Below are positions 1 to 64,000 of a stretch of DNA of 64,000 nucleotides, one piece after another. A model generated the notes under the pieces. The model ran no database searches. It was not told the origin of the DNA and worked only from the letters and a program-made list of their open reading frames with translations. Where the stretch lies: positions 124,001 through 188,000 of the IMG/VR virus record IMGVR_UViG_3300009703_004110, one strand, 5' to 3'. Position numbers and translations under genes: made by a program. How positions within the stretch are numbered: the stretch's first letter is position 1; every line of letters begins with the position of its first letter.

Positions 1-580
1 CTTTAGTTGGAAAAACATTGCTCTGAACTGCAGTAGTACGAAGAACTGCACCAGAGATTCCTTTTCCAGAATTAGAATATATAGTCTGGTCTTCTGCCAC
101 CAGATAATGCGCCATCTTAAGTCTATTGCCCTTAAAAAAGCTACCATGATTGCTAATCGTTGAGACGTGAATATCTCCGGTTTCAAACATGGAGACACCA
201 TTGCCTCGACCACCTCTTATAACAATGCGCCCATTTTGCATCTTAGGATAAGGAAGAGTTCCGCCAGGAATGTTTTTCATTCTTCCTGCGCCTCTAAAGT
301 TATCACCTATTCGTCTCTTGCTAGGTATGGTTCCAACAATTACTGTATATTCCGGACCAGATCCAGACGTATCTGCTGCAATAACTCGTGAACCACGTTC
401 GAGACCATGAAAGATACCAGCGTTTCCGCTTCCCGCATGATATGGCAACGGTACATCTGGAATCATATCTTCCAGCCCAAATGATAACGGGCTTAAAGTA
501 CAGGTACCATTTTCGTAGTCGACCTTCTCGACGATGGCTTCATAAATAAATTCTGAAAATGGTGTACGTAATTGACTCAT
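1..580 (-). CDS. Baseplate spike-like protein (gpV/gp5-type N-terminal OB-fold), 3'-truncated by the window edge
   Basis: Not in the ORF track. ATG at 580 preceded by AAGGTGA. Reads MSQLRTPFSEFIYEAIVEKVDYENGTCTLSP...AGIFHGLERGSRVIA, a gpV-like pattern. Lies directly after the hub gene. Confidence 0.5.
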   Translation of the reverse strand, partial: MSQLRTPFSEFIYEAIVEKVDYENGTCTLSPLSFGLEDMIPDVPLPYHAGSGNAGIFHGLERGSRVIAADTSGSGPEYTVIVGTIPSKRRIGDNFRGAGRMKNIPGGTLPYPKMQNGRIVIRGGRGNGVSMFETGDIHVSTISNHGSFFKGNRLKMAHYLVAEDQTIYSNSGKGISGAVLRTTAVQSNVFPTK

Positions 581-589
581 TTATCACCT

Positions 590-3500
590 TTAATTGCCTA
601 GACCGCTAGCACTAATTTCTCCGCCGCCGATGGCAATCCCACCTTCTCCAGGATCTTCTTCAAGCCCTCTAGTTAAATCAATTATACCAACTTCTACAAC
701 TTTAAAAAGCTTGGTAAAATCATCTCTAAAGTCTAACCAAGTTTTTTGTTTTGGTCCGCCTTTTGGATATGCCGGAGAATCGACCGACGCTAAGATTTCT
801 TTATCCAAACACTTTATTTCAAATTCAGCCGAGCCTTCTAGTATGGACACCTGCTGCACAATGGCGTCAGCGGGCACAGGAGCTGCCTGGAGGCCGTTTG
901 GCAATACCAGGCTGGTGAGGCCCTTCTCGGAGCCTGTATCCAGCCCTAGCAGGTTGGAGGCCGACAAATCGATACTATCGGATAGGCCGGTCGTTTCAAA
1001 TTGCGTAATCATCTGAGGGTTCTGCAACAACTCCTTTATTATGTTCATATTATTTTCGACTTCTGAACGGTGTATGTCATCTCTCTGCTTAACAAAGCCA
1101 CGTATTAATACCTTCTTATTACCAAGCAACAAAGTATTTAGCTCAATCATCATATTTGCAAAGCGAACCATATTGTCTTGATGATCCAAGAGGACATCTA
1201 TATTGTCTGTAGTAATCTCTTTATTATTCGGGAATAGAATAGCGCAATCTGGACGCAGCTCTCTGTATTTATCGTCTCCATCTGAATTTCTATACGTTGT
1301 AATCTGTCTATCAAATGGGTCCTTTGTTAGTTGCTGACCTATAACATCCAATGGGCTTGGCAGATACACACCTGGAGGATGACCATTGTTTAAAGTTAAC
1401 TGTGTAGTAAAGCTTTGGCCGGCAAAATCAAAAGAGTGATTGACTGAAGTTACATAATACAGGAGGCCTTTTCCTCGAACAAAGACTACGTCTCCAGGTT
1501 CATAATACTCATTACCAACTACGGTTATACTGGCTTGTTGAATCTTTGTTCTCTGTATTTGAAGTTCCATTATGGCAAACGGTCTAGACTGAAGATCTGC
1601 ATTGCTTGCAAACGGAAGATCAATCTTACTTGGTTTATAGCCATACTGTCTCCACATATCAAAGTCTGTTGCACCGGCCCAATAATATGTATTTTCAAAA
1701 CTCTGCTGAAGATTTTCTAGTAGCGGAGCATTACCAACTACATCAACTCTAGTAAATTCTGGAGGCATTTCATTAAATGTGCAGGTTATAATATCATGGT
1801 CTTCAATAACAAAGCGCCTTCCTGAGCCAGGACCTTTAAGATTCTTAGAGTCATCGGAAACTAAGTGGTCTAAGAGATTGCCTTTAGTGGAGTCACCTGT
1901 AATAATATCCTTTGCGGTTGATATGGTGTTACTTGCATTTGTCAAGAATTCTTCAGCGCCAGCCAGTGGGCCTGTAGCTTCTGTATCTTCTGCTGTAAAT
2001 TCACCAGACAATGCAGACTCCAAGTCTTCTAGCTCTTGCTGCTTTTCTTCATTCCTAACGAGAAGCTCTACTAGTTTATCTCTTTCAGATATGGTTGAGG
2101 ACATCTTTGCTAAATAATAATTAACCTTGCCAACCGCCCTGGTCTGATCGCTCAAATTAAAGATAAAGTCCGCATCTTCAAAGGTAGAGTTGGCTGCCAA
2201 GTCGGCGCCCGGATCACCACCATTCAGCTTTCTAAACTGACTTCTAATGGCATTAACATTGCTTGGATTCGCAACCTTTTTGGCGGGAGCACCACCGCGA
2301 TTTCCTACTGTATTCAAAACATTGTTAAATACATTCGCACTACTTTCTTGGAACACTGCATCGAAAACTCCAAGCAGGGTGGAGGTGTCACCATTCGTAA
2401 TATCACCCTCATCTCCCAATGAAAAGTCTACAGATAATCCATCTCCAAGTGTCTGATCATCAAGTGTTTGGATATCTCCAATCGAAAAGTCAAACCCCTT
2501 TAGTTGTGCTACACCAAGGGCAGTACCACCACCTTCAAGGTCGTCTTGCGATACGCCAAAGAAGGCTAAAGAATCAGGGCCAGAAAGAAGAAGGTTCGGG
2601 ATTAATGTCTTATCAGGATACTTACCTAGCAGCAATGCTATAATAACTATTCTCATATTTAGCATATGAATTTCTCTTCTAAGCGACTCTGTTCTATTTC
2701 CGAATAGATCCTTTAGGAACGCAGGAACAACGCCGTCTTCCTCTATTTGATACAGTCTTTCTAAAATAGATTTAGGAGTTTTATTCCACTGTGGAGGACG
2801 AAACTCAAGATGTCCTTGGGGATTGCAGAAAAATTCCATATTCATAAACTTGGCAGCAGCTTCACACTTCTCATAAACACTGGCATATACACCTTGAAAT
2901 ACTTTGTAACTAGAGTCACGGAGCTTGAATAGGTACGGCCTGATGTCAGTATTCTCATCATATTGATCAGAGACTATAAAGAGATTCATATCCCTATTCA
3001 ATCTTGCATCTTCCAGTCTTCTTTGTGCCCCAACTAAAACCAAGGCTCTGGTCGTTTGGTGATCTGCTGTAAAGTTGCCACTTAAAGATAGAGTTCTATT
3101 GTTGCCAAAGAGATTAAAATTATCAAGAAGAAGGCTTGAGGAGTCAAGTGATACATCTGCATATGGTTTTACCTGCGCCTTAATACTTCTATTGATATCG
3201 TTAATTTCTGCCTGGACAGACCTTGCCAGGGCGCCTTCTGCGCCACCTGTTATAGAAACTCTATTTGGATTAGAAGGATTAACTAAATCTTTCTTAATCT
3301 TTTTTAGTTGAATCTTTCTATTTCTTAAGGCTTCGATACTTGCATTAGCATTGCTACGCATAATATAACCACTAGTACCGGCCTCTAAAGATTGAGAACT
3401 CATAGTTATCATTCTATATGGACGGAAATTTCCTAAGTATCTATTTTGTCGCCTAGTGATATCAAGAACAGAAGTTACTGCATTTGTCGGGTCTAGTGAT

Positions 3501-5335
3501 CCAGCAGAATTTCCGGTGTAACCGTTAGCGAAATAAGCCTGCTCAATAAAGCCTTCTACATTGTATGGCTGACCAACAATTAAGATACTTAGGATATTGG
3601 CAATATCTAAGTTGTTAAGAACACCAAGGGCATTGCTATCAGTAGAGGTTACGGGATAACCATACGCTTGCCTGTGCCTCTTGGATGAAACACTTTCTTC
3701 ATTTAATGGATCATCAATAGTCGCAAGATTTGCAATGGCGGTTATAATTCCAGTTTTCCATCTGTAAATAAACCCACTGGGATGTTGCAAAACTCTGGCG
3801 CCCTGCAAAGAGCCTCCGTCATTATACTGCCCCTGAAGCAAGTTTGTCTCTGTAGCAACCTGACCATTTAATAGTCCGGCATCATATTTTAATAGACCAC
3901 TCTGTAGAAGTGCTTTGTTTTCATCCAGAAGCTCAGGGCCTCCAGCGGACAGAACCCTTCCAGAGTCGTCTGTTTTAATTTCATATGGAGTTAGTGGATC
4001 TTCAAGAACGCCTTGCGGATCGCTCATGGCAGGTTCAATCATAAACCTGGCCCACTGTAGCCATCCCATGTTATCAATGCAATTAGCCTTTAAGGTCCAC
4101 TTGCCACCTGAGAAGCTCTCATTAACGTCAGTTACAAAGCCACCAAATACGTGCGCCATACTGAATGAGTTATCTGCGTTCCTTCTTAATTTAGTATAAG
4201 TGTCAAGATCGATCCTTTGATTTGTATAAAGGATTCTTTCTGCTTCTAAGATGCTTGAGTCGATGGTGAGATAGTCTTCTTCAAAAGACGGACCTTCTTC
4301 ATTTCTATAATCATTAACACTTTTGTTTCCGCGTATATAAAAATGGACACCGTCTCCAGGATTTATAATAGCCTTGCCAAGATAAAAAATACGTAGCCTA
4401 TCTCGTATATATCCTATGTTCAAACTTCCGTCCAAGGAGCCTAATCCGAGCTGTTCTAGTCCAGCAGAAACAAGACTTGAGGCATCAAGAAGCGGGGCGT
4501 CAGGATCTCCGCCAGTCAAATTTCTGAGCAATCCTATGGTTCCATTCAAAGCTTCGTCTATTGCTAACTCAATTTCATCATCTGTAATAGTTAGAATACG
4601 ATATGGGTCTTCCATTACAATTGAAGCTGGACTTGGGTTAGTCTGAATATCTGTAGTTGTGCTAAAGGATGTAAACGCACATAAATCTATAACGCCTGTT
4701 CCAGGACCTGTAGTATAATTATCTGTACTTTCAGGATCGACCATCCAGGTTGTTAGACTTATATCTGATGAAAAAGCATTCCTTTTGACAATCTTAAGAA
4801 CATCCCCTTTGTAAGCGTCATAAGCCAGATCAGATAGGGTATTGCTGATCGCCGAAGTGATTAAGCTCAAACCGGACTCTGCGCTAAGATCGGTTCCTTC
4901 TGCCTCAAGAAATTGAGCGTTATTAAGAAGGTCCACAAACAATCCGAGATTAACCTGATGAGTTGATTTGAAATCACTTTCAAATTTTGTTAAGCTTTCA
5001 TAGGTTCTGATCTGCGCACACTTGTATGCAAACAAAGCCTTGGTCGCTCTTAGCAGCATCCTCTCTGTCTTGTCCATAAAACGTAAATCATTATTGGCTT
5101 TAAAGGTAGAAAACGCCTTCTTCTTAATTAAGATAGAAGCTTCAGGTGATACTGTTACTATATTTCTAGTATTTGGAGTATGTGCCTTAAGTTTATTTTC
5201 ACCGAGGTTAAGAGATATACCTTCCCCAAACAATGTATTTTCTGCATTTCCACCAACAAATAATGGATAGCGTCCAGAAAGTACATTCGTAAGAATGTTA
5301 TGAATACTCTTACCAACAATATAATTATATGACAT
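590..5335 (-). CDS. Large baseplate hub protein (gp27/late-control-D-like), 1581 aa
   Basis: Hub-type segments EFFCNPQGHLEFRPPQWN and ASITVVGNEYYEPGDVVFV...YYVTSVNHSFDF...FTTQLTL. Follows the tape measure and tube-initiator genes. Confidence 0.65.
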   Translation of the reverse strand: MSYNYIVGKSIHNILTNVLSGRYPLFVGGNAENTLFGEGISLNLGENKLKAHTPNTRNIVTVSPEASILIKKKAFSTFKANNDLRFMDKTERMLLRATKALFAYKCAQIRTYESLTKFESDFKSTHQVNLGLFVDLLNNAQFLEAEGTDLSAESGLSLITSAISNTLSDLAYDAYKGDVLKIVKRNAFSSDISLTTWMVDPESTDNYTTGPGTGVIDLCAFTSFSTTTDIQTNPSPASIVMEDPYRILTITDDEIELAIDEALNGTIGLLRNLTGGDPDAPLLDASSLVSAGLEQLGLGSLDGSLNIGYIRDRLRIFYLGKAIINPGDGVHFYIRGNKSVNDYRNEEGPSFEEDYLTIDSSILEAERILYTNQRIDLDTYTKLRRNADNSFSMAHVFGGFVTDVNESFSGGKWTLKANCIDNMGWLQWARFMIEPAMSDPQGVLEDPLTPYEIKTDDSGRVLSAGGPELLDENKALLQSGLLKYDAGLLNGQVATETNLLQGQYNDGGSLQGARVLQHPSGFIYRWKTGIITAIANLATIDDPLNEESVSSKRHRQAYGYPVTSTDSNALGVLNNLDIANILSILIVGQPYNVEGFIEQAYFANGYTGNSAGSLDPTNAVTSVLDITRRQNRYLGNFRPYRMITMSSQSLEAGTSGYIMRSNANASIEALRNRKIQLKKIKKDLVNPSNPNRVSITGGAEGALARSVQAEINDINRSIKAQVKPYADVSLDSSSLLLDNFNLFGNNRTLSLSGNFTADHQTTRALVLVGAQRRLEDARLNRDMNLFIVSDQYDENTDIRPYLFKLRDSSYKVFQGVYASVYEKCEAAAKFMNMEFFCNPQGHLEFRPPQWNKTPKSILERLYQIEEDGVVPAFLKDLFGNRTESLRREIHMLNMRIVIIALLLGKYPDKTLIPNLLLSGPDSLAFFGVSQDDLEGGGTALGVAQLKGFDFSIGDIQTLDDQTLGDGLSVDFSLGDEGDITNGDTSTLLGVFDAVFQESSANVFNNVLNTVGNRGGAPAKKVANPSNVNAIRSQFRKLNGGDPGADLAANSTFEDADFIFNLSDQTRAVGKVNYYLAKMSSTISERDKLVELLVRNEEKQQELEDLESALSGEFTAEDTEATGPLAGAEEFLTNASNTISTAKDIITGDSTKGNLLDHLVSDDSKNLKGPGSGRRFVIEDHDIITCTFNEMPPEFTRVDVVGNAPLLENLQQSFENTYYWAGATDFDMWRQYGYKPSKIDLPFASNADLQSRPFAIMELQIQRTKIQQASITVVGNEYYEPGDVVFVRGKGLLYYVTSVNHSFDFAGQSFTTQLTLNNGHPPGVYLPSPLDVIGQQLTKDPFDRQITTYRNSDGDDKYRELRPDCAILFPNNKEITTDNIDVLLDHQDNMVRFANMMIELNTLLLGNKKVLIRGFVKQRDDIHRSEVENNMNIIKELLQNPQMITQFETTGLSDSIDLSASNLLGLDTGSEKGLTSLVLPNGLQAAPVPADAIVQQVSILEGSAEFEIKCLDKEILASVDSPAYPKGGPKQKTWLDFRDDFTKLFKVVEVGIIDLTRGLEEDPGEGGIAIGGGEISASGLGN

Positions 5336-6228
5336 TAAAAATTACCTCGTCTATTTACCCCAACATTATTTGGATCTATTTCTCCGGCTATATCATTAAA
5401 TAAAGACGTCATTCTATCACTTATAATTCTATTCTGAGTATCTCCATACTCGGCGTTCGTAGCAAATGATAATTCGTCAGTAACAGCACCAGCGGTTGGA
5501 ATTGAAGCAGTTCTTGGTGTTCCATCTATAGTGGTTGGACTTCTATGCCACGGCATAAAATTCTGTCTCTTCCCCATAATACGTGTTATCATGAAAGTAA
5601 AAGAGTAATTAAATAGACCTGGAGAATCTGCACTCTCTCTTGCACTAAAGTCTTTAAAAAACCCCCTGTACTTTACACCTTGAAAGAATATATCTACTGA
5701 TATAGCAAAGGCTCCAAGTGATGGTACCAGTCCAATCTTAGAAGAATCATCAGAAATTCCCAAAAAAGCATCGGTCACCTCTTCTATTGCAGATCTAGTT
5801 CCCTCGACAATATCAGTAGCTGCGCCACCGGCGAATGTATCAATAGCCTCCAGTAGTCCTGCCGCAGTAGTGGCACTCGAAGAATTTTCTATAGCAGTAT
5901 TGGTATCATCACCAAATCTATTAGCTCGACTAAGGAGAACTCGTCTCATAGTAAGCTGTTCAGATCTATAGATATCTCTTAGAATATTTATAGCCTCTAT
6001 ACCGCCCGAGCCTGTGGTTCCTTCTACAGACATAACGGGAAGTTCCTCTCCCCAATACTGAACAATATATCCGCCCTTAGCTAGTGTGTGACTTACTAGC
6101 TTGCTTTCTTTTATATCAATACTTTGAGGATTGATATAAATCTGCAAGGGATCTCGATCGGCTCCAGTGTCTGAGAATAAAGATTTAAGATTTGTGGGTA
6201 ATAAAAACCACATTGTGTGTCGTGACAT
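5335..6228 (-). CDS. Baseplate/tail-tube initiator-like protein
   Basis: YINPQSIDIKESK...GGYIVQYWGEEL...VEGTTG and YRGFFKDFSARESADSPGLFNYSFTF give a tube-fold pattern. Lies between tape measure and hub. Confidence 0.55.
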   Translation of the reverse strand: MSRHTMWFLLPTNLKSLFSDTGADRDPLQIYINPQSIDIKESKLVSHTLAKGGYIVQYWGEELPVMSVEGTTGSGGIEAINILRDIYRSEQLTMRRVLLSRANRFGDDTNTAIENSSSATTAAGLLEAIDTFAGGAATDIVEGTRSAIEEVTDAFLGISDDSSKIGLVPSLGAFAISVDIFFQGVKYRGFFKDFSARESADSPGLFNYSFTFMITRIMGKRQNFMPWHRSPTTIDGTPRTASIPTAGAVTDELSFATNAEYGDTQNRIISDRMTSLFNDIAGEIDPNNVGVNRRGNF

Positions 6229-6237
6229 TATATTCTC

Positions 6238-8079
6238 CTAGGGACCGCTGCCTACTGTTCCCGCCATACCAGTTACTGATTTAAGCAACGGCTTTAATCC
6301 TTCCACTGCCCTGACAATCTCCCCAAGTCCTGCGGCCAATTCTGAGAAGCTAGGTATTAGTGCGGATGGATCAACAGCGGCTTTCTTGCCGGCGCCAGCT
6401 TCGGTGGCATCAGGAAGATCTGTCTTGCCAAGCAAGGCTTCGTTTATATTTCCAAAAGCAGGGATGCTGTTAATCAGTCCTTCTAGCTGGCCGGTAGACA
6501 CCATAGTTCCTTCTGTTATACCAAGCGCACTAAGCGAATCAGACATCTCTTTATTTAGACCAGAAAAATCCAATACCTCTCCAGCTTTTTTAAGTATAGA
6601 TTCTCCGACTATATCTATCTCGGCCTTACCAGCATGCATGGCCAAAAATTGCAAAGAGGATGTTTGCGCATGAAGCTGCGCAACAGCCGCATCAACCTTG
6701 GCACTCATAGCATCTTGAAAACTTAAGGTGGTATTTCTAACGCTGACACCATCTTGAATATCCTTTGTAAGCTTAGCCACCATATCAGCATCACCAGCTT
6801 TAGTGGCATCTTCTAGCTGAGCCAGCATCTCCAAGGTTCTTGCACTAGATTTCGAATCTATCTTGAATAAATCCTGAAGAATTAACATCTGCTTGTACGA
6901 AGTTTCTGCGAGCGCCTTATTTTCAGAGCCCTCCGTTACTGTAACGATTCGGCCGCCACCTAGCGCCGCAACTGTATCCTTCATAGCTCCGACCAATTCA
7001 GCTCCAACCTGCCCTTGTCCGCCCTCTTTGAGTAGAGCAGCCTGCATATCAATTGTAGCAGATACTGCACCGCCACCAACGCCATAAGATAAATCTCCAA
7101 ACTGTGAAGTCAGATACGCAAGAGCAGGATCTTGTGTGATCCCAATCAAAGATTTGCTTAAATCTTCAGTTAGTTTTTTAGCGTTTTCTGCACCAAGACC
7201 TATCTCCTGTAGAGACTTAGCATAACCCCTTAGAACCGGTTCGCCAAAGCTCGCTTGGACACCAAGAGATCTAAAGGATCTTGACATTCCCTGCAATGTA
7301 CTTGTTACATCATCAAGGGCTACACCTGTATCACCAGACACGTCACGAAAAGATGAAAGCTGTTCCATGGCCTGCTGGGTACTTAGCCCCTGACCATAAA
7401 TCGCATCACCAAGCAACTTGGTATATTCTGCCATTTCTAAGTTAAGGGCGCTAGCTTGCAGAATGCCGGCGGCATATGCGGTCATCGAACCATCAGAGGT
7501 TGTTATAGTTTGGGTTAAATCATCCAGACTAAGCCTTGCTGCTTTAGCTGCGGCAAACATAGCCTGAACTTCTGCCTGCCTAATAAAACCAAATTCATAA
7601 GTAGACAAAGTTTCTGCCAAGCTAAGAATCATATTCTTATAATCCCAAGCCGCCTTAAGCCCGCCGCCGAATCCTGCAGATACTTCGTAAAGCTGCTTAA
7701 CTGTTTCTCGTGTAATGCCGGTCATACCATCCATTACACCTGCGGCTTCTCCGATTGCACCGACAAAAGCTCCAGCTACTTGTCCTACGTTCTTAAATAC
7801 TCCACCGAGAACTCCAAATATTTTACTAAAGTTTCCAAGAATAGGAGCCTTCTCAACCAATAGAGAGATAGATTTCGCTGCTGCCTCACCTGCTTTACCT
7901 ACCAACTCCATAGACTCACTTAGAGCCTTCATTGAATTGCCACCAGTTAATACAGACTTATTAATGCCCTCTATGGCGTTACCAACGTTTTCAATAGCAG
8001 ATGTCGCCGAACTCGCAGAGCCGCCGATGGCGTCAAGAATTGCCTTTACTGCACTATCTGATGCTGACGGAGTAGCCAT
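6238..8079 (-). CDS. Tail tape measure protein (613 aa)
   Basis: Ala/Gly/Leu-rich helical sequence immediately downstream of the frameshifting chaperone pair. Confidence 0.65.
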   Translation of the reverse strand: MATPSASDSAVKAILDAIGGSASSATSAIENVGNAIEGINKSVLTGGNSMKALSESMELVGKAGEAAAKSISLLVEKAPILGNFSKIFGVLGGVFKNVGQVAGAFVGAIGEAAGVMDGMTGITRETVKQLYEVSAGFGGGLKAAWDYKNMILSLAETLSTYEFGFIRQAEVQAMFAAAKAARLSLDDLTQTITTSDGSMTAYAAGILQASALNLEMAEYTKLLGDAIYGQGLSTQQAMEQLSSFRDVSGDTGVALDDVTSTLQGMSRSFRSLGVQASFGEPVLRGYAKSLQEIGLGAENAKKLTEDLSKSLIGITQDPALAYLTSQFGDLSYGVGGGAVSATIDMQAALLKEGGQGQVGAELVGAMKDTVAALGGGRIVTVTEGSENKALAETSYKQMLILQDLFKIDSKSSARTLEMLAQLEDATKAGDADMVAKLTKDIQDGVSVRNTTLSFQDAMSAKVDAAVAQLHAQTSSLQFLAMHAGKAEIDIVGESILKKAGEVLDFSGLNKEMSDSLSALGITEGTMVSTGQLEGLINSIPAFGNINEALLGKTDLPDATEAGAGKKAAVDPSALIPSFSELAAGLGEIVRAVEGLKPLLKSVTGMAGTVGSGP

Positions 8080-8084
8080 TTAAG

Positions 8085-8537
8085 TTATACCTCATTAATT
8101 AACGACGCCAGATCAGTCGGCAAGCGCATTTTACGTCGCTTAACAATATCTTTCATTACTTCATCGCTACTCTTACCCGGTCTATTAGTATCTGGATTTT
8201 TCATCGAGTTAATTTTCTGAATAGCCTCAACATATTTATTGGCCTTATACTCTTCTTCCACAACCTGCCTATTGAATTCATGATCAGATGCGAAGGCGTG
8301 AGCTTCTGCTGCTTTACGAGATGTCTGAATCTTACCAACTGCTTCTGGGTTCCAGAAGGAAGCTAGATATTCTGTAAATTCTCTTTCTGATTCAAATGAG
8401 TCTATGTCATCTTGAATCAACATAGCGTTATACCAATGCCATTGCTCTTTGCTGATAAGACTAAGTTCAGGATCATCAACAAATCTTCCGAGAGCCTTAC
8501 ATAGTTTCCAGCGGAGTCTATGGCTTGACTCCTGCAT
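8085..8537 (-). CDS. Tail assembly chaperone, downstream (gpT-like) part
   Basis: Lies in the -1 frame relative to the upstream chaperone (TAATG overlap) and precedes the tape measure gene. Confidence 0.65.
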   Translation of the reverse strand: MQESSHRLRWKLCKALGRFVDDPELSLISKEQWHWYNAMLIQDDIDSFESEREFTEYLASFWNPEAVGKIQTSRKAAEAHAFASDHEFNRQVVEEEYKANKYVEAIQKINSMKNPDTNRPGKSSDEVMKDIVKRRKMRLPTDLASLINEV

Positions 8538-9115
8538 TATTTTTTTAGATCGTCTTCCAATTTATCGACCTTGAAGATGCCTTTGGATTCGTCAAATAGA
8601 GCTTCGTATTCGTCAAATAATCTTTCTATCAGGGAATCTTGCCAGCTCGTGATAAACTCGAACTCATCTTCATATCCTGCCGACTGTGCTGCGACAGCAA
8701 CTGGCGCATCATTGATAGTATCTAGCGACATCCACAGGGTATAGGGCTTGGCATATATTAGGCGCTTTTCTGCTGGTAAGAGCATAATTTGGGATAGTAA
8801 CTCTCGCTGCTCTGCCCCCGTTAAGGTATGCATCGAGAATACAAATCCTGAGATCTCTACAGTCTTATTCATCTTTCCAAGAAAAACTAAGTCTTTAAAG
8901 TTTGCAAGCCGTGGAGCACTTTCCGCCGCGTCCTTTTCTTCAGCCTCAATACGCTCTTCTTCTAACTTGGAGAATACGTCATCAGCTCCAGATAAAACTT
9001 CCTGAGCTTTGTCGACCTGAGCTTTACTCAAACCTTTGTTATTTCTTCTACTTTTGCGAGACTTGGGCGAGCCAACGCCATCGTGACCCATCTGTACATC
9101 TTTACGTGCTGGCAT
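8537..9115 (-). CDS. Tail assembly chaperone (gpG-like)
   Basis: Lies between tube and tape measure. Ends in the slippery sequence CTA AAA AAA TAA. Confidence 0.7.
   Translation of the reverse strand: MPARKDVQMGHDGVGSPKSRKSRRNNKGLSKAQVDKAQEVLSGADDVFSKLEEERIEAEEKDAAESAPRLANFKDLVFLGKMNKTVEISGFVFSMHTLTGAEQRELLSQIMLLPAEKRLIYAKPYTLWMSLDTINDAPVAVAAQSAGYEDEFEFITSWQDSLIERLFDEYEALFDESKGIFKVDKLEDDLKK
8540..8546 (-). promoter_or_regulatory. -1 ribosomal frameshift slippery heptamer A AAA AAA
   Basis: Minus strand reads GAT CTA AAA AAA TAA TG. A -1 slip reads AAA AAA ATA ATG CAG into the 150-aa ORF. Confidence 0.75.
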
Positions 9116-9174
9116 AATTACTCCTCAATAGCTATGATTTTCATAGCTTACACTTTGATTCTACCGTACCGAAA

Positions 9175-9204
9175 CAAAAATGCCGCCATAATTATGGCGG
9201 CATT
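9175..9204 (-). terminator. Intrinsic terminator after the tail tube gene
   Basis: Perfect palindrome AATGCCGCCATAATTATGGCGGCATT (9179-9204) followed by a T-run on the minus strand. Confidence 0.8.
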
Positions 9205-9227
9205 ATGTATAAGTTTATTTATTTTCT

Positions 9228-9836
9228 TTAGAATGCAGCAGAGATAAGCCCAGGGAAGTCTAAGGCACCTCTTCTTGTTCCCGAATCAGCCTGTCCTTCA
9301 ACATCGTCAAACTGTGTACCAGATAGCTGACGACCACCGCCGGCACCTTGACTTAGTACAACTGCGTCTCCGCCTCTAATGGTTGATACAAATTCAACGT
9401 CAACACCACAGTCTTCTGTGATGATGTAGTCGTCAGAGCTATATGATCGTCCGACCTTGTTGAACCAGCAATTGTGGTATGTAGTGATAATAGCATCATC
9501 ACCACTACCAGTAAACTGATCGATTACTACAATATCGAATGGAATTCTCTGCGCCTGTAGGTTTCTGAAACTTTTTGAGAAAGCCTCAGTAATACTCAGG
9601 CCATCGAATGCTACTCTGTTGACAGTAAGGGTAATGTTAGTAGGGCTCTGAGGAACGATTTCTATTGTTCCGTCTGTACCAACTTCTGCAATTCTTTTAT
9701 TTGTTCTGCTTTGATCTTCTCCAAAAGACTGTACCGCACCGACTGGCTCGTTATTTACCATGATTATAATCTGGGTAGATAACGCAGTCCTTGTGGTACT
9801 GTCTAGAATTGATCCTGTTGCTGGATATGTTGGCAT
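9228..9836 (-). CDS. Tail tube protein
   Basis: Immediately downstream of the sheath gene. Motifs IIIMVNNEPVGAVQSF, IPFDIVVID, TYHNCWF, YIITEDCGV. Confidence 0.8.
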   Translation of the reverse strand: MPTYPATGSILDSTTRTALSTQIIIMVNNEPVGAVQSFGEDQSRTNKRIAEVGTDGTIEIVPQSPTNITLTVNRVAFDGLSITEAFSKSFRNLQAQRIPFDIVVIDQFTGSGDDAIITTYHNCWFNKVGRSYSSDDYIITEDCGVDVEFVSTIRGGDAVVLSQGAGGGRQLSGTQFDDVEGQADSGTRRGALDFPGLISAAF

Positions 9837-9855
9837 TTTTTAATTAACTCCTAGA

Positions 9856-12800
9856 TTATCCGAAAGATGATACGCCTACTTCAATGTCAATGAAGACGTA
9901 GTTTATTGGGTAAGCAGGCTGGAATCTTACAAACACATTCCATTGTCTTGGGTCGACCTTGTCTCTTTCTACTCTTACATTACTAAAATTAGTAATTAGT
10001 CCTTGAGAAAGTAACGCGGACATAAGTGCGATTACTCTAGAGGTTAATACCGCTTGAGTATTTTCATCTTCGACCGTACCGATGAATGGCTTCATTCCAG
10101 CTCTAAGAGCCTTCTTTGCAGCATCTCGGATGAACATAACTGAAATTTCTTCGTCCTCTACGAATCCAGACTGACTAGTAGTTCTTCCGGCAAGAACTCG
10201 GCCTCCACCAATTACCGGCTGCAGAACAGTTGCTCCAACATTTCCAAGAGAATTAAGGGTTATTTGCTTCAGCCTCTTATCTCTTAAGATTGAGAATCCC
10301 TGAAGAACCTTGTTAGTAAGTGGAAGTGCAACATTCTGATGACCAGAGAACCATCCGCCGGCACAAGCCGCTAGGTAGAATCCGTCAATGAATACATTCG
10401 TTCCATTAATATTTCTTACAATTTGGTCAGGCCAGAAGTACATTGAACGCTTACTTGTGAAGTTATCGCTTAGTTTAAAGTTAACAAGGTCCTCGACATT
10501 GCCATCCAAAACTTCTTCTGGATCATCGCCCTGAATTCCTTCAAGAACTCCAATGTCTTCGACAGCAACTTCTTCTGTTCCAATCAGCGCTGCTGGAGTA
10601 ACACCCTGCTGAGCGCCGAAGAAAGCATAGCGCTCCTTCTGAATAGCGATGGTACTCATATTTTCAGCGTGTGTCACAGCCGCTCTAAAGATACCGCTTC
10701 TGTTCTGAAGAGGCAGAGGAACTACAATTTCGCAGTCCGCAGCCTCAAGCGCCTCATAGGCGTTGAACCAATTAGTATCGAAGAAGTCTGCGTCTAGCTG
10801 ATCGATATAAGAAATCTTGATACCGTCACCTTCTTGTAAAGTTCCGTTATCAACCAAGTCTTTATGTAGAAGTAGTGCAGCTCTTACATCTGTAGTGTTA
10901 GATTCGTCTTTAACAAAATATTGTACATCAAATCCATTACCAGTCATTGCGGTTAAGGATCCGTCGTTAGACACTACCACTACTGTACTATCGTCAGTTA
11001 CTGAAGAGATTACCAATTCAACACCAGGAGTTGTAGACCCGAAGAGTTGAGTACTAATGTCATTATCTGTAGTAGAAATAGTTCCAGAAGAATTTTCTAG
11101 ACTTTGAACAACGATAATCCTACCTACGTCATCTGCATCAAAGTCAACTTCTGCAGTAGTGAAGGTACTGTCGGTAGCATTTAGCTCGCCGTTAAAACCT
11201 TGTCCTGTAATTTCGAAGTTAGTATTGATAATGGTGTAGGAGAATGATGTGTCGCTACTTGATATAAAAGCAGTTTGGCCAACAGCGTTCTCATACTGAG
11301 AGTTGTAGAAAGCTGTCTTGTTAGGGAAGATTTGAGTCTCTACCTCGTCTCTAACTACAAAGATATTAACTTGTGTATCTCCATCAGGCTTCGCTGCCTT
11401 AAGTCCTTCTCTTGGAATAGGAATGATGAACAATAGATCATCAACTTCGCAATCATCAGCATTTCCACCGCAAGCTGTAAACCCGCCATCACCGTTGCTA
11501 TCTACTTCTTCTAGTAGAGTTACAGTGGTTCTTGCAGAAATTGGGGGCTTAGCCTGTAGTGCAAGAACGCCCGGGGCGCCATTCTCAAAGACTAACTGAG
11601 AGCCTAGAGATAGAGTATTTGTTAAGCTTGGAGCACCATGCTTATCAAAAAGAGATGCTGCAGAGGTAAAGAACTCTGGATCGTCAATATCAATTAAGTC
11701 GATATATCTGATCTTAAGCTCGTCGCCTACATCAAGAACTCTAGACTTAACATCTATGAAGAACTTGTCTCCAACTTCAAATGGCACTGCGCCCTCTTGA
11801 ATTCCGAAAAGTAGGATTCCGTTACTCTCTAATAGATGCCAGGTAAGTCCAATTTCGGCTAGGCCGTCACTGTTATCATCCTGCAATCCTGCTGGGAAAG
11901 CTACTGTAGCGTCACCAAGCTTCTGAACTCTCAACCTTCTGGTCGAAGTTACCGCTGTAATTTCGTATTTACCAGTGCTATCTCCGCTGCAAATCATCAA
12001 GACCTTACCAACGTCTCCTCCGGTGAAGCTACCTTCTCCGGATGGGGCGCCAGTTAGACCATTGTGACTGACAGTTGGGTCATCGATGAATAAATCAGTT
12101 GCTCTAATGTCCCATGAGAAGTCATCAGCACCAGCGTCAAGGCTGTCACTTATTAAGGTAATGGTTGTTTTTGTAGTGTCTGAATCGTATGCAAGCTCTG
12201 TAATTTCAATGCCAACATAACCGTCTACACATAAGAAGTCACCAGGTACAACCTGTCCTTGATCGACCAAGTCTCCGTCAATTGAGAATTGATCAGTTGT
12301 ATCTTTTGTAGAGTCTCCAACCTTACGAACTGCATTTCCTACTCCGAAATCTGCATCAGAAGCTACAATAAAGCCGTCTGTACACTCATCATCGTTACCG
12401 GAAACTGCTCCATTGGAGCTTGTTAGATAAGCGCTATGAAAGATAATTGGCTGATTTGCTGCATCGCGAACCTGTCCAGATGATGATCCGGTCAAGGTAA
12501 ACGTAGCTTTGCCAGGAACAGGATCTCCATTGGAATCTCTAATGACACCAATGCATCTCACAGTCCATCTTTCTGCTGGTGCGGAATCGTCAATCACAGA
12601 TATGGTATCAAAGAGGCCGCATGTAGTGTCAATGATTGTTCCTGTACCAACGTTCAAAGAACTGGCAGAGTACTTCTTTCCGTCTTGATCTCCGACACTT
12701 GCGCCCTGAAGCTCTAAGCATCCTGTGGTTGTATCTAATCGATAATCGAACTGACCATCAAAGCTATTTGCATCGATGTTGTCTTCTGTACCAAATAGTA

Positions 12801-13077
12801 AGTTCTCGTTAACGTAAACTTCCGTACGTCCGCTTACGATTGATGTAGCCTTTGTATCAAAGAAGCGTCCGCCAGCAACATCTGTAGGGCTGCAGTCATC
12901 GTCACCATCTGCGCCACCACCTACAGCGGATGCGATTAAAGTGCGCTCCTTAAGACCCTCACCAATCACACAGACAATACGGGTACCGCCAGGAATAGAC
13001 ACACCCTGAGAGATAACTCTATCTCTTGCGAATACTCCTGGCTGAACGTAGCCTGAAATTCCTGGGATATTAGCCAT
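9856..13077 (-). CDS. Contractile tail sheath protein with large insertion domains (1073 aa)
   Basis: N-terminal YVQPGVFAR. C-terminal sheath signatures DGFYLAACAGG, LPLTNK, EEISVMFIRD, VFVRFQPAYPINYVFIDI. Confidence 0.9.
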   Translation of the reverse strand: MANIPGISGYVQPGVFARDRVISQGVSIPGGTRIVCVIGEGLKERTLIASAVGGGADGDDDCSPTDVAGGRFFDTKATSIVSGRTEVYVNENLLFGTEDNIDANSFDGQFDYRLDTTTGCLELQGASVGDQDGKKYSASSLNVGTGTIIDTTCGLFDTISVIDDSAPAERWTVRCIGVIRDSNGDPVPGKATFTLTGSSSGQVRDAANQPIIFHSAYLTSSNGAVSGNDDECTDGFIVASDADFGVGNAVRKVGDSTKDTTDQFSIDGDLVDQGQVVPGDFLCVDGYVGIEITELAYDSDTTKTTITLISDSLDAGADDFSWDIRATDLFIDDPTVSHNGLTGAPSGEGSFTGGDVGKVLMICSGDSTGKYEITAVTSTRRLRVQKLGDATVAFPAGLQDDNSDGLAEIGLTWHLLESNGILLFGIQEGAVPFEVGDKFFIDVKSRVLDVGDELKIRYIDLIDIDDPEFFTSAASLFDKHGAPSLTNTLSLGSQLVFENGAPGVLALQAKPPISARTTVTLLEEVDSNGDGGFTACGGNADDCEVDDLLFIIPIPREGLKAAKPDGDTQVNIFVVRDEVETQIFPNKTAFYNSQYENAVGQTAFISSSDTSFSYTIINTNFEITGQGFNGELNATDSTFTTAEVDFDADDVGRIIVVQSLENSSGTISTTDNDISTQLFGSTTPGVELVISSVTDDSTVVVVSNDGSLTAMTGNGFDVQYFVKDESNTTDVRAALLLHKDLVDNGTLQEGDGIKISYIDQLDADFFDTNWFNAYEALEAADCEIVVPLPLQNRSGIFRAAVTHAENMSTIAIQKERYAFFGAQQGVTPAALIGTEEVAVEDIGVLEGIQGDDPEEVLDGNVEDLVNFKLSDNFTSKRSMYFWPDQIVRNINGTNVFIDGFYLAACAGGWFSGHQNVALPLTNKVLQGFSILRDKRLKQITLNSLGNVGATVLQPVIGGGRVLAGRTTSQSGFVEDEEISVMFIRDAAKKALRAGMKPFIGTVEDENTQAVLTSRVIALMSALLSQGLITNFSNVRVERDKVDPRQWNVFVRFQPAYPINYVFIDIEVGVSSFG

Positions 13078-13130
13078 TGATGTTCCTCCAAAGTATAAAT
13101 AAACTCATTTCATTCTCTTATATTAGTAGT

Positions 13131-13943
13131 TTAAGATATATCAGCAATTTCCAAAATATCATCGTATTTTAATGCTATAGCAGTAGACGTAGAACCGAAA
13201 TTTGGTATAGGGGTTAAAACAGAATCAAAGTAGAAAAGCATTTTCTCAATTACATTATCAATAGGTATTTCGACTCTCCACTCGGAATAAGTCGAAATAC
13301 TTATTGTCTGGTTGTATACATAGTCATTAGCATATGCCTCGGCATTTTCGCCACCAATTGATAGGCTTTGAATAAACAATCCATTGGCTCGCAGTTCATT
13401 CCATGCTACATATTGAAGCATCATGGTGACTGTGTCGACTAACTCTTCCAGCTCAGACTGGCTTTCAGAGTAGATATTAATTTCAAAATTCATGCTCCAC
13501 GCACCAGCATAAACACGATGAGAGGGAGTTAGTGTCTCTGATATTAAACCAAAGGAACTCTCCTCCACATCTTTTCTATATTTGTATGTAGCATTTTGAT
13601 TAAAAGATATCGGCTTATATTGTCCGCCGGCATTTTTAATCACGATGGCTGGATAGAACTTAACTTCATATCTGAATATATCACTGATTAAGATCTTTGT
13701 AGTTTCTTCTGAATCTATTTCTATTCCAGTAAGGTCTCTAGTTTTAGGAAAACCATATTCGTCCATTCTATATGTAAAGATATTGTCACGAGCGAAATGT
13801 TTTCTAAGTGTGTCAATTAAAAGATTTTTTGGCTGAACGATACAAACTTGCTGAATGATCGCATTATCATCATAAAAGTTAGAATAAACTCTATGGTCAC
13901 CATTAAATCCTGTTCCAGGGGTCGCTTGGCTATCAATAGGCAT
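13131..13943 (-). CDS. Tail completion/terminator-like protein
   Basis: Upstream of the sheath gene. Motifs FYPAIVIK and FEINIYSESQSELEELVD. Confidence 0.55.
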   Translation of the reverse strand: MPIDSQATPGTGFNGDHRVYSNFYDDNAIIQQVCIVQPKNLLIDTLRKHFARDNIFTYRMDEYGFPKTRDLTGIEIDSEETTKILISDIFRYEVKFYPAIVIKNAGGQYKPISFNQNATYKYRKDVEESSFGLISETLTPSHRVYAGAWSMNFEINIYSESQSELEELVDTVTMMLQYVAWNELRANGLFIQSLSIGGENAEAYANDYVYNQTISISTYSEWRVEIPIDNVIEKMLFYFDSVLTPIPNFGSTSTAIALKYDDILEIADIS

Positions 13944-14242
13944 TATAATAATCCATTATTTTTATGTTCTATAATATGACATTCATGACATAAAGTAATT
14001 CCATTATCAAGATTAAACATAAGATCTCTGTGCTTAGGCTTTGATAGAATATAATGCGCATGTAGCTCATTCCTTAAATGAGTAACGTTACACTTTTGAC
14101 AAATATAGTTATCTCGCTCCCTCACTTCTTTAGACCACTTTGATAATTTATAAGAATTCTTATAAACAGGATTAGATATACCACAATCTTTACATATCTT
14201 TTCCATACTTGCGCCCGGTAGATTTTGTACATCTATTCCCAT
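13943..14242 (-). CDS. Small HNH endonuclease, possibly inactive
   Basis: WSKEVRERDNYICQKC...LHAHYI...NLDNGITLCHECH. The usual AHH reads AHY here. Confidence 0.75.
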   Translation of the reverse strand: MGIDVQNLPGASMEKICKDCGISNPVYKNSYKLSKWSKEVRERDNYICQKCNVTHLRNELHAHYILSKPKHRDLMFNLDNGITLCHECHIIEHKNNGLL

Positions 14243-14249
14243 AGTTTAG

Positions 14250-14591
14250 TTACCTCATGTGTAAAGGCAGATATATGCTCTCCTCTACTTCTTTTGCCTG
14301 GTTACAAAAGTGTTTTATATTAGTAATATATCGATCAAGTTCCGCTCTATCTTTAAAAGCCTCTTTATTAATAACTACTGTCTTTCTAATTACAAGTTCT
14401 GCAACAATTTCATCAGAAGATACACCGGCCTCTTTACCGGCAATTATTTCAATACAATGATTATCAGACAAAACCTTAGTATCTTTTAAATTAAGTTCTT
14501 TACATATATATTCTGAAATATTATTAATCGTTTTATCAAACTCAGAAGTTCTTTCATCTTTTTCTTGGTGTATTTTAACAGCTAACATCAT
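14250..14591 (-). CDS. Hypothetical protein
   Basis: 113-aa ORF coupled to the upstream gene by a 4-nt start/stop overlap. Confidence 0.6.
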   Translation of the reverse strand: MMLAVKIHQEKDERTSEFDKTINNISEYICKELNLKDTKVLSDNHCIEIIAGKEAGVSSDEIVAELVIRKTVVINKEAFKDRAELDRYITNIKHFCNQAKEVEESIYLPLHMR

Positions 14592-15094
14592 GTCACCTCA
14601 TATTCTTTTGTTCTTTCATTCAATTCAACCGTGCGGTTAATTGGTTTAAACTTTCTATTACCAAAATGGTGATTATACTCAACCCCGTATTTACCTGGAG
14701 GGAGTCTTACGCTCCAGTGTCCATCGTTATTGGAAACCTTTTCTTTAATAACTTCACCAGTTTCATTATAAACAGTAATATTAACACCTTTTATTGGTGA
14801 ATTGTTTTTACTAAAAATATATCCAAATAATTTAATATCACCAATAACTAACCCTTTATTTCGTGCAGGCACCAGAGATGGCCCTGGAGCAGATGCCGAT
14901 GGTGTCTTTGCTACTGCTGCCGCTGATGGTCTGGTGCTAACCCCTCCCTCTATTTTTTTTGACAACTTAGAAACTTTATTATTCAGATTTTTAATATTAC
15001 TATCAATCACAACTAAATACTTTTCAATAGTTTCAAGTCTTTCTGAGATAGCGAAGATTTCATCTATCGCTGACTTTGCTTTCTCTTCTGACAT
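14588..15094 (-). CDS. Coiled-coil protein with C-terminal carboxypeptidase-regulatory/SdrD-B-like beta-sandwich
   Basis: N-terminal heptads and an A/P/S linker, then GYIFSKNNSPIKGVNITVY...SNNDGHWSVRLPPGKYGV. Confidence 0.6.
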   Translation of the reverse strand: MSEEKAKSAIDEIFAISERLETIEKYLVVIDSNIKNLNNKVSKLSKKIEGGVSTRPSAAAVAKTPSASAPGPSLVPARNKGLVIGDIKLFGYIFSKNNSPIKGVNITVYNETGEVIKEKVSNNDGHWSVRLPPGKYGVEYNHHFGNRKFKPINRTVELNERTKEYEVT

Positions 15095-15102
15095 ATTTAC
15101 TC

Positions 15103-18100
15103 CTAACTTAGACTAACAGCATTGCTATTCTCAATGACTCCTTCCATTGTCGGGGCTGTTGGGAATTCTATAATTTCGAATCCATCTTCAAGTTCCGCCG
15201 GAGACATATTGGTGGCTATATTATTGGACACCACAACGTTTCTAAATGTGCCGCTGGCAGAGTTAGAAAAAATAATCCCTCCGAATTCCAGACCCATTCT
15301 GTCGAGCCTGCACCCCGTTACAATCAAGTTACCCATAGTTATGCTACTAGTGGGAGTAAAATCGTTCTCATCTGTTTGTCCTACAGCTATTGCGTATTCA
15401 CCTATTAAATCACTATCAGCCCCAGTTCCGAACTGTATGTCCTCTGGCCCCAAAAAGTTAACGTTCTGAACTCTAAAGGTCGCGACCTGACTAGCAGACT
15501 CGCCTGATTTAATAAGTGGATGAGTAATCGATATCACACAGCCAACCGCCTCTAAATCTTCTGAAGACTCATAAGTGAAATTTTCAAAAGTGACTCCATT
15601 GAAAATTCTGTCTGAGCCTGTTTCAGATGTTTTACCAACCAAGAAGAGCGCATCACCAAAGTCTACATTGCCAGATACGGGAGGAGTACCCTCTGCAAAT
15701 GCCCCAGAACGCTTCAGGACAGTGTCAGGACCTGCTCCACAAATCTTAACATCAAAGTCTACTATAATGGTGCTGGATATTTCAAAATCCCCCTGTTCAA
15801 TATATACTATGGGAGTTCCTTGGTTTGGATACATTTCAGTAAATTTACCAGCATATGCAATTGCTGAACTTATGCTGGTAAAGTGTCCGAAGTTTTGAGT
15901 TTTTGAGACAACAATCTTTCCAGACTTTAGATCTATCCGATCAATGAAATGTCTTAAGTCAACTATTGTTGATTCTGAGGCGTCTATAAATCCTAAGTAT
16001 GCCAACTCTTGATCTGCAAATGGCGCAATTTGATCGGTATAACCATCGGTATAACCGTCAGGATTTGTAATTTGGTTACCTGTTGCGATGCATCCGAAGG
16101 CATCTACAGCCAAGTAAAAGTCCGAACCAGAGTTGATTCGGAAGGCAGAAAATCCAGATATCTCATATCTAATGCCATTAACATATGCTACACCTGCATC
16201 GATATCGACTTCCTGATAATAAATGATATCACCAGATCCATCTGTTTCACCACTATCTATTAAGTTTACATTTGAAAGACCCAGACCTCTAACAATTCCG
16301 TGAGATCTAAGCTCGTTTCTGGGACCCTGGATATATTTCTCTAGCAATGATTCGCTAACTATAGTTTCATCAACAGTTCCGCTACTTCTTTTATCAATAA
16401 CCGATGGAACTCCAACACCAGTATAAGCTCCGAGAACTCTACCAAGTGACGTTGAGAAAGTGCCTCTGCATACTCTATAGTTGTTTAAAGCAATCTCGTC
16501 AAAGCCGTATAGATCTACTGTCTGTGCCACAGCGGGAAGACCGGTACTGTGAACCGAAAGAGTCACATAAGATAGCCCATCATTAGCGAGAAGCCTATAG
16601 ACACCAGACTGCCCGACGTAGATAGAGGCACCGTCAGCTAGGTTTGGATCTGTTAGAGATGCAAATCCAAGTGTATCTACATTGACCGTTGCCTTCTCCC
16701 CGTCTACTACAAACCCTCTTGATACGTCAATAATTGCAGCTTGGAATCCGCCGCTAGAGACTGTTCCATCAATCTCCATTCTCTTATAATATTGAACATC
16801 TTTTTCTTCAGTTATAAAAACATCAATCAGGATAGAGCCATCAACTGAAACAATCTCTGTAAAGTCAAGTTCTTCAATTGGAGCGGAGCATCTTATGATA
16901 TATATTATGCCAGTATCCGCTGGGAGCGCCCCAACAAGGCTGAGGGTAGAGCTATCAAGCGTGACTATGCTTCCGCTGACATCAGAGACGCGATATGTTC
17001 CATCATCATCTGATTCTTCCGAACCAGTGATAACCAGAAGGTCCCCGATTCTTACGCCTTTTTCTGTAAAAGTGCCTGAGAACAAAGAGATAGTATTTGT
17101 TTCTGATATAATTTCTACATCAGCTGATGAAAATTCTAATACGCCACCAAAGGTGTCTAGGATTAGTCCGTTAATATGATATGAGTTTCCGGCCTCTCCT
17201 TCTTTGGTTATATCTAAAACTAAGTCAAGTCCAAGTTCTGAGGCGCCATCATCAGAGGAGCCCTCTTTGACTTCCAAAGTTCTATTTACTACATCTCCTC
17301 CAATATTTGGAAGAATGTGCGTTAATGCCATTTCATAACAATTATTTGATCTAATTTTATAGGCTAAGAAATTCAGATTTTGGTCGACTGCTTGTTCGTT
17401 AATCTTATTGACAATAGATTCAATAGACTGGGTAGTCGCATTTGAATCAAAGGTTTCAATCGTTACTACTGTTCCGCCGTCAATTGAGATATCAAAAGTA
17501 TCTGTGCCGTCTACAATTTTAGAAGGTTGAATTCCAGTGGTTATAACTGTGGCTGCATCCGGATTTGCCACGATAATATCCGGTGTGTTGGTCTTATCAA
17601 AACGTGGCCTTGGCGTAGCATTCAATCCGTTAGCGTTATAGGTTACATAAATGTTCTTCGAAATAGAAGCAGTTAGTCCAGTTGTAGACTCACCTAAAGG
17701 TGCGCCAAATACTACAACTGTAACAAGATCAGAGCCACTATAGATTAATTCAGCAATCTGATAACTCTTGTTATCATTATCAGTATCAGATCCGGCAAGA
17801 ATTAAATAGTCAAAATTTGAGATAGGGTCTAGCGGCGTCTGAGCATTTTCAAAAGAGAATCTAGTCCTAGAGCCTTCTTTGGCATATGTAACAGTCGCAG
17901 CCTCAATTAATACGCTTCCAGTACCGTTATCTTCGTAGTCGTCTACTATAGAGCCCGTGCGTATTCTTCCATTCGATGCAATATTAAGGGTGGTATTTCT
18001 AAGACCGACACTTCCAATGTTCGCAAGATCCTCAATAGCACCCTGCACGTCATCTTGAAAGATTACGTCCTCTACCTCTTCAGTATCAAAATAAATTTGG

Positions 18101-18711
18101 TCAGCGGAATGAGAATTATTTCCAGATAAAACATTGCCACTGAAATTAATATGGCCATTAACAATATCCTCTATTACGTTCTGTAAGTTATCATCAGAAC
18201 CTAGTGAATTAAACGACGTAGAACTCTCATCTAGATCTGCCTCAAGAACTGTTATAGCAACAGCATTATGTCGATCTATAGCGTCAGGATGTACGTGAGC
18301 AGAGATAGTAGCATTCAAAACTACAATTTGTGCAGCGAGTACATCAAGCTCTCCGCTTACAATTGATATTTCATCTTGCAGAACCTGGGTAGGAAAATTT
18401 AGCCTTAGCTTTTTTTCCGCAATTGCAGCTACATTAGATACATCTGTATCAGTAATTGGTCCAGCTAAAACATTGGCCTTCGCCAAAGCCTCTTTCCTAA
18501 TATTGCCTGTATCATCTAGAGAGGAGTTTAATCTTGTAGATACAGTATTACCAGCGACACCTTGCGGATTAATACCGAGAGTCTTCTCAATATTTAGAAT
18601 GGCAGACCTTAGGCTGTTAATAACCTCTGAGCCAATTTCAGTTATATTGTCACGAACTGGTGGCAGCTCCTTCGAGGTATCTAACGATGTTGGATATTTA
18701 GACTTCGCCAT
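15103..18711 (-). CDS. Large virion fibre/spike protein B with C-terminal beta-helix-like domain (1202 aa)
   Basis: Collinear paralogue of 18711-23009. C-terminal HFTSISSAI...VYIEQGDFEI...VKICGAGPDTVL is a pectate-lyase-like opening. Confidence 0.6.
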   Translation of the reverse strand: MAKSKYPTSLDTSKELPPVRDNITEIGSEVINSLRSAILNIEKTLGINPQGVAGNTVSTRLNSSLDDTGNIRKEALAKANVLAGPITDTDVSNVAAIAEKKLRLNFPTQVLQDEISIVSGELDVLAAQIVVLNATISAHVHPDAIDRHNAVAITVLEADLDESSTSFNSLGSDDNLQNVIEDIVNGHINFSGNVLSGNNSHSADQIYFDTEEVEDVIFQDDVQGAIEDLANIGSVGLRNTTLNIASNGRIRTGSIVDDYEDNGTGSVLIEAATVTYAKEGSRTRFSFENAQTPLDPISNFDYLILAGSDTDNDNKSYQIAELIYSGSDLVTVVVFGAPLGESTTGLTASISKNIYVTYNANGLNATPRPRFDKTNTPDIIVANPDAATVITTGIQPSKIVDGTDTFDISIDGGTVVTIETFDSNATTQSIESIVNKINEQAVDQNLNFLAYKIRSNNCYEMALTHILPNIGGDVVNRTLEVKEGSSDDGASELGLDLVLDITKEGEAGNSYHINGLILDTFGGVLEFSSADVEIISETNTISLFSGTFTEKGVRIGDLLVITGSEESDDDGTYRVSDVSGSIVTLDSSTLSLVGALPADTGIIYIIRCSAPIEELDFTEIVSVDGSILIDVFITEEKDVQYYKRMEIDGTVSSGGFQAAIIDVSRGFVVDGEKATVNVDTLGFASLTDPNLADGASIYVGQSGVYRLLANDGLSYVTLSVHSTGLPAVAQTVDLYGFDEIALNNYRVCRGTFSTSLGRVLGAYTGVGVPSVIDKRSSGTVDETIVSESLLEKYIQGPRNELRSHGIVRGLGLSNVNLIDSGETDGSGDIIYYQEVDIDAGVAYVNGIRYEISGFSAFRINSGSDFYLAVDAFGCIATGNQITNPDGYTDGYTDQIAPFADQELAYLGFIDASESTIVDLRHFIDRIDLKSGKIVVSKTQNFGHFTSISSAIAYAGKFTEMYPNQGTPIVYIEQGDFEISSTIIVDFDVKICGAGPDTVLKRSGAFAEGTPPVSGNVDFGDALFLVGKTSETGSDRIFNGVTFENFTYESSEDLEAVGCVISITHPLIKSGESASQVATFRVQNVNFLGPEDIQFGTGADSDLIGEYAIAVGQTDENDFTPTSSITMGNLIVTGCRLDRMGLEFGGIIFSNSASGTFRNVVVSNNIATNMSPAELEDGFEIIEFPTAPTMEGVIENSNAVSLS

Positions 18712-21700
18712 TAATCGAATCCTCCAATTCCTTCTACAGTTGTTGTTTCAACCACATAAGATATATACGCAACATGCTCTTTAAAAGAAGATACGGCCTG
18801 GCGATTAAATTTAATATAAAAATATTTATAATCAGAACCAGATATAGATAAGCCAGATAAATCAACTACATTAAATCCAAGCGCACCATTAGGGTGTATA
18901 CCGATAGTCATTGGATTTGCAGAAGAGCTGGCTTCAGAAGATTGCGTGAGATCTAAATCTTCTGAAAATATTTCATAATCGTGATTTCCAAACTCACCAG
19001 ATCCAGCTATTATTTCTGAATAAAAATGGATCGCCAGTTGAGTCAGCGTTTGTCCGTTTAAAATATCAGGAAGGCGCATCTGAACAAAGTCAGTAGTGTT
19101 AGTTCCATCCAGCAGAATAGTCTTGACCTCTCTACTTCCGTTATTAAATGTACTAAAGGCTGATCCAGGTGTCGGCTCGCCCATAGCCACGTCAGGCAGC
19201 TGATCGACGTGCGCGTATTTGATAGCATTCCTAGCAGTATTATACTTATAAAGATCTGCCTTTATAAAGTCAGTCGACTCAACAAATCCGCCAATATACT
19301 GATTACTTTCTGTTCTAGCACTAATACCATCTATACTTTGAACTAATGTTGGCGCAGTTGCAGAATCTGAAACCTCATGATTGTCTGCAATATAGTTACC
19401 ATAAACTTCTATATTGGATCCATCATTAGCATCATCAAAGCTCACAACATTATTATGTAATAAATAACCAGTGTCATTAGAGTAAAGTACATTATTACTA
19501 AATCTAAAATTTTGAATTCTACTAGCTGTTGTGAATATGACATATGAATCTATAAACTTACAATTATCAATAACGATGTTACCTTTATTTGTGGTTTTAT
19601 CATCAAGTTCAGTAATCGACACACCTCTTCTGCCAATCAGATCATCAAGATTGACAGTGGTAAATGCCGCATCAAAATCGAAAGTAACATTTTTAATCTC
19701 TACTCCAAAGGTAAATGGCGTTCCAGTATCGTCTTCGACATTTAAATCGACACAAGATACCCTACAATTATCCATTCTAAAATCTGAAAGCTTAATAAAT
19801 CCAGAACTAAAAGTACTATTTGGTGCAGTTATTGTTGCAAATTTATCACCAGGTATAAATATAATCCCTCTAAATGAAGCAACTTGATCGGAAAAAGTAT
19901 ATTCTGTTCTTATCTTCAGAATAGTTCCATCGCCTTCTCCAGTGATTGTGACCGGAAAATCGATAAGAAGCCCTTGATCATATACTGCCGTATAAAGACT
20001 GTCATATATTACATCCGGGTCCGCGACAAAATCAGTCTCCCACTCATCATAGGTCCTGGTAGATTCATCCTTTTTAACGGTAACTTCGTGTGTACCAGAC
20101 TTCAGATGAATAGTTGGTGTGCCAGCCAACGGGAACATATCAGAAAATCTTTCTGCATATTTAAGAGCCTGCGTTACACTGTCGAAGTGTGCAAGTCTAT
20201 AGTCTGGAGATACTGTAATAGAATTTAACAGAGTTAGATCTAAATCGCTAATAAACAATCTAAGATCGTAAACTCGAACAGTAGTTTGATCGTATTCAAC
20301 TGTAGCTAAAATCACAGAATCATCATCAGCAAATGGATTATCACAAGTACTTGCCTCTGCCGGTTCAGCTAAAATCTCACCTTCGGAGTTGATTGCAACA
20401 TAAAACTTATCTACTGTGGCCGATTCTATATCCGTTTCAATTGTAACAGTAGATGGTATTTCAAACCTTCTTCCACGAACATAGCAAGTTCCTGATCCAA
20501 CAGTTATGCTATACAACCCATCGTTGATTACAGGGGAGGTAACCTGTAGTCCATATGTTACACCATCACTCCTAAGTTCATTGATCGGCCTTTCCGTACC
20601 TTTATGTATAGCATCCGTTCTTAGATCATCCCATCCAACAGACCCTCTCTGAACAGGAGAAAATACCCTTGGGTTGTCTGGATCGACGCCACCAACTATT
20701 CTACCTCTATAATTTCCAAACGGTACTCGTCCAAGCATCAAAACGGAATCTTCATTAATGCCGTCAAAGGCATATACTGTGGTAGTTATGGTTCCATTGG
20801 CAACAATTTTAGATAGCAGAGTTGCCGCATTTGGAATATAAACTCTCAACCTTCTATTGTCTGTACCTGATTCAATCCATATATATGAGTCGCTTCCGAT
20901 GGCCCTCTGTTTAGTTCCGCCATCTAGAGAAATATTAACTATACTGTTAATATCTTCTATAGTTAAAGTTAGCGTCTCATCCTTGGCAAACGGCCCTTCG
21001 TAATCTGAAATAGAGATAAGAGCATCAATGCCAGAAATTTCTACACCATATTCGAGCCTCTTATTCGAAAACAAGTTTTGATTCTCATCTATAAAAACTT
21101 CCATCATTGTTGCGCCGATCGAGCCGGCGACAGCATCAAAGACAGTATCGTCCAGGTTTATAATATTTTCATAGATTTCAAATACCGCATCATCACCTGG
21201 CGAACCAGCGAATCCGCTCGGTATTTGATCGGTATCGATCACAAGTGACGTAGAGGTCACATCTGAAATTACAAAGCTTCCATCATCTGTACCTTCTTCC
21301 GCACCAGATATGGTAATTAGATCACCATTCTTAATACCAGCTTTCAAAAAATCGACTGATGCACTTCCTATAGTGATTGATGTTGTTCCCGCAAAATATG
21401 ATAGACCAGTAGTATTTAATTTTTCTCTTAGACCAGAGAGTGGCAACCCTTTTATAAAATAAAGTGAACCAACTTCTGCAGAGATATCCAAGTCTTTAAG
21501 ATGAGACAGCCCCGCTGTTGTAAGTGCACCATCGCTACCTTCTCCGATCATCAGGGTCCTCTGATTATCAGTAGTGTCTGGTAAATTATGAACAATAGCG
21601 AACTCAACTCCGCCATCACGAAGCTCTAATCTGTAAGCCAAGAACTTAAAATTGCCTTCAACCGCCTGCTCATTGATTTTCTTTACAATGGAATCAACAG

Positions 21701-23009
21701 ATTGTGTCGTAGAACTTGCATCATAGAGATCTAATGTGGTTGTAGAGCTACCATCAACCGATAAGGTAATGAATCTATTTGTACTGGTAATTTCAGACGG
21801 CTTAACGCCACTAGAGACTATGGCGCATGAATCCGGATTAGCAACCTGCATAGATGTAGCAGAAGTTAAGGTAGCCTTTTCTCTAATGCCAAGAAGCATG
21901 CCTGGTGCATTTTGCGGCCTCTGTGGGTTTTTAGCAACCGTGAATAAAGTTGTAGATACATTAGAGCCATGTAAAAGTCCGTAGACTTCTACGCTCTCTA
22001 CGTCTTCTTCGTCATCAGACAGATTTATAATTGCAATGTAATATGTTCCTACATAAAGTTCATCAGTATCTGCAGTATCTTTTATAATTAAAAGGTCGCC
22101 TTTTTTCGGAGTAAAAGATTCTATTTCTATAGGGTCATTGAAGGTAACCTTGGTTAGACCATCTGACTCACCATCACTTGCTGAAAAAGACGCACCAACA
22201 TCTTCTGCGAAAATTAATCCAATCTCGTCATTTGTAGCATCTTTTAGAGATCCATTCCTCAAATATCCATTGGAATGATGTCTGTCTTGATGAAGAATTG
22301 TTTGTGTACTGGTCAAAAGAGCTGTTTCTTCTATTGCTTCTTGTACGTCATCAGAACTTAATAGACCACTTACTTCAGCGTCATTAAAGTATATTTGATT
22401 AGCGAGATGAGAATTATTTGAAGAACTTATGTCCGCACCCGTATAGTTAATATGTCTATCATGGATGTCTTCAAATGCCTGCTGTACATCTGTTGCCTCA
22501 ATGTCTAGGATACCCTCATCAGATCCTATAGCAGTTGTAGGGTCTGCTGAGATTGCGGTGGCAGCATGCCTGTTGATAGCCGAACTGTTTGTGTGAGCGG
22601 ATAATAGAGCAGAAACATTCTTAATCTGTTCTCCCAGAATATCTAACTCGCCACTGACAATTGATATCTCATCCTGTAAGACTTGTGTTGGAAAAGTAAG
22701 TCTTAGTTTGCTCTCAGCAATGGCTGCTACGCTGGATACGTCTGTATTGGTAATTGGCCCAGAAAGTACATTGGCCAAGGCAAGAGCCTCTTTTCTAATT
22801 TTTCCATTACCATCCAACGCGGCATTTAGTCTGTTTGCCACGGTATTGCCAGATGCGCCCTGAGGGTTAATTCCAAGGGCTCGTTCAATATTGAAAAGAG
22901 CAGAGCGTATGCTGTTAATAGCCTCTGATCCGATCTCTAAAATATCATCTCTAACCGCAGGAACTTCCTTAGATGTATCCAGTTTGCTTGGATAATTAGA
23001 TTTTGCCAT
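18711..23009 (-). CDS. Large virion fibre/spike protein A with C-terminal beta-helix-like domain (1432 aa)
   Basis: N-terminus MAKSNYPSKLDTSKE shared with its paralogue. Contains IHLKSGTHEV...VTITGEGDGTILK and IDNCKF / FSNN / VYGN repeats. Confidence 0.6.
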   Translation of the reverse strand: MAKSNYPSKLDTSKEVPAVRDDILEIGSEAINSIRSALFNIERALGINPQGASGNTVANRLNAALDGNGKIRKEALALANVLSGPITNTDVSSVAAIAESKLRLTFPTQVLQDEISIVSGELDILGEQIKNVSALLSAHTNSSAINRHAATAISADPTTAIGSDEGILDIEATDVQQAFEDIHDRHINYTGADISSSNNSHLANQIYFNDAEVSGLLSSDDVQEAIEETALLTSTQTILHQDRHHSNGYLRNGSLKDATNDEIGLIFAEDVGASFSASDGESDGLTKVTFNDPIEIESFTPKKGDLLIIKDTADTDELYVGTYYIAIINLSDDEEDVESVEVYGLLHGSNVSTTLFTVAKNPQRPQNAPGMLLGIREKATLTSATSMQVANPDSCAIVSSGVKPSEITSTNRFITLSVDGSSTTTLDLYDASSTTQSVDSIVKKINEQAVEGNFKFLAYRLELRDGGVEFAIVHNLPDTTDNQRTLMIGEGSDGALTTAGLSHLKDLDISAEVGSLYFIKGLPLSGLREKLNTTGLSYFAGTTSITIGSASVDFLKAGIKNGDLITISGAEEGTDDGSFVISDVTSTSLVIDTDQIPSGFAGSPGDDAVFEIYENIINLDDTVFDAVAGSIGATMMEVFIDENQNLFSNKRLEYGVEISGIDALISISDYEGPFAKDETLTLTIEDINSIVNISLDGGTKQRAIGSDSYIWIESGTDNRRLRVYIPNAATLLSKIVANGTITTTVYAFDGINEDSVLMLGRVPFGNYRGRIVGGVDPDNPRVFSPVQRGSVGWDDLRTDAIHKGTERPINELRSDGVTYGLQVTSPVINDGLYSITVGSGTCYVRGRRFEIPSTVTIETDIESATVDKFYVAINSEGEILAEPAEASTCDNPFADDDSVILATVEYDQTTVRVYDLRLFISDLDLTLLNSITVSPDYRLAHFDSVTQALKYAERFSDMFPLAGTPTIHLKSGTHEVTVKKDESTRTYDEWETDFVADPDVIYDSLYTAVYDQGLLIDFPVTITGEGDGTILKIRTEYTFSDQVASFRGIIFIPGDKFATITAPNSTFSSGFIKLSDFRMDNCRVSCVDLNVEDDTGTPFTFGVEIKNVTFDFDAAFTTVNLDDLIGRRGVSITELDDKTTNKGNIVIDNCKFIDSYVIFTTASRIQNFRFSNNVLYSNDTGYLLHNNVVSFDDANDGSNIEVYGNYIADNHEVSDSATAPTLVQSIDGISARTESNQYIGGFVESTDFIKADLYKYNTARNAIKYAHVDQLPDVAMGEPTPGSAFSTFNNGSREVKTILLDGTNTTDFVQMRLPDILNGQTLTQLAIHFYSEIIAGSGEFGNHDYEIFSEDLDLTQSSEASSSANPMTIGIHPNGALGFNVVDLSGLSISGSDYKYFYIKFNRQAVSSFKEHVAYISYVVETTTVEGIGGFD

Positions 23010-23010
23010 C

Positions 23011-23460
23011 TTAGTTGGTCTCCATACTATCGCCTATCTTATCTCCCAGATAAATAGCGCCTCCAGTTACTGCTACTCCCAAAACAAACCATCCAACATT
23101 TTCGAGAGTATTAAACTTTTCTCGTCTTTCAAGCTTATCAACCCTATCTTGATAAAGTTCTCCAAGCTCTTGCCATTCGCCTAACTGAGCGTCCTTGACA
23201 ACCAAAAGGTCTTCCAGGGTGGCAATCTCTCTTTCTTGTATCTCGGTAAGCTGCTTGAAAGCCTCTGCCTTTCTTTCTATAACCTCTAATGTCTCTATCC
23301 TAACTCTTAATGCATCCGCTTCTTCTACCGTAAAGACTACAGATTCCTCTTCGATAACGTCACCTGGATGCATTATTTCAGAGGCATGTGCAACTGGAGC
23401 AAGTATCAAAGATATTGCAATAAGCATCGCAAAGAAAATTTGAGTTATTTTATGTAACAT
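23011..23460 (-). CDS. Secreted coiled-coil protein with C-terminal TM helix (spanin-like candidate)
   Basis: Signal peptide ending AHA, long coiled coil, C-terminal GWFVLGVAVTGGAIYLG. Confidence 0.5.
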   Translation of the reverse strand: MLHKITQIFFAMLIAISLILAPVAHASEIMHPGDVIEEESVVFTVEEADALRVRIETLEVIERKAEAFKQLTEIQEREIATLEDLLVVKDAQLGEWQELGELYQDRVDKLERREKFNTLENVGWFVLGVAVTGGAIYLGDKIGDSMETN

Positions 23461-23689
23461 TCTCCACCTCTACAACGTCCATCTCAACTTCAGGAAATTC
23501 AAACTTATCAGAATTAATCATAGATTCAAGCTGGAATACGTCTATAGGTATTGTCTGATCTAGTGATTGTGCAGAAGTGGCACGAGCATCTTGATCATCA
23601 GAATACTTTAATATTGTACTCGCAATCCTTTTATTTATACTTGGAAACTCTGAAGAAGCCTTTATTAGATTTACTAGGTTATATTCCAT
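23450..23689 (-). CDS. Hypothetical protein
   Basis: 79 aa, overlapping both neighbours. Carries LIKAS/ILKYS motifs like the head proteins. Confidence 0.55.
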   Translation of the reverse strand: MEYNLVNLIKASSEFPSINKRIASTILKYSDDQDARATSAQSLDQTIPIDVFQLESMINSDKFEFPEVEMDVVEVENVT

Positions 23690-24018
23690 TAAAATCCTCG
23701 TGAATCAAAAAAGGAGTCAAGCTCTTCCACTGACATCTCGCGACCTATCTCAACCTCTTGAGCCTCAATTACATCAATCTTTCTAAGAATTGCCCCTTTT
23801 TGTTCCCGCAAAACTTCTAACTTTTTCTCCCTTGCCTTAGCATCTTTTTCTAAATGTGCTAGTTCAGATTCGTGAGTTACACGGGCTAATTCAAATTTAA
23901 GCTTATCCTTAGCTAAGAACTTACGTTTTGCTGTCATGAATAATAACATGCCTATAAACATTCCAATTAAGCCAACAGCAATCTTGAATTTTATATTTAA
24001 CTTTTTAAACCATTCCAT
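23689..24018 (-). CDS. Membrane protein: N-terminal TM plus coiled coil (i-spanin-like candidate)
   Basis: IAVGLIGMFIGMLLFMTA followed by a charged coiled coil. Confidence 0.5.
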   Translation of the reverse strand: MEWFKKLNIKFKIAVGLIGMFIGMLLFMTAKRKFLAKDKLKFELARVTHESELAHLEKDAKAREKKLEVLREQKGAILRKIDVIEAQEVEIGREMSVEELDSFFDSRGF

Positions 24019-24353
24019 TATCTTTCTCCAGTTGGCTCAAAATCATCTGGCACATCTACGGAGCCATCACCTTGTTGAACGATAATAGTTGTATTTCCGG
24101 TCTCAGGTGGTGGGTCCGTTTCGTCGGTAGAATAAGCGGCCGTTGTCCAACGTCTACCAACGTAAGCTGATAATGTTGGCGCTAAGAATGCCGCCATAGT
24201 ACCTGAGTCCATCGCAACAAAAGTAAAGCTAACTCCAGCTACAGTAAGTGTTCCTAAAGTTGCCAGAATAACATTAAATACCACGACTGCAAATGCAATC
24301 AAGGCAATAGTCAACATTGCATCAGGCCTTCCTTTTGTATTCTTAATCCACAT
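24018..24353 (-). CDS. Holin-like membrane protein
   Basis: 111 aa with 2-3 hydrophobic segments and an acidic C-terminal tail. Confidence 0.45.
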   Translation of the reverse strand: MWIKNTKGRPDAMLTIALIAFAVVVFNVILATLGTLTVAGVSFTFVAMDSGTMAAFLAPTLSAYVGRRWTTAAYSTDETDPPPETGNTTIIVQQGDGSVDVPDDFEPTGER

Positions 24354-24366
24354 TTTTTATTCTCCA

Positions 24367-26355
24367 TTATATTGTCCAACCAAATGTATAGACTATATCA
24401 GTTTTGTCAAGTCTTTTAAGCTCGATTCTTTGCCTTGTAAAGTGTCTAAAGACTATCTTCTCTCTACTGACTTTTAGCACTTCATAAATATATTCCTGAT
24501 CGTCTGTAAAATCAAATCTAACAATTAAGTCTCTATCTTTAATTGCCGGGATTGGCACAGTCCAAGCTGATGGTTCAAAATCTTGCTCCAAATGCTCTGC
24601 AGCACCTAGCTTTAAGTCTTCAACTGCATCTGCAAAGGAAATAATAACTCGCTTATCCTCTCGTCTGAGATTTGAATATTGACTATATCCACCAACATAT
24701 CCTGTGCCAAAGCACTCCTTACAGCTTTTAACCTTTGGATGCATTCTCCTTGAACCCATGCAGCTACAGATTTGGCCATCCCAAATTCTTCTAAGTAGAA
24801 CAATAGGTTCACCAACCTGGTCCAGAAGCACCTCTTCTCTGCCAATAAGCCTATCCCAAAGATTAAATCCTCTAAACCCATTATACTCACCACCAAGATA
24901 AGTTCCACAGTCATCTACGCCATTTAATGTATGTTGAGGAAGCGGCCTGTGATATCCACAAAAATCATAGCCCTGAAAGAACTTCTGATCATTATCACCA
25001 TAGTCTGTAACAACTAGTCCGGTATTATCGACTTCACGCTGAAGATCATATCCGTCATGGAAAGTTGGCGTAGCCATAATAATAACAGTATTTTGATCTC
25101 TGCAGTTAGTAAAAAACTTTACTTCGTCTCCAACGACATAGACACCAGCGGTAGTGCCTAATAAACCTCTGCCACCAGAAGGCACTAAGAACGAAGAGTT
25201 CTCTTCTGAAACTGAGTTATATCCTATAATCTCTGTTCCAATTATCAGGTTTCCTTTGGCTCCAAATCCATCTACTGAATCAACATAGATAACCGAATCT
25301 GTATCAAAAATTGATTGTGATACTGCTGTTGCAGACGGGAACTCCCAAAATCCATCAGAAATCTCCACCATCCCGGTAAAGTCTAATGCATCCTTATGGG
25401 TCTCCATAGCTCTTGCCGCAAAAGACAAAGTTAGGCCTGGGGTTAAGCCGGTAATAGTAGCCGATAGTATATCTGCTCTGGCTATATAAGACGGCTCAGA
25501 ATCAAAAATATCAAGCCTCTTCTCGTTCATATAAATCAAAACATAGACATCGCTCTTATACGCTCTTTTGGCTGGTACGTTCCATTCCAAAAGAAGGGAG
25601 TCACCAGAGCCGCAACTTGAAACTTTTTGCATTCCCTGAAAGAATCCAACGAATCCTGTTTGTGGAAAAACTTCGGGAAGTGTAGCGACCCTCTGCTTAA
25701 CAGTAAAGGGGATCTCGCCAGTAGCTTTGCCGCCATTCTCATCGGAAACGGCCCAGTTGATTTTATAATCACCATTCTTAAGAGGCTCATCCGGATCGAT
25801 CTTGACTACTACGGTATCGCTGTCTTCAAAGATTCCTGATTCAGCTCCGTTAGGGCTGCTTTCGAATGCTCCATTAACAACATAATCTAGGCCGCCTATG
25901 CTAATTTGAATTGAACTTAAGTCAATATCATCCAGCAAGTCCTCAAACTCTAATGTAATTAATTGGGGATTTACAATGACGCCGTTCGCTACAGGATTTG
26001 ACTCAACTAGTACCGGCTCTTCTAAGATAGCTCTATAGACATAAGTACGATTAAAATATCCACCGTCCATATCTTGAACTTGGATTTTTATAAATACTTG
26101 GGTACCCTTTGGAAAGTCTGACTCTGGATCGATTACAACATTGAAATTTTCGCCATCCTGATTTATCTCAGAGTTAAGGCCGTCAAAGCCGGTTTTAAAG
26201 TCTACTCCAACCACCGCCCGGTTGCCACGCACCTCCACAATAAGCGTAGATATATCTATGCCCGTGCCGTCGTCCAGTATGGTAAACTCTATATCGGCAT
26301 CAAGTGCGACTTGTTTTTCGCCCTCTGATGGTGATAATCCTGATATTGAAAACAT
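24367..26355 (-). CDS. Neck/head-closure protein with N-terminal Ig-like/FN3 domains
   Basis: Ig-like repeats (SPSEGEKQVALDADIEFTI; SNPVANG) and FN3-like ITGLTPGLTLSFAARA. C-terminal GEPIVLLRR...CSC...CKECFGTGYVGGY...IKDRDLIV is a head-closure pattern. Confidence 0.55.
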   Translation of the reverse strand: MFSISGLSPSEGEKQVALDADIEFTILDDGTGIDISTLIVEVRGNRAVVGVDFKTGFDGLNSEINQDGENFNVVIDPESDFPKGTQVFIKIQVQDMDGGYFNRTYVYRAILEEPVLVESNPVANGVIVNPQLITLEFEDLLDDIDLSSIQISIGGLDYVVNGAFESSPNGAESGIFEDSDTVVVKIDPDEPLKNGDYKINWAVSDENGGKATGEIPFTVKQRVATLPEVFPQTGFVGFFQGMQKVSSCGSGDSLLLEWNVPAKRAYKSDVYVLIYMNEKRLDIFDSEPSYIARADILSATITGLTPGLTLSFAARAMETHKDALDFTGMVEISDGFWEFPSATAVSQSIFDTDSVIYVDSVDGFGAKGNLIIGTEIIGYNSVSEENSSFLVPSGGRGLLGTTAGVYVVGDEVKFFTNCRDQNTVIIMATPTFHDGYDLQREVDNTGLVVTDYGDNDQKFFQGYDFCGYHRPLPQHTLNGVDDCGTYLGGEYNGFRGFNLWDRLIGREEVLLDQVGEPIVLLRRIWDGQICSCMGSRRMHPKVKSCKECFGTGYVGGYSQYSNLRREDKRVIISFADAVEDLKLGAAEHLEQDFEPSAWTVPIPAIKDRDLIVRFDFTDDQEYIYEVLKVSREKIVFRHFTRQRIELKRLDKTDIVYTFGWTI

Positions 26356-26404
26356 GCGTGTATCTCCACTAAAAATGAATTCTATTAATAGAGAAGTCTA
26401 TAGC

Positions 26405-26932
26405 TTAGTTTCTTAACAGCTCATCAATTTTTTCTTTTTTGTCGCCATCACTGACCTCATGATACTCGACAAGTTCGACAACGTATTTGTGGGCAGACTC
26501 CTCACCCTCGACTTCCTTCTGATATTCTATTTGATTTTGAAATGCTTCAAGTTCGTCATCTCTATCTAAGTAATCATCATCTGCATATGGATCCTCTTCT
26601 ATGTGCTCACGATTCATATGTTGCAAAGCATGGGTTAATTCATGAACTGCATATCTCATTATAACTTCAAATGATTCAGATAGAAGATTTTCATTTAAAT
26701 AAATTTTAGAGTCTATCGTCTTGGCAGAAACGTCAAGTTCTGAAAACTCAATAGAGATTCCATCAAGGATTTCTATCGGATATCCTAATTCTTCAAATAG
26801 ACTGTGAACAACAGGCAGAGATGCAAGCTCTCTTTTAACCTGCGCTAGCAATCTTGCTTTGTCTTTTAGTTCCACTTCTTCTTTTGATGTTATTATGATC
26901 ATCTTTTGTGATTGCCTCTTTTGTCTCATCAA
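26405..26932 (-). CDS. Zinc metallopeptidase-like protein (HEXXH); start uncertain
   Basis: YAVHELTHALQH with downstream DELEAF. Confidence 0.65.
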   Translation of the reverse strand: MMRQKRQSQKMIIITSKEEVELKDKARLLAQVKRELASLPVVHSLFEELGYPIEILDGISIEFSELDVSAKTIDSKIYLNENLLSESFEVIMRYAVHELTHALQHMNREHIEEDPYADDDYLDRDDELEAFQNQIEYQKEVEGEESAHKYVVELVEYHEVSDGDKKEKIDELLRN

Positions 26933-27071
26933 GTGACTTTATTAAGTTACTTACATTATACTGTAATATGGCTTGTAGTTCCAAGCATTCGGCGACAAGT
27001 TCTTTTAAGTTCTTATCGCGGCCTTCATCATTATCACGAAGACCTAAGGTCTGCTGAAAGGATTCTATCAT
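26835..27071 (-). CDS. Hypothetical protein
   Basis: 78 aa, ATGA-coupled to the upstream gene. Confidence 0.5.
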   Translation of the reverse strand: MIESFQQTLGLRDNDEGRDKNLKELVAECLELQAILQYNVSNLIKSLDETKEAITKDDHNNIKRRSGTKRQSKIASAG

Positions 27072-27658
27072 TGTTCAATCTCCACTGGTCTAATAGTTGA
27101 TCTAATTTTTTCAAGAGCAATGGTTAGATCAATCAGAGTTTTATTATAATTTGTTAAAATTTCTTTTAACTCATCTACACGTCCTTCATTTAGTTTAGAA
27201 AGTTCTTTACTATGCTCCACCAATATAATTGCATCACGCTGCATTGTATCAGCCAATTCTTTGATGCCTTCATACAAAGAGCGCTTGACATACCATATTG
27301 GAGCACCATCCTGATCCTTAACATTATGCCAATCCCAAAGATCTTTAACTAACTCACCAATATGTTGCATAGAATTATGCATCATGTCGGCAGTCTTTTC
27401 GTGCTCAATATGACTTGTGTGCCCGTTCGATATATTATTTTCAATAGTTATAACCCTATCAGATACGGCTTCTAAATCTTTAGAGAGCGCATCAATTTTT
27501 TCAATGAGTATATCAACAGATTTTTGATCAGGTTTTTTATCCGCCTTTTTAGACAGATCTTTTCCCTTTCCAGTCCACCATATATACACTAACGACAATA
27601 GAAACAAAAGGCCGAAGATGCCTCCCTTTTCTAAAAGGAAGGCTATAATTAAGTCCAT
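27068..27658 (-). CDS. Membrane-anchored coiled-coil protein
   Basis: N-terminal TM GGIFGLLFLLSLVYIWW followed by coiled coil. Confidence 0.55.
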   Translation of the reverse strand: MDLIIAFLLEKGGIFGLLFLLSLVYIWWTGKGKDLSKKADKKPDQKSVDILIEKIDALSKDLEAVSDRVITIENNISNGHTSHIEHEKTADMMHNSMQHIGELVKDLWDWHNVKDQDGAPIWYVKRSLYEGIKELADTMQRDAIILVEHSKELSKLNEGRVDELKEILTNYNKTLIDLTIALEKIRSTIRPVEIEQ

Positions 27659-27659
27659 A

Positions 27660-28583
27660 TTATATAACCCTCCTCGCCCTCAAGTGCCTAAGCCTAGTGA
27701 AGGCCGGCGCACCAGAAGTAAGATTCGTATAAGTACCATAGCCACGCGGACCAGGACGAATGCTATTCTTCATAAACTTTAGTCTTTCGCGATAAGAGGT
27801 AAGCCAATTATTGTAATTTGCCTGAAGAAAGTCGCCAAGCCGAGGAGGCTGATAACTAATTCCACCATCTGATATAGTGAAGTCTCTTCCTTTTTCTACT
27901 AGAGCCTGAGAGGCCATAGCGTAAATCATAGCGCCCTCTACTACGGCAGATGAGAATAGAGTCTTGATAATCTCATCAGCGAAGGTGTATGCTGTAAAGA
28001 ATGGTATCATATTAAATTCTGACAAAGCCATGCATAGAAAGCACACTAAGACTTCATCATCGAAAACATTACATTGTTCAGTTAATATCTCACCATATCC
28101 ATCTGTAACAAAAGCACCAAACTCATCACGAACAGGCTTAACACCTGTTGAACTAAGTCTTGACTTCAATAACTTAAGTAATAAGTTTAGAGTGGCAAGT
28201 TCTTCTTGAGTAAAATCAAAGACAACGTCATCACCAAGTGTGACCTGGCCGGGACCAGTATCTGCGGTCAGCACATCATCCGGACTTACTACCACGAAAG
28301 AGAAAGTGGCGTCAAATGGGGCCGTCTCTATTTCGGCCTCCCAGGTGTCCGCCCACTCGCCTTCTTCTGCAAATGACCCTACGGTATAGGAGTATTTGTA
28401 AAGGCCGGTGCTAACCCTGCTAACACCGGTAGAAGTGGACGCAACAAAGACGGAGCCGTTTGGATCAGCAATTTCAATCGCAGGTGTGCTATCGGCATCT
28501 ACTTCGTTGCCATCAGCATCATAAAACTGAATTTGGAGGACAAGTTCTTGTCCTTTTACTGCTGAGTCTCTGTCGTTTGCCAT
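27660..28583 (-). CDS. Head-tail adaptor (neck) protein with N-terminal Ig-like domain
   Basis: Ig-like STGLYKYSY...GEWADTW, then adaptor-like ALSEFNMIP...DFTISDGGISY. Confidence 0.55.
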   Translation of the reverse strand: MANDRDSAVKGQELVLQIQFYDADGNEVDADSTPAIEIADPNGSVFVASTSTGVSRVSTGLYKYSYTVGSFAEEGEWADTWEAEIETAPFDATFSFVVVSPDDVLTADTGPGQVTLGDDVVFDFTQEELATLNLLLKLLKSRLSSTGVKPVRDEFGAFVTDGYGEILTEQCNVFDDEVLVCFLCMALSEFNMIPFFTAYTFADEIIKTLFSSAVVEGAMIYAMASQALVEKGRDFTISDGGISYQPPRLGDFLQANYNNWLTSYRERLKFMKNSIRPGPRGYGTYTNLTSGAPAFTRLRHLRARRVI

Positions 28584-28595
28584 TGACTACTCTCC

Positions 28596-28820
28596 CTACT
28601 TTGTATAAAGAAGCTTCTTTATTAATCTAACTTGACTATCAAATTTAGAAAATTCTGAGTTTATATACTCCAAAGATAAAGATGCGGCTACAGCATCGGG
28701 GTCGCTCAAAATAAATTCAAATTTGCCACCCGGAAGCTTAACTGCTTTCTTTATATCAAGACCTCTCATCGACAAAAATGCAGCAAGAGAAAGATCAGAT
28801 GTAACATAACAATTATCCAT
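28596..28820 (-). CDS. DUF5659-like small protein
   Basis: YVTSDLSLAAFLSMRG...KFEFIL pattern. Confidence 0.55.
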   Translation of the reverse strand: MDNCYVTSDLSLAAFLSMRGLDIKKAVKLPGGKFEFILSDPDAVAASLSLEYINSEFSKFDSQVRLIKKLLYTK

Positions 28821-28853
28821 AGTTGACTCACTTATCGATAATTAATTAATAGA

Positions 28854-29312
28854 TTACTTTTTACGATGAGCGGCACACAAAGTGCCCTTTTTCGGAGCTT
28901 GACGTTTACATCGCTGACCATTAGTCTTTACAAATAAACATCTTTTAAACTCAGGAGGCGCCTTAACCTCTTCATAATCTTCCATTACAACCGGATTAAA
29001 CTTTGGTTCAGACTCTTCCTCCATCACTATAAATCCATGAGATTCGTCCTTTTTCTCTGTAATGTTTGTAACATCACCTGAGGTAGTAGTACCATAAATT
29101 GCGGCGCGCCTCTCCTGCTCGTTGGAGGCCTCTAACTCATCTAAATCTTTTTGAAACTCAAAGAAGCTTTCATACGCCACATCATATTCATCTGCATCAT
29201 CTGGAACATGGTGCTCTCCACGTCGTCCAATATCATGAGGAGATGGGGCTTTACGAATTGGCGTACCTTTAATTAGATGACTTCTTTTCTTCAGCTTGCT
29301 CTTTAGCATCAT
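28854..29312 (-). CDS. Hypothetical protein with C-terminal C3H Zn-finger
   Basis: RCLFVKTNGQRCKRQAPKKGTLCAAH. Start moved to 29312, which follows a GAGGAGG RBS. Confidence 0.6.
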   Translation of the reverse strand: MMLKSKLKKRSHLIKGTPIRKAPSPHDIGRRGEHHVPDDADEYDVAYESFFEFQKDLDELEASNEQERRAAIYGTTTSGDVTNITEKKDESHGFIVMEEESEPKFNPVVMEDYEEVKAPPEFKRCLFVKTNGQRCKRQAPKKGTLCAAHRKK

Positions 29313-29922
29313 CTTCCTCCTCAAAATACCTTGACAGAATCTCTTCTAAGGCGTCATGGATCTCATCCTCTAAATCCTCTGCCTCTTCTTTGTCTAGCTC
29401 TAGATCGAATGGCAGGTTTACCCTTGCGCCGACTTCATTATCCTTTATGAAGATATTAAAATGAGGGTCCGGAGTTTTGCACTCAGTATCTTCGTCATTA
29501 GTAGTGTGAAGAACTTCCTTCATCTGTTCGGCCATGTCATGAACCCTGTCAGATGCGTCGGGAAGCTCTAAAAGTTTAAGAGCAATCGCGAGTTTGGTAA
29601 GGTCACTAAAGAGAGAAGACTTCTTTTTCTTCTTCTTCTTCTTCTTTTTATCTTTCCACTTGACCTTCTTTTCCCACTTCTTAACTTTCTTTTTTGTTTC
29701 CTCTTTGTCAGTGGAAACGTGAGATTCTTCTAGATTTTTGTTTTGGTTCAATACGCCCCATGCCTTTGCATAAGCTCTCGCATCGCTTTCGCCAGCATCC
29801 TTAGCGCCCTCAAAGACAGCCATAAATTGGCGGTACTCTTTGGCGCCAGCACCTGGATGACGCTTCTTGACTTTCTTTTTAATATCAGCAGGAACTGATT
29901 TTTTCTTTGCCGTAATCAGCAT
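29269..29922 (-). CDS. ChaB-like protein with poly-Lys tract and acidic C-terminus
   Basis: VPADIKKKV...RQFMAVFEGAKDAGESDARAYAKAWGVL matches the ChaB pattern. A run of ten Lys follows. Confidence 0.6.
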   Translation of the reverse strand: MLITAKKKSVPADIKKKVKKRHPGAGAKEYRQFMAVFEGAKDAGESDARAYAKAWGVLNQNKNLEESHVSTDKEETKKKVKKWEKKVKWKDKKKKKKKKKKSSLFSDLTKLAIALKLLELPDASDRVHDMAEQMKEVLHTTNDEDTECKTPDPHFNIFIKDNEVGARVNLPFDLELDKEEAEDLEDEIHDALEEILSRYFEEEDDAKEQAEEKKSSN

Positions 29923-29935
29923 CTTAAAACTCCAT

Positions 29936-29970
29936 TAAAAAAGCCGCAGATCTAATGGGATCTGCAGCTT
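29936..29970 (-). terminator. Intrinsic terminator closing the accessory island
   Basis: RNA AAGCUGCAGAUC-loop-GAUCUGCGGCUU plus U-run. The G-U pair favours the minus orientation. Confidence 0.7.
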
Positions 29971-30072
29971 TAAGACTTTCCCATCTAATTAGGAGCGTCA
30001 ATATTAATATAGTTTAATCACATATGCGCGCGCGCGGCTCTAACTACATTATCTAGTTCAATTTTTTTCCAT

Positions 30073-30174
30073 TTATTCCTCGCATTCACACCTGACGCAA
30101 TCACAGCAGCTAGTAACACAAACGCACTCTCTGCAGATTGCACATAGCTCGCAACATTCACATTTATTTTCCAT
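30073..30174 (-). CDS. 33-aa Cys-rich metallothionein-like peptide
   Basis: AGGAGG RBS 5 nt before ATG. Reads MENKCECCELCAICRECVCVTSCCDCVRCECEE (12 Cys). Confidence 0.7.
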   Translation of the reverse strand: MENKCECCELCAICRECVCVTSCCDCVRCECEE

Positions 30175-30201
30175 AATAACCTCCTATAAAGTAGCTAATT
30201 A

Positions 30202-30570
30202 TTAGTTGGTTATATTCATCTTCGATATGCCTTTTGGATTCATAACGCCTATGCCAATTTTTTCAGTTACAGACCATGAAAGTCCCGTCCTTGGTAATAA
30301 AGCAGGAAAAGAATCAAAGTTATATACGCACCATTCCTTTAAAACATCTGGAAGATCATCAAATATCTCCTCCAGAGGGCATGGTGTTGATGTGGCAATA
30401 AGCTTTCCATTACGAATACTTTTCTGCTGTTTAATTTTATAACAATTAACTTTATAATCATATATTCCATAGTATACGAATTCAAATTCGCCATTAGAAA
30501 ATTTACCACTACTAACTTCTTTAAAGCCAGCAGCTTTCAATATTCTTTCAAATTCATTACAGTCTTCCAT
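30202..30570 (-). CDS. Array protein with shared motif (DLPDVLKEWCVYNFDSF) and C-terminal extension
   Basis: Variant of the shared motif; TAATG-coupled to the upstream gene. Confidence 0.65.
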   Translation of the reverse strand: MEDCNEFERILKAAGFKEVSSGKFSNGEFEFVYYGIYDYKVNCYKIKQQKSIRNGKLIATSTPCPLEEIFDDLPDVLKEWCVYNFDSFPALLPRTGLSWSVTEKIGIGVMNPKGISKMNITN

Positions 30571-30953
30571 TAGGCAAACCTCAATCTTTCGTATTCTGCT
30601 TTCTCTGTGGCATTAGCACGTTTTGCCTCAGCAGCATTAACAAGTCTTTTACGTTCTCTAGCAAGGTCCTGCATGTTAAATAATGTTGTATCTCTTATTT
30701 CATATACAGTTAATTGGTCATATGCGTGTTCGTTATAACTCTCAGGTAAGTGTCCGGCATATTTGCTATCCCAATACATTTCCTCATAATCGTCATCATT
30801 ATAGTCAAGATCGTTAACAAATAAAAGTTCTTTTTTAATTCTTGCAACAAGCTCCTCCATCGAATCAGCATATTCTGTCCAGGTTTTTACTCCGCAGCCA
30901 ATAGTGTAATCACATCCGCTGCCTTGCTCGGCTATAACTAAAAAGGTCTTCAT
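30570..30953 (-). CDS. Hypothetical protein in the array, no shared motif
   Basis: 127 aa; contains EQGSGCDYTIGCG. Confidence 0.65.
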   Translation of the reverse strand: MKTFLVIAEQGSGCDYTIGCGVKTWTEYADSMEELVARIKKELLFVNDLDYNDDDYEEMYWDSKYAGHLPESYNEHAYDQLTVYEIRDTTLFNMQDLARERKRLVNAAEAKRANATEKAEYERLRFA

Positions 30954-31240
30954 AATCTTATCTCTCCTTTACTTGTAGATACAAACATATCTAGATTACA
31001 TAATACAAATATCGCCTGATCTCTTCCAAGTTCCATTAGAAAATCATCAAGCTCAGTCTCTCCTATATCCTTAGGGTCAAGTCTACGTCGTTTATAAACC
31101 AATAGTTTATACCCATCGCTTACCATTTTTGGAACAAATCGCCACTTAAACTTATCTTTTCCAAGCTCTCGAAACAGCTCATCTTTAAAGCCTTGGCATT
31201 CAAATAAGGTCATTAAATGGCTCCATATCATTATGGTCAA
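30950..31240 (-). CDS. Array protein with shared motif (ELGRDQAIFVLCNLDMF)
   Basis: Motif near the C-terminus; start uncertain. Confidence 0.6.
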   Translation of the reverse strand: MTIMIWSHLMTLFECQGFKDELFRELGKDKFKWRFVPKMVSDGYKLLVYKRRRLDPKDIGETELDDFLMELGRDQAIFVLCNLDMFVSTSKGEIRL

Positions 31241-31448
31241 ACATATCTAAATTATTAATCAAAATATCTTTAATCGAAACTGATAAATAATCATCATTTA
31301 ACATAGCTTCCAATAACATCTTGGTACTATTTGGGCTAGACCAGCATATTATTTGAACCTTGCTACCTATTTGCCCCATAAACATTTTTCGTCTAGCCAG
31401 GTAATCGTCTAATCCAAGCTTATTCATTTCTGATATTATTTTCATCAA
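31200..31448 (-). CDS. Array protein with shared motif (YLSVSIKDILINNLDMF)
   Basis: Motif near the C-terminus. Confidence 0.6.
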   Translation of the reverse strand: MMKIISEMNKLGLDDYLARRKMFMGQIGSKVQIICWSSPNSTKMLLEAMLNDDYLSVSIKDILINNLDMFDHNDMEPFNDLI

Positions 31449-31816
31449 AATAACTCCGCATTATAAATAATAAAGTCTTGCAACTCTATGGGTAAATCAT
31501 CAATAATCTGGTCAGTGCTTTGATAAATATAGTTACTATCTTTTGGATTCCATCTTGAAAATACGATTGTTTCATCTCTGTGCATAGAGACGCGCAACTC
31601 TTTTTTAAGCTCTGAGTCAGATACATCCAAACGAAAATCTTCAAAGTACTGAAGAGATTTAAAACCGCTTGATATAACTAAGGACCTAAATCTTGCAAAT
31701 TTATCAAACGGCAGTTTATAGCCATTAGAAATAATTAGATTAAGACTAACATAGTCGAGTCTAAAACCTAAGTCTATAGTGCACAAGGAATTATTTAATC
31801 CTCTAATTTTCTTCAT
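31445..31816 (-). CDS. Array protein with shared motif (DLPIELQDFIIYNAELF)
   Basis: Motif at the extreme C-terminus. Confidence 0.7.
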   Translation of the reverse strand: MKKIRGLNNSLCTIDLGFRLDYVSLNLIISNGYKLPFDKFARFRSLVISSGFKSLQYFEDFRLDVSDSELKKELRVSMHRDETIVFSRWNPKDSNYIYQSTDQIIDDLPIELQDFIIYNAELF

Positions 31817-32039
31817 AAATCTCGCGCTCTAATACATCGTTAATTAAAAGCTCAAGAGGACGCCTTATATACTCAGGCGGCTGTATTCTGGGCGATTGAT
31901 CGCTAGCCCGTATAAATTGGGTCTTACGCATAGAATCTAAACGACATTGCTTAGAGCAGTATGCTAGAGAGCACTCAGTCTTTTTTATATATATAAATGC
32001 TTTGCAGCAATGGGTACACATGGTTTTATGGGTTTTCAT
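31803..32039 (-). CDS. Small Zn-finger protein in the array, no shared motif
   Basis: CTHC...YCSKQC. Confidence 0.6.
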   Translation of the reverse strand: MKTHKTMCTHCCKAFIYIKKTECSLAYCSKQCRLDSMRKTQFIRASDQSPRIQPPEYIRRPLELLINDVLEREIYEEN

Positions 32040-32239
32040 ATAAACAGCTCCATATTGTGAATCATATAATTTTGAAACCTTTTTGGTATTCCAGGAAATT
32101 CCAGAATCTTTTCAGCAGAGATCGGATTAAATACATCCGAAATTAAAGACACAAAAATAATCTTTTTTTTGCCATCGACTCTCGCCATTGATATAAAATT
32201 TAGACTCAGCCATTCCGAAAATTCTTCTTCAATATTCAT
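32036..32239 (-). CDS. Array protein with shared motif (GIPKRFQNYMIHNMELFI)
   Basis: Motif at the C-terminus; ATGA overlaps on both sides. Confidence 0.7.
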   Translation of the reverse strand: MNIEEEFSEWLSLNFISMARVDGKKKIIFVSLISDVFNPISAEKILEFPGIPKRFQNYMIHNMELFI

Positions 32240-32532
32240 ATAAATAACCCTATATTATGAATGATGAGATCTTGAACATCAGGCGGAAACTCATTCATAT
32301 GTTCTGACACCTTTCTTAACTCATAATTAAGATAACCATCTATATTATTAGGATCTCTAATTTTATCTATTGATTCGTATACATATAATTTTTCCATACG
32401 AACAGAATAAACGATGCGCATTCTTAAGCCATCATTAAAAAATGCATGATTATGTCGATAGGTCTTTTGTACAAATCCTATCGAATTTAATATTCTTATT
32501 ATAGACGGAGGCACGGCATTTCCATAATTCAT
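32236..32532 (-). CDS. Array protein with shared motif (EFPPDVQDLIIHNIGLFI)
   Basis: Motif at the C-terminus; ATGA overlaps on both sides. Confidence 0.7.
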   Translation of the reverse strand: MNYGNAVPPSIIRILNSIGFVQKTYRHNHAFFNDGLRMRIVYSVRMEKLYVYESIDKIRDPNNIDGYLNYELRKVSEHMNEFPPDVQDLIIHNIGLFI

Positions 32533-32834
32533 ATAAATAACTCCGCATTATAAATCACAAACTCTTGGACCTCTTCTGGCAAAAAAGCAAATAGGTCTCC
32601 GACGCTTTTACCCGGATAAGATTTCACAAATCCGCTACAATCAAGCTTTCCAAATGTAAGCTTAACATGATCGCCGCGCTCACGGAAAGATATTCTAATC
32701 TCCTTTTTAAAGGTATAGTCGTATCTGCTTCCAGAACGTGAACTTATTTCAAATCCTGAGCACATCATGACGCTGTGAAATTCATAAGCGGGAATAGTGG
32801 CGAGAATGTATTCTCCCGGGTATCTTCCTTTCAT
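32529..32834 (-). CDS. Array protein with shared motif (FLPEEVQEFVIYNAELFI)
   Basis: Motif at the C-terminus; ATGA overlaps. Confidence 0.7.
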   Translation of the reverse strand: MKGRYPGEYILATIPAYEFHSVMMCSGFEISSRSGSRYDYTFKKEIRISFRERGDHVKLTFGKLDCSGFVKSYPGKSVGDLFAFLPEEVQEFVIYNAELFI

Positions 32835-33081
32835 ATAAGTAAATCCATATTATGAATCAAAGCATCCTTTACATATTGTGGGAAACGATTGCTTTCAAGG
32901 GCCTCTGATATATATCCCAAGTATAAACATATCTATATCCCGCCTCATCATCGCGACGCTCCTGTATATAGGTGCTTATAAAAAAATCGTCTACATCATT
33001 GCGACCACTATATATGACCATATTATTTTCTTTTAGATATTCACTTATTTCTGGTATATCGATATAATCTCTGACACTCAT
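32831..33081 (-). pseudogene. Frameshifted array gene; motif RFPQYVKDALIHNMDLLI lies in the shifted frame
   Basis: Removing one AT from (AT)4 at 32908-32915 gives ...WDISEALESNRFPQYVKDALIHNMDLLI*, whose stop overlaps the next ATG (ATGA). Confidence 0.7.
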
Positions 33082-33159
33082 AAATTCCGCCTGCCTATCT
33101 AGGCTTTTCTATACAGTACCTGCGCGAACGATGGTGTGCAAATCTAGGAATGGAAAGAT

Positions 33160-33414
33160 TTACACAAACAGTTCCAAATTATGGATAATATAATCCTGGA
33201 TGGTTAACTCAAGATCGTTTAGTTTATCACCTATATCATAAAGAATATACTCCATTCTATCATTGTTCCAGATCCCATAATACCATTTTTTATAAGGATG
33301 ATTGCTCCAGTAATCACATATAATTTTTTCATCGCCATAACAATAGCATCCCTTTTGTCTGGATACAAAACCGCGCTTCTCTAGAAGATCGAAGAATTCA
33401 TTATATTCAATCAT
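33160..33414 (-). CDS. Array protein with shared motif (DLELTIQDYIIHNLELFV)
   Basis: Motif at the C-terminus. Confidence 0.7.
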   Translation of the reverse strand: MIEYNEFFDLLEKRGFVSRQKGCYCYGDEKIICDYWSNHPYKKWYYGIWNNDRMEYILYDIGDKLNDLELTIQDYIIHNLELFV

Positions 33415-33650
33415 ACAAACAACTCCATATTATATATGATATAATCTTTAACTTCTATAGGAAATTGATTAGAATTTAATACATAAGTTATAGAATGCCA
33501 CTCAATATGTTTTCCAGGCCTTTTAATCCCAATAGAATATTTACCATCTTCATCTGCAAAGCTGCTAGTTGCCAAACTACAGTCATACTGTCCAATGAAA
33601 TGACTTATAATTGCATAATAATTATTTGTATTATCATCAGGTATTGACAT
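33411..33650 (-). CDS. Array protein with shared motif (QFPIEVKDYIIYNMELFV)
   Basis: Motif at the C-terminus. Confidence 0.7.
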   Translation of the reverse strand: MSIPDDNTNNYYAIISHFIGQYDCSLATSSFADEDGKYSIGIKRPGKHIEWHSITYVLNSNQFPIEVKDYIIYNMELFV

Positions 33651-33839
33651 TTATTGGCCCTTTATTCTAATAAATAGATCCAAGTTATAAATAATAAAGC
33701 TGCGCGCAGGATCCGGAAGGTCTTCGCATTCTAAGAGTGCTTCGGCAGACCACCAGACTTTCTCGCAATCATCACTCTAAGTAACGTACTCCCATAAGTC
33801 CATATATCCATACACTTCTGTTAACTTTGGTTTATTCAT
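33651..33839 (-). pseudogene. Array gene with in-frame TAG at codon 21 (motif DLPDPARSFIIYNLDLFI)
   Basis: Reads MNKPKLTEVYGYMDLWEYVT*SDDCEKVWWSAEALLECEDLPDPARSFIIYNLDLFIRIKGQ*. TAATG-coupled to the HNH gene. Confidence 0.65.
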
Positions 33840-34708
33840 TACCAGTTATCCTTATTGGCGAGCATTTTTTCTAAATGAGACTTGAGAAAGCAGGCATCGT
33901 GAGCCATCTTTACTCTATTACATACTTCACAACAAGATACTACATTGTCAAGGCTATAGCCTTTGCTAGAGTCAACTCTGTCCACCCCAAGAGTTTCTAT
34001 CTTGTCCCCGCAATAATTACAAGGCTTCTGCCAAAAAGTAGAAAACTGTTCGTCAGTTAGATTCCAAGCAAATCCTCTTTTCTTTGCATTAAACTTATAT
34101 TTAGATAGCTTACCTGCGAGAGTGGCGTTATGTATTTTAGCATAGGCACGCTCCTGCTTTCTGGCTTTTTCTAGATTTTCACTTCGCCACTTATTCTTTG
34201 CAACTCTTCTCTTTTCGCGATATACCTCATCATCTTTATATTTTTCCTTGTGCCATTTGGCCTTGCAGGGTTTGCAAACTACTCCAAATCCATCATCCCT
34301 TGACTTATCCTTATAAAAGTCATCAACTGATAACGTTAGCTTACAATGCGAGCATCGTTTTTCTATTTTATCTGAAAATATACCACTTGCTGCATTTTTC
34401 TTTCTCTTTTTAATACGACAAAGTTTGCACACATTCTCCCTACCATCCGCAAGAAGCTTTGATTTATTAAAGCTATCCATAGGTAATAATTCCGAACAAG
34501 CTTTGCAGGTCTTTTCTATTCTATCTATATCATATTTAATTCTTGGAACCGGCACTCTTTTGGCATTTTTTACTTTACTAGTACAGGTTCTGCACCTATT
34601 AGAATATCCATCTTTAGTTGCCTTATTTAAACTATATGCCTCATATGGCATAGGATCTTTACAGTAGTTACAAGTCTTCATCCCTCCTCCATACATATAT
34701 TTTACCAT
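33839..34708 (-). CDS. HNH-type homing endonuclease-like protein with three N-terminal CxxC Zn-finger repeats
   Basis: KTCNYC...CRTC, KTCKAC...CKLC, KRCSHC...CKPC, then PCNYCG...GVDRVDSSKGYSLDNVVSCCEVCNRVK. The start may be 34681. Confidence 0.75.
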   Translation of the reverse strand: MVKYMYGGGMKTCNYCKDPMPYEAYSLNKATKDGYSNRCRTCTSKVKNAKRVPVPRIKYDIDRIEKTCKACSELLPMDSFNKSKLLADGRENVCKLCRIKKRKKNAASGIFSDKIEKRCSHCKLTLSVDDFYKDKSRDDGFGVVCKPCKAKWHKEKYKDDEVYREKRRVAKNKWRSENLEKARKQERAYAKIHNATLAGKLSKYKFNAKKRGFAWNLTDEQFSTFWQKPCNYCGDKIETLGVDRVDSSKGYSLDNVVSCCEVCNRVKMAHDACFLKSHLEKMLANKDNW

Positions 34709-34727
34709 CGTGAAGCATCGAAATCAA
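34699..34727 (-). promoter_or_regulatory. Sigma70-like promoter for the HNH gene and the array
   Basis: TTGATT-N17-TAAAAT with an extended -10 TG, just downstream of the capsid-gene terminator. Confidence 0.55.
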
Positions 34728-34800
34728 AAAAATTTGGATTGGGTGTGAAAATTTTATTTCTTAGTGACGACCCACCCAAGCCAAAGCAGCATCAGAGGCG

Positions 34801-34834
34801 AAAAAAAATCCCTGTCTCCGAAGAGTCAGGGATT
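34801..34834 (-). terminator. Intrinsic terminator after the major capsid gene
   Basis: AUCCCUGACUC-UUCG-GAGACAGGGAU followed by a U-run; C(UUCG)G tetraloop. Confidence 0.85.
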
Positions 34835-34866
34835 AATTATACGGAATCCTCAATGAGGACTAGGGT

Positions 34867-35880
34867 TTAGTCAGTGACAAAGCCACTGCCGACACCTCGG
34901 GGGTTTACAATCCCAATTCCGATTATTTCGCTGACTACCCAGCCAAGCTTCAACTGCTTAGGCTCGTCAGCAGGCAGTACCTCGATGTCCTGACGGACAG
35001 GCATTACACCTACGAACTCTGGATCCGCTACTGCGAAGACCTGCTTGTTAGTAACAACCTTGGAGACGATGATATCAGCACCGAAGATTGAACCATAAAG
35101 TCCAGTCTGTAGTAGTTCACGCTGAGTCACAGGATCGACCTGAGACGCACCACCGGCACCAGCAGACTCCCAATTAAGGATGTCAGTGAATTCATTGATG
35201 TGCATGAAGTACTTAGCAGTCACGAGGTCCCAACGATCGACCTGACGCTTTAGGTTTAGAAGACCGACCTTAGCCAGTTCATCAGTGGTAGTACCGTTGT
35301 CCAATGTCTGCAACTGGTTCTCACCACCTGCGTTGTTGTCACCGGCGAAATCAAGAGCGGCGAATACGTTAGCATCCTCCTGCGCCTGGATTTCCTGACG
35401 GGCCTTTTGCTGAGCACGATCGATTACATTGAATCTACGCCTCTTGACTTCAGCAATACGGACGGTTGGGTTTGAAACTACTTCAAACTCTGGGATGGTT
35501 ACTCTGTCACCGAAGACACGGGACTCAGGCGCGGTACCATTGCTAGATATAACAACAGCTCCTACGTCGATATCACGGTCGTAGACAGGTAGAGCACCTT
35601 GTGGAAGTGGATCGACTACGAGAGCCTTTCTACCTACACCTTGGTAATCAAGGTTCCTACGAATAGGATTAGCCATAGCTTGACCGAGGGCAGTCTTACC
35701 TTCTTGAGTCATAAGAGCCTGCTTGATCATTTCGTCTCTCTGCTCTTCATTTAATGAAGAACCCTGAGATAGAGCTGAGCTAGAAGGTGCCAATTCTTCA
35801 ATGATGGAAGCGTATCTAACAATCTGCGCTAGAGCATCTTTTACGTTGCCGGCGTTTAATTCGCCTTGTGTATTAAACAT
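34867..35880 (-). CDS. Major capsid protein (HK97 fold, compact encapsulin-like type)
   Basis: PIRRNLDYQGVGRKALVVDPLP, FEVVSNPTVRIAEV, AQEDANVF, GLYGSIFGADIIVS, IGIGIVNPRGV. Follows scaffold and decoration genes and ends at a strong terminator. Confidence 0.85.
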   Translation of the reverse strand: MFNTQGELNAGNVKDALAQIVRYASIIEELAPSSSALSQGSSLNEEQRDEMIKQALMTQEGKTALGQAMANPIRRNLDYQGVGRKALVVDPLPQGALPVYDRDIDVGAVVISSNGTAPESRVFGDRVTIPEFEVVSNPTVRIAEVKRRRFNVIDRAQQKARQEIQAQEDANVFAALDFAGDNNAGGENQLQTLDNGTTTDELAKVGLLNLKRQVDRWDLVTAKYFMHINEFTDILNWESAGAGGASQVDPVTQRELLQTGLYGSIFGADIIVSKVVTNKQVFAVADPEFVGVMPVRQDIEVLPADEPKQLKLGWVVSEIIGIGIVNPRGVGSGFVTD

Positions 35881-35901
35881 AATTTAGTTACTCCTTTAAG
35901 A

Positions 35902-36564
35902 TTACATCTGTAGGCCAGCAAGGTAGAAGGCACCATACTGAGAAGCGGTAGAAGAAGCACCTGCCTGGGTATCAGTAGTAGATACTAGAGAGATGTCGTC
36001 AACGCGCCCAATATGTAGGCCAACGGCCTGCCCATTGCTGGTTGATGTGGTGGTTAGTTTTCCATCGTTAGTTGCATCTGCTGCGTCGCCATAAATTGCG
36101 TCATTCAAAGAAGCTGCAGTGTATTCAGATTCTGCGGTCCAAGCATCCTTAGTAACTCCGTAAAGTCCTGGCTTGGTCCATAGGGTTGCTTTACCTGATC
36201 CTACGATGGTGGAAGGGCCGACAACGACGACACCTGCGGTAGAAGAGTCACCGAATCCGGTTCCCTTACCTGTGGTGGCGCCAATTACGGTACCGAACAA
36301 AGTTCCATAGCTCTGAGAGCCATCACCCTGTACTGAAGTACCTTCATCGACTAGGCCGTGGAAAACTGCCACGGCAGAGACACTTCCAAGAATAAGATGA
36401 ATTTGCGGACCTGGGTCGCCAAAAACGTCAGCAGCATATAAATCTGTATTGACGGTTAGCGCCTGAAGTGTCGCAACCTCACCACCCTTGACTAAGGCTC
36501 TATTGTCGTCCTCAAGGTCGAACTGGCCTAATGGCTCAATTCCTGGTTGTAATGGTTTTAACAT
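35902..36564 (-). CDS. Capsid decoration/cement-like protein
   Basis: Directly upstream of the MCP gene. Shares GSGKATLW..PGLY and DGKLTT with 40595-41290. Confidence 0.55.
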   Translation of the reverse strand: MLKPLQPGIEPLGQFDLEDDNRALVKGGEVATLQALTVNTDLYAADVFGDPGPQIHLILGSVSAVAVFHGLVDEGTSVQGDGSQSYGTLFGTVIGATTGKGTGFGDSSTAGVVVVGPSTIVGSGKATLWTKPGLYGVTKDAWTAESEYTAASLNDAIYGDAADATNDGKLTTTSTSNGQAVGLHIGRVDDISLVSTTDTQAGASSTASQYGAFYLAGLQM

Positions 36565-36589
36565 TTATTATTACTCCTACATTAGACAA

Positions 36590-39193
36590 TTATTTGTCTA
36601 GTATATTGTTTATAGTTGTATCTATTAATTCAGAAACTTCAAAAAATCCAGCTTTATCAGCTTGATTTGCAATTTTGGTCAAAGCCATAATCACTTCGAG
36701 ATTTGCGTGCTTTCCTCTAAAGTTTCCTGTAGGAGCGCTCTTAGCCACACCTTCAGAATGTGATTTCTGCTCTAATGAATTTTCAACAAGCCCGCCATTT
36801 CCCATTGCGTCTGCGACAACAATAGCTTCAGGGTGAGCCTCCTGAACCAAGTCAGCACCTTTCTCTCCATGTAATTCATAAAGGTCGCGGTAATCTGCCT
36901 TGGATTTGTCCGCTTTCGTATTGTACTGACTCTTAAGTCCAGCAAAATACGATTTGGCATATTGGTCTGAAAGACCAACGATAGCGTCACTTATATACTT
37001 ATTTGGATATTCGTTTGCCATCTTCACTCCAATGGTCGATCTATTAGTAGATCTCTTAATTAAGTCTGTGTATATTACTAGATTTTCAGCTCGTCTTGAA
37101 CGACCTCTTCTTCTATAATACTTAACAGCATTTTTCCATCCACTATGACGCCTTCTTCCCTGTTTTGGTATAGCGTGTCTCATGAATTTTCTCAATTGAG
37201 AAGGAGTGTGAACGCCTTCTTTATAGAGATACCCAAGCGAATTTAGATAGTCTACTTCCGGCCTACCAGTCTTTCTAATAAATCCGCCCCACTGATTATC
37301 TGGATCTACGAAAGCTTTGCCGACAGGATGGTTGAGTAATCTCTTGACCATTCTGAACGCTGTGCTTCTAAACCCTGCCGGGGTATCTGTTATATCTATT
37401 GGGACACCATAGACATCTAGAATTGTCCTTTCACCTTCTACGCCTTCGCCGATTCTTGGAGATGCAACAGGTTTAGTTCCTTGCTGTACACCGCCTTCTG
37501 TGCCTGCTCCTGCACCGACTCCCTGACCGCCACTAATACTTTCTCCGCCACCCGCATTGATAAGTGCTCGGAATTGCTCTTTTGCAGAACCAAGAGCTGC
37601 TAACAGTTCCTGATCCGCCGCAAGAGTATCCTCCCAGTGATTTGCTGCTGACAAATGTTCAGCAATATCATCACTACTTCTCATAAAATTAGTCGTCTCA
37701 GTTTTAAGTTCGCTAAGCTGTACCATTGCTTCGTCTTTCTCTTCGTCAGTTGACTCCGAAAGATTGTAAAGTACAGAGGCAGAACGCTGATTATCTCCAA
37801 GCTCATCAACCATATGCTGGTTGTGAGTTTCACCAGGACTAGCTGCAACAAACCTTAAAGCCTTATGCTTAGCCGTGGAAGCAATGATAGCCTTATGAAG
37901 ACGATTAATAGCCTCTTGATATGCGGCTAATTTATCGGCATCTCCCGAGATATAAGCCCAAATATTATCCCAGTTAAAATATACAGCAAGAAGAATAGCT
38001 CCAACTGCCGCATATGTTATTCCCTTAATTGCAAGGCCCGCAACAGTGCCCTCACCCATAAGCTTTTGGAGCCATTGAAGATTGCCACGCCTTATTGCCT
38101 GTAGCCAGGTTTCTGGTAAGTCGGAAGCCTTAACCGCTTTTTTTCCGGCCTTTCTTCCGGAATCTGCGAACTGCTTACATAGTTTTTTAATTGCCTCTTG
38201 ATTACCGGCAGATGTCTTTGCCACAGCCTCAATCTGTCCAACAAGCTCTTGCTTAAGCTCTCCCAAGCCAAAACGCATAGAGCCGGCAATCTCTTCGGCT
38301 GCCGCTATATTTCTTTCGGCTATGGCTCTAACCTCATCTGTCATAGTAGAGAGTGTGCCTTTTACTTCTCGTACTGAACCTTCTAGTACAACAACAGCTT
38401 CTTCTAGAACACCTAATTGCTGACTAGATGTATTTAAATCATCCGCCAGTTTGGTAACTTCTGGAGTTACTGCTCCACCAGAATTAACAATTGCAGTGGT
38501 TAAATCTTCAACCGCTGGAGCTTCTGCCTTTAATGTTGCATCAGCAGGGTTCGGCTTCGTAGGCGAAACCTCTGGAGCTTCAGGCTTTGCAGCTGGAGCC
38601 TCAGGCTTTACCGGAGGAACCTCCGGAGCATCAGGTTTTACTGTCGGAGCATCTGGTACCTTTACTGGCGGCACATCTGTCCTAGCTGCCGCAGTAGTTA
38701 ATTCTGCTATACGTGAGTCTAGTCCGGTCGTCACCCCTGGGATGCCATTATTTATACGGATTGCAAGATACTTTTCAACAGCAACTGCCGCTTCTGGAGT
38801 TGACTCTGCAAAGTCGATAGACTCTCGCGCCTTTTCTAGTAGCTGCTTAAACTTGCCTAACTCTTCGGATGATCTTTGCAAATAAGCTATATCGTCCCAG
38901 CCATCTCCGGCCGCCTCTTTAGTAGCCTTTGCTAAAATTCGAAACTGTTCATCTAAAGACTTTAAGTTAACTTTAAATAGATCTTCAAACATGCTATGAA
39001 ATTCAGCTGTATTTTTAAGAGTAACCTTTGTAGCTACGGTTGCAAACCCAAGAGCATCATCAATATATTTGGCAAAGTCGCCAAACGCACCAACAGCCAT
39101 ATCAGCCTTGCTGCCCTTCTTTTCGATAAAAGAATGCATTACAGACGAATATATGTCGAATACTTCAGATAAAGATACTGGTTGAATTTTCAT
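36590..39193 (-). CDS. Putative internal head/ejection protein (867 aa) with Pro-rich repeats and a TM-like segment
   Basis: KP(D/E)AP repeats, coiled coil, hydrophobic GITYAAVGAILLAVYFNW, C-terminal LTKIANQADKAG motif. Confidence 0.5.
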   Translation of the reverse strand: MKIQPVSLSEVFDIYSSVMHSFIEKKGSKADMAVGAFGDFAKYIDDALGFATVATKVTLKNTAEFHSMFEDLFKVNLKSLDEQFRILAKATKEAAGDGWDDIAYLQRSSEELGKFKQLLEKARESIDFAESTPEAAVAVEKYLAIRINNGIPGVTTGLDSRIAELTTAAARTDVPPVKVPDAPTVKPDAPEVPPVKPEAPAAKPEAPEVSPTKPNPADATLKAEAPAVEDLTTAIVNSGGAVTPEVTKLADDLNTSSQQLGVLEEAVVVLEGSVREVKGTLSTMTDEVRAIAERNIAAAEEIAGSMRFGLGELKQELVGQIEAVAKTSAGNQEAIKKLCKQFADSGRKAGKKAVKASDLPETWLQAIRRGNLQWLQKLMGEGTVAGLAIKGITYAAVGAILLAVYFNWDNIWAYISGDADKLAAYQEAINRLHKAIIASTAKHKALRFVAASPGETHNQHMVDELGDNQRSASVLYNLSESTDEEKDEAMVQLSELKTETTNFMRSSDDIAEHLSAANHWEDTLAADQELLAALGSAKEQFRALINAGGGESISGGQGVGAGAGTEGGVQQGTKPVASPRIGEGVEGERTILDVYGVPIDITDTPAGFRSTAFRMVKRLLNHPVGKAFVDPDNQWGGFIRKTGRPEVDYLNSLGYLYKEGVHTPSQLRKFMRHAIPKQGRRRHSGWKNAVKYYRRRGRSRRAENLVIYTDLIKRSTNRSTIGVKMANEYPNKYISDAIVGLSDQYAKSYFAGLKSQYNTKADKSKADYRDLYELHGEKGADLVQEAHPEAIVVADAMGNGGLVENSLEQKSHSEGVAKSAPTGNFRGKHANLEVIMALTKIANQADKAGFFEVSELIDTTINNILDK

Positions 39194-39194
39194 T

Positions 39195-39572
39195 TTAATC
39201 TCCGGAGATTTCGGAAATGGTACGTTCTATACGATATGCGAGTTTAATATTTCCTAAATCAGCAGCCGCTTGTGCTGCAGCCTTTAGCTCATCTAATAGA
39301 GACTGCTGAGCAGACGCGTGCTCTTCTTCACTAATGCCATCTGCTTCACCATCGTCAGCAAGCTTCGCACTCTGCTCTACAACTGTTTCTATCGCCGCAG
39401 CTGCAGGTGTTCCTGCATCTTTAATATCAGTTAACTTCTGAACAGTCTGAGCAGTTTGCGCTTGAACCATGAGTTCCAACTTCTTTGCAGTTTCAAGAAT
39501 ATACTTTTCTAACTCTTGAGCCACAACGCTCTTTTTCCACGCTTGTCTAGTTGTAAGATCCCATTTTGCCAT
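39195..39572 (-). CDS. Hypothetical head-cluster protein
   Basis: 125 aa ending in LKAAAQAAADLGNIKLAYRIERTI. Confidence 0.6.
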   Translation of the reverse strand: MAKWDLTTRQAWKKSVVAQELEKYILETAKKLELMVQAQTAQTVQKLTDIKDAGTPAAAAIETVVEQSAKLADDGEADGISEEEHASAQQSLLDELKAAAQAAADLGNIKLAYRIERTISEISGD

Positions 39573-39673
39573 TATATCTCCTTAGCTATAATAACTATAT
39601 AAATTAGTATGTTTTATTAGAAGCTAAATTGCTTCATATGCACTATCAAATATTTTTGTTCTTCCAAAATCTT

Positions 39674-40556
39674 TCATTTATTTTCCCTTCTAACTCTTTT
39701 AATTACATTTCTGCTAACAGAGAAGCGTTGGGCTAGTGCTTTGCCGCTTAACGTATATGACATAATCAAATCTATTTGTTCTTTAGTAAATTCAATTCTA
39801 TTGACAAGCTTTACGCCCCTTAAGAGCTGCCGATATCTTAGCCTTTGTTTCTTCAGGAAGAGGGACGCCCTTGTTGTGAGCGATTCTATCAGGAGCGGTG
39901 AGTGCGCCATGCTTTCTTAATCTCTGTTCATGCATATCACAATAACGTATTCCATTAACTTTGAATCCATCGGTTCTTTCGCATCCTGGTGCGTTGCAAA
40001 CTTTGGAGCCATAGTTTTTATCAAATGTTATTTTCCTTTTATCCAGCTCATCTTGAGTTGGCTGGTAACCTTTTTTGTAATTACCAGCATGAAGATTTTC
40101 TTTGTGATGTTCTGATATTTTTCTTTTATGTTCTTCAGAAAGTTTTCTGCCTCGATTAGCTTCGTGAGCTTTTTTTATACTTTCAAGAGTATGGTGCTTG
40201 TGCCAATCTTCGGACATCTTCTTCTTTGTTTCTTCGGAGTGTTTCCAGCCCCCACGAGTATTCCCGCCGGGCCTTAGATTGTATCCAAACTTTTTATCTT
40301 GAGACTTATATTGTCTTATTACCCTTGCCTCTGCTAAGTCGCAATCATTTTTAAAAATATGCTCCTCAAGGATTTCGAAAGTAAAGTTTTTAACTCCATG
40401 TTTATTTATCGCATGATGAACATACTGATTGGTCTTTTTATTCTTAGCCAAATATCTATGCCTATACCATCTAGCCATGGGATCTGCACTCTGACCTATG
40501 TAGACTTTTTTATTCAGAATATTTGTTATTTTATATATGTAGTATTTTTTGGACAT
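39674..40556 (-). CDS. GIY-YIG homing endonuclease with NUMOD3 repeats; C-terminal HTH-like tail split off by a probable 1-nt frameshift near 39807
   Basis: YYIYKITNILNKKVYIGQS, GYNL and NUMOD3-type HSEETKKKMS / LSEEHKRKIS / LPEETKAKIS. The tail continues in the overlapping 78-aa ORF. Confidence 0.8.
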
Positions 40557-40594
40557 TATTTGCCCTCCAATTTACATTATACGCAATTTCTCCT

Positions 40595-41290
40595 TTAAAG
40601 CCACATAAACTCTAATGTTCCGTTGACAGAACTCGGCGGACCAGTAACATATGCAATTGCCGGATGGTTTTCTGTTGGCTGCTCAGTAGTAAGCTTTCCA
40701 TCCAATCCAACATATAGGTTGGCATTCAATGGATAGAGCTGAAGAGTATCAAACTGGTCTGTAGCATAGATGCCACGCTGATAATGGACGGTAATTCTAC
40801 CAGACCCGATGGTTGAGTCATCTCCTGGCTTAGTAGCTATACGATAGGCATAACTAACAACTACTTTAAATGCGTTAAAATCTCCATCGCCATCTGTATC
40901 ATAATTAAGTGCCGTACCTGCTGGAACCGTAATAATGCCATTTACATCATTAAGCTCTACAGTTATAGTTGAGGTAAAACTATTTCTGTTAATGTGCGGA
41001 AATTCAAGAGGGCCCATTTGATCCGTAGAGGTCACTCTAACACCATTTGATTCTGTAATATGCAAAGTATTAACTTCGATAATCACAACTTCATCAATTT
41101 GTGATTTAGTAAACGCACTAGTTCTTACATCATCAATAATACCGAGCGGAGCTGTACCATCACTGACACCGGCTATAATGTCATTACCCAAAATCTTAAG
41201 CTGCGCAATCATTCCTGATTCGAACTCTGCAGTAGGATCCAGGGGATAACTTGCTGGCAAACCTGTTCCGGTATGTACAACTCTTAACAT
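40595..41290 (-). CDS. Capsid decoration-like protein (paralogue of 35902-36564)
   Basis: DSTIGSGRITVH..RGIYATDQFD and YPLNANLYVGLDGKLTT. Confidence 0.5.
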   Translation of the reverse strand: MLRVVHTGTGLPASYPLDPTAEFESGMIAQLKILGNDIIAGVSDGTAPLGIIDDVRTSAFTKSQIDEVVIIEVNTLHITESNGVRVTSTDQMGPLEFPHINRNSFTSTITVELNDVNGIITVPAGTALNYDTDGDGDFNAFKVVVSYAYRIATKPGDDSTIGSGRITVHYQRGIYATDQFDTLQLYPLNANLYVGLDGKLTTEQPTENHPAIAYVTGPPSSVNGTLEFMWL

Positions 41291-41333
41291 ATGTTTTCCT
41301 CCACGGTATTCAGTTTAAAGAGAATAATTAATA

Positions 41334-41366
41334 AAAAAGGAAGGATATAGAAACATCCTTCCTTTT
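41334..41366 (-). terminator. Intrinsic terminator
   Basis: AAAAGGAAGGAT-N8-ATCCTTCCTTTT inverted repeat. Confidence 0.75.
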
Positions 41367-41387
41367 ATCATACTATAGCAAACGGCA

Positions 41388-41993
41388 TTAAGCCTTTTTA
41401 ATTTTCTCTATAGTCACCAAAACCATATCAGAAGCGATCTGGTTACCTGATTCAGTTAACTCTTTAGCCATTTTTTGAAGTTCAGAAACAACATGGAGTC
41501 GATCAGACGCTTCTTTAACGAAGTCATCTTTGATACTCATAGCTGTAGTTTCTACAATATCAGAAGCAAAGCCGTGCCCTTTCACTCTTAAGCTGCCAGC
41601 AATCTTACCAAGACCGTTCAGAATATGACCGGCCGTGGCATCGAAATAGTCAGACTCAGATAACTGAGCATCTTCTGCCATAGAAGGATCGCAAGCGCAA
41701 GATTCTTGAGCACACTTCTTACAGACAGCTAAAGCCTCCATCGAGTCAATGCTGCCATCAAGTGCCCCACTAATATCGTCCATTGATACTTCTGTAGACA
41801 TAAGAAAAGATTCAGCACTAGGCTCCACATCAGTGGCTTCTGCTTCTAGATCAGGATTTAAAACAGCTTCTACAGGATCATCAATCGGAGACTCAAAAAG
41901 TTCTTGAGACTCCTTGATAATCTTTGCTCGCTCCTCAAGAATTCTTTGATATTCTTGAGCAATACTATCACCATTAAATCTATTACCAAGCAT
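41388..41993 (-). CDS. Acidic head-cluster protein with two helical-hairpin motifs
   Basis: LGKIAGSLRVKGHGFASDIV and LQKMAKELTESGNQIASDMV. Confidence 0.6.
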   Translation of the reverse strand: MLGNRFNGDSIAQEYQRILEERAKIIKESQELFESPIDDPVEAVLNPDLEAEATDVEPSAESFLMSTEVSMDDISGALDGSIDSMEALAVCKKCAQESCACDPSMAEDAQLSESDYFDATAGHILNGLGKIAGSLRVKGHGFASDIVETTAMSIKDDFVKEASDRLHVVSELQKMAKELTESGNQIASDMVLVTIEKIKKA

Positions 41994-42010
41994 TGGAATC
42001 TCCTTTTAGA

Positions 42011-45000
42011 TTAGTTGAATAAGTCAGAAAGACTTTCGACCATAGTTTTTCTAGGAGTATCCTCTGGGGTTTCGTAACCAACGTTTAGCCCACCAAGATC
42101 ACTGGCTACCTTAACGGTGTCAGGGACTCTGGCGTTTGCTACTGAGCGCTTGAATGCTTCAAATGCCTTTTCGTCAAACTCTAGAACTAAATCTACTTGA
42201 CTATCAAGAGCTGCTCTGGTAGGAGGTATTAGTTGCTTGCGCTGCATATCCATCGCAAGGTCATAAGCCCTTCTCATCCTTAGCTTAATCTGCTCTCTTT
42301 CGTCTTCAGCTTTCTTCTCCATGAACTTCTGGCCAAGGGCCGCTCTTGGGGAAGGAACCTGTTCGGTTACAAAGGCAGCGTCTTGGACGCCATCGTTAGG
42401 AACGACATCATTCGCGTCGTTTGCGTCTGACTCCTCTCCTTCGTCTCCTTCGTGATGCTTATCTTCATGCTCATCAACTTCTTCTTCAGCTGCTTCCTCT
42501 GCCTTCTCTTCTACGTCTGCTTCGTCTACTGCATTATTTACAGCACCGTCATCAGCCGCTTGACCGGTAGGCTCTTTCTGAGCTACAACTTCTGCATCAT
42601 CAGCAGCGTTTAGTAGTCCATCATCAGCGCACTGTCCGGTAGGAGTCTTCTCTGCCACTTCTCTCGGAGTACCAGTTGGAGCCTTATCGCCAGGAACTGC
42701 CTGTACTTGTCCACCAGTTGGCGCTGCTTTCGCTACACCCTCTGCTGCACCTGCACCGTCATCAGCTGCATTGTCATCAACTTCGCTATCATCATCGCCT
42801 TCGCTAGCCTCACCGTCATCAGCGGCCATTTCTGCAGCAGCAGGAGCGGCTTCTTGAGCAAGCTTCTTACGAGCCTCCTCTACCATAGCTGCCCTTCGAG
42901 CCTTTCTCATCTCTAGTGCCTTGGCATATAGTTCTGAATCAGTTGCTTCAGTTGCGGATGCGGTGCTCTGTTCAGGAACTTCCTCTACATACTCAGAAGT
43001 CTTAACTAAAGACTTAGCCATTACGCTGGCCATTCTTAGTAAGGTACGTGCCTCACCAGATAGCTGGGCTGAATCACTTAGAGCGTCAGCAGCGAGACCC
43101 TTTAGTTCTGCCATTTTCTTAGCAGGAATCTTCTTTCTGTGCTCGAATGCTTCAGAGATCAAGGCTAGTTCATCAGCAGATTCACTAGACTCGGCCATAA
43201 CGACCTTCATATCTCTTAGAAGTCTCTTAGATAGAGCTACTTGTTCTGCATCGCCTTCACCAGGAGTAACGTTGATTTCTACATCACCGCCACCACCAAG
43301 TTCGTCTACGGCAGTTCTAAGTGCAGATACGGCTTCTTCCATATCTACTAGCGCACTGTCTACTCTTGACTTCGGATCGCCTTCTTCTTCTGCGAGTGGC
43401 TCTTCATCAAGTGGAGCCTCTTCGCCCAACGGAGCTTCCTCACCAAGTGGGGCCTCTTCGCCGAGAGCCTCTGGAGCTGCTACATCGCCAAGATCGCCAA
43501 GCGGAGATTCTTGAGCTACGCGAGTTAGCTTAGCAGCAATTGCCGGCAAACCTTCTTCACGAATAGCTGCGACAACAGCCTTACCGTATTCACGGCTGCT
43601 TAGGAATTCCCAATTTTCTTCTAGCTTAGGACCATAGATGTCCTTAGCAGTTGTTGCCAAGACGAGGTGGCCATCAGCATATACTTCGAAGCAAGAAGCC
43701 GCTTTATTAACGGCACCGTTAAGGGCCCTAACCTGCTTGAACTTAGTGCTTAGCTTAGCTCTCTTTTGCTGTTCTTTTATCTGCATATCGCCAGGGAAAG
43801 TTCCAGTGTCTCCACCCATTGACTTATCCTGGTGCATGTGCTTATCGTCCATCCAGTACTTCTTGTAGTCTTCAGACTTAAAAGTAGATGGCTCAACAGG
43901 CTCAGCGGAACCTTCGCCTGCCGCACCACCGTAGAAGTAGGCTCTCCTCTCCATACGACGTTGTGCAAGCTCAGCTCTCTTTTGCTGCTCTTTTACCTGC
44001 ATATCTCCTGGGAAGGTACCAGAGTCTCCACCCATTGACTTGTCCTGATGCATGTGCTTGTCATCCATCCAGTATTTCTTGTAATCTTCTGAGGTAAAAG
44101 TACTTGGCTCGACAGGCTCAGCGGAACCTTCTCCTGATGCACCACCGTAGAAGTAAGCAATACGACGTCTCAATTCCGCACGCTTTCTTAGATTTGATTC
44201 ACTCATTATTTCTCCCATAATGTTTTTAATTGATTTGTCTCTATCTAGACTGGAAAAAGCATAAGATTCTGGTCCTACACCATCCGTATCGAACGTATCA
44301 GTAAGTTCACCACTGTCACTAGAAACTAATCCTGTGGACTCGCCTCCAGTTCCTCTAACACCTTCACTATCATATGTTTCAAGAGAAGGTGCTCCTTCAG
44401 CAGATTGACCGCTTGTAAATACCTCTCCTTCAGCTGTACTCATTTCATTCTCATACGCTTTACCAAAACTAGTATATAGCGTTTGAATATCTCTATCTGT
44501 TGCGCCGGCGTCCCTTAGCTGGGACAGAGCCTTTGCAAACTGAACCTCTTTAGCTGCTTCCGGACTAAGGGCTGCATCTTGAGCGTTCTTTATAAATCCC
44601 TTCTTTTCTAGATAGCCGCCAATTAATGACGCCCTCTTATCGATCGTGCAACCTTGCGGCCCACATGCGACCTTTAATAGCTGGTCCAACTCTTCAGCAT
44701 TCTTTAACGTTAGATTCGATACGAACTCGTTATAATCAGAAATGCCGTGGCTGACCAGTTCCGCCTTGTGATCGCCAATAGACGCCAAGCACTGAAGTAA
44801 TCTAGCCCCAGGTTCTGCAGGCTGAACTACGAGGCTATACTCAATTGGCTGTAAGCCAATGTTGATTTCGCCATATGCAGAACGTGCTGTTACACACTTG
44901 CAATACTGAGTTGGAGTGCTGGCTCTGTTTCCGCAGTCACTACAAATAGAAGTAGAAACCGCAGTTCCCATAGAACCATATCGAACAACCCCCGTCTCAA

Positions 45001-45508
45001 CCTTTCTAGCTAAGTTAGGGTAATTTACTTTATCTAATGCGCAAAGACCTACCGCCTGCTTGTGCTTCTCATCGTAATAAACGTCAAGAATAATACCCCT
45101 GATTCCGTCAACAGATTCAGATTTGTGGTCTACACAAAGTGGCATTCCAATCCAATCTCGGGCGGCCTTCTTTAGTTCTGATTCCGGGAAGATGTCGCCA
45201 TTGTTATTCTTGTGAGGTTGAACATTACCGTGCCACTTAAATTGGTCATCAAAATAACCCCAAGCACGGTCACTGCCAACCTTCCTCAAATTACCTTCGT
45301 CATCAACCAGGGAAGCTTCAGCTGCTCTTAAAAATATGATTGTAAAATATAAAAAATCGTCTGATTTAGGAGCCAGAACTTGTGAGGTTCTAGCAAACTT
45401 TCCAAGCCTTTTCAAAATAACAGGAGACGCGGTAACCGTATCAGCATCGACTTCTTGCACCACATTGCTATTGGAATATCCAAATTTTTTAATATCTAGT
45501 CCAGGCAT
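42011..45508 (-). CDS. Prohead protease-scaffold fusion (1165 aa)
   Basis: N-terminal NNNGDIFPESELKKA..WIGMPLCVDH...SMGT...CSDCG...IEYSLVVQPAEP is an HK97/herpes-type protease pattern. The C-terminus is acidic and coiled-coil. Confidence 0.8.
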   Translation of the reverse strand: MPGLDIKKFGYSNSNVVQEVDADTVTASPVILKRLGKFARTSQVLAPKSDDFLYFTIIFLRAAEASLVDDEGNLRKVGSDRAWGYFDDQFKWHGNVQPHKNNNGDIFPESELKKAARDWIGMPLCVDHKSESVDGIRGIILDVYYDEKHKQAVGLCALDKVNYPNLARKVETGVVRYGSMGTAVSTSICSDCGNRASTPTQYCKCVTARSAYGEINIGLQPIEYSLVVQPAEPGARLLQCLASIGDHKAELVSHGISDYNEFVSNLTLKNAEELDQLLKVACGPQGCTIDKRASLIGGYLEKKGFIKNAQDAALSPEAAKEVQFAKALSQLRDAGATDRDIQTLYTSFGKAYENEMSTAEGEVFTSGQSAEGAPSLETYDSEGVRGTGGESTGLVSSDSGELTDTFDTDGVGPESYAFSSLDRDKSIKNIMGEIMSESNLRKRAELRRRIAYFYGGASGEGSAEPVEPSTFTSEDYKKYWMDDKHMHQDKSMGGDSGTFPGDMQVKEQQKRAELAQRRMERRAYFYGGAAGEGSAEPVEPSTFKSEDYKKYWMDDKHMHQDKSMGGDTGTFPGDMQIKEQQKRAKLSTKFKQVRALNGAVNKAASCFEVYADGHLVLATTAKDIYGPKLEENWEFLSSREYGKAVVAAIREEGLPAIAAKLTRVAQESPLGDLGDVAAPEALGEEAPLGEEAPLGEEAPLDEEPLAEEEGDPKSRVDSALVDMEEAVSALRTAVDELGGGGDVEINVTPGEGDAEQVALSKRLLRDMKVVMAESSESADELALISEAFEHRKKIPAKKMAELKGLAADALSDSAQLSGEARTLLRMASVMAKSLVKTSEYVEEVPEQSTASATEATDSELYAKALEMRKARRAAMVEEARKKLAQEAAPAAAEMAADDGEASEGDDDSEVDDNAADDGAGAAEGVAKAAPTGGQVQAVPGDKAPTGTPREVAEKTPTGQCADDGLLNAADDAEVVAQKEPTGQAADDGAVNNAVDEADVEEKAEEAAEEEVDEHEDKHHEGDEGEESDANDANDVVPNDGVQDAAFVTEQVPSPRAALGQKFMEKKAEDEREQIKLRMRRAYDLAMDMQRKQLIPPTRAALDSQVDLVLEFDEKAFEAFKRSVANARVPDTVKVASDLGGLNVGYETPEDTPRKTMVESLSDLFN
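43757..44158 (-). repeat. Two near-identical 186-bp (62-aa) repeats within the scaffold, period 216 bp
   Basis: AYFYGGA.GEGSAEPVEPSTF.SEDYKKYWMDDKHMHQDKSMGGD.GTFPGDMQ.KEQQKRA at 43973-44158 and 43757-43942. Confidence 0.95.
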
Positions 45509-45570
45509 ATGAAAATTCCTTGTTAATCACCATTTCTTTAATTATTAGTTATTTGATATTTTTGTGTAAA

Positions 45571-47388
45571 TTATTCAGATAGAACAATCATACCCAAAAT
45601 GTTAGAATTAATGTATTCTTTTGCTCTTTCTAGAGAGGAAACAAGGTCCTCTACCGCGCTCTCATAACCGTCTGTTAGTCCCGAAAACTCTATAAAAAAG
45701 TCCGGAGATTTAATTTTATCTATCATAGCGAAAACTTTTTCCGCAGCATCTGATGATGCCTTAGATGATGATACCAGGCTATCAATAATTTCCAAGGTAG
45801 TTGTTATATCCCTTATATCATTCAATATTCTAATAGAGTCCCTTACCTTAATCAGATATGACTTAATCAAAGCAGTATTTCTTTTAACAGACTGATGAAA
45901 CTGGCCTTTGGAATTAGATATTACCTCATCATTTCCTTGATGCTTTTCGTATTCAATTTTGTTTTTAAGCATCTTCTCAAGAGATTCTTCAGCAATAGTC
46001 TGTGCACGTTGCAAAGCCTTTATAGCTTCCTTGCCCTTTCTCTTTACGTCGTCTGGAACAGGAATACCGGCGTTTCTAAGAAGGGAGCTGTCCGCCTTAA
46101 TAGTGATTTTAGCATTAGGATATTTATCTTTGATACAAGTCAATATATTTATCGCATCCATGTCTGAAGATAAAGATAATATTTCTACTGTATCTAAATC
46201 TATCAGCTCTCCATGCTGGTAAGTCATTTTATGCTTTAGCATATCTACCAGATTTCTAGGCGCAGATGCGGATGTACAGAATATTATTTTCTCTTTAGAG
46301 TCATAAGCTGTTTTTATAGAACTAAGAAGCTTGCCGACTTCGTTGTTATACGGCATGTCTCCATCTATATGTAGAAATTCAGCAAAGCTGCCCCTAACTA
46401 ATCTTCCAATAGAATGTTCTTTTCTCGCGTCTACAGATAGACTCTTTGTTACAAATACAGATAACCCATTGATATCAGTCGTCATAAATCCTTGCCAGCT
46501 ATCATCAACATCAATGCTTCTAGTATAGTTTTTTACTTGCGCCGCTTGTGCGAATAAGCCATCCATATAGAACGCAGTAACGCTCTCAATAGGCTGAGGC
46601 GCAAGGTTAATTAAATCGGAAGTAAGGCCTAGACTCTTTCTAGATGCCTTCTTGGATAAAGTTGGAGATATATTAACAACAGGAAAGTTATTCCATTTAT
46701 ATGCCCCATTCTTCTGGAAATCAAAATGAGTTAATATCGCACTCTTAGAAAAGCCGGCCTCTGAAGATGTCTTATTGATATCCTTTATTAAGTGAGAACG
46801 TCTTCCTATCTCAATCATATCACCAACATCGATTCCAAGTCGACTTGTTAACCCGCCATATATTTCTAAGACATATTTTATATCTGAGCATCCGAATGTC
46901 GCTAAAGATCCTGGCTCGATGTTGCGATAGATTCTTCTTATAACGTTATCCTCGTTTACAAAAAGTATATCAATCGGAAAAGATACAGATCCCATGTGAT
47001 ATAGTACATCCTCCGGCCTTCTATATTTAAAGAGAAGGCCGGCATCTTCACCTAAAGATTTATAAGATTGAAGCCCAATGACTTTATCTTGGTAACTTTC
47101 GGCCACACCACATAAAAATACTGCTAATGGAGAATTTGCCCCATTATAAACTGTAATCTGAGCTTTCTTTTTAGTATCTTGATCATCAACCCAACTATAG
47201 TCATTACACTCGACGGGGCTTATAATGCCGCCCTCATAGCCCATAATCTCCTGATCTTCTAAAACGGACTTTTCTGGAACTAGTCCATCATACGGTTCTG
47301 AGGTATCTTGCTCAATTGACATAGGGCCACCTTCTGGTGTAGTATCTTTGATAGAACCTGGTGCTCCAAGCAATGCAGTTTTCTTCAT
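45571..47388 (-). CDS. DUF192-domain fusion protein (605 aa)
   Basis: VAESYQDKVIGLQ...GLLFKY...YHMGSVSFPIDILFV...KYVLEIYGG...GIDVGDMI, followed by C-terminal helical domains. Confidence 0.7.
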   Translation of the reverse strand: MKKTALLGAPGSIKDTTPEGGPMSIEQDTSEPYDGLVPEKSVLEDQEIMGYEGGIISPVECNDYSWVDDQDTKKKAQITVYNGANSPLAVFLCGVAESYQDKVIGLQSYKSLGEDAGLLFKYRRPEDVLYHMGSVSFPIDILFVNEDNVIRRIYRNIEPGSLATFGCSDIKYVLEIYGGLTSRLGIDVGDMIEIGRRSHLIKDINKTSSEAGFSKSAILTHFDFQKNGAYKWNNFPVVNISPTLSKKASRKSLGLTSDLINLAPQPIESVTAFYMDGLFAQAAQVKNYTRSIDVDDSWQGFMTTDINGLSVFVTKSLSVDARKEHSIGRLVRGSFAEFLHIDGDMPYNNEVGKLLSSIKTAYDSKEKIIFCTSASAPRNLVDMLKHKMTYQHGELIDLDTVEILSLSSDMDAINILTCIKDKYPNAKITIKADSSLLRNAGIPVPDDVKRKGKEAIKALQRAQTIAEESLEKMLKNKIEYEKHQGNDEVISNSKGQFHQSVKRNTALIKSYLIKVRDSIRILNDIRDITTTLEIIDSLVSSSKASSDAAEKVFAMIDKIKSPDFFIEFSGLTDGYESAVEDLVSSLERAKEYINSNILGMIVLSE

Positions 47389-47396
47389 AATACCTC

Positions 47397-47684
47397 CTAT
47401 AGCATCCTTGCGAGTTCGTCTAGAACTTGCGTTATATATGCTGGATTTTTACCATTGAGCGTATTTTTAATCAAACTAATGCTAACACCAATAGACGCCC
47501 CACCGGGTGTTTTCTTGCTCGCCATATCCGGCACATTAAGTTCGTTAATCTTTTTCCTTAAATTAGGATAAGCTTTGACCCTAGACTCTAATGACATCTT
47601 ATAAAGCATGATATCAATAATACTCTTAATTTGCTTAGCCACATATTGCGGATTTTCATAAATGTATTGAGATTCTTTTTTCAT
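47397..47684 (-). CDS. Hypothetical head-cluster protein
   Basis: 95 aa starting MKKESQ. Confidence 0.6.
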   Translation of the reverse strand: MKKESQYIYENPQYVAKQIKSIIDIMLYKMSLESRVKAYPNLRKKINELNVPDMASKKTPGGASIGVSISLIKNTLNGKNPAYITQVLDELARML

Positions 47685-48217
47685 TCCGACTCCGACAAAT
47701 ATTGTTCAGCACGAGTTACAATCTTTTTATAGGCAGATTGCTTAGCCTTAGATAAATTAGCGTGCTTACTGTATTCAAGAAGTATAGTTCTGCTAAATAT
47801 CTTGGTCAATTTCTTTAAAATATCATTAGTATTAACTAAATTAGCATTTGTAATTTTAATCATTAGCTGATTAAAAAGAATCGTGGGATCCTCTTCTGTT
47901 GTTTCAGCATATTTTACAAGTAAATAATCGGTAAAGTCAGCAAGAGTCTGATTGTCTTGATCATCAGCTGCATCACCAAGTTCCACCATCAAATTAATTA
48001 TATCAGAAAAAGACCTTTTATCTTTTTCTTTCGGCTCTTTATAATGGTTCTCCTCGTAATTAGCAGGATCTTGCCCAAACCCTTCGACTCCCATCTCAAG
48101 CAAATTCCAGCCATTAGCACCTTCGGCCGCAACGTCATTTTCACGAAATGATATAGGTACATTCTTAACTGGCTTTGGTTCTTCTGGAATAGAAGATCTG
48201 TGAGATTCTTTTTTCAC
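47681..48217 (-). CDS. Hypothetical head-cluster protein
   Basis: 178 aa starting MKKESH; contains LMVELGDAADDQDNQTLADFTD. Confidence 0.6.
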   Translation of the reverse strand: MKKESHRSSIPEEPKPVKNVPISFRENDVAAEGANGWNLLEMGVEGFGQDPANYEENHYKEPKEKDKRSFSDIINLMVELGDAADDQDNQTLADFTDYLLVKYAETTEEDPTILFNQLMIKITNANLVNTNDILKKLTKIFSRTILLEYSKHANLSKAKQSAYKKIVTRAEQYLSESE

Positions 48218-48459
48218 TTATTGTCTGCGCCTCGCACATTGGTTATACCATAATCAGATTTGCCAACTTCACTTGCTTTACTTGCGCTTCTGTACTTAGC
48301 CGGCTTCTTTTTCTTACCGGATACAATATCCGAAATAGAAAACTTCTCACCATCCTCACCTTCGTAATACGAACTGGTACTTGTAGCTGCAGCAATCTTT
48401 TTTAAATCGACAAGTTCTTCGGCTGTGATTGGAAATAACTCACTATATAATTTGGACAT
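48214..48459 (-). CDS. Hypothetical protein
   Basis: 81 aa; contains LKKIAA. Confidence 0.55.
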   Translation of the reverse strand: MSKLYSELFPITAEELVDLKKIAAATSTSSYYEGEDGEKFSISDIVSGKKKKPAKYRSASKASEVGKSDYGITNVRGADNK

Positions 48460-48489
48460 ACGGGCCCCCTGCTTAGAATCTAAATATTA

Positions 48490-50280
48490 CTATGCCGGAG
48501 GGGGAGCTTCTCCTCCGCCACCACCAGCTTCTGGTGATCCTCCAAGATCTAAGCTGCCTTCTGCTCCGCCATCTTCAGCCCCAGGCATTGGAGGCAGCCC
48601 TCCCATGTCAAGGCCTCCGCCACCTCCGACGCCAGGTAATCCGCCCATATCTTCGCCACCGGGCTCTTCCATCCCCGGAAGGTCGTCTCCATCTGGTGGC
48701 TCTGCAATAGCGCTATCTGCATCAAGATTCCTAAGCTCAGCTAGCCTCATACCGTTCATAGACTGCTCTTCCTTCTGTCGGATGACGTTAGCGATAAGCT
48801 CTTCTTTAAGACGCCTGTCTTCTTCTTCCTTACTTAGGCCCAAACTTCTATATAGAGTCTGCAGAGAGACCTTGTTGTCTGATACGAAGTTAGATATGTT
48901 CTGGATATAATCATTCATATCGTATAGGTTCATATGGTTGAAGTCTACTTGCGGAATTACGAGTCTTTTTTCGCCATCAACATATTCAAAAAATCCTTGT
49001 ATTTCGCATATTGGTGCGAAAATCTTTTGCTCAAGCCACTTCTTAATCATATTTCTAAAGATATCGTATCTCTGCCTTAGAACCTCTAAGCCAACAGATG
49101 AGCTGGCGTAAGTTACGCCCTCCTGATCCATCAGTGCCTTCGGTGTCATTAGTCCTGTATAGATATTATTATTGATTAATTCTATATCTGAAGCTATATC
49201 CAAAACCGATCCAGAGAATCCAACTCTCTCGATTGTAACACCTTCGTGAGTCACAATCTTGAAGTCTTTATCGTACTGAGCCTCTTCTAGAATTATTCTA
49301 AATGCGTCAATGTCCGCCTGAGTTGGCCTATAATCGTTAGAGCCTCCAAGCTTAACCAGAGTTAATGGATTAACCATTCCGTCTGCTTGCGCAAATTTAG
49401 ATTCACGAAGTTTGTCATATAGCATCAAATCTTTATAGATTGATACAATTACAGAGGTTCCTCTAATGTCATAAGGGGAGCTTAAAAGCTTAAGGTGAGA
49501 AACGTTAAGTGCATCTAATGGAATATTCTGACCTTTTTTAACAAAGTCCAAAATATACTTAGGCATCCTTCGCCTCATTTGCAAATCAGCAGGAGCATTA
49601 GAGTTAACTAATCTTTGCAGAGATGCATCGGGCCTAAGCGAAATAATAGTCTGATCGCCAATCGCCGGCTTCTTGACATGGGTATAGTCCGGATTAAGAA
49701 CTGTAATTCTTTTCCACATACCAGTCTTTCGATCTAATTCGGCATACGGGAAGGCCTCTCCCATCTTCCAGAACTCAAGCGATACGCCATACACTATGGA
49801 GTATAAGTCGATTCTCTCGGCCATCTCAAGAAAGAACTCTTGAACCTGCTTGCTTTTGCAGGTTATGTTTATTTTAGAGATAGGATAAGAGGCGTGCAAG
49901 TTGATAGCATTTCTAACAATAGGATGTGTATCATAAAAAATCCTATTCCATGCATTCATCGTGACTCGATCACGAGGTAAGTTTAGATTAGATAATTGAA
50001 ATAATGGAGAATAAACATCTGGCGCTAAACGATCTGTAGCACTCGTAGATGAAGGTAGAACAGTTCCACCAGAAGACGCACTCTTTCTAAATCCAGGACT
50101 ATGAGCTACTGCGGAATCAGCAAATTTGCTGAAGCTAGCAGGATCCATGTTCTCTTCTCTGCTCAAAGCAGTAGAAACTTCTGCCCTACGAAGCTTAGAA
50201 AGCTTATCAAGGGTGTTCTTATCTACTGAACCTCGATCAAGAACATTATTATTTGATGGTCTCTCGCCTCTTCTGGGCAT
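48490..50280 (-). CDS. Portal protein
   Basis: Follows TerL. Motifs FYDTHPIVRNAINLH, EFWKMGEAF, VSHLK...YDIRGTS, PLTLVKLG, KVSLQTLY; Gly/Pro/Glu-rich tail. Confidence 0.85.
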   Translation of the reverse strand: MPRRGERPSNNNVLDRGSVDKNTLDKLSKLRRAEVSTALSREENMDPASFSKFADSAVAHSPGFRKSASSGGTVLPSSTSATDRLAPDVYSPLFQLSNLNLPRDRVTMNAWNRIFYDTHPIVRNAINLHASYPISKINITCKSKQVQEFFLEMAERIDLYSIVYGVSLEFWKMGEAFPYAELDRKTGMWKRITVLNPDYTHVKKPAIGDQTIISLRPDASLQRLVNSNAPADLQMRRRMPKYILDFVKKGQNIPLDALNVSHLKLLSSPYDIRGTSVIVSIYKDLMLYDKLRESKFAQADGMVNPLTLVKLGGSNDYRPTQADIDAFRIILEEAQYDKDFKIVTHEGVTIERVGFSGSVLDIASDIELINNNIYTGLMTPKALMDQEGVTYASSSVGLEVLRQRYDIFRNMIKKWLEQKIFAPICEIQGFFEYVDGEKRLVIPQVDFNHMNLYDMNDYIQNISNFVSDNKVSLQTLYRSLGLSKEEEDRRLKEELIANVIRQKEEQSMNGMRLAELRNLDADSAIAEPPDGDDLPGMEEPGGEDMGGLPGVGGGGGLDMGGLPPMPGAEDGGAEGSLDLGGSPEAGGGGGEAPPPA

Positions 50281-50292
50281 ATGGGAGTCTCC

Positions 50293-52080
50293 TTATCTAA
50301 GTCTTGGTAGATGAGCAAGGGATGGCAATGGCATCGTTGTTTCTTTGTCAACTCCAGGCCTAATAGTGAAACCCTTAGTCATATCATACTTCCAAGCTAT
50401 ATACGCATACATTAAAGCCATAAGGCCGTCATTAGGTATACTACCTTTTTTATATATTTTAATTGGCTGCCCAGAGGATATTCTTGTTCCCTGTTCCATT
50501 GAGGTACAGTGATCAATTAACCACTCCAGATGCTCATAGCTCTGCCAAGGGAATCTAATTTTGCCTTTTTTAAACTTCTCAAATATTTCATCAATAAGAA
50601 GGTCTTTGTGATAACCAACCATTAGTTCATCCTCACGATACTTTAAAGGCTTAGCTAAGTTACCACTTCCTTGGGCCCCAAGAAATCTATCTCCATATAT
50701 CATTTGTAGATCTGTAACTACGTCCTGACCATAGAAATGATCGGATACACCTCTTTGGATTCCAAACCTTCTATAGCATTCTTTAATGGTTGCTATCTTA
50801 TGCTTGAATCTATGCTCGCCAATTTTATGAGCATGCTCTACCAGAAGGGTGCCATCTGCTTGTGCCGACAATACCACTACGCAAGAGAAAGATTGCCCTC
50901 GGTCTATATTGTCATTCTCTACTTTACCACCCCAGTCTACACCAAGATATGTTCTCTTATGATGCGGATCAATTTTTCTCGCCATAGACCTGTCCTGATC
51001 TCGACACATCTCATATATATCGGCCTTGGTCAACGGAAGACCTGCACCAGAATAGAATTCTCCAATAACCTCATTGTTCCACACTCGGTTGGACTGGGTC
51101 GGATTATTCTCAGGCATCAAGTCTAGAATGTTTTGTTTTGGAAAATTAGGAAGATAGAGCTGATTAATATGATAGCCAACATACTTGGCTGTAGCAGGGT
51201 CTCTAGTAGGAACCCACTTTCCAAGCTCAATTGACTCAATCTTATGCTGCTTATGTCCGCATAGTGGGCACTGAATAGTGAAGCCCTCTACCCAAATAGT
51301 CTTCCATCGATCATCACCAGATAGATAGAATGGAAAATGATCTTTACAGTTGCCGCATCCAAGGTGATAATATCTCTGATCTGATTGTTCCCAGATGGAA
51401 TGAAAGTAAGAGCTTCTTTCTTTTGGAGTTCCGAAGTAAACTTGAACGCCCTTACCTACGGCGCCGTATTTTGCAGCGGTTAATATCTTGGTGGCATTAC
51501 CAATTGCCGCACCATACATGTCCTGAACCTCATCAAAGAAGGTTACATCTGCAGTCATACCTCTGATTCTATCCGCATCTCTACCGAGACTATCTACCCA
51601 TAAGGTTCCAGAGGTAAATTGCTTCATCGTCAGATTATCTACGGCATTAATATCTTTGAGCTTATTCTTGTTAATGATATCATTCTTAGCCGTTCTAATC
51701 ATTCCCTCTAGTTTATCTTGAGTGAACTTCTTTACCATAGCTAAAGCAGGAAAAGCATGCAATACTCTAATTGGAGGATTAGAAAAAAGGCCGCTATTAG
51801 TCAGATATAGATCTAGGGCGCCAGCCATCATGGTTGCACCAACCTGACGACCCTTACATAATACAACAGGCTTCCCTATTTCGGTGGTAGCCTGCATAGC
51901 AATATAACGATAAATGTCGGCCATGAATTTCCATCCATTGCCGACAATCCTAAACGGTTGTCCGTCAATCGTTAAATTATTTTCAACAAAGTGAGCCGGA
52001 TCATAATCTAAAAAACTAGATTTGATCTGAGTAAACAGCTCATCATTACTTTTAATTAAATCTTTCTTATACTTTGACAC
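50293..52080 (-). CDS. terL: Terminase large subunit (lambda GpA-like)
   Basis: Walker A-like KGRQVGATM, Walker B FFDEVQ, FGTP coupling motif, CxxC...CxxC, nuclease YLGVDWG. Confidence 0.9.
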   Translation of the reverse strand: MSKYKKDLIKSNDELFTQIKSSFLDYDPAHFVENNLTIDGQPFRIVGNGWKFMADIYRYIAMQATTEIGKPVVLCKGRQVGATMMAGALDLYLTNSGLFSNPPIRVLHAFPALAMVKKFTQDKLEGMIRTAKNDIINKNKLKDINAVDNLTMKQFTSGTLWVDSLGRDADRIRGMTADVTFFDEVQDMYGAAIGNATKILTAAKYGAVGKGVQVYFGTPKERSSYFHSIWEQSDQRYYHLGCGNCKDHFPFYLSGDDRWKTIWVEGFTIQCPLCGHKQHKIESIELGKWVPTRDPATAKYVGYHINQLYLPNFPKQNILDLMPENNPTQSNRVWNNEVIGEFYSGAGLPLTKADIYEMCRDQDRSMARKIDPHHKRTYLGVDWGGKVENDNIDRGQSFSCVVVLSAQADGTLLVEHAHKIGEHRFKHKIATIKECYRRFGIQRGVSDHFYGQDVVTDLQMIYGDRFLGAQGSGNLAKPLKYREDELMVGYHKDLLIDEIFEKFKKGKIRFPWQSYEHLEWLIDHCTSMEQGTRISSGQPIKIYKKGSIPNDGLMALMYAYIAWKYDMTKGFTIRPGVDKETTMPLPSLAHLPRLR

Positions 52081-52091
52081 AGATCACCTTA

Positions 52092-52694
52092 TTACACTGT
52101 TGGTTCAGCGTGCTGGTAATACTCTGCTCTATTGTCTTCTGCATCACCAGATGCTATCGGCTCTGGCGGAACGTATTTTACATCATACTCTTCATCATCA
52201 GATACAAGAGTTCCGATCCACTCCTGTAATTTCTTAAGATTGATTGGAAGATCGACGAAGCGTAAGCCAGGTTCTTTTCTGCATCTATCAAGTACAGTAG
52301 GGACATCAAGATGAGGCTCATGATCTGAAAGGTCTTTAATGTAACTTAATATTTGGCTCATAGCTTTGATATCAGACTCGCTATGCTCAGCCTTTGCAGT
52401 CTTAATTTTACATACGCATGAAGCTACCTTTTCACATCCGCAGTTTTGGGAAGCTACCTTAGGCTCTTCGTTACGATATTCTGCTAACAGATCAAATCCT
52501 ATTCGACTTTTAATATCTGCCATTTTAGCATCTATCGTTCTAAATCGCCTAGCGTTATCTAATATACGAGTCCTATCACCTCCGTCTAGATATTCTAAAT
52601 TTGCTTCTTTAGCTATGCTATTTGCAAATTCATCCAACCAGTCGCAAGTTATATTATAGTTCTCTGTTAAATCAGATTGCCTGTTAATCTTCAT
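52092..52694 (-). CDS. Hypothetical head-cluster protein
   Basis: 200 aa with repeated KEA/KVA/KTA sites. Confidence 0.6.
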   Translation of the reverse strand: MKINRQSDLTENYNITCDWLDEFANSIAKEANLEYLDGGDRTRILDNARRFRTIDAKMADIKSRIGFDLLAEYRNEEPKVASQNCGCEKVASCVCKIKTAKAEHSESDIKAMSQILSYIKDLSDHEPHLDVPTVLDRCRKEPGLRFVDLPINLKKLQEWIGTLVSDDEEYDVKYVPPEPIASGDAEDNRAEYYQHAEPTV

Positions 52695-52704
52695 TTGTAA
52701 TCCT

Positions 52705-53760
52705 TTATCCGAAGTAATTCTTAATAAAGTCTATACCGTGACCCTCAGTTTCTTTACCACTTTGTGGAGTTGCACCAATAGTTCCACGATCCTTAAAGAT
52801 CGGAAATCCGTAATCCATCACTAACTGAAGAACAGCAAGCTCTTCACGGTCGGTTAGTTTGTACTTGTCCTTTAGAAAGTCATAAACATCTTCAAATGGG
52901 TGTCCACCAGAAACTACAGAGTTGACAAGAATGCCAGAAATAGCTCTTTCGAATGGGGTCATAACCATTTGTACACGAGAGACGGTTGCTTCCTTTTGCA
53001 TAGGCTCATTATCAGATACTCCAGCAAGAATGATGACCTCTTCGAGATCAACCGAACTGTTGGACTTTAACTTCTTCTTAAGCTTGCCCATGTGCTCTTT
53101 TAATGCACTCATATCGTGAATCATGTTAACTCTTGCCTTCTCGATAAAATCCATATCAAGAACGTGACTTACGTCCTTTCTAACAGCCTCTGAAACTTCA
53201 TTATTCAGTCTGTTCAAATAAGAGTAGGCCCTTTCACATCCGGAAATAGAGCGGCCATCGTGACGAGGAATGCCGCCAGGGTAGCCTTCCTGTAGATAAT
53301 TTGTAAAGTGTGAAACATCTCTGTCGTCAACCCATGAGGTCTGCTTTGGCTCTTCTGGCTCAGGTTCAGGATCTTCGACATAAGCAACATCAGATCCTGG
53401 AAGATATAGGCCATCACGGTTCTCATCGGACTGCTCTTCTGGATGGTCCCCTTCTTCAAATCCCATTAGCCCATGCAATAGACCTTCTGAAACTTCTTCA
53501 TCTGAAGGCTCTGAACCTTCCTCAAATGTAACTTCTTCGAACGGTATAATATCAGCCTCTTCTATAGGTAGTTCTTCCTCTTCCTCAAAGGTAACAACTA
53601 ATGGCTCGATCTCCTCTATGTCAAGCTCAGGCATATCAGAGCCTTCCTCGACCTCAAGAAGCTCATGTAGATCAGGTTCGTCAGCTAAACTTTCAGCCAC
53701 GGGAGGATGAGCAATCTCCTCTTCTCTTGCGCCTGGATATACATAGCTTATTTTTTTCAT
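52705..53760 (-). CDS. Acidic head-cluster protein
   Basis: Start refined to MKKIS at 53760 (AAGGAG RBS). Glu-rich N-half; C-half contains IPRHDG..ISGCERA. Confidence 0.6.
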   Translation of the reverse strand: MKKISYVYPGAREEEIAHPPVAESLADEPDLHELLEVEEGSDMPELDIEEIEPLVVTFEEEEELPIEEADIIPFEEVTFEEGSEPSDEEVSEGLLHGLMGFEEGDHPEEQSDENRDGLYLPGSDVAYVEDPEPEPEEPKQTSWVDDRDVSHFTNYLQEGYPGGIPRHDGRSISGCERAYSYLNRLNNEVSEAVRKDVSHVLDMDFIEKARVNMIHDMSALKEHMGKLKKKLKSNSSVDLEEVIILAGVSDNEPMQKEATVSRVQMVMTPFERAISGILVNSVVSGGHPFEDVYDFLKDKYKLTDREELAVLQLVMDYGFPIFKDRGTIGATPQSGKETEGHGIDFIKNYFG

Positions 53761-53770
53761 TACGTTCTCC

Positions 53771-54049
53771 TTAACCAAAAAAACTCATAAGGCCGTGCCA
53801 CGTATTAGTGATATTATCATCACCAACCGCTCCAGAATCCGGATACGGACCAGTAGAGAGTGGCTTAGCCGATTCACCCGTCCATATCCTTGGGGATAGG
53901 GGGCTACCATTTAAAGGAATATTAACAGAAAATTCTTCAGACAGCAGAGGGGCATCAGGATCAGCTTCAGCACTCTCTTCTTCAGAGCCTTCAAGTTCAT
54001 CATTCATTTCTTTATTTAAGAAATCAAAAAAATCTTTGGGGCTTGACAT
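53771..54049 (-). CDS. Hypothetical protein
   Basis: 92 aa with an AGGAG RBS. Confidence 0.55.
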   Translation of the reverse strand: MSSPKDFFDFLNKEMNDELEGSEEESAEADPDAPLLSEEFSVNIPLNGSPLSPRIWTGESAKPLSTGPYPDSGAVGDDNITNTWHGLMSFFG

Positions 54050-54084
54050 ATTATACTCCTTCTAACACAATTATTATTAGCAAA

Positions 54085-55041
54085 TTATCCAGTGACTTTG
54101 ACATGAAAATGATCATCTTCTTCGAGCTTAGACATTTGAAATTCACCACTTTGTTCTACCTCAGATAATAGCTCTTTTGTTTCGCCATCTTGAAGTCTTA
54201 AATCTATAGCATTACCAGAACCATGACCAGTATGAGCTAGGCCTAGAGATTCATAATATTCTGCGCCAGCTTTTACACCATTTCGGCTAGTTCCAAGATC
54301 TAAAAAAATATCATTCATGCCTATGACCATATTTTTATTTTGATAAAGATCATAGAGATATATAAGGCCGGCATTAAGAGGCTTATTAGTTACGCTTCTT
54401 AGTCTATCAACAGTCGCCTGGCCATGAAAACGGGCATACTTATGCGCATCACTATCTGATACAATCCTGGAACCGTCTCCTCCCTGTCTTTGCCAATTTT
54501 TAGCCATAGCACGAATTTGTGCTCGTGGAGATCTAAACCCACTGGTAACGTGCGGTTTGTGATATCCTTTTTCCTTCGCCAAATTGCCAAGAGCTGCGAG
54601 AAATTCTTTCATGGTATCTGAAACACCATCTAGATTTACACCTGTATTTGATTTTACAACTCCTTTATAGTCGCGTGAACCGCCTCTAAGTTTGCCGCTT
54701 AAACCCCCTCTGTCAAAAAGACCGGCTGCCCAGTCTCGTACTCTTCTGGTTCGCTCTTGTATGCCGTCTGATAATCCGGCAGCTTCTCCAGCAACTGTTC
54801 CGTCCGACTCCGCTTGAAGTATTTCTAAAACATCAGCTGGCCCACGATGGACCCTTCCCCACTTATCGCTATACTTATTCCAATACCACAATGTCCAAGA
54901 ATTATAGTCAGAAGTATAAGACCCAGGCAAACTAGTTGCGTGATTCCTCCACCATAGCTCCAACTCTTTATAGTCAGGCCCTTGGCTAGAATACTCTTCC
55001 CAGTTGTAAGCAGTGAATGCTGTTTTTCTAATTTTATGCAT
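54085..55041 (-). CDS. M15-family Zn peptidase (peptidoglycan hydrolase)
   Basis: VTSGFRSPRAQ, GHGSGNAIDL, EDDHFHV. Confidence 0.75.
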   Translation of the reverse strand: MHKIRKTAFTAYNWEEYSSQGPDYKELELWWRNHATSLPGSYTSDYNSWTLWYWNKYSDKWGRVHRGPADVLEILQAESDGTVAGEAAGLSDGIQERTRRVRDWAAGLFDRGGLSGKLRGGSRDYKGVVKSNTGVNLDGVSDTMKEFLAALGNLAKEKGYHKPHVTSGFRSPRAQIRAMAKNWQRQGGDGSRIVSDSDAHKYARFHGQATVDRLRSVTNKPLNAGLIYLYDLYQNKNMVIGMNDIFLDLGTSRNGVKAGAEYYESLGLAHTGHGSGNAIDLRLQDGETKELLSEVEQSGEFQMSKLEEDDHFHVKVTG

Positions 55042-55789
55042 CCGCTAAATACTCCACTAATAATCTCTTCTGTATCAAAATATCTTTAAATTCGCCAACC
55101 AATGGAACATTCTTAAACAAATCCAGCTCTTTTAATAATCGAATAGTTTTATCGGCGTCTAGTTTAAGTGCCTTAGCTAACTTTACGGTTATATACTTAT
55201 CTTTAATATTTTCAGAAGAAAATAGCTCTGGATTATCTAGAGTGTATTTAATAATCTCATCTGATATCTCAAAATCATATCTTACAGCAAGGTTAATTGC
55301 TCTGTATATTCTTCTTGGATCGTCACCGATGGAAATTTTTGGCTTGACCGGTGTTCTTATCACCCCGCTCTTTATATCATCGAAAGCCATTCCGGTTGGA
55401 TCGTAGACCTCCTTAGTATCAAGATCTTGATGTAAAGTATTAATCGTAAAGTCTCTACTAAAGACCTCTGCCAAATGCTTCTTATCTTCGTCTAGTTCTT
55501 CCAGGACGCCTACCGACTCAAAGTTACTAGAGAAGTCAATATCAAAAGAGTCTGTATAGACAGTAACATGGCCATCATCTGATAGTTCAAAGGTTACGTT
55601 TAGTGTTGAGGCTAGTAAGATTCCAAGTCTAAGTACATCTGCCGAGTTAGTCGTAAGGTCTATATCGGAAGTCTTAATATCTTTTCCTAGATATACGTCT
55701 CTAGCTAGGCCGCCTACAATGTAGGGCCTATCTATCTTATTTCTCTCAGCTATTTGAGAGATAAGCCTTAAGACGCTATCGACTTCCAT
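55034..55789 (-). CDS. cca: Class II tRNA nucleotidyltransferase (CCA-adding/poly(A) polymerase family)
   Basis: YIVGGLARDVYLG..SDIDL, SRDFTINTL, DPTG, DDPRRIYRA. Confidence 0.8.
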   Translation of the reverse strand: MEVDSVLRLISQIAERNKIDRPYIVGGLARDVYLGKDIKTSDIDLTTNSADVLRLGILLASTLNVTFELSDDGHVTVYTDSFDIDFSSNFESVGVLEELDEDKKHLAEVFSRDFTINTLHQDLDTKEVYDPTGMAFDDIKSGVIRTPVKPKISIGDDPRRIYRAINLAVRYDFEISDEIIKYTLDNPELFSSENIKDKYITVKLAKALKLDADKTIRLLKELDLFKNVPLVGEFKDILIQKRLLVEYLADA

Positions 55790-55799
55790 GACTCAATCC

Positions 55800-57281
55800 T
55801 TACTCTATTGGCTGTGCTTCTTGTCCGCTCTGGCCGGGGCCAAACTCTTGGCTTAACGCCTCAGTACCTTTGCCACCGGCAACTTGTTCCTCTCCCTGGT
55901 TAAAGGTTTTGTTTACCTCTTTAATTGCTTTGTTGGAGATGTCAGTTGTCTTAGCTTCGGAAATCTCGGCCATACTTTTTCCTGAGGATAACATGCCAAG
56001 CATCTTGGTTACACGAACTAACGCATAAGAATACGCATCAATCAGCTTACTTTGAGCTTCAGCTAGTTCTGGGAATAAAGATGCTATGCCCAGTTTATCT
56101 AACATAATATCAAACTCAGCCAGCTGCCTAATGGTTCTTCTGTCTGCTAATCTAGCAGCTACCTCTTCTAGCTTAACAGCCGCTTCTCCAAGATTAATTT
56201 GTCCGCCAGTCTGTGCAAGCTCATCAAAGACGGCTCCATGATTTTCCACCGGAGGTTCTCCAGACGTTAAAACCCTCTCTATGGCCTCTCCTGGGCCTCC
56301 GGCTGCTGCCGGTTCCTGGCCTGGTACGGTATTTGGGGCGGCCTCTGCTGGCGCCTCAGGAGCCTCCAAACCGGTATCCGCACCGGGGACCTCAGGGGCT
56401 CCGAGATCCTGTGCTGCTTTCATTAGTAAATCAGATCCTGCGTCATAACCAAGCTTCTTAAACAGGCTCGCAGCCTGGAAAGTCAAATCTTCTCCGGTTG
56501 ATTGGAGGCGAACACGTCGAACTTGAAGATCGAAAGCATGAAGCATTTCTGCCAAGTCCTGCTGTTCTTCTGGCGACAAATGCTCATCAGTTCTTAATAG
56601 CTTATCTAGTCTACGAATTGCACCATTAAGCTTGCTTTTCCACTCTTCAAACATCTGGCCTTTGGCGTCCTTATCCTCAAGCTCTTTAAGCTTCTTACTA
56701 ATAGACTCGTCATGAGGGACGGAATCACCCGGATAAAAGTTGGAACTCAAACCAAATTGGTAATCTGACTCCTTTTTGATGTCCACTATCTGATCCTCCT
56801 CGGAATATTTCTGGTGCTGACCATCTTTATAATAAGTGATCCATTTTTTGAATCTAACATCTTCACCATTTCTAGTGTTTAATGTACCGGAATAATAATC
56901 TAATGCGTGATGAAATGTCATGTCACCAGATTCAACGGCACTGTATATTTTATGAACAAGAGATACCCACTTTTCCATATCAGCCTGAATCCACGGATTC
57001 TCTGATAATGCGCCCATGCCGATAGGGTACGCCTTCTTTGTAAGGTCTGCATTTTTAATTAATGAAGTGGTAATCAAATAGTAATAATCGTTTGCCGTCT
57101 TTAGACTTACTGAATCTCTATTTAAAAATGCATCCATCAAAATGGTTGGGTCTACATTCTCAAAGGTTGCTTCTAATATATTATGTATATTAACGAAATC
57201 TCTAGTCTCATCATGAGAAGCAAAGCGTAGACCGGGATATTTTTGTTCTATCCTACGAATGTCATTCTTTAAACTGCTCAT
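55800..57281 (-). CDS. Hypothetical head-cluster protein (493 aa)
   Basis: Multiple KTA/KNA/KKA/KES/KAA sites and a helical C-terminus. Confidence 0.6.
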   Translation of the reverse strand: MSSLKNDIRRIEQKYPGLRFASHDETRDFVNIHNILEATFENVDPTILMDAFLNRDSVSLKTANDYYYLITTSLIKNADLTKKAYPIGMGALSENPWIQADMEKWVSLVHKIYSAVESGDMTFHHALDYYSGTLNTRNGEDVRFKKWITYYKDGQHQKYSEEDQIVDIKKESDYQFGLSSNFYPGDSVPHDESISKKLKELEDKDAKGQMFEEWKSKLNGAIRRLDKLLRTDEHLSPEEQQDLAEMLHAFDLQVRRVRLQSTGEDLTFQAASLFKKLGYDAGSDLLMKAAQDLGAPEVPGADTGLEAPEAPAEAAPNTVPGQEPAAAGGPGEAIERVLTSGEPPVENHGAVFDELAQTGGQINLGEAAVKLEEVAARLADRRTIRQLAEFDIMLDKLGIASLFPELAEAQSKLIDAYSYALVRVTKMLGMLSSGKSMAEISEAKTTDISNKAIKEVNKTFNQGEEQVAGGKGTEALSQEFGPGQSGQEAQPIE

Positions 57282-57522
57282 GTTTTATTAGCCTTCCTTT
57301 GAGTCTCTCAATAGTTTTAAACCATACAAGCCTGTCGTATGGAAAATTTTCTTTTCGTACCTGATCTTCAATATATTGAAGAAATATATTTAGATGTTCA
57401 TCCGGTACTTCCTTTTCATTGTAAATATTAATATGCTTTCGTGCCCAGGCTTCAAATGCGGTGATATTAATTAGGTCCGAAAGTTTTAACTCTCTAATCT
57501 TCTCCATCTGTAAACTCCACAT
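57262..57522 (-). CDS. Hypothetical protein
   Basis: 86-aa ORF filling the gap between its neighbours. Confidence 0.5.
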   Translation of the reverse strand: MWSLQMEKIRELKLSDLINITAFEAWARKHINIYNEKEVPDEHLNIFLQYIEDQVRKENFPYDRLVWFKTIERLKGRLIKHEQFKE

Positions 57523-58198
57523 CTATAGTCTCTATTTGTTTATATTCTGGGGATTTATATTCCATTCCGTCCATTTTGGCATTCACTTTATCTATAAATA
57601 TCGGAATAAGAGATGGTTCTAATTCTCTCAGAACTTCGAAGACTACACCTTTAACTACATTTACCTGCTCGTTGACTACGTTTATATTGATATTGTGCTC
57701 GATAGTTTTATCTGCAACACCATCAATGTACTTCTTCCAGTCCTGCAGGATGCCCTTGTACATGTTTAGATACTCAAGAAAGACTCTATCATGCTTTATA
57801 TCTCCCTGCCCACTGGCCAAAGAGTCATAATAAAATTCAAGCCTAGAGGTCACTAGAGCGTCCATTTGTAATAACTTTTTAGAGACATCAAGCTCAGCAT
57901 CAGCAATCTCATTTATCTTTTTCTGATATGAGGAGCTTTGGCTTACGATATGCTTTGCCTCTGCCAATGCGGCATTTCTATCTGTATCCGCTCTAGAGTT
58001 CTTAACCGCATCAAGGACGTCGCCGTGAAGGTCGAGGTGCTCCTTTCTGAATGTTTGCAATGTCATATAGCTTATCCAAAGAGATTTCTTCTTGGGATAT
58101 TTATCTTTCAGCCACGCATCAACACTTTTGACAGATTCTCCATCAAGAAGCTTCTTAATGATTTCTTCTTTATCCACATGTCTTAAAACTTTGCTCAC
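57494..58198 (-). CDS. Putative terminase small subunit-like protein
   Basis: N-terminal HTH-like region, central helices, IEHNININV strand; lies in the packaging region. Confidence 0.35.
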   Translation of the reverse strand: MSKVLRHVDKEEIIKKLLDGESVKSVDAWLKDKYPKKKSLWISYMTLQTFRKEHLDLHGDVLDAVKNSRADTDRNAALAEAKHIVSQSSSYQKKINEIADAELDVSKKLLQMDALVTSRLEFYYDSLASGQGDIKHDRVFLEYLNMYKGILQDWKKYIDGVADKTIEHNININVVNEQVNVVKGVVFEVLRELEPSLIPIFIDKVNAKMDGMEYKSPEYKQIETIDVEFTDGED

Positions 58199-58213
58199 GC
58201 CATCTCCTTAAAT

Positions 58214-58255
58214 AAAAAATCCACTACTATATTACCAGAATATAGTAGTGGATTT
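58214..58255 (-). terminator. Intrinsic terminator
   Basis: AAATCCACTACTATATT-ACCAG-AATATAGTAGTGGATTT with a T-run on the minus strand. Confidence 0.75.
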
Positions 58256-58273
58256 ATAGTTTTGGAACTAGGT

Positions 58274-58744
58274 TTAGTATTCGAAATACAAATCTGACTG
58301 CAAAGAGACTTGCCCGCCAGGAAATTTCTCACCTGTTTCTGTAGTAAATCCGTCATTCCAGTTATATTCCTTTCCGGTCAATGGGTCAGTTTGTACGCCA
58401 TCTTTGGTAGGGGCTTGAACACCGACTCTATCTGGAGAATACCTTGTTGACAGGGTTCGCGGGGCATCGTCATAGCTTATCTTTGACTTCTCGTGTTTCG
58501 GACCTAGATTGTATTTACGCTCATCGCCTTTGGTTCCACCTCTCTGATGCGCAAATTCAGTTCTGGTCGGATAGTCTTGGGCACCATGTTGCATATTTTG
58601 GAATATACCATGCTGATCACTAGTTGACGCAGCTTCTTTGGACATTTCGATAATAGTCTCTAGTGCCGCTTTGCGCAACTTTCGAGCCAAAGATCTATCA
58701 ATCCCTGATGCTGACGTTAGTATTTTTGATACTTTTGTAGACAT
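58274..58744 (-). CDS. Hypothetical head-cluster protein
   Basis: 156 aa; contains LSTRYSPD and DPLTGKEYNWNDGF. Confidence 0.6.
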   Translation of the reverse strand: MSTKVSKILTSASGIDRSLARKLRKAALETIIEMSKEAASTSDQHGIFQNMQHGAQDYPTRTEFAHQRGGTKGDERKYNLGPKHEKSKISYDDAPRTLSTRYSPDRVGVQAPTKDGVQTDPLTGKEYNWNDGFTTETGEKFPGGQVSLQSDLYFEY

Positions 58745-58754
58745 AGACCGCTCC

Positions 58755-60335
58755 TTAGGAGAATACTATTCTAGAGGTGGAGATTAACGTTTCCTCATCA
58801 ATATTAGCACTCTTGTTTCTGTACTTAGGATAAGGACGACCCTGCTCATCAAAGTCAACTTTACTTAGTGGCAATCCTAGCTTAGGACAGTATGGCTCTA
58901 CTGATGTGGAAATGGTGATTAGATCACCGCGTTCGAAGGCCTCCTTAACTACCTGAGCCCTAGAAGAGCCTTGTCTAGCAGATACCTTTAGAAGTTCAGC
59001 AAACTTATCAAGCGCAATCTTGTGTTGTACTGCGCCAAATTTTTCTTGGATAGTTGCCAAAGAATCTTCGGCAAGCTTATAATCTTGTGATGATACACCA
59101 TCAATCATTCTATCTACAAGCTGATAGTAAGTCATGCTACTCATTTCGCCATTCTGCCTAGCCTTTCGTATGCCGGAGTCATCACGAGATGTGTTAGTCA
59201 CAAATGCTTTAATGTCATTATATGTAAAGTCGTGTATAACCTCTTCGGTCGAAGAAGAGGACGCAAACCTGCTTGGAAGAATTGGCTTATCGTTATGGAA
59301 TTCTACGGGAACGTGAATCATGCTCCTGCCCATTGCGGTAGGAATAGATACATCGAACATCAGAGTGTTTTGATCCGAAGAAGCAACTCTAATCTGCGGG
59401 TTAACCACGCCAGCAGCCTTGAACTCTGTTGCCAACATGCTGCTCGCCATTAATACCTGCTCTCTGCTGAAGTTAGATGCCGCAACTACTAGCTCATTCT
59501 CTAGTTCTGCATAATCCTTTAGGGCGTTTGGAACAACCGCCTTATCAACAGATATAGCCTGAGAACCATGCTGCCCGGCGAACTTATTCAAACTAGCAGT
59601 CTTGACCTGATTTTCTTCCATCTTTAGATGCACTAATAGATTAGCGCGACTTAGCTCAGTCACTTCCCCACCAGAGATCATTGTCTTAGGTGGGGAAACC
59701 TGGCCACCAGTTATAGGAACCGGTATGTGTACCGCAACCTTGTTAAGGCTGTTAGTATTGTATACTGCGGTAGCCAAAACAAAGTGATTGTTTGATTCTG
59801 AAATCACAACGTCATTTGGCTGCATACCCATATGGCTTAGCTTGGAAATAACGGCTTTCTGTACTTCTCTTTTATCTTTCGGATTATATAAGCCAAAAGA
59901 ATTTTCATTACCAAGATCAAAAATAGAGGCAAACGCATTGGAAAGCCCCTCGTCATGATCCACCTGAATAGACTTGGATTCATCTGAGCCTCTTCTCGTG
60001 GAAGCAGAATAGGCCGTCTTCTGAAGTTGTCTATTTTGTAATAGTAAGTCACCAAGTTCTGCGCGGAAAGCGGTCTGTCCGCCAGATAGTCCGTACATTC
60101 TATCATAACAGTCGGTCAGTTCTTGCTGAGAAAAGAATTCCTGTCGGCTTGCACGTTTTACTACAACATCACGCATATTTCCGATTAACTGATCAGTTGG
60201 ATGATTAGACGCTGCGGTTACAAACCTGCTGACAATATATGGCGCAGAATACTTGCTTCCATCTTCCATCTGCCCCAAAGCGGCTCTAGCTTCTTTTAGG
60301 AGCTGCTTAATGTCTGTTGCTTTTAAATCTTTCAT
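58755..60335 (-). CDS. Hypothetical protein with an internal domain duplication (526 aa)
   Basis: KVAVHIPVPITGGQVSPP and RSMIHVPVEFHNDKPILP segments; several K-x-A sites. Confidence 0.6.
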   Translation of the reverse strand: MKDLKATDIKQLLKEARAALGQMEDGSKYSAPYIVSRFVTAASNHPTDQLIGNMRDVVVKRASRQEFFSQQELTDCYDRMYGLSGGQTAFRAELGDLLLQNRQLQKTAYSASTRRGSDESKSIQVDHDEGLSNAFASIFDLGNENSFGLYNPKDKREVQKAVISKLSHMGMQPNDVVISESNNHFVLATAVYNTNSLNKVAVHIPVPITGGQVSPPKTMISGGEVTELSRANLLVHLKMEENQVKTASLNKFAGQHGSQAISVDKAVVPNALKDYAELENELVVAASNFSREQVLMASSMLATEFKAAGVVNPQIRVASSDQNTLMFDVSIPTAMGRSMIHVPVEFHNDKPILPSRFASSSSTEEVIHDFTYNDIKAFVTNTSRDDSGIRKARQNGEMSSMTYYQLVDRMIDGVSSQDYKLAEDSLATIQEKFGAVQHKIALDKFAELLKVSARQGSSRAQVVKEAFERGDLITISTSVEPYCPKLGLPLSKVDFDEQGRPYPKYRNKSANIDEETLISTSRIVFS

Positions 60336-60349
60336 TAGACCTTATCCCT

Positions 60350-60856
60350 TTAAATGAATTTGCTCAGCTCTGGAAAAGAGGAGACCAAAGCATGCTGCTT
60401 CCCTTGAGGTTGCTCTGCAAGAACTTCTTTTAAAAATCCTTCATCTTCACCAACCAATTCTAGCAGCGCCGTCTTAAACGAGCTTATATCGTCTGGATTA
60501 AATCCATAACTTTCTGCCGAGAACCTTGCAACTGGTACATTTTTATAAGCTAAGGTTACATTTTGATGCTCATAATCACTAATTGCGGCCCAATCACCTT
60601 GGCCCCTAGAGTCATATTTTGGATCCGACATTCTTACGAGATGCTTTCTTCCGTCACTTTCTTCCACCTGCCACAAACTACGGTAAGGATCATTTTCAAC
60701 ACGATATACGTCAAAAGCAACTCTACGAATTGCTTTTGAAGCCTCAAGTTCTTCAGAATATTCAATAGAATTTACAGTTCTCAAGCTAGAAGATGTCTTA
60801 CCAAAAACCTCTCCCAAGACCTTATCGAGATCCGTACTAAACTTTTCTTTTGCCAT
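60350..60856 (-). CDS. Hypothetical protein
   Basis: Start refined to MAKEK at 60856 (GAGGG RBS). Confidence 0.6.
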   Translation of the reverse strand: MAKEKFSTDLDKVLGEVFGKTSSSLRTVNSIEYSEELEASKAIRRVAFDVYRVENDPYRSLWQVEESDGRKHLVRMSDPKYDSRGQGDWAAISDYEHQNVTLAYKNVPVARFSAESYGFNPDDISSFKTALLELVGEDEGFLKEVLAEQPQGKQHALVSSFPELSKFI

Positions 60857-60903
60857 GTTTATGCCCTCTACGTAATTTTTACGATTTATTAATAGAAAAG
60901 AAA

Positions 60904-61341
60904 TTAGCATAAAGTGCTGTTCTTAATCTGGTCAATCTCTTTGAGTATCCTTACTATTCTTTGATTATTAGTACATATCTTCTTTAGCTTTTTAATTATG
61001 CCGCCATATCGCTTCTTATTATTCTTATAATCGATATTACCATGCATGGCTTTGTGTACAGCAGACTGTGTTATTCCAAGATGTTCAGCAATATCATTCT
61101 GTGTTTTGCCGGTCAGCCTCATCATTAAAATAGTTTTCTGATGTTCTGTTAAATAGTTACCACTAACAATATTATAGATCTCTTCAATTAGTTCGTCACG
61201 TAATTCTGAGATCCTATCGTTACATTGGTTGTCTGCAAGCAAGGAACTGATTCCTCGCTCAACAGGAAAGTTATCGAGCTTATCATGGTCAAATGATATT
61301 TCGACAATCTTGTATTGATACAATCTTGATTTATTCTTCAT
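60904..61341 (-). CDS. Sigma70 region-4-like HTH protein
   Basis: LTEHQKTILMMRLTGKTQNDIAEHLGITQSAVHK. Confidence 0.7.
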   Translation of the reverse strand: MKNKSRLYQYKIVEISFDHDKLDNFPVERGISSLLADNQCNDRISELRDELIEEIYNIVSGNYLTEHQKTILMMRLTGKTQNDIAEHLGITQSAVHKAMHGNIDYKNNKKRYGGIIKKLKKICTNNQRIVRILKEIDQIKNSTLC

Positions 61342-61348
61342 CTTTCTC

Positions 61349-62125
61349 CTAAGACCAGTTTGGGATATATGGTTTTAGATCTTTAAGAAAGGATTCCTTG
61401 CTATTAAATTCGTTTTTGAAATATTCATCCGCATCTTTATAGCCATCTGGAATCAGCATAAATCTTAGCTTAACACCCTTATTTGAGTACTTACTATATA
61501 TCCTTTCCATAGATTTTATACCACCATCATCTCTATCCAAAATGAAGGTGATTCTGTCTGTATATCGTGATAGTTTAACTAGATGATTTTTTGAGAATGC
61601 GGTTCCACAAATTGCTACACAATTTGGCATACCGGCTCGGACCATTGCCATGAAATCAAAATAGCCTTCAACGGCGTATGCATTTCGTTCCTTTAGAATA
61701 TATCCTCTGGAATGATTTAGGCCGTAAAGATACTTGGACTTTTTATAACCAGATCCTTCGTACTTCGCTAACGAAAGAAGACTCCTTTGATTGTCGTTCA
61801 AAAGAGTCCTCCCGCTAATTCCTATTGCATTATTGTATTCATCAAAAATGGGAAATATAACACCATGTGTTGTGGCGAATTTACTATCCCCAAAATAATC
61901 TGTTATTTTTTCTTCCTTTAAGACTGCACTAGACACATGCTTACTTAACATAGAAGTATTTTGTGGAAAAAATCCGAGCTTATATTTCTTAACTTCAGGC
62001 ACACTAATCCCTCGTTCCTTAACTAAATAAGTTGCGATTTCTTTTGAATTTTTTAAATTAGCGTGACAAATATTCACAAGTTTTCCTAGTTCTATAGATT
62101 TTTCTTCAGCTGTAACATTTGACAT
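61349..62125 (-). CDS. dnaG: DnaG-type primase catalytic core (TOPRIM), lacking the N-terminal Zn-binding domain
   Basis: YLVKERGI, LGFFP, IFPI...IGISGR, KY, LYGL, VEGYFD, VAICGTA, DRDDGG, KDADE. Confidence 0.85.
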   Translation of the reverse strand: MSNVTAEEKSIELGKLVNICHANLKNSKEIATYLVKERGISVPEVKKYKLGFFPQNTSMLSKHVSSAVLKEEKITDYFGDSKFATTHGVIFPIFDEYNNAIGISGRTLLNDNQRSLLSLAKYEGSGYKKSKYLYGLNHSRGYILKERNAYAVEGYFDFMAMVRAGMPNCVAICGTAFSKNHLVKLSRYTDRITFILDRDDGGIKSMERIYSKYSNKGVKLRFMLIPDGYKDADEYFKNEFNSKESFLKDLKPYIPNWS

Positions 62126-62130
62126 TTTAT

Positions 62131-62463
62131 TTAATCCTGTGTAATTTTGATAGATTCGATCATAAACTTAGATATATTGAACTCGCAACCACCTTGGTCG
62201 CAATTTTGCCCAACCACTTCACCAGAATCATTCACCACGGCTTCGACTTTTTTATTACATGTTTGACAATCAAACTGAAAAGCCTTTCGCTTATCTTTTC
62301 TTACAATATCTCCACGTTGTTTCATCGACTTTTTAGAGTATGAAGAGATGTGCGATAACACCTCTTCGCAGTCTTCACAAACTACCTCATCGAGATCTAA
62401 ATCAACGGAGCCAATTGTTGTACCATCTCGCTTAGTACACCCAACATTACATCTGACTAACAT
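62131..62463 (-). CDS. Cys-rich Zn-ribbon protein
   Basis: CNVGC, CEDC, CQTC, C..GGC. Confidence 0.65.
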   Translation of the reverse strand: MLVRCNVGCTKRDGTTIGSVDLDLDEVVCEDCEEVLSHISSYSKKSMKQRGDIVRKDKRKAFQFDCQTCNKKVEAVVNDSGEVVGQNCDQGGCEFNISKFMIESIKITQD

Positions 62464-62488
62464 CTAATATACTCCTATGATTAATAGA

Positions 62489-63661
62489 TCATTCAAACGG
62501 ATCAGCCGGGATTTCAATCTCTGGATCTTCTTCCGTATATTCCGCTTGGATATTTTCACCAAGATAATAAGACCTGATCTCCTGGTCGAACCTATCCAAA
62601 TTATCTCGGATGGCCTCCAGCACCGTGGCCCTACTTGAATATTTTACGCCGTCGATCAAATAAGTTCTTGCACTTGGTCTTTCCCAGTACCCAATAGCGT
62701 TACCAACATCAAGAAGTTCTTCTTCTTTACGGACAATACCTTCGAGATATTTAATGGTATATTCGCATTGTGCATACGAAGTAGAGACCTTATTCTTCAG
62801 GACTTTAGCTCTAACTCTATGTCCAATCCTGACGTCATTAGAGTCTTTAATGATATTATCTGCGCCGCCCATAGGTGCGAAATTTATCATAAGGCTGCAA
62901 GCGTGCTTAAGAGCACGGCCGCCAGGAGAATCCTCAGGGTTTCCAAACATTTGACCGGGGTTGACACGTAACTGGTTAATCAGAATAACCGCTGTATTTG
63001 ATTGCGCCGCCCCAGGGGTGATTTTTCGTAGCTCTACGGAAAGGAATCTCGCCATTAAAGCCATGTTCTGCTTACCAACATCAGAAGTTCTTTCCATTGG
63101 TGGTTGCATTGCCGCTATAGAATCCAAGATAACAAGTCCGCATCGTCCAAGATTTAGACGATTCATCTTAGTCCCATCTGGATGTGGGTAATCCATAACA
63201 ATACCATCTTTAATCATATCAAAGATGCCCTTGATTTTAGTTTCTTTCTTAGTCTGCTTATTTACCTTCGTCTTTCCAACTAATCCGCCGAATAGCTTTT
63301 CGGCTTGATTGCTTTTTACTAAGAAGATTCTATCATTATCAATTCCAAATTTCTCAGCCCATGATGCAGAGTAAGTATATTCTGCATCTAGGAAAACAAA
63401 ACAATTTTCCGGATGTAAAGACTGCCAATAAGCCGCACTCTGTAAAGCTGTAAAGGTCTTTCCGGATGCTTCCTTTCCAGCATATTGTGTTACTCGTCCC
63501 CTTACCGGTCCGCCGCCAGTCGCGAAATCTAAGCCGGGGCTACCTGTACTGATAGTTTCAATATTATTGCTGATTGCCTTTGGGTGCACAATTGCGTCGT
63601 TACCGAATAGACTTTCGGCCTGCTTAAAAGCCTCACTTGGTGATAGTAGTTCTTTTGCCAT
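62489..63661 (-). CDS. recA: RecA/UvsX-like recombinase
   Basis: ISTGSPGLDFATGGG, GKEASGKT, FLDAEY, ILDS, INQLR, PGGRALKH, KNKV. Start refined to MAKELL (AAGGAG RBS). Confidence 0.92.
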   Translation of the reverse strand: MAKELLSPSEAFKQAESLFGNDAIVHPKAISNNIETISTGSPGLDFATGGGPVRGRVTQYAGKEASGKTFTALQSAAYWQSLHPENCFVFLDAEYTYSASWAEKFGIDNDRIFLVKSNQAEKLFGGLVGKTKVNKQTKKETKIKGIFDMIKDGIVMDYPHPDGTKMNRLNLGRCGLVILDSIAAMQPPMERTSDVGKQNMALMARFLSVELRKITPGAAQSNTAVILINQLRVNPGQMFGNPEDSPGGRALKHACSLMINFAPMGGADNIIKDSNDVRIGHRVRAKVLKNKVSTSYAQCEYTIKYLEGIVRKEEELLDVGNAIGYWERPSARTYLIDGVKYSSRATVLEAIRDNLDRFDQEIRSYYLGENIQAEYTEEDPEIEIPADPFE

Positions 63662-63674
63662 CTTGATATACTCC

Positions 63675-64000
63675 TTAATATTTGTGATTGTAGCCTGTAT
63701 CAGAAGGCAGACGATATCCGGCTGGTGGGCTCCATCCAACAGGATCTTCTGGTCTTTCTGCTACTGCGGCTTCTGTTCTAATTAACAAATTGGCTATACT
63801 TGTTGCATTAATAAGGGCTGTTTTAGTAACTTTCTTAGGGTCTATTACACCCATTTCAACTAAGTCACCGTACAGGCCCTCTGCTACATTATACCCGAAA
63901 TTTGGGTTAGCATCAGGGAGTATTTTGTTCAAAACTTCTTCTACATCTTCATCCGCATTCTTCAATATTTGAGCAATAGGTCTAACGCATGCGCCTAATA
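63675..64000 (-). CDS. groL: Chaperonin GroEL C-terminal part, 5'-truncated by the window edge
   Basis: ACVRPIAQILKNA...GYNVAEGLYGDLVEMGVIDPKKVTKTALINATSIANLLIRTEAAV. Confidence 0.9.
   Translation of the reverse strand, partial: LGACVRPIAQILKNADEDVEEVLNKILPDANPNFGYNVAEGLYGDLVEMGVIDPKKVTKTALINATSIANLLIRTEAAVAERPEDPVGWSPPAGYRLPSDTGYNHKY

Follow-up and report, generated by a model that had tools for sequence, protein, structure and literature searches.

In bacteriophage T4, a short conserved N-terminal leader, the capsid targeting sequence (CTS), is the only shared part of the highly diverse internal proteins IPI, IPII and IPIII, and directs them into the scaffolding core of the prohead so that they travel with the DNA (PMC3012670). 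This leader is about 10 residues long, is not a hairpin and is cut off by the prohead protease. In bacteriophage P22, the scaffolding protein, which is encoded beside the coat gene, docks to the inside of the procapsid shell through a C-terminal helix-turn-helix, and this domain can carry fused foreign cargo inside (PMC9965877, PMC12005531, 10.1101/2022.12.13.520362, PMC9962691). The cargo-loading peptides of encapsulins, whose shell has the HK97 fold, and the encapsulation peptides of bacterial microcompartments are likewise short terminal peptides, shared by unrelated cargo, that dock it to the inside of a protein shell; they are shorter extended or single-helix segments. Finally, the phiKZ-like and SPN3US-like giant phages package many different internal proteins, among them propeptide-bearing inner-body and ejection proteins, that enter the host cell (PMC7411985, PMC5694885).

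Here, we describe a helix-turn-helix module of roughly 30 residues that is attached to many otherwise unrelated proteins of an uncultivated marine jumbo phage and its relatives, including several head-assembly proteins, and that may mark proteins for loading into the capsid, although this destination has not been shown. As with the T4 leader, a conserved leader sits on diverse small proteins encoded in variable clusters: of 98 unique carriers in relatives, 72 have the tag at the N-terminus and 48 start exactly M-I-K-E-L, and the carriers are unrelated outside the tag. However, the tag is longer than the T4 leader, is a predicted hairpin and also occurs internally and at C-termini; sequence similarity to the T4 leader was not examined. 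The sequence following the tag diverges immediately, with no conserved protease site evident; the protease specificity is unknown, and neither cleavage nor packaging has been shown. The comparison with P22 rests on a 201-aa protein that carries the hairpin at its C-terminus and is encoded between the protease-scaffold gene and the major capsid protein (MCP) gene. No sequence homology was detected, since a motif profile search of all PDB chain sequences at E of 10 or less listed no P22 scaffolding chain, and P22 uses its domain on one protein while this clade has the hairpin on dozens. The tag resembles encapsulin peptides in being short, terminal and shared by diverse cargo, but those shells are not viruses, and this genome has the portal, large terminase, prohead protease and capsid of a tailed phage. 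We know of no shared hairpin tag in the phiKZ-like and SPN3US-like phages, to which this clade is unrelated, since its MCP matches that of phage G. The spacing of small and hydrophobic residues around a glycine turn is that of TPR, Sel1-like and designed helical-repeat hairpins, and designed repeats and TPR-like chains were the only matches in a PDB sequence search and a Foldseek search of the 201-aa model, none of them significant by fold. Nevertheless, the motif occurs in one or two copies per protein rather than in tandem arrays of three or more 34-36-residue hairpins, and no TPR or Sel1 hit reached the thresholds in five Pfam scans. Indeed, no Pfam-A or PHROGs v4 family covers the motif in any carrier, and a full-text search for motif strings found no relevant paper. 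This appears to be an undescribed portable docking module.

Statistical support for the motif

The window, by which we mean the whole 64,000-nucleotide stretch analysed (positions 124,001 to 188,000 of IMG/VR record IMGVR_UViG_3300009703_004110), belongs to a 332,270-bp genome with 402 ORFs; no alternative genetic code was used. The initial annotation, made from the sequence alone, had drawn attention to seven peptides sharing the pattern L-x-K-x-A-x2-L-x3-G-x3-A-(S/A)-D-x-(V/I) in six unrelated proteins, and this observation holds, with the motif being more widespread than was seen at first. All seven peptides exist and are encoded on the minus strand (Table 1), although the strict pattern matches only twice, both times in the 201-aa protein. 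We scored the 9 fixed positions over the whole proteome. There are 7 sites with at least 7 of 9 matches, four of them outside the window, whereas composition shuffles expect 0.06, the reversed proteome gives 0, and 1000 permutations of the residue-to-position assignment give a mean of 0.08 and a maximum of 2. By this count the 217-aa site scores 8/9 and the 867-aa site 6/9, while the 125-, 178- and 493-aa sites score 5 or fewer. In all, five more carriers lie outside the window.

Single-sequence HMMs built from few seeds overfitted and found only their seeds, and leave-one-out then failed to recover the 867-aa and 217-aa sites, so we moved to orthologue profiles from 80 related contigs, compared by hhalign. 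All alignments were gap-free and in one register, and column-shuffled controls had a mean of about 8 and a maximum of 16 or less. Copy 2 of the 201-aa protein scored 53.8 against copy 1, 40.3 against the 867-aa C-terminus and 25.8 against the 125-aa family, and the 867-aa and 125-aa profiles scored 29.0 against each other, so that these three proteins are strongly linked. An independent tag profile from metagenomic proteins scored 34.9 against the 867-aa family, 26.1 against copy 2, 21.8 against the 178-aa family (probability 66%, 28 columns in register; shuffles at most 14.2) and 16.6 against the 217-aa family, which scored 14.7-16.6 against three motif profiles in one register (shuffles at most 11.7); we regard these last two links as moderate. 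The 125-aa profile did not match the canonical tag directly (11.4, not significant), and the 493-aa protein, at 11.3-13.4 and thus at or just above the shuffles, is only a marginal member. In addition, the 867-aa orthologue profile found genome ORF g19188 (14.6 bits) and 201-aa copy 2 (11.8 bits), where the highest of ten shuffled proteomes was 10.6 and the next 5.3, and an HMM built only from metagenomic proteins found ORFs g5802 (24.4 bits) and g19188 (17.6 bits), where ten shuffled proteomes reached at most 7.8. By BLASTP, the carriers share nothing else.

Carriers in the window and their surroundings

Table 1. Motif-bearing proteins and neighbouring head genes, numbered from the first letter of the window
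Feature	Coordinates	Strand	Motif position
201-aa head-module protein, scaffold-like candidate hub	41388..41993	-	
Motif copy 1 of the 201-aa protein	41529..41618	-	residues 126-155
Motif copy 2 of the 201-aa protein, close to the C-terminus	41397..41486	-	residues 170-199
867-aa head-module protein, possibly an internal or ejection protein	36590..39193	-	
C-terminal hairpin motif of the 867-aa protein	36599..36688	-	residues 836-865
125-aa head-module protein, divergent C-terminal motif	39195..39572	-	39204-39293 (residues 94-123)
178-aa protein just downstream of the portal gene, internal variant motif without the glycine	47681..48217	-	47906-47995
217-aa lysine-rich and acidic protein, internal motif	29269..29922	-	29518-29607
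493-aa protein, conserved hairpin-like segment, marginal member	55800..57281	-	56400-56489
Major capsid protein (context, candidate docking partner)	34867..35880	-	
1165-aa prohead protease fused to a long acidic scaffold-like region (context, candidate docking partner)	42011..45508	-	
Portal protein (context)	48490..50280	-	

The 201-aa protein has a variable, acidic and disordered N-terminal half and a C-terminal domain, conserved in orthologues mainly over residues 119-200, that holds both motif copies, of which copy 1 is nearly invariant in orthologues. AlphaFold2 with a 25-sequence alignment predicts residues 119-200 at pLDDT 92-96 as helices 119-137, 141-182 and 185-200 separated by turns, and the protein belongs to no Pfam or PHROG family. 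The 867-aa protein has a coiled-coil region, a predicted membrane segment and a weak TMP_3 hit below the Pfam cut-off; its orthologues are conserved at residues 724-830, but the last ~30 residues are present in only some of them, and the motif is gained and lost as a C-terminal extension. In the 125-aa family the C-terminus is nearly invariant, and AlphaFold2 predicts helix 82-105, turn 106-108 and helix 109-123 at pLDDT about 84; both models put the turn at the glycine. Orthologues of the 178-aa protein occur in 5 of 5 relatives, and the 493-aa segment is conserved in 4 orthologues. In the single orthologue of the 217-aa protein the motif has the glycine and lies near the C-terminus; the initial reading of this protein as ChaB-like has no Pfam support, nor does our own by-eye peptidoglycan-binding reading of genome ORF g232394. 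Classical DNA-binding helix-turn-helix and helix-hairpin-helix readings of the motif were also considered and dropped because, by inspection, the spacing to the glycine and the net charge do not fit, and no Pfam model matched. An ESM Atlas look-up of an 85-aa carrier was uninformative, with scores of 0.83 or less.

The phage belongs to a clade whose capsid protein resembles that of phage G. The MCP matches phrog_2522, major head protein (E 2e-73), is 50% identical to Bacillus phage G gp27 and is 75-92% identical across the clade. The 1165-aa protein matches phrog_18299, head maturation protease, at residues 113-209, with its N-terminal part matching phage G gp19 and a C-terminal segment matching gp21, while the portal matches phrog_16240 (E 3.5e-48) and the phage G portal. 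Even so, the motif profile found no match in the whole phage G record, including its head locus, and a megablast of the head region against 50,697 phage records gave no match. Promoter and k-mer analysis upstream of head and tagged genes gave no informative signal, the genes being packed into long operons. Four carriers (201-, 867-, 125- and 178-aa) lie among the 11 ORFs between the portal and MCP genes, and this synteny is conserved; the hypergeometric P is about 8e-4 for 3 of 11, with the ascertainment caveat that the enrichment is partly a product of looking hardest there.

Distribution and portability

In relatives, the same module occurs as a nearly invariant N-terminal tag (M-I-K-E-L-I-K-L-A-N-H-L-D-S-K-G-L-x-K-E-A-D-Y-L-D-x-I-I-K-K). 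More than 100 unrelated metagenomic proteins begin with it at 75-93% identity, with E down to 1e-8 against 5.8 billion sequences. The first five relatives hold 4-16 motif matches each, and five further tag-rich contigs hold 7-23 tags each, on unrelated genes; one 20-kb stretch holds 10 tagged ORFs. Of the 98 unique carriers in the fetched loci, those not tagged at the N-terminus have the tag at the C-terminus (10) or internally, between domains (16). Among identical residues, 23-79% use different codons, and such synonymous changes show that selection acts on the protein. Outside the clade, tblastn of the canonical tag against the same 50,697 phage records gave no match, cultured phage records lacking the tag, and a search of 185,579 prokaryote species genomes for tag patterns confirmed none. 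Three of the five tag-rich fragments carry the clade's terminase, and those reaching the head region carry its MCP or a 201-aa orthologue. Annotated cargo consists mostly of cell-wall-acting domains, with LysM, Hydrolase_2, PG_binding_1, transglycosylase, GDSL esterase, ArdC-N, a 'virion structural protein' and a 'tail fiber' family represented.

Possible destinations of the tag

The initial annotation proposed a portable docking module that recruits diverse proteins to the scaffold or capsid interior, by analogy with the T4 leader and encapsulin peptides, and our analysis bears this out only in part: portability is strongly supported, whereas the evidence for the destination is circumstantial. 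Our preferred explanation, which we hold tentatively, is that the hairpin is specific to this clade of uncultivated marine jumbo phages of about 330 kb and binds one conserved phage-encoded partner, the most likely destination being the assembling procapsid, meaning the scaffold core or the inner face of the capsid shell. On this model, tagged proteins, including cell-wall hydrolases, peptidoglycan-binding proteins, esterases and one with an ArdC-N-like domain, would be packaged and later leave with the DNA, the 201-aa protein would be a bivalent scaffold or hub component, and the 867-, 125- and 178-aa proteins would carry diverged versions of the tag. What the analysis itself demonstrates is that the motif is real and exceeds chance, that it is portable across unrelated proteins, that models predict a hairpin, that selection acts at the protein level, that the motif is restricted to this virus clade in the collections searched and enriched in the head module, and that the annotated cargo is of the types listed; the binding partner, packaging into capsids and ejection are our inferences. 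There is no direct evidence that any carrier is in a virion or prohead, as the clade is uncultivated and has no virion proteome with which to make the comparison that had been suggested at the outset. Modelling the hairpin together with the MCP had also been put forward as a test, and a complex prediction of the MCP with residues 112-201 of the 201-aa protein returned a score of 0.00 and no verdict, which is not evidence either way and leaves coat binding undecided. The scaffold role of the 201-aa protein is inferred only from gene position and composition, and many 867-aa orthologues lack the tag, which is therefore dispensable there.

If the tag is a capsid or scaffold address, it would be a natural, sequence-defined loading system for tens of different proteins in very large phage heads, far broader than the T4 leader and built on the same structural idea as the P22 scaffold hairpin. 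It would let the injected proteome of an abundant, uncultivated marine phage group be read directly from sequence, point to new entry and anti-defence effectors among the unannotated cargo, and offer a compact tag for loading proteins into phage-derived particles. In its boldest form, which we consider possible but doubtful, any protein carrying this one universal hairpin, with more than 20 different ones in some genomes, would be docked to a bivalent scaffold hub or the capsid interior, packaged and delivered into the host with the DNA, giving the phage a modular, rapidly exchangeable arsenal of entry and counter-defence effectors. Even if the partner is not the capsid, a nearly invariant virus-specific docking peptide on about 5% of a phage's genes defines an unknown interaction hub, whose members a simple profile search now finds in the marine clade genomes examined.

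The main competitor, which we consider somewhat unlikely, is a docking or oligomerisation module whose partner is not the capsid: the hairpin might bring phage proteins to a conserved host or phage hub, such as a host-takeover complex, a membrane or cell-wall lysis machine or the phage chaperonin, or hairpins might pair with each other into four-helix bundles, with the copies in head proteins reflecting reuse of a convenient interaction module. Near-invariance of exposed residues across unrelated carriers implies a common partner but does not say which, and an isolated two-helix hairpin exposes hydrophobic surface and usually needs one. Most canonical tagged genes sit away from the structural module, in clusters of small ORFs with auxiliary genes such as DnaJ, AhpC, NifU and a phosphatase, and in this genome near GroEL and nucleotide-metabolism genes, which could equally suit early or host-takeover proteins. 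Against this, four carriers, including the only two-copy protein, lie in the conserved portal-to-MCP block, the lack of the tag in the prokaryote genomes searched means that nothing points to mimicry of a host module, and the annotated cargo is biased to functions expected at entry. The cell-wall enzymes could instead be lysis proteins rather than ejected ones, and the cargo, whose recognisable domains are mostly peptidoglycan-binding or peptidoglycan-degrading, plus esterases, might be addressed to an export or lysis route by docking to a holin-like or secretion component, as most tags are exactly N-terminal, where export signals sit. We think this improbable, since the tag is highly charged and amphipathic with no hydrophobic core segment, occurs at C-termini, between domains and in head-module proteins with no envelope function, and most cargo has no envelope-related annotation.

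It is similarly improbable that there is no shared function at all, with a generic TPR-like alpha-hairpin having spread by duplication and recombination of a convenient 5' gene segment and the diverged head-module matches being convergent. The structural matches described above, the marginal 493-aa match, the lack of a direct match between the 125-aa profile and the canonical tag and the appearance of adjacent tagged genes as tandem paralogues would suit this view, but conservation covers nearly every position, including solvent-exposed charged residues, in about 100 unrelated proteins, synonymous changes are abundant, and the profile alignments are far above their column-shuffled controls. 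Least likely of all is a chance or compositional artefact of alanine-, leucine- and lysine-rich helices, which might be suspected from the two strict matches, the low pattern scores of three of the seven peptides and the leave-one-out failures, and which remains possible only for the 493-aa site. For the core set, the shuffled, reversed and permuted controls, the independent profiles, the conservation in orthologues and the database E-values all exclude chance.

Genomic context

The window covers bases 124,001-188,000 of a single 332,270-bp contig of a jumbo tailed phage, on which almost all genes lie on the minus strand (364 of 402 ORFs in a simple gene call). The major head protein (MCP) is a 337-aa ORF assigned to phrog_2522 (E 2e-73) and is 50% identical to gp27 of Bacillus phage G, while the portal lies at 48490-50280 and the large terminase (GpA_ATPase) at 50293-52080. 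The 1165-aa ORF has a prohead protease domain and its far C-terminal part matches phage G gp21, so it is a protease fused to a scaffold-like region; at roughly residues 455-600 it contains two near-identical tandem copies of a stretch of about 70 residues, an internal duplication in the scaffold-like region. No close cultured relative exists. However, IMG/VR holds hundreds of relatives with an MCP 75-92% identical, including complete or near-complete contigs of 316-335 kb, and across them the gene order is conserved: protease-scaffold, 201-aa, 231-aa, 125-aa, 867-aa, 220-aa, MCP. In one related contig (L026) the MCP reading frame contains one stop codon, which may be a sequencing error or a defective copy.

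Within this otherwise conserved block, a GIY-YIG/NUMOD3 homing endonuclease gene (identified by Pfam) sits between the 231-aa and 125-aa head genes, which are adjacent in relatives (for example, about 240 bases apart in L006, a locus from one of them); it looks like a mobile insertion inside the head module. Just downstream of the MCP gene is a cysteine-rich 289-aa ORF that by eye looks like an HNH-type endonuclease, although Pfam gave no hit at E of 0.001 or less. A 605-aa head-module protein of unknown role, with an N-terminal DUF192 domain (E 1.9e-20), lies between the portal-proximal small genes and the protease-scaffold gene.

Coordinates of the features discussed in the window, elsewhere in the genome (G000:C1, the 332,270-bp contig; L003 is a locus taken from it) and in related contigs
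Sequence	Position	Strand	Feature
Window	30202-32834	-	Run of small ORFs (98-123 aa)
Window	33839-34708	-	Cysteine-rich 289-aa ORF
Window	34867-35880		Major head protein (MCP), 337 aa
Window	39798-40556	-	GIY-YIG/NUMOD3 homing endonuclease gene
Window	42011-45508	-	Protease-scaffold protein, 1165 aa
Window	45571-47388	-	605-aa protein with DUF192 domain
Window	48490-50280		Portal
Window	50293-52080		Large terminase
Window	55034-55789	-	251-aa ORF with nucleotidyltransferase head domain
G000:C1, outside the window	5802-6749		Motif carrier g5802_6749
G000:C1, outside the window	19188-19445		Motif carrier g19188_19445
G000:C1, outside the window	230488-231414 and 229647-230480 (L003 5489-6415 and 4648-5481)		Adenylosuccinate-synthetase-like gene next to a DHH phosphoesterase
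G000:C1, outside the window	232394-234256		Motif carrier g232394_234256, 620 aa
G000:C1, outside the window	234260-235039		Motif carrier g234260_235039, 259 aa
G000:C1, outside the window	237196-238797 (L003 12197-13798)		GroEL chaperonin
G000:C1	243390-244304		Weaker motif site, g243390_244304
L022 (related contig)	5-3148 and 3272-3709		867-aa gene split into two ORFs
L028 (related contig)	102-569 and 693-1130		867-aa gene split into two ORFs
L026 (related contig)	10001-11011		MCP reading frame with one stop codon

The motif exceeds chance

The initial annotation had proposed that seven peptides from unrelated proteins share a helical-hairpin motif, and this observation holds. All seven peptides are present, although the pattern as it was written matches strictly only twice, both times in the 201-aa protein. 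The nine fixed positions of the pattern were scored over the whole proteome. Seven sites have at least 7 of 9 matches, against 0.06 expected from composition shuffles; the reversed proteome gives 0, and a thousand permutations of which residue goes at which position give a mean of 0.08 and a maximum of 2. Four of the seven sites are in proteins outside the window (g5802_6749, g19188_19445, g232394_234256 and g234260_235039), and these are independent confirmations of the pattern, with a further, weaker site in g243390_244304. In leave-one-protein-out HMM tests, the four outside sites are recovered at 12-25 bits, with shuffled proteomes at about 8 or less, whereas the 201-aa site is marginal and the 867- and 217-aa sites are not recovered. 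Two of the outside carriers are adjacent: the 259-aa protein has an HExxH metalloprotease-like signature ahead of its internal motif, a layout that its homologues in relatives keep, and the 620-aa protein has an N-terminal tag and a weak endolysin-family hit (E 0.037).

Since single sequences were too weak, we turned to conservation in relatives. Both copies of the motif in the 201-aa family are nearly invariant while the rest of the protein drifts, and the C-terminus of the 125-aa family is likewise nearly invariant. In the 867-aa family the last ~30 residues carry the motif in some lineages, but in many others they are simply missing and the protein ends just before them; in two contigs (L022 and L028) the gene is split into two ORFs that both end in the hairpin motif, which looks like a duplication of the tag-encoding end. 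This is the behaviour of a module. When the 30-column family profiles were compared by hhalign, they aligned without gaps and in the same register, with column-shuffled controls averaging about 8 and never exceeding 16.

Profile-profile scores between the motif families of the head-module proteins
Pair	hhalign score
201-aa copy 1 vs copy 2	53.8
copy 2 vs 867-aa	40.3
copy 2 vs 125-aa	25.8
867-aa vs 125-aa	29.0

We then gave hhalign wider windows, so that the register was not imposed. The 178-aa family matches the canonical tag profile at 21.8 and the 217-aa family matches three profiles at 14.7-16.6, but the 493-aa family reaches only 11-13 and is therefore a marginal member. BLASTP among all carriers finds no similarity except the motif itself, and so the description of the carriers as unrelated proteins is correct.

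A larger family of tagged proteins

The motif in the window is the local face of a much larger family. Scanning the full records of five relatives with the motif profile gave 4-16 matches per record, many of them in small ORFs bearing a sharper version at the extreme N-terminus or near the C-terminus. A word search with one such 112-aa protein returned 103 proteins from Tara, JGI, ENA and NCBI metagenomes, which share only the first ~32 residues, at 75-93% identity, with E-values down to 1e-8 against 5.8 billion sequences. Almost every position of the tag is conserved above 85%, including charged exposed residues. An HMM built only from these foreign proteins picks out g5802 (24.4 bits) and g19188 (17.6 bits) in this genome, where ten shuffled proteomes reach at most 7.8, and its profile matches the 867-aa C-terminal family at 34.9 and 201-aa copy 2 at 26.1, which ties the head-module variants to the canonical tag.

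Further IMG/VR contigs of 109-232 kb carry 7-23 canonical tags each, often in tight clusters, and one 20-kb stretch of an ENA contig has ten N-terminally tagged ORFs. Three of the five IMG/VR fragments carry the clade's terminase at 66-68% identity; one carries its MCP and two carry a 201-aa orthologue, whereas the other two are fragments lacking the head region. In the fetched loci there are 98 unique carriers, of which 72 have the tag at the N-terminus (48 beginning exactly M-I-K-E-L), 10 at the C-terminus and 16 internally. The tag was not found in 50,697 GenBank phage records, in the whole phage G genome, in one genome each of 185,579 prokaryote species, in any Pfam or PHROG model, or in the literature searched by motif strings.

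Predicted structure and selection

AlphaFold2 with orthologue alignments models the C-terminal domain of the 201-aa protein at pLDDT 92-96, with helix 119-137, a turn at the glycine, a long helix 141-182, a turn at the second glycine, and helix 185-200; these are two predicted hairpins sharing one long central helix, while the N-terminal half is disordered. The 125-aa protein is predicted to end in helix 82-105, a turn at 106-108, and helix 109-123. PDB sequence and fold searches return only designed helical repeats and TPR-like proteins, and so the fold is a generic alpha-hairpin and what is unusual is the conserved surface. Between tags, 23-79% of identical residues are encoded by different codons, meaning that conservation is maintained on the protein, not on the DNA or a regulatory element.

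What the tag might do

The initial annotation read the motif as a portable docking module that recruits diverse proteins to the scaffold or capsid interior, and our results support this only in part. The tag is portable, it tolerates any position in the protein, it is nearly invariant (exposed side chains included) and it is restricted to one virus clade in the collections searched; these four facts point to a docking module with one common partner, but that partner and its identity are inferred, and no function has been demonstrated. We think it likely that this is a portable docking tag with a common phage-specific partner, but we favour the procapsid as that partner only tentatively, the main rival being a non-capsid hub or association of hairpins with one another.

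The case that the partner is the assembling head is circumstantial. Four carriers, with five motif copies, lie among the 11 ORFs between the portal and MCP genes, and counting only the three that the family HMM detects, the hypergeometric P is about 8e-4, although we searched this region hardest, which inflates that figure. The only two-copy protein, the 201-aa protein, has the position and composition of a scaffolding protein: it sits next to the protease-scaffold gene, has a disordered acidic N-terminus and ends in a predicted helix-turn-helix, matching the P22 scaffolding protein, whose terminal helix-turn-helix binds coat (PMC9965877, PMC12005531). A complex prediction with the MCP had been suggested at the outset as a way of examining the capsid reading, and the one that was made, of the MCP with 201-aa residues 112-201, returned no verdict and leaves the matter where it stood; predictions of the tag with MCP hexamers and pentamers, the 201-aa hairpins, the scaffold region and the portal were not made, and neither co-variation with candidate partners, the timing of expression relative to head genes, nor a clade-wide census of tags without the 201-aa gene was examined. 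Comparison with a virion proteome had likewise been proposed, but no proteome exists for the clade. Among 73 tagged ORFs of at least 140 aa, the few recognisable domains are LysM, PG_binding_1, Hydrolase_2, transglycosylase and endolysin-type families, GDSL esterases and an ArdC-N anti-restriction domain, together with one 'virion structural protein' and one 'tail fiber' family. These are functions expected of proteins that act at entry, but cell-wall enzymes could serve lysis rather than entry. It also weighs against the capsid reading that many 867-aa orthologues do without the tag, and that the canonical tag clusters lie away from structural genes, in this genome next to GroEL, methyltransferase and nucleotide-metabolism genes; the phage-encoded GroEL chaperonin (phrog_5725, E 2.5e-141) lies a few genes from two motif carriers.

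The closest functional precedent is the T4 capsid targeting sequence (CTS), which is the only conserved element of a highly diverse set of internal proteins (PMC3012670). In our reading the motif would work like the T4 CTS, the P22 scaffold hairpin and the encapsulin loading peptides, but it is not a member of any of them: the tag is three times longer than the T4 leader and is predicted to be folded, no sequence relationship to P22 was detected, and the shell here belongs to a tailed phage, not an encapsulin. Cargo or address tags for protein shells are already known, but no curated family, and no paper in the literature searched, describes this one.

Other genes in the window and genome

Three ORFs in the run of small ORFs (98-123 aa) at 30202-32834 of the window share a similar C-terminal ending and look like a small paralogous family of unknown function; Pfam gave no hit for the one that was tested. 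A 251-aa ORF with a poly(A) polymerase or CCA-adding nucleotidyltransferase head domain (PF01743, E 1.4e-12) lies next to the 493-aa protein. Outside the window, the pairing of an adenylosuccinate-synthetase-like gene (phrog_1211, E 5e-55) with a DHH phosphoesterase is reminiscent of the genes for 2-aminoadenine (Z-base) DNA in some phages.

What the first reader, a model, noticed from the sequence alone, without database searches (positions are those of the whole stretch)
30073..30174. Unannotated phage metallothionein-like micro-protein (12 Cys in 33 aa)
Seen: MENKCECCELCAICRECVCVTSCCDCVRCECEE with a perfect AGGAGG RBS, an upstream ACTAATA motif (30200-30206) and a downstream terminator. It has CxC, CC and CxxC clusters and no aromatic residues. 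Established: these are metallothionein hallmarks. Inference: Zn/Cu buffering for the many Zn-binding proteins here (TerL, protease, neck, M15), redox protection, or a modified-peptide precursor. I know of few phage examples.
Basis: partly seen in the sequence, partly recalled or inferred. Interest (0 to 1): 0.7.

Follow-up and report, generated by a model that had tools for sequence, protein, structure and literature searches.

The report
Orphan cysteine-packed micro-ORF in jumbo phage
A 33-codon reading frame that is more than one-third cysteine really exists in this 332-kb phage genome and looks translated. It occurs in no related phage or database, so a metal-binding, metallothionein-like role is plausible chemistry but not an established function.

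Summary
Window 30073-30174 (-) encodes MENKCECCELCAICRECVCVTSCCDCVRCECEE, with AGGAGG 5 nt before the ATG.

It is not chance:
- It is the extreme cysteine outlier of the genome, 12 Cys against a next best of 8 among 8,933 frames.
- All 12 TGY codons lie in one frame.
- There is no DNA tandem repeat.
- AGGAGG-N4-9-ATG marks a substantial ORF at 10 of the 11 other sites on the coding strand.

Public gene calls hold an overlapping 47-aa GTG ORF instead. That frame cannot explain the cysteine frame (P about 3e-9).

The ORF is an orphan. I found no homologue in 1.84 billion representative proteins, in phage records, or in the genomes of five relatives. Closer relatives, reached through the downstream gene, carry an unrelated 130-aa gene in the same slot. 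The terminator belongs to a conserved intergenic block and is not specific to this ORF.

The ORF matches no metallothionein family by sequence. The phage encodes no radical SAM, MNIO or YcaO maturase.

Best reading (about 0.4): a lineage-specific, translated micro-protein that binds soft metals through thiolate clusters. Rivals are a non-functional recent acquisition, a cysteine-sensing regulatory short ORF, and the 47-aa frame. There are no expression data. Interest is moderate to low.

The parts
30073..30174 (-). Cys33 micro-ORF (33 codons plus stop; 12 Cys, 8 acidic residues, net charge about -5)
   Evidence: It is the genome-wide Cys outlier. All 12 TGY codons are in one frame. Its synonymous-codon score is 3.36, against 4.4 +/- 3.8 for real genes and -3.2 +/- 4.9 for off-frame windows.
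30180..30185 (-). Shine-Dalgarno AGGAGG, 5 nt upstream of the ATG
   Evidence: There are 12 AGGAGG-N4-9-ATG sites on the coding strand of the genome. Of the other 11, 10 open ORFs of 64 aa or more.
30018..30161 (-). Overlapping 47-aa GTG ORF (alt47) in the +1 frame. This is the one public gene callers annotated.
   Evidence: It has no RBS at functional spacing, because AGGAGG lies 18 nt upstream. It has no homologue. Its Val/Ala-rich look is a by-product of TGY-G codons in the Cys frame.
30026..30201 (-). Unique segment of about 176 nt that replaces the 130-aa gene found in this slot in relatives. It ends in a (CG)5 run at 30027-30036.
   Evidence: There is no DNA or protein similarity to relatives or to the rest of the genome. 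(CG)5 occurs only twice in 332 kb.
29923..30025 (-). Conserved intergenic block shared with relatives: ATATTAATA, a small CUCCU hairpin, the terminator, and the SD of the next gene
   Evidence: It aligns with L316:5900-6003 and L323:805-903.
29937..29971 (-). Intrinsic terminator (13-bp stem, 6-nt loop, U-run)
   Evidence: -19.4 kcal/mol. Relatives that lack Cys33 have terminators at the same position.
30202..30570 (-). Upstream gene g122, the last member of a tandem array of small paralogues, with a tail resembling the C-terminus of the major capsid protein. Its stop lies 27 nt before the Cys33 ATG.
29269..29922 (-). Downstream gene g217 (highly charged, with a poly-Lys tract). It is the syntenic anchor used to reach closer relatives.

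Best explanation
Cys33 is a genuine, lineage-specific protein-coding micro-gene. It was acquired by non-homologous replacement in a variable slot of the head-gene region of a 332-kb jumbo phage. It is co-transcribed with the upstream array of small genes and translated from its own strong Shine-Dalgarno site.

The product is a 33-residue, strongly acidic peptide with 12 thiols. It would act as a metallothionein-like metal-thiolate binder in the infected cell.

Shown:
- The ORF and its start signal exist.
- The cysteine content is extreme and frame-specific.
- The ORF is absent from relatives.

Inferred:
- That it is translated.
- That it binds metal. By analogy with the roughly 11-Cys/4-M(II) domain of mammalian metallothionein and the roughly 10-Cys Cu(I) cluster of yeast Cup1 (my own knowledge, not tested here), 12 Cys could hold about four Zn(II)/Cd(II) or six to eight Cu(I). 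Alternatively it could ligate Fe-S clusters.
- That such binding is its selected function.
For: - Start site: AGGAGG-5 nt-ATG. This motif precedes an ORF of 64 aa or more at 10 of the 11 other sites on the coding strand.
- Frame-specific cysteine: 12 in-frame TGY against 0 and 2 in the other frames. It is the genome-wide outlier, 12 against a next best of 8 among 8,933 frames.
- Not a DNA repeat.
- Not a by-product of the overlapping annotated frame:
  - TGY occurs at 4.75% per codon in the -1 frame of real genes, so P(12 or more of 29) is 3e-9.
  - 12 of the 13 Val/Ala codons of alt47 inside the overlap follow a T-ending codon, against a 36% background. Only 1 of 5 do so outside the overlap.
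- Synonymous codon choice resembles real genes (3.36, against 4.4 +/- 3.8 for real genes and -3.2 +/- 4.9 off-frame).
- It fills an unusually large gap in a 94%-coding genome.
- It lies on the coding strand between genes and upstream of the operon terminator.
- Composition meets the descriptive metallothionein criteria (read directly from the sequence).
- Cys/acid-rich segments occur in real proteins of related jumbo phages and in actinobacterial DUF5685 proteins, so such sequences can be expressed.
Against: - No homologue was found:
  - phage records (with the low-complexity filter on);
  - 1.84 billion representative proteins;
  - the genomes of five relatives, three of them near-complete;
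  - cysteine-skeleton and back-translated patterns in viral, metagenome and genome collections, which returned only simple repeats, unrelated proteins, or the source contig itself.
- Seven related contigs with the same flanking genes lack the ORF. Six carry a 130-aa gene in the slot and the Tara contig a 146-aa one.
- No Pfam, PHROG or PDB match.
- No RNA or second-strain data.
- The generic codon model prefers the other frame by about 14 bits, and gene callers chose that frame.
- The AlphaFold2 model has low confidence (pLDDT 66).
- The peptide is much more acidic and hydrophobic than classical metallothioneins.
- Metal binding is untested.
Confidence: 0.4

Rival explanations
1. Non-functional passenger. 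The roughly 176-nt segment is a recently acquired fragment from an unknown source, possibly a piece of a Cys-rich coding sequence. It happens to retain an SD and an open frame. It may or may not be translated, and it confers nothing on the phage.
For: It is a singleton, absent from every relative and database searched. It lies in a hypervariable slot where relatives carry different genes. The junction is marked by a rare (CG)5 run. There is no variation or expression data.
Against: An intact perfect SD, an ATG and a 33-codon open frame with 12 phased Cys codons are unlikely to persist, or to arise, without selection. The genome is 94% coding with a median gap of 9 nt, so it carries little junk.
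Confidence: 0.27
2. Cysteine-sensing regulatory short ORF. Ribosomes pausing on the 12 Cys codons when Cys-tRNA is scarce would alter RNA folding. This would change read-through of the downstream terminator or access to the downstream SD. Polycysteine short ORFs act in this way in mycobacteria.
For: There is a precedent for Cys-rich short ORFs acting as attenuators (bioRxiv 10.1101/834739). The ORF has two CC pairs and 12 Cys codons and sits 82 nt upstream of a strong terminator. ORF codons 13-15 (AUCUGCAG) and the 5' arm of the terminator can form an 8-bp duplex of -12.7 kcal/mol.
Against: The terminator and intergenic block are ancestral and occur in relatives that have no Cys ORF. The candidate antiterminator is weak beside the -19.4 kcal/mol terminator and lies about 150 nt away. 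The downstream genes have no link to cysteine metabolism. The Cys codons are dispersed rather than forming a terminal run.
Confidence: 0.07
3. The real gene is the overlapping 47-aa GTG ORF (30018-30161), a small hydrophobic peptide. On this reading the cysteine frame is an accident of its sequence.
For: It was called by the JGI and Logan/ENA gene finders. It has a better generic codon score in its own frame. Its stop codon aligns with the stop of the 130-aa gene of relatives. It has a hydrophobic core, AFVLLAAVIASGV.
Against: It has a GTG start with no SD at functional distance. It has no homologue. Its Val/Ala richness is what the +1 frame of TGY-G codons must give. 12 of its 13 Val/Ala codons in the overlap follow a T-ending codon, and P(12 or more TGY in the -1 frame) is 3e-9. 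Its similarity to the 130-aa protein is not significant (p = 0.2).
Confidence: 0.08
4. Precursor of a ribosomally synthesised, post-translationally modified peptide, or a disulfide-rich exported peptide.
For: It is a Cys-dense short peptide.
Against: Only four residues precede the first Cys, so there is no leader or signal peptide. The 332-kb genome has no radical SAM, MNIO/DUF692 or YcaO gene, and the control genomes did give matches. The neighbouring genes have no enzyme domains.
Confidence: 0.04

Closest known systems
Metallothioneins as a descriptive class (for example the mammalian MT domains, yeast Cup1 and Neurospora Cu-MT; recalled from my own knowledge)
   Same: Very small size, about one-third cysteine, CxC/CC/CxxC motifs, and no aromatic residues or histidine. 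The expected chemistry is metal-thiolate clusters.
   Different: No sequence match to any Pfam metallothionein family or PDB chain. The peptide is strongly acidic (8 D/E against 3 K/R) and relatively hydrophobic (V, I, L, A) rather than Ser/Lys/Gly-rich. It is phage-borne and a singleton. Metal binding is untested.
Bacterial metallothioneins SmtA/BmtA (Pfam PF02069) and MymT
   Same: They are prokaryotic small Cys-rich metal binders.
   Different: They are longer (about 53-56 aa), and SmtA uses His ligands and contains aromatic residues (my own knowledge). There is no profile match here.
Polycysteine leaderless short ORFs of mycobacteria (Cys-responsive attenuators; bioRxiv 10.1101/834739)
   Same: A short unannotated ORF dense in Cys codons, upstream of other genes on the same strand.
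   Different: Those have consecutive Cys runs at the 3' end that pair with the downstream SD, and they precede cysteine-metabolism operons. Here the Cys codons are dispersed, there is an SD-led start, the alternative pairing is weak, and the downstream genes are phage genes of unknown function.
Cys/Asp/Glu-rich tails of larger proteins: actinobacterial DUF5685 proteins (...CDCCDGCDCCDC) and a DUF1281_C protein of a related jumbo phage (...CECVRCVHC...CECE)
   Same: The same style of alternating Cys and acidic residues. One related phage shares the hexapeptide C[DE]CVRC.
   Different: Those are C-terminal tails of proteins of 220-490 aa with unknown function. No significant alignment to Cys33, and no homologue of the DUF1281_C protein in this genome.

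Membership tests
Metallothionein (descriptive class) | Low molecular mass (below about 10 kDa) and very high cysteine content | tested here: met
   33 aa with 12 Cys, which is 36%. Long ORFs of this genome average 0.97% Cys.
Metallothionein (descriptive class) | Cys arranged in CxC, CC and CxxC motifs, with no or few aromatic residues and His | tested here: met
   Read from the sequence: CxC four times, CC twice, a CxxC series at positions 8-11-14-17 and 23-26-29, and no F, W, Y or H.
Metallothionein (descriptive class) | Binds metal ions in metal-thiolate clusters | not testable with these tools
   The complex-prediction job with Zn was not folded and gives no evidence. ICP-MS or ESI-MS on the peptide is needed.
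Curated metallothionein sequence families (Pfam Metallothio*, PF02069 and others) | Significant profile or sequence match | tested here: not met
   0 Pfam families at E up to 1, 0 PDB chains at E up to 10, and 0 hits among 1.84 billion representatives.
Cys-responsive attenuator short ORF | Consecutive Cys codons in a translated short ORF upstream of the regulated genes | tested here: inconclusive
   Two CC pairs and 12 dispersed Cys codons. Translation is inferred only.
Cys-responsive attenuator short ORF | An alternative RNA pairing that links ribosome position to the terminator or the downstream SD | tested here: inconclusive
   Only an 8-bp duplex of -12.7 kcal/mol, against a -19.4 kcal/mol terminator. 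The terminator is conserved in relatives that lack the short ORF.
Cys-responsive attenuator short ORF | Downstream genes involved in cysteine or sulfur metabolism | tested here: not met
   g217, g156 and the 307-aa gene have no Pfam or PHROG function, and the 74-aa gene matches only DUF5659. None is linked to sulfur metabolism.
RiPP precursor | A leader region plus a cognate maturase (radical SAM, MNIO or YcaO) encoded nearby | tested here: not met
   Only four residues precede the first Cys. There are no PF04055, PF05114 or PF02624 matches in the 332-kb genome, and the control genomes did give matches.
Ferredoxin-type 4Fe-4S binding motif | CxxCxxCxxxCP motif and a Fer4 profile match | tested here: not met
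   The sequence has CxxCxxCxxC without Pro, and there is no Pfam match. Fe-S ligation as chemistry is not excluded.

The most novel reading that the evidence does not exclude
This would be the first phage-encoded metallothionein-like micro-protein. On this reading it is a 33-residue, 12-thiol acidic peptide expressed during infection by a jumbo phage from a subsurface metagenome, and it sequesters or buffers Zn, Cu, Cd or Fe-S, or cellular redox equivalents, to the phage's benefit. It would have been acquired de novo in a variable slot and missed by gene callers, which pick the overlapping frame.
Probability: 0.3. Interest if true: 0.6.

Novelty: new variant of a known kind. Interest (0 to 1): 0.35.

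Why it matters
If the peptide is made and binds metal, it would add metal or redox buffering by a micro-protein to the list of phage accessory functions. I found no paper describing a phage or viral metallothionein.

It would also be a concrete case where standard gene finders annotate the wrong overlapping frame, because extreme amino-acid composition defeats generic codon statistics.

Against that, it is a single unconserved ORF in one uncultured phage. Even if true, its biological reach is narrow until relatives or a phenotype are found.

Tried and rejected
Searches that found no homologue:
- blastn of the 2.5-kb neighbourhood and tblastn of the peptide against 50,697 phage records found nothing. 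The tblastn low-complexity filter may have masked the query.
- phmmer over 1.84 billion representatives gave 0 hits at E up to 0.001. Power is limited for 33 residues.
- The ESM Atlas feature search gave a best score of 0.78, which is uninformative.
- A seven-Cys skeleton pattern in viral contigs returned only simple-repeat alternative frames.
- The back-translated CECCELCAIC pattern gave 0 hits in viral contigs. In metagenomes it hit only the 100%-identical source contig Ga0114933_10000002.
- The CECCExCxxCxxC-type pattern in 185,579 species genomes returned repeats and DUF5685 tails, not homologues.

Ideas tested and dropped:
- Sequencing runs: only the probable source DNA sample and a second sample at about 2x that does not cover the ORF. 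There was no RNA and no variants.
- Rfam found nothing meaningful at this locus.
- I checked whether alt47 or the unique segment derives from the 130-aa gene of relatives. It is not supported (protein p = 0.2, DNA p above 0.8).
- I looked for a donor lineage through the capsid-like tail of g122. There were 0 hits.
- ACTAATA and ATATTAATA are not enriched as promoter motifs.
- Read-through from g122 is excluded. It is in the same frame, but three in-frame stops (TAA, TAA, TAG) intervene.
- Complex prediction with four Zn was not folded and gives no evidence.
- The AlphaFold2 single-sequence model has low confidence (pLDDT 66), so I did not use it for fold searches.

Full report
**What is there**

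Window 30073-30174 on the minus strand is an ATG-initiated 33-codon ORF. It translates to MENKCECCELCAICRECVCVTSCCDCVRCECEE. AGGAGG lies at 30185-30180, 5 nt before the ATG.

The window is bases 124001-188000 of a 332,270-bp IMG/VR virus record. That record is a jumbo phage, estimated 99% complete, cut from the metagenome contig Ga0114933_10000002. The only sequencing runs that hold it are labelled subsurface metagenome. Almost all genes are on the minus strand. The genome is 94% coding and the median intergenic gap is 9 nt. The 279-nt gap that holds the ORF is the 13th largest of 391.

**Is it more than chance?**

Yes, on several independent counts.

- In a six-frame scan of the whole genome, the largest number of Cys in any 30-residue window is 12, and it is here. 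The next best is 8, among 8,933 stop-to-stop frames.
- The 102 nt contain 14 TGY triplets. Twelve are in this frame, none in the +1 frame and two in the +2 frame. None of 200,000 composition-preserving shuffles reached 12, and the maximum was 8.
- Tandem Repeats Finder and a shift-autocorrelation test find no DNA-level periodicity. The pattern is therefore codon-level and not a simple repeat. This differs from the Cys-rich frames seen in relatives and in pattern scans, which are alternative frames of trinucleotide repeats.

**Which overlapping frame is real?**

Public pipelines (JGI/IMG, Logan/ENA) did not call Cys33. They called an overlapping 47-aa GTG ORF at 30018-30161, which I call alt47. 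A generic codon model trained on this genome's long ORFs also prefers that frame, by about 14 bits. This is because Cys is only 0.97% of normal proteins.

That preference is an artefact of composition. The +1 frame of TGY-G codons must read GYG or GYN, which is Val or Ala. Three results show that alt47 cannot explain the Cys frame:

- Inside the overlap, 12 of the 13 Val/Ala codons of alt47 follow a T-ending codon, against a 36% background. Outside the overlap only 1 of 5 do.
- TGY occurs in the -1 frame of real genes at 4.75% per codon, so 12 or more in 29 codons has P = 3e-9.
- alt47 has a GTG start, no Shine-Dalgarno at functional distance, and no homologue.

By contrast, AGGAGG-N4-9-ATG occurs at 12 sites on the coding strand. 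Ten of the other 11 start ORFs of 64 aa or more. Synonymous codon choice in Cys33 scores 3.36. Real genes score 4.4 +/- 3.8 and off-frame windows -3.2 +/- 4.9. I conclude that Cys33 is the frame shaped by selection, or at least the frame that was recently coding.

**Context and evolutionary history**

The major capsid protein is at 34867-35880 and is 83% identical to that of relative L012.

In the more distant relatives found through the 307-aa neighbour, the capsid gene is followed by a terminator and then directly by the homologue of g156. In the window, about 5.5 kb (29325-34866) lies between them, in this order:

- an HNH-like ORF (33839-34708);
- a tandem array of small paralogues ending in a ...LPxxVQxxIIHNMELFI motif;
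- g122, whose tail resembles the capsid C-terminus;
- Cys33;
- a terminator;
- g217.

A search with g217 found closer relatives at 50-71% identity. Their contigs (L316-L323) show g122-like gene, then a 130-aa gene, then an 89-nt intergenic block, then g217. The intergenic block consists of ATATTAATA, a small CUCCU hairpin, a terminator and the SD of g217. It aligns with window 29923-30025. The roughly 176 nt at 30026-30201 that carry Cys33 have no detectable similarity to the 130-aa gene (DNA p above 0.8), to any frame in relatives, or to the rest of the genome. A Tara contig carries yet another gene, of 146 aa, in this slot.

Cys33 is therefore a lineage-specific, non-homologous replacement in a variable slot. 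The replacement is bounded on the 3' side by a (CG)5 run that occurs only twice in the genome.

**Homology and family tests**

Every search for a relative was negative:

- no Pfam or PHROG family;
- no PDB chain;
- no hit among 1.84 billion representative proteins;
- nothing in phage records;
- nothing in five relatives' genomes by protein search, nor by a composition scan of three complete ones;
- nothing beyond repeats, unrelated proteins and the source contig itself in pattern scans of viral, metagenomic and genomic collections.

The only stylistic look-alikes are Cys/acid-rich parts of larger proteins:

- a 94-aa protein with an N-terminal Cys-rich part and a C-terminal membrane helix in relative G003;
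- a DUF1281_C protein in G004 with a ...CECVRCVHC...CECE tail;
- actinobacterial DUF5685 proteins with (CDCC)n tails.

None of these is demonstrably homologous.

**Mechanism**

If translated, a cytoplasmic peptide with 12 thiols in 33 residues will bind soft metal ions. That follows from general metallothionein chemistry (my own knowledge). The descriptive metallothionein criteria of size, Cys fraction, Cys motifs and absence of aromatic residues and His are all met by the sequence.

Cys residues fall every third position (5, 8, 11, 14, 17 and 23, 26, 29), with extras at 7, 19, 24 and 31. The net charge is about -5. Plausible stoichiometries, by analogy with known metallothioneins, are four divalent ions or six to eight Cu(I). 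Fe-S ligation is also possible. None of this was testable here. The AlphaFold2 model has low confidence, and the Zn complex job was not folded.

**Rivals**

- Modified-peptide precursor. This is disfavoured. There is no leader, and the phage has no radical SAM, MNIO or YcaO gene.
- Cysteine-sensing regulatory short ORF. There is a real precedent in mycobacteria (10.1101/834739). Here the candidate antiterminator is weak, an 8-bp duplex of -12.7 kcal/mol against a -19.4 kcal/mol terminator. The terminator also predates the ORF, and the downstream genes are unrelated to sulfur metabolism.
- Non-functional passenger. This is the main rival, because conservation and expression evidence are entirely lacking.

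**Verdict**

The ORF is very probably the true coding frame at this locus and is missed by standard annotation.

The metallothionein reading is partly supported.

It is best described as an orphan metallothionein-like micro-ORF. My confidence is about 0.4 that it is a translated metal-thiolate binder. Interest is moderate to low until translation and metal binding are shown.

Noticed in passing
window 30202-33081 (-); also L003:2258-2509, L316:4590-5510: A tandem, mostly 4-nt-overlapping array of at least eight small paralogous genes (29-123 aa). They share a C-terminal motif (L/F)Pxx(V/L)Qxx(I/V)I(H/Y)N(M/A)(E/D)LF(I/V). The region has low GC (about 0.345). There is no Pfam or PHROG match. 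Members also occur in related jumbo phages.
   Followed up: partly
window 30202-30310 (-) versus 34867-34975 (-); L316:5148-5510: The last array member, g122, ends in about 35 residues (...LSWSVTEKIGIGVMNPKGISKMNITN) that resemble the C-terminus of the major capsid protein (...LKLGWVVSEIIGIGIVNPRGVGSGFVTD). The same fusion is kept in closer relatives, so it is old and probably functional.
   Followed up: partly
window 33839-34708 (-); L003:567-1982: A Cys-rich HNH-like ORF with repeated CxxC...CxxC modules sits immediately after the capsid gene's terminator, both here and in a 74%-related phage. It looks like a homing-endonuclease insertion at a hot spot. There is no Pfam hit at E up to 0.01.
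   Followed up: partly
window 29613-29658 (-), inside g217: An (AAG/AAA) run encodes about 11 consecutive lysines. Logan contigs of the source run break exactly there. Relatives have shorter K-runs.
   Followed up: no
window 30027-30036: A (CG)5 run, one of only two in the 332-kb, roughly 40% GC genome. It lies exactly at the junction between the unique Cys33 segment and the conserved intergenic block.
   Followed up: partly
window 24367-26355 (-): A 662-aa protein with a Pfam CopC (copper-binding, Ig-like) domain at residues 115-219 (E = 4.7e-6). It also has weak virion-structural PHROG hits. It is conserved in all relatives. The match may reflect the fold only.
   Followed up: no
L322:891-1469 (Tara contig): The g217 homologue of a more distant relative has a five-Cys cluster (CTCEPGKCDCKPC). 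The window's g217 and other homologues have a single Cys (..CKTP..) at that position.
   Followed up: no
L048:6996-7280 (+) and L068:10597-11262 (-): Related jumbo phages encode real proteins with Cys/acid-rich segments. One is a 94-aa protein with 11 Cys at the N-terminus and a C-terminal membrane helix. The other is a DUF1281_C protein with a ...CECVRCVHCDETEDWCECE tail.
   Followed up: partly
L197, L199, L204, L211, L225 and many others (Streptomyces and other Actinobacteria): DUF5685 proteins of about 360-615 aa that end in long (C-D/E-C-C)n tails after a conserved ...EGPWSRxxREGxC motif. Their function is unknown. They turned up as by-catch of the Cys-skeleton scan.
   Followed up: partly

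Follow-up and report, generated by a model that had tools for sequence, protein, structure and literature searches.

A tandem array of small phage proteins with a common C-terminal block in the island behind a major capsid gene

The 64-kb stretch of DNA analyzed here (the window), from an uncultivated jumbo phage, encodes, at 30202–33839 and entirely on the minus strand, 11 copies of a C-terminal block shared by small, otherwise dissimilar proteins. Judged from sequence comparisons, the family is undescribed and has so far been found only in uncultivated large phages, and the array fills a hypervariable accessory island, from an HNH homing endonuclease gene at the stop codon of the capsid gene to a capsid-like tail on copy 11. 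In structural models, the shared piece looks more like a structural core than a detachable docking tag. The explanation that we favor, tentatively, is that the array, in its hypervariable island, encodes host-interaction proteins that evolve by birth and death and combine a constant scaffold with a variable surface.

Results

Scanning all six reading frames of the window with a permissive regular expression for the core of the motif gave 11 matches and no others, all at 30307–33695, and these are the same 11 peptides that had been listed in an earlier note on this DNA. That note had described consecutive ORFs carrying a motif of about 17 residues. The 11 motif copies stand, but not all as intact ORFs: nine of the genes are intact, an in-frame TAG interrupts copy 1 and a frameshift copy 4. 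The motif is also longer than proposed, with a conserved block that extends to about 26 residues, [ST]-h-E-[ED]-h-[FL]-x-x-[LF]-P-x-[ED]-h-[KQ]-[ED]-h-h-I-[YFH]-N-h-[DE]-L-F, where h is hydrophobic. In a conservation table of 26 sequences, the Asn (24/26) and the Phe (25/26) are near-invariant, and K/Q and D/E positions are conserved too. The motif usually ends 0–1 residue from the C-terminus, and 10–34 residues follow it in seven members. Proteins of the family are 65–125 residues long, and are mostly acidic (pI 4.5–6.9).

Copy 1 (33651–33839) is interrupted by the TAG at 33777–33779, beyond which no start codon is available to the part with the motif; TAG is an ordinary stop in six of 40 long ORFs of the window, in whose 64 kb no tRNA genes were found. 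Copies 2 (33411–33650; 79 aa; family HMM E = 8e-17) and 3 (33160–33414; 84 aa) are intact. In copy 4 (32831–33081), the N-terminal part lies at 32869–33081 and the motif part at 32831–32932 in another frame; reading through requires a -1/+2 frame change between 32872 and 32932, within which there is an (AT)4 run at 32908–32915. Bearing on both disrupted copies, an independent Logan assembly of the source run is identical in sequence, with zero differences. Copies 5 (32529–32834; 101 aa), 6 (32236–32532; 98 aa) and 7 (32036–32239; 67 aa, the shortest copy) are intact, as are copy 8 (31445–31816; 123 aa), which has an N-terminal extension and copy 5 as its nearest paralogue, copy 9 (31200–31445; 81 aa), with 12 residues beyond the motif, and copy 10 (30950–31213; 87 aa from the ATG of the public gene call), in which the motif is degenerate and followed by 11 residues. 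Copy 11 (30202–30570; 122 aa), at the distal end of the island, is a chimera of the family domain and a capsid-like tail (30205–30321). Two unrelated small ORFs, also on the minus strand, are scattered among the copies. One (31803–32039; 78 aa) has zinc-ribbon-like CxxC...CxxxC cysteines, only weak Pfam and PHROG matches and no match to the family HMM; the other (30570–30953) encodes 127 aa.

Translational coupling, AT-richness and selection at the protein level had all been proposed for the array, and each is borne out. Neighboring genes overlap or abut at 11 of the 12 junctions, mostly as ATGA, and GC content is 0.34–0.36 at 30–34 kb versus about 0.41 elsewhere. Over eight core codons, pS is 0.64, near saturation, versus a pN of 0.27; since synonymous sites are saturated and the amino acids kept, selection acts on the protein. 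At coupled junctions, the last codons also contain the Shine–Dalgarno-like GGAG and overlapping ATGA of the following gene, an additional constraint at the level of the DNA. G-GAG or G-GGG is found at five motif ends (copies 2, 5, 6, 7 and 8), where the next gene overlaps as ATGA/TGATG and the acidic position is Glu or Gly. Copy 4, with its frameshift, is the sixth end with such an overlap and lacks these sequences, as do the five ends without one.

The gene upstream of the array had been taken for the capsid gene, and it does encode a major capsid protein (34867–35880, minus strand; 337 aa; PHROG 2522 major head protein, E = 2.2e-73), with 92% amino acid identity to that of the related phage L002 and 50% (290 residues) to gp27 of Bacillus phage G (71.5% nucleotide identity over about 720 nt). 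The island begins after its stop codon, and the first island gene encodes an HNH/endonuclease VII-type homing endonuclease (33839–34708, minus strand; 289 aa; PHROG 1035, E = 1.9e-38, plus HNH PHROGs), the stop of which overlaps the start of copy 1. In L002 and L032, too, family copies come after a homologue of this gene (34% and 46% identity, respectively). Between L002 and the window, the flanking proteins are 53–92% identical and the genes of the interval entirely different. At the other end of the island, the tail of copy 11 shows homology to the C-terminal ~40 residues of the capsid protein (BLASTP, E = 6e-7), both alignments ending at the C-termini. The orthologue of copy 11 in another phage, P0012, keeps this tail, with eight of 11 residues identical to the capsid block IGIGIVNPRGV (E = 0.004).

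Insertion of a free-standing homing endonuclease can displace the 3′ end of a neighboring gene, as in the fungal mitochondrial atp6 of Allomyces. The window is similar in having an endonuclease at the end of a conserved essential gene and a diverged second 3′ end downstream. Here, however, 4.6 kb of other genes lie in between, and the displaced end continues the reading frame of a family member, a fusion that a second phage has kept as well; it is thus probably not a dead remnant. In Bacillus phage G, the same place is occupied by the capsid gene (gp27), then gp28, which is unrelated to the HNH gene of the window, and then a run of small ORFs. Four of these (gp32, gp34, gp35 and gp37) are paralogues, Cys-rich at the front and with a motif, '..KENDRYL..', conserved in a C-terminal helix; their family is a different one from that of the array (hhalign P = 0.69). 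Arrays of immunity genes beside HNH/EndoVII toxins in polymorphic toxin systems resemble the window in that small, diverged alpha+beta paralogues follow one another behind the gene of an HNH-fold nuclease. The nuclease of the window, however, matches phage homing-endonuclease PHROGs and lacks toxin-delivery parts, arrays of the family also exist with no nuclease nearby, and the immunity families in Pfam gave no match to the family.

That the family is undescribed, as the earlier note had supposed, agrees with the absence of any match in Pfam, PHROGs, NCBIfam, the PDB, cultured phages and 185,579 species genomes. An exhaustive profile search of 1.84 billion representatives found three proteins outside the window. 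These proteins, pattern scans and contig look-ups revealed further arrays, with five to seven copies in L004/L005, two in L032, two in L088 and at least six in L131/L214; on the TARA scaffold L214, the copies lie among genes for RNA ligase, NUDIX, ADP-ribosylglycohydrolase, NAD kinase, HD-domain and RNase H proteins, and not near a capsid gene. Related phages of 305–336 kb have one intact and one decayed copy behind the capsid and HNH genes. Counting decayed copies, the family always occurs in groups of at least two neighbors; two pseudogenes are in the window and one is in L002. Reciprocal best matches across phages pair copy 11 with P0012 (77 bits), copy 3 with P0010, the single copy of related jumbo phages, and copy 9 with the 64-aa copy of L032.

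The N-terminal parts look unrelated, as had been reported, at the level of sequence. Profile–profile comparison of window and foreign copies gave P = 0.34, no better than 20 shuffles, versus P = 5e-15 for the C-terminal block, and pairwise phmmer searches gave no significant pairs among members. An N-terminal helix, 'hxxhhxxxG[FYW]', is common to most of nine aligned copies. At least two N-terminal types occur, the 'GF' helix type and a Cys-rich PCxCxxC...CP type, so that real domain swapping in front of the constant module is possible.

AlphaFold2 predicts for copy 5, from a 26-sequence alignment, one compact beta-alpha-beta4-alpha-alpha domain (pLDDT 78.2, pTM 0.65), in which the conserved block forms the last two helices (blocks of 88 and 76 pLDDT over the motif helices); the helix stops short of the last five residues, and confidence at the terminal one is low. 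The copy 3 model (pLDDT 64) has the same topology. The models are of medium confidence, resting on a 26-row alignment that is itself uncertain over the N-terminal half. Structural neighbors align over residues ~6–100 of the model, C-terminal helix included, and the best Z score, 6.9, lies inside the tool's stated background of 7–8. When the conservation table is read as a helical wheel, hydrophobic positions take up about 260 degrees of the last helix, as would be expected if it is buried, and leave only a narrow polar stripe. KA1 domains (Chk1, MARK, AMPK, CIPK, METTL16) and HicA/dsRBD-like folds share with the model the order beta-alpha-beta4-alpha and a C-terminal helix that lies on the sheet. 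KA1-type domains appear repeatedly among the neighbors (Z 5–6.3), ESM Atlas matches include a CIPK C-terminal region (TM 0.62) and a HicA cluster (TM 0.46/0.51), and one family member matches Pfam HicA_toxin (E = 0.018). However, every score is within the tools' own stated background and there is no sign of common descent; PDB profile searches with the family gave no match to HicA, and the 'GSH' histidine of HicA is absent from the family.

Discussion

The model suggests that each copy is one compact alpha+beta domain, with the C-terminal helix pair packed on the sheet. This pair would be the most buried and slowest-evolving part, and the remainder would have diverged past sequence recognition. 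Several paralogues would predate the split between these phages, copies being retained differentially or decaying. The earlier note had proposed a variable cargo with a constant docking tag. The real repeat, the selection on the protein and the hypervariable remainder are all upheld, but the short detachable tag is weakened by a block of about 26 residues within a predicted domain. The opposite case considered there, whole-length paralogues of one known fold with the motif as a core helix, is nearly what the predicted fold describes, although neither a known family nor whole-length sequence homology, given the dissimilar N-terminal parts, was found.

Several points count against the favored reading. 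A core helix would not strictly need an invariant Asn and Phe, a conserved polar stripe or a position so near the C-terminus. Sequence comparison does not demonstrate whole-length homology, at least two N-terminal types exist, the models are of medium confidence, and there is no decisive fold match.

Rather unlikely, in our estimate, is that the C-terminal block is a constant docking module linking unrelated N-terminal cargo to one common partner, which could be a hub protein of the host or the phage, such as the sliding clamp through N-x-[DE]-L-F. The difference in similarity between the two halves of the proteins, the several N-terminal types, the near-invariant Asn and Phe and the usual end of the motif at the C-terminus are consistent with such a module, as are the last residues of the copy 5 model, which project past the helix; possibly, the conserved K/Q, D/E, D/E stripe is a surface for the common partner. 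The terminal x-L-[DE]-L-F also resembles the beta-clamp-binding pentapeptide QL[SD]LF. The clamp motif, however, has its defining Gln where the family has Asn, and the peptide of the array directly follows a conserved hydrophobic helix and is not in a flexible tail. The length of the block, its predicted packing into the domain, the hydrophobic character of the helix around most of its circumference and the residues that follow the motif in seven members all argue against docking.

We consider it less likely still that the constant module attaches a diversified set of small proteins to the capsid or scaffold, to be packaged for co-injection or to decorate the head; this would correspond to the Ip system of T4 and its capsid-targeting sequence, with the constant block at the C-terminal end. 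At least one of the T4-like Ip proteins (IPI*) is an injected anti-restriction protein. The T4-like Ip loci (N-terminal MKTYQEFIAE) likewise encode small, otherwise unrelated proteins with one short constant block, in tandem in plastic regions: T4 ipII and ipIII both begin with the targeting sequence, and there are IMG/VR contigs with two to three adjacent ORFs that carry it. In three related phages, copies of the family immediately follow the capsid gene, in the same orientation and coupled to it via the HNH gene, and the capsid-like tail of copy 11 and its orthologue points the same way. One foreign member even begins with MKTYQEF, the first seven residues of the T4 sequence, but it lacks the usual continuation after residue 7, and the family motif is found in none of 123 IMG/VR ORFs starting with MKTYQEF; nor is the T4 sequence in any window copy. 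The T4 block consists of 10 N-terminal residues and is cleaved off (PMC8442874), whereas that of the array is C-terminal and, by prediction, an integral piece of the fold. The internal proteins of T4 have been described as highly basic (PMC8442874), in contrast to the mostly acidic members of the family, and the family HMM shows no sequence similarity to T4 ipII/ipIII. Moreover, the copies of L214 are in an accessory region with no capsid gene within 20 kb.

Slightly more doubtful is that the hydrophobic helix pair is an interface for homo- or hetero-oligomerization, through which co-translated paralogues form mixed complexes. More than one face of the last helix is hydrophobic, the copies are always grouped, and the translational coupling of neighbors would favor equal dosage, but packing between the sheet and two other helices explains the wide hydrophobic arc equally well, and related phages keep just one intact copy. 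Finally, a DNA-level recombination or regulatory element, or a set of non-functional remnants, is very improbable and already disfavored: a 56-nt direct-repeat family is visible in the DNA, Shine–Dalgarno and start signals overlap the motif ends and two copies are broken, but the 56-nt units are no more than 65–80% identical, synonymous sites are near saturation with the amino acids kept, distant phages keep the motif with different codons, there is no Rfam match, and promoter-like and terminator-like sites are at shuffle level.

As a birth-and-death family of host-interaction proteins, the array would, from its genomic context, act in host takeover or counter-defense. Every copy would recognize a different target via its variable surface, and the constant helical scaffold may additionally offer a shared acidic/aromatic surface.

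The array behind the capsid gene

All genes in the window lie on the minus strand, and the run of small ORFs is flanked on one side by the major capsid gene (34867-35880, minus strand; PHROG 2522, E=2e-73) and on the other by a set of genes that is conserved in relatives. When the entire 64-kb window was translated in six frames and scanned with a permissive pattern for the core of the motif, 11 matches came up, all within 30307-33695; they are the 11 peptides listed in an earlier note, which had described the region as an array of small variable proteins sharing a constant C-terminal motif. The array, at 30202-33839, consists of 13 ORFs, 11 of which carry the motif (copies 1 to 11, numbered from the capsid side). 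That note's repeat array stands as 11 motif sites, nine of them in intact genes coding for proteins of 67-123 residues and two in decayed ones. Copy 1 (33651-33839, minus strand) is interrupted by a TAG codon in frame (33777-33779), after which no start codon follows, and in copy 4 (32831-33081, minus strand) the front and the motif are in different frames, with an (AT)4 run within the overlap. Since TAG is the stop of 6 of the 40 long ORFs in the window, and since the window has no tRNA genes, we read both copies as decayed rather than recoded; read-through of the TAG in copy 1 is rejected on the same grounds. The Logan assembly made from the source run has the same sequence across the array region, and no RNA runs with this region were found.

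Translational coupling, noted earlier, is borne out by 11 of the 12 gene junctions, which overlap or abut, mostly as ATGA, and the array is AT-rich, as also claimed (GC 0.34-0.36, versus about 0.41 elsewhere). Members of the family are mostly acidic. Two of the ORFs are not family members: one at 30570-30953, and one at 31803-32039 (minus strand) that codes for a Cys-rich, zinc-ribbon-like protein (CxxC...(F/Y)CSxxC) with weak matches only, to PHROGs that have no assigned function. In being tandem, polymorphic and placed in a plastic region, the array resembles the T4-type Ip genes, and it belongs to a known kind of locus, the tandem family with fast turnover in a plastic part of a phage genome. 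A second AT-rich stretch (13001-15000; GC 0.33-0.35), downstream of a tail-sheath-like gene (9856-13077), may be another accessory island.

A conserved C-terminal block behind divergent fronts

An alignment of 26 members extends the constant part to a block of about 26 residues, made of a short helix ([ST]-h-E-[ED]-h-[FL]), an L-P turn and the motif helix, which ends in I-[YFH]-N-h-[DE]-L-F, with the Asn present in 24 and the Phe in 25 of the 26. In profile-profile comparison of window and foreign copies the C-terminal block aligns with P=5e-15, whereas the region preceding it gives P=0.34, equal to 20 shuffled controls. Because of this difference, and because pairwise searches with the fronts returned no significant pair, the N-termini are indeed unrelated-looking at the sequence level, as the first reading had it. 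Most of the nine aligned copies have a helix of the form hxxhhxxxG[FYW] near the N-terminus, the copies on the short contigs L004 and L005 have PCxCxxC...CP in common, and many members of both N-terminal types carry a Pro-containing loop about 15 residues ahead of the block.

The block is conserved as protein. Codons at the conserved motif residues vary freely among copies and, over eight core codons, pN is 0.27 against a nearly saturated pS of 0.64, in line with the protein-level selection that had been proposed. An RNA element or a DNA repeat is rejected: Rfam has no match to the repeat region, promoter-like and terminator-like sites occur at the level of shuffled sequence, and units of the DNA repeat share only 65-80% identity. 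The DNA does carry one constraint of its own. At five motif ends where the next gene overlaps (ATGA or TGATG) the sequence reads G-GAG or G-GGG, which places a Shine-Dalgarno-like GGAG about 8-9 nt ahead of the next start; the sixth overlapping end, that of the frameshifted copy 4, reads G-GAT, and the five non-overlapping ends also lack the signal. This constraint may be the source of the motif Glu and of the Met or Ala preceding it; it cannot explain the near-invariant Asn and Phe.

An undescribed family in uncultivated large phages

No member has a real match in Pfam, PHROGs or NCBIfam, which bears out the view that this was not a described family, and profile searches of the PDB gave only E>0.5. 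A word-indexed search of 5.8 billion proteins retrieved only proteins of the phage's own contig (420,521 bp), and an exhaustive profile search of 1.84 billion representatives retrieved the nine window proteins and three others. Further loci were reached through those three proteins and through a two-step scan of IMG/VR and JGI metagenomes, first by a back-translated pattern and then by the family HMM; the HMM search of IMG/VR, a step the earlier note had proposed, thereby yielded additional loci, multi-copy arrays among them. The window phage itself, uncultivated and from a subsurface metagenome, is present in two other assemblies. Related phages of 305-336 kb carry a single 83-aa copy (P0010) and a decayed copy behind their capsid and HNH genes, another phage has an orthologue of copy 11 (P0012), the two short contigs L004 and L005 hold arrays of 5-7 copies, three loci (L032, L088 and L131) hold pairs, and a TARA scaffold of 224,615 bp (L214) holds at least six diverged copies. 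The total is about 35 members in at least six phage lineages. Neither 50,697 records of cultured phages (tblastn with two members as query) nor 185,579 species genomes yielded a member. The multigene family is real, has not been described, and occurs in large phages that are uncultivated.

Across phages, reciprocal best matches tie P0012 to copy 11 (77 bits), P0010 to copy 3 and one of the L032 copies to copy 9; several paralogues therefore predate the split of the phages concerned. The family evolves by differential retention and decay, in a birth-and-death process.

The island and its capsid-like tail

About 160 nt past the stop of the capsid gene lies a gene for a 289-aa homing endonuclease of the HNH/endonuclease VII type (33839-34708, minus strand; PHROG 1035, E=2e-38), with a stop that overlaps copy 1's start. 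In L002, a locus of the 305-336 kb relatives, and in L032, family copies likewise follow a homologous HNH gene (34% and 46% identity, respectively). At the far end of the island, copy 11 (30202-30570) is a chimera in which the family domain is followed by a tail of about 39 residues with homology to the capsid protein's C-terminus (30205-30321, minus strand; E=6e-7, with both alignments reaching the C-termini). The island has the layout of a homing-endonuclease island with a displaced gene end: the endonuclease gene abuts a conserved gene, whose 3' end recurs downstream in a second copy. The tail of P0012 (encoded at 54-413 of locus L001) contains IGIGIINPIGL, 8 of 11 residues being identical to the capsid protein (E=0.004), and preserves the IGIGxxNPxG block. 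Because this block is kept while copy 11 and P0012 are only 41% identical overall, the comparison speaks for selection on the tail and against its being a dead remnant. It would be either a displaced capsid gene end that has become part of a new protein or a mimic of the capsid end.

Proteins flanking the island in the window and in L002 are 53-92% identical (92% for the capsid protein), whereas the interval from the capsid gene to a 156-aa gene holds entirely different genes: in L002 an HNH gene, a decayed copy, P0010, an adenylosuccinate-lyase-like gene, an M15 peptidase and others. The lyase-like gene (Lyase_1 and ADSL_C domains) and the peptidase fall within L002 10262-15054, where the window has the array. 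The island is thus not simply absent from close relatives, L002 having the HNH gene with one intact and one decayed copy. Since L002 holds a diverged HNH gene (34% identity) and family copies among otherwise different genes, the post-capsid site is an old, long-standing turnover hotspot and not a single recent insertion. Bacillus phage G has, at the same position (gp27, gp28 and small ORFs), a different set of four paralogues, gp32, gp34, gp35 and gp37 (NC_023719, 25846-28126), each with a CPIC...C..C front and a conserved C-terminal ..KENDRYL.. helix. No kinship was found between our family and either this small-ORF family (hhalign) or gp28.

A second homing endonuclease gene (39798-40556, minus strand; PHROG 314, E=2e-39; of GIY-YIG type by PHROG 5123) lies in the head-gene block; in the gene list of L002 the matching stretch, from the 231-aa to the 885-aa gene, contains a 128-aa ORF only, and no gene as large as this one. 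A 217-aa protein (29269-29922, minus strand) has 11 lysines in a row, for which a long homopolymer-like stretch of purines codes; L001 conserves this protein (64% identity), and L002 lacks it. The window also codes for a 1165-aa protein (42011-45508, minus strand) in which a head-maturation-protease-like domain is confined to residues ~100-210 (PHROG 18299, E=3e-11).

The predicted fold

Models of two members have the same order of elements: a helix, a strand meander and two C-terminal helices. The model of copy 3, from an 11-row alignment, has a pLDDT of 64; that of copy 5, from 26 rows, reaches a pLDDT of 78.2 and a pTM of 0.65 and comprises a strand (8-12), a helix (16-25), four strands between 29 and 64, and helices at 78-82 and 87-96, with block means of 88 and 76 for the two motif helices. 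In copy 5 the last helix stops at the Asn and the final five residues are coil straight after the packed helix, the terminal residue being of low confidence; in copy 3 the last helix reaches the end of the protein. Read as a helical wheel, the conservation table gives the motif helix a hydrophobic arc of about 260 degrees and a narrow polar stripe that is conserved (K/Q, D/E, D/E). With medium confidence, the models suggest that the block forms a buried helical layer of one small domain, possibly with a shared surface in addition. A rival reading of the predicted structure is that the helix pair may serve as an oligomerisation interface.

No fold library gave a match above background: Foldseek returned E values of at least 0.28 against the PDB, at least 0.015 (TM ~0.5) against AFDB clusters and at least 0.009 against BFVD, the best Z in the wide VIA-align search was 6.9, below the stated background of 7-8, and feature searches of the ESM Atlas scored at most 0.80. 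KA1-type beta-alpha-beta4-alpha domains recur, at Z 5.0-6.3 (best background 7-8), with residues ~6-100 aligned and the last helix included, and CIPK C-terminal regions appear in the ESM Atlas (TM 0.62). The LEKxGF...G N-terminus suggested a relationship to HicA toxins, whose fold is alpha-beta-beta-beta-alpha, dsRBD-like. HicA_toxin (PF07927) did not reach its gathering score: one of 16 members matched at E=0.018 and the rest gave no match. A HicA cluster in the ESM Atlas aligns with TM 0.46/0.51 over 62 residues, and no HicA chain is among the PDB matches listed. The catalytic histidine of HicA lies in a G-S-H turn after the first helix; unlike HicA, copy 5 has G-S-R and copy 3 G-C-Y at this turn, and copy 11 has no equivalent. 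With a single match at E=0.018, a TM of ~0.5 and no catalytic His, HicA was not accepted.

Function

Taken together, these features lead us to regard the family, with no more than moderate confidence, as candidate host-interaction proteins that would act in takeover or counter-defence. Tandem amplification, fast divergence outside the scaffold, decay of copies and residence in an accessory island all fit this reading, in which the design of the family would be a constant scaffold bearing a hypervariable surface.

The earlier note had interpreted the same observation, variable fronts on a constant C-terminus, as diverse cargo joined to a docking tag. The observation holds; the tag is weakened because the block is long, hydrophobic and predicted to be packed. 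Unlikely, in our estimation, is the more elaborate proposal that the helix pair is a true docking module and not a core only, which loads diverse small effectors onto one phage structure. The most attractive such structure would be the inside of the procapsid, from which the effectors would enter the host along with the DNA, as a C-terminal mirror of the T4 capsid-targeting/Ip system, with the tail of copy 11 as a second attachment to the shell. Both the position of the array and that capsid-like tail favor loading, as does one foreign member, an 83-aa protein (L004, 435-686, plus strand) whose first seven residues, MKTYQEF, are also those of the T4 capsid-targeting sequence (PMC8442874), which is borne by both ipII and ipIII of T4. 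However, the T4-type N-terminus MKTYQEF-h-x-E is found in no window copy, the L004 protein departs from it after residue 7, lacking the usual h-x-E-[AS], and none of the 123 IMG/VR ORFs starting with MKTYQEF carries the family motif, so that the targeting link was rejected. Also against loading, the L214 copies have no capsid gene within 20 kb and lie among genes for RNA ligases, NUDIX, ADP-ribosylglycohydrolase, NAD kinase, HD-domain and RNase H proteins. The HD domain near these copies is of the RelA/SpoT type, and the locus (1-20417), from a marine large phage, also codes for an EF-G-like protein in which every Pfam domain of EF-G is present. The sliding-clamp version of the tag, itself offered as speculative, lacks its defining residue: the beta-clamp-binding motif QL[SD]LF begins with Gln, whereas the family has Asn at this position in 24 of 26 members and never Gln. 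Complex prediction of two chains of B. subtilis DnaN with copy 3 scored 0.01, a value that speaks neither for nor against binding, for a clamp that may not be the host's.

Large phages carry many small genes annotated without function, and families that turn over quickly in tandem are good candidates for takeover or counter-defence. This work provides for one such family a profile, about 35 members, a fold of medium confidence and clear birth-and-death dynamics, and it shows the post-capsid site to be a turnover hotspot in the phage G lineage. Should the block turn out to be a docking module, it would represent a new signal for protein targeting that might serve to load cargo into large capsids. 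Otherwise the family would still illustrate, in compact form, how a constant scaffold can go with a hypervariable surface, and it would merit tests against defence systems.
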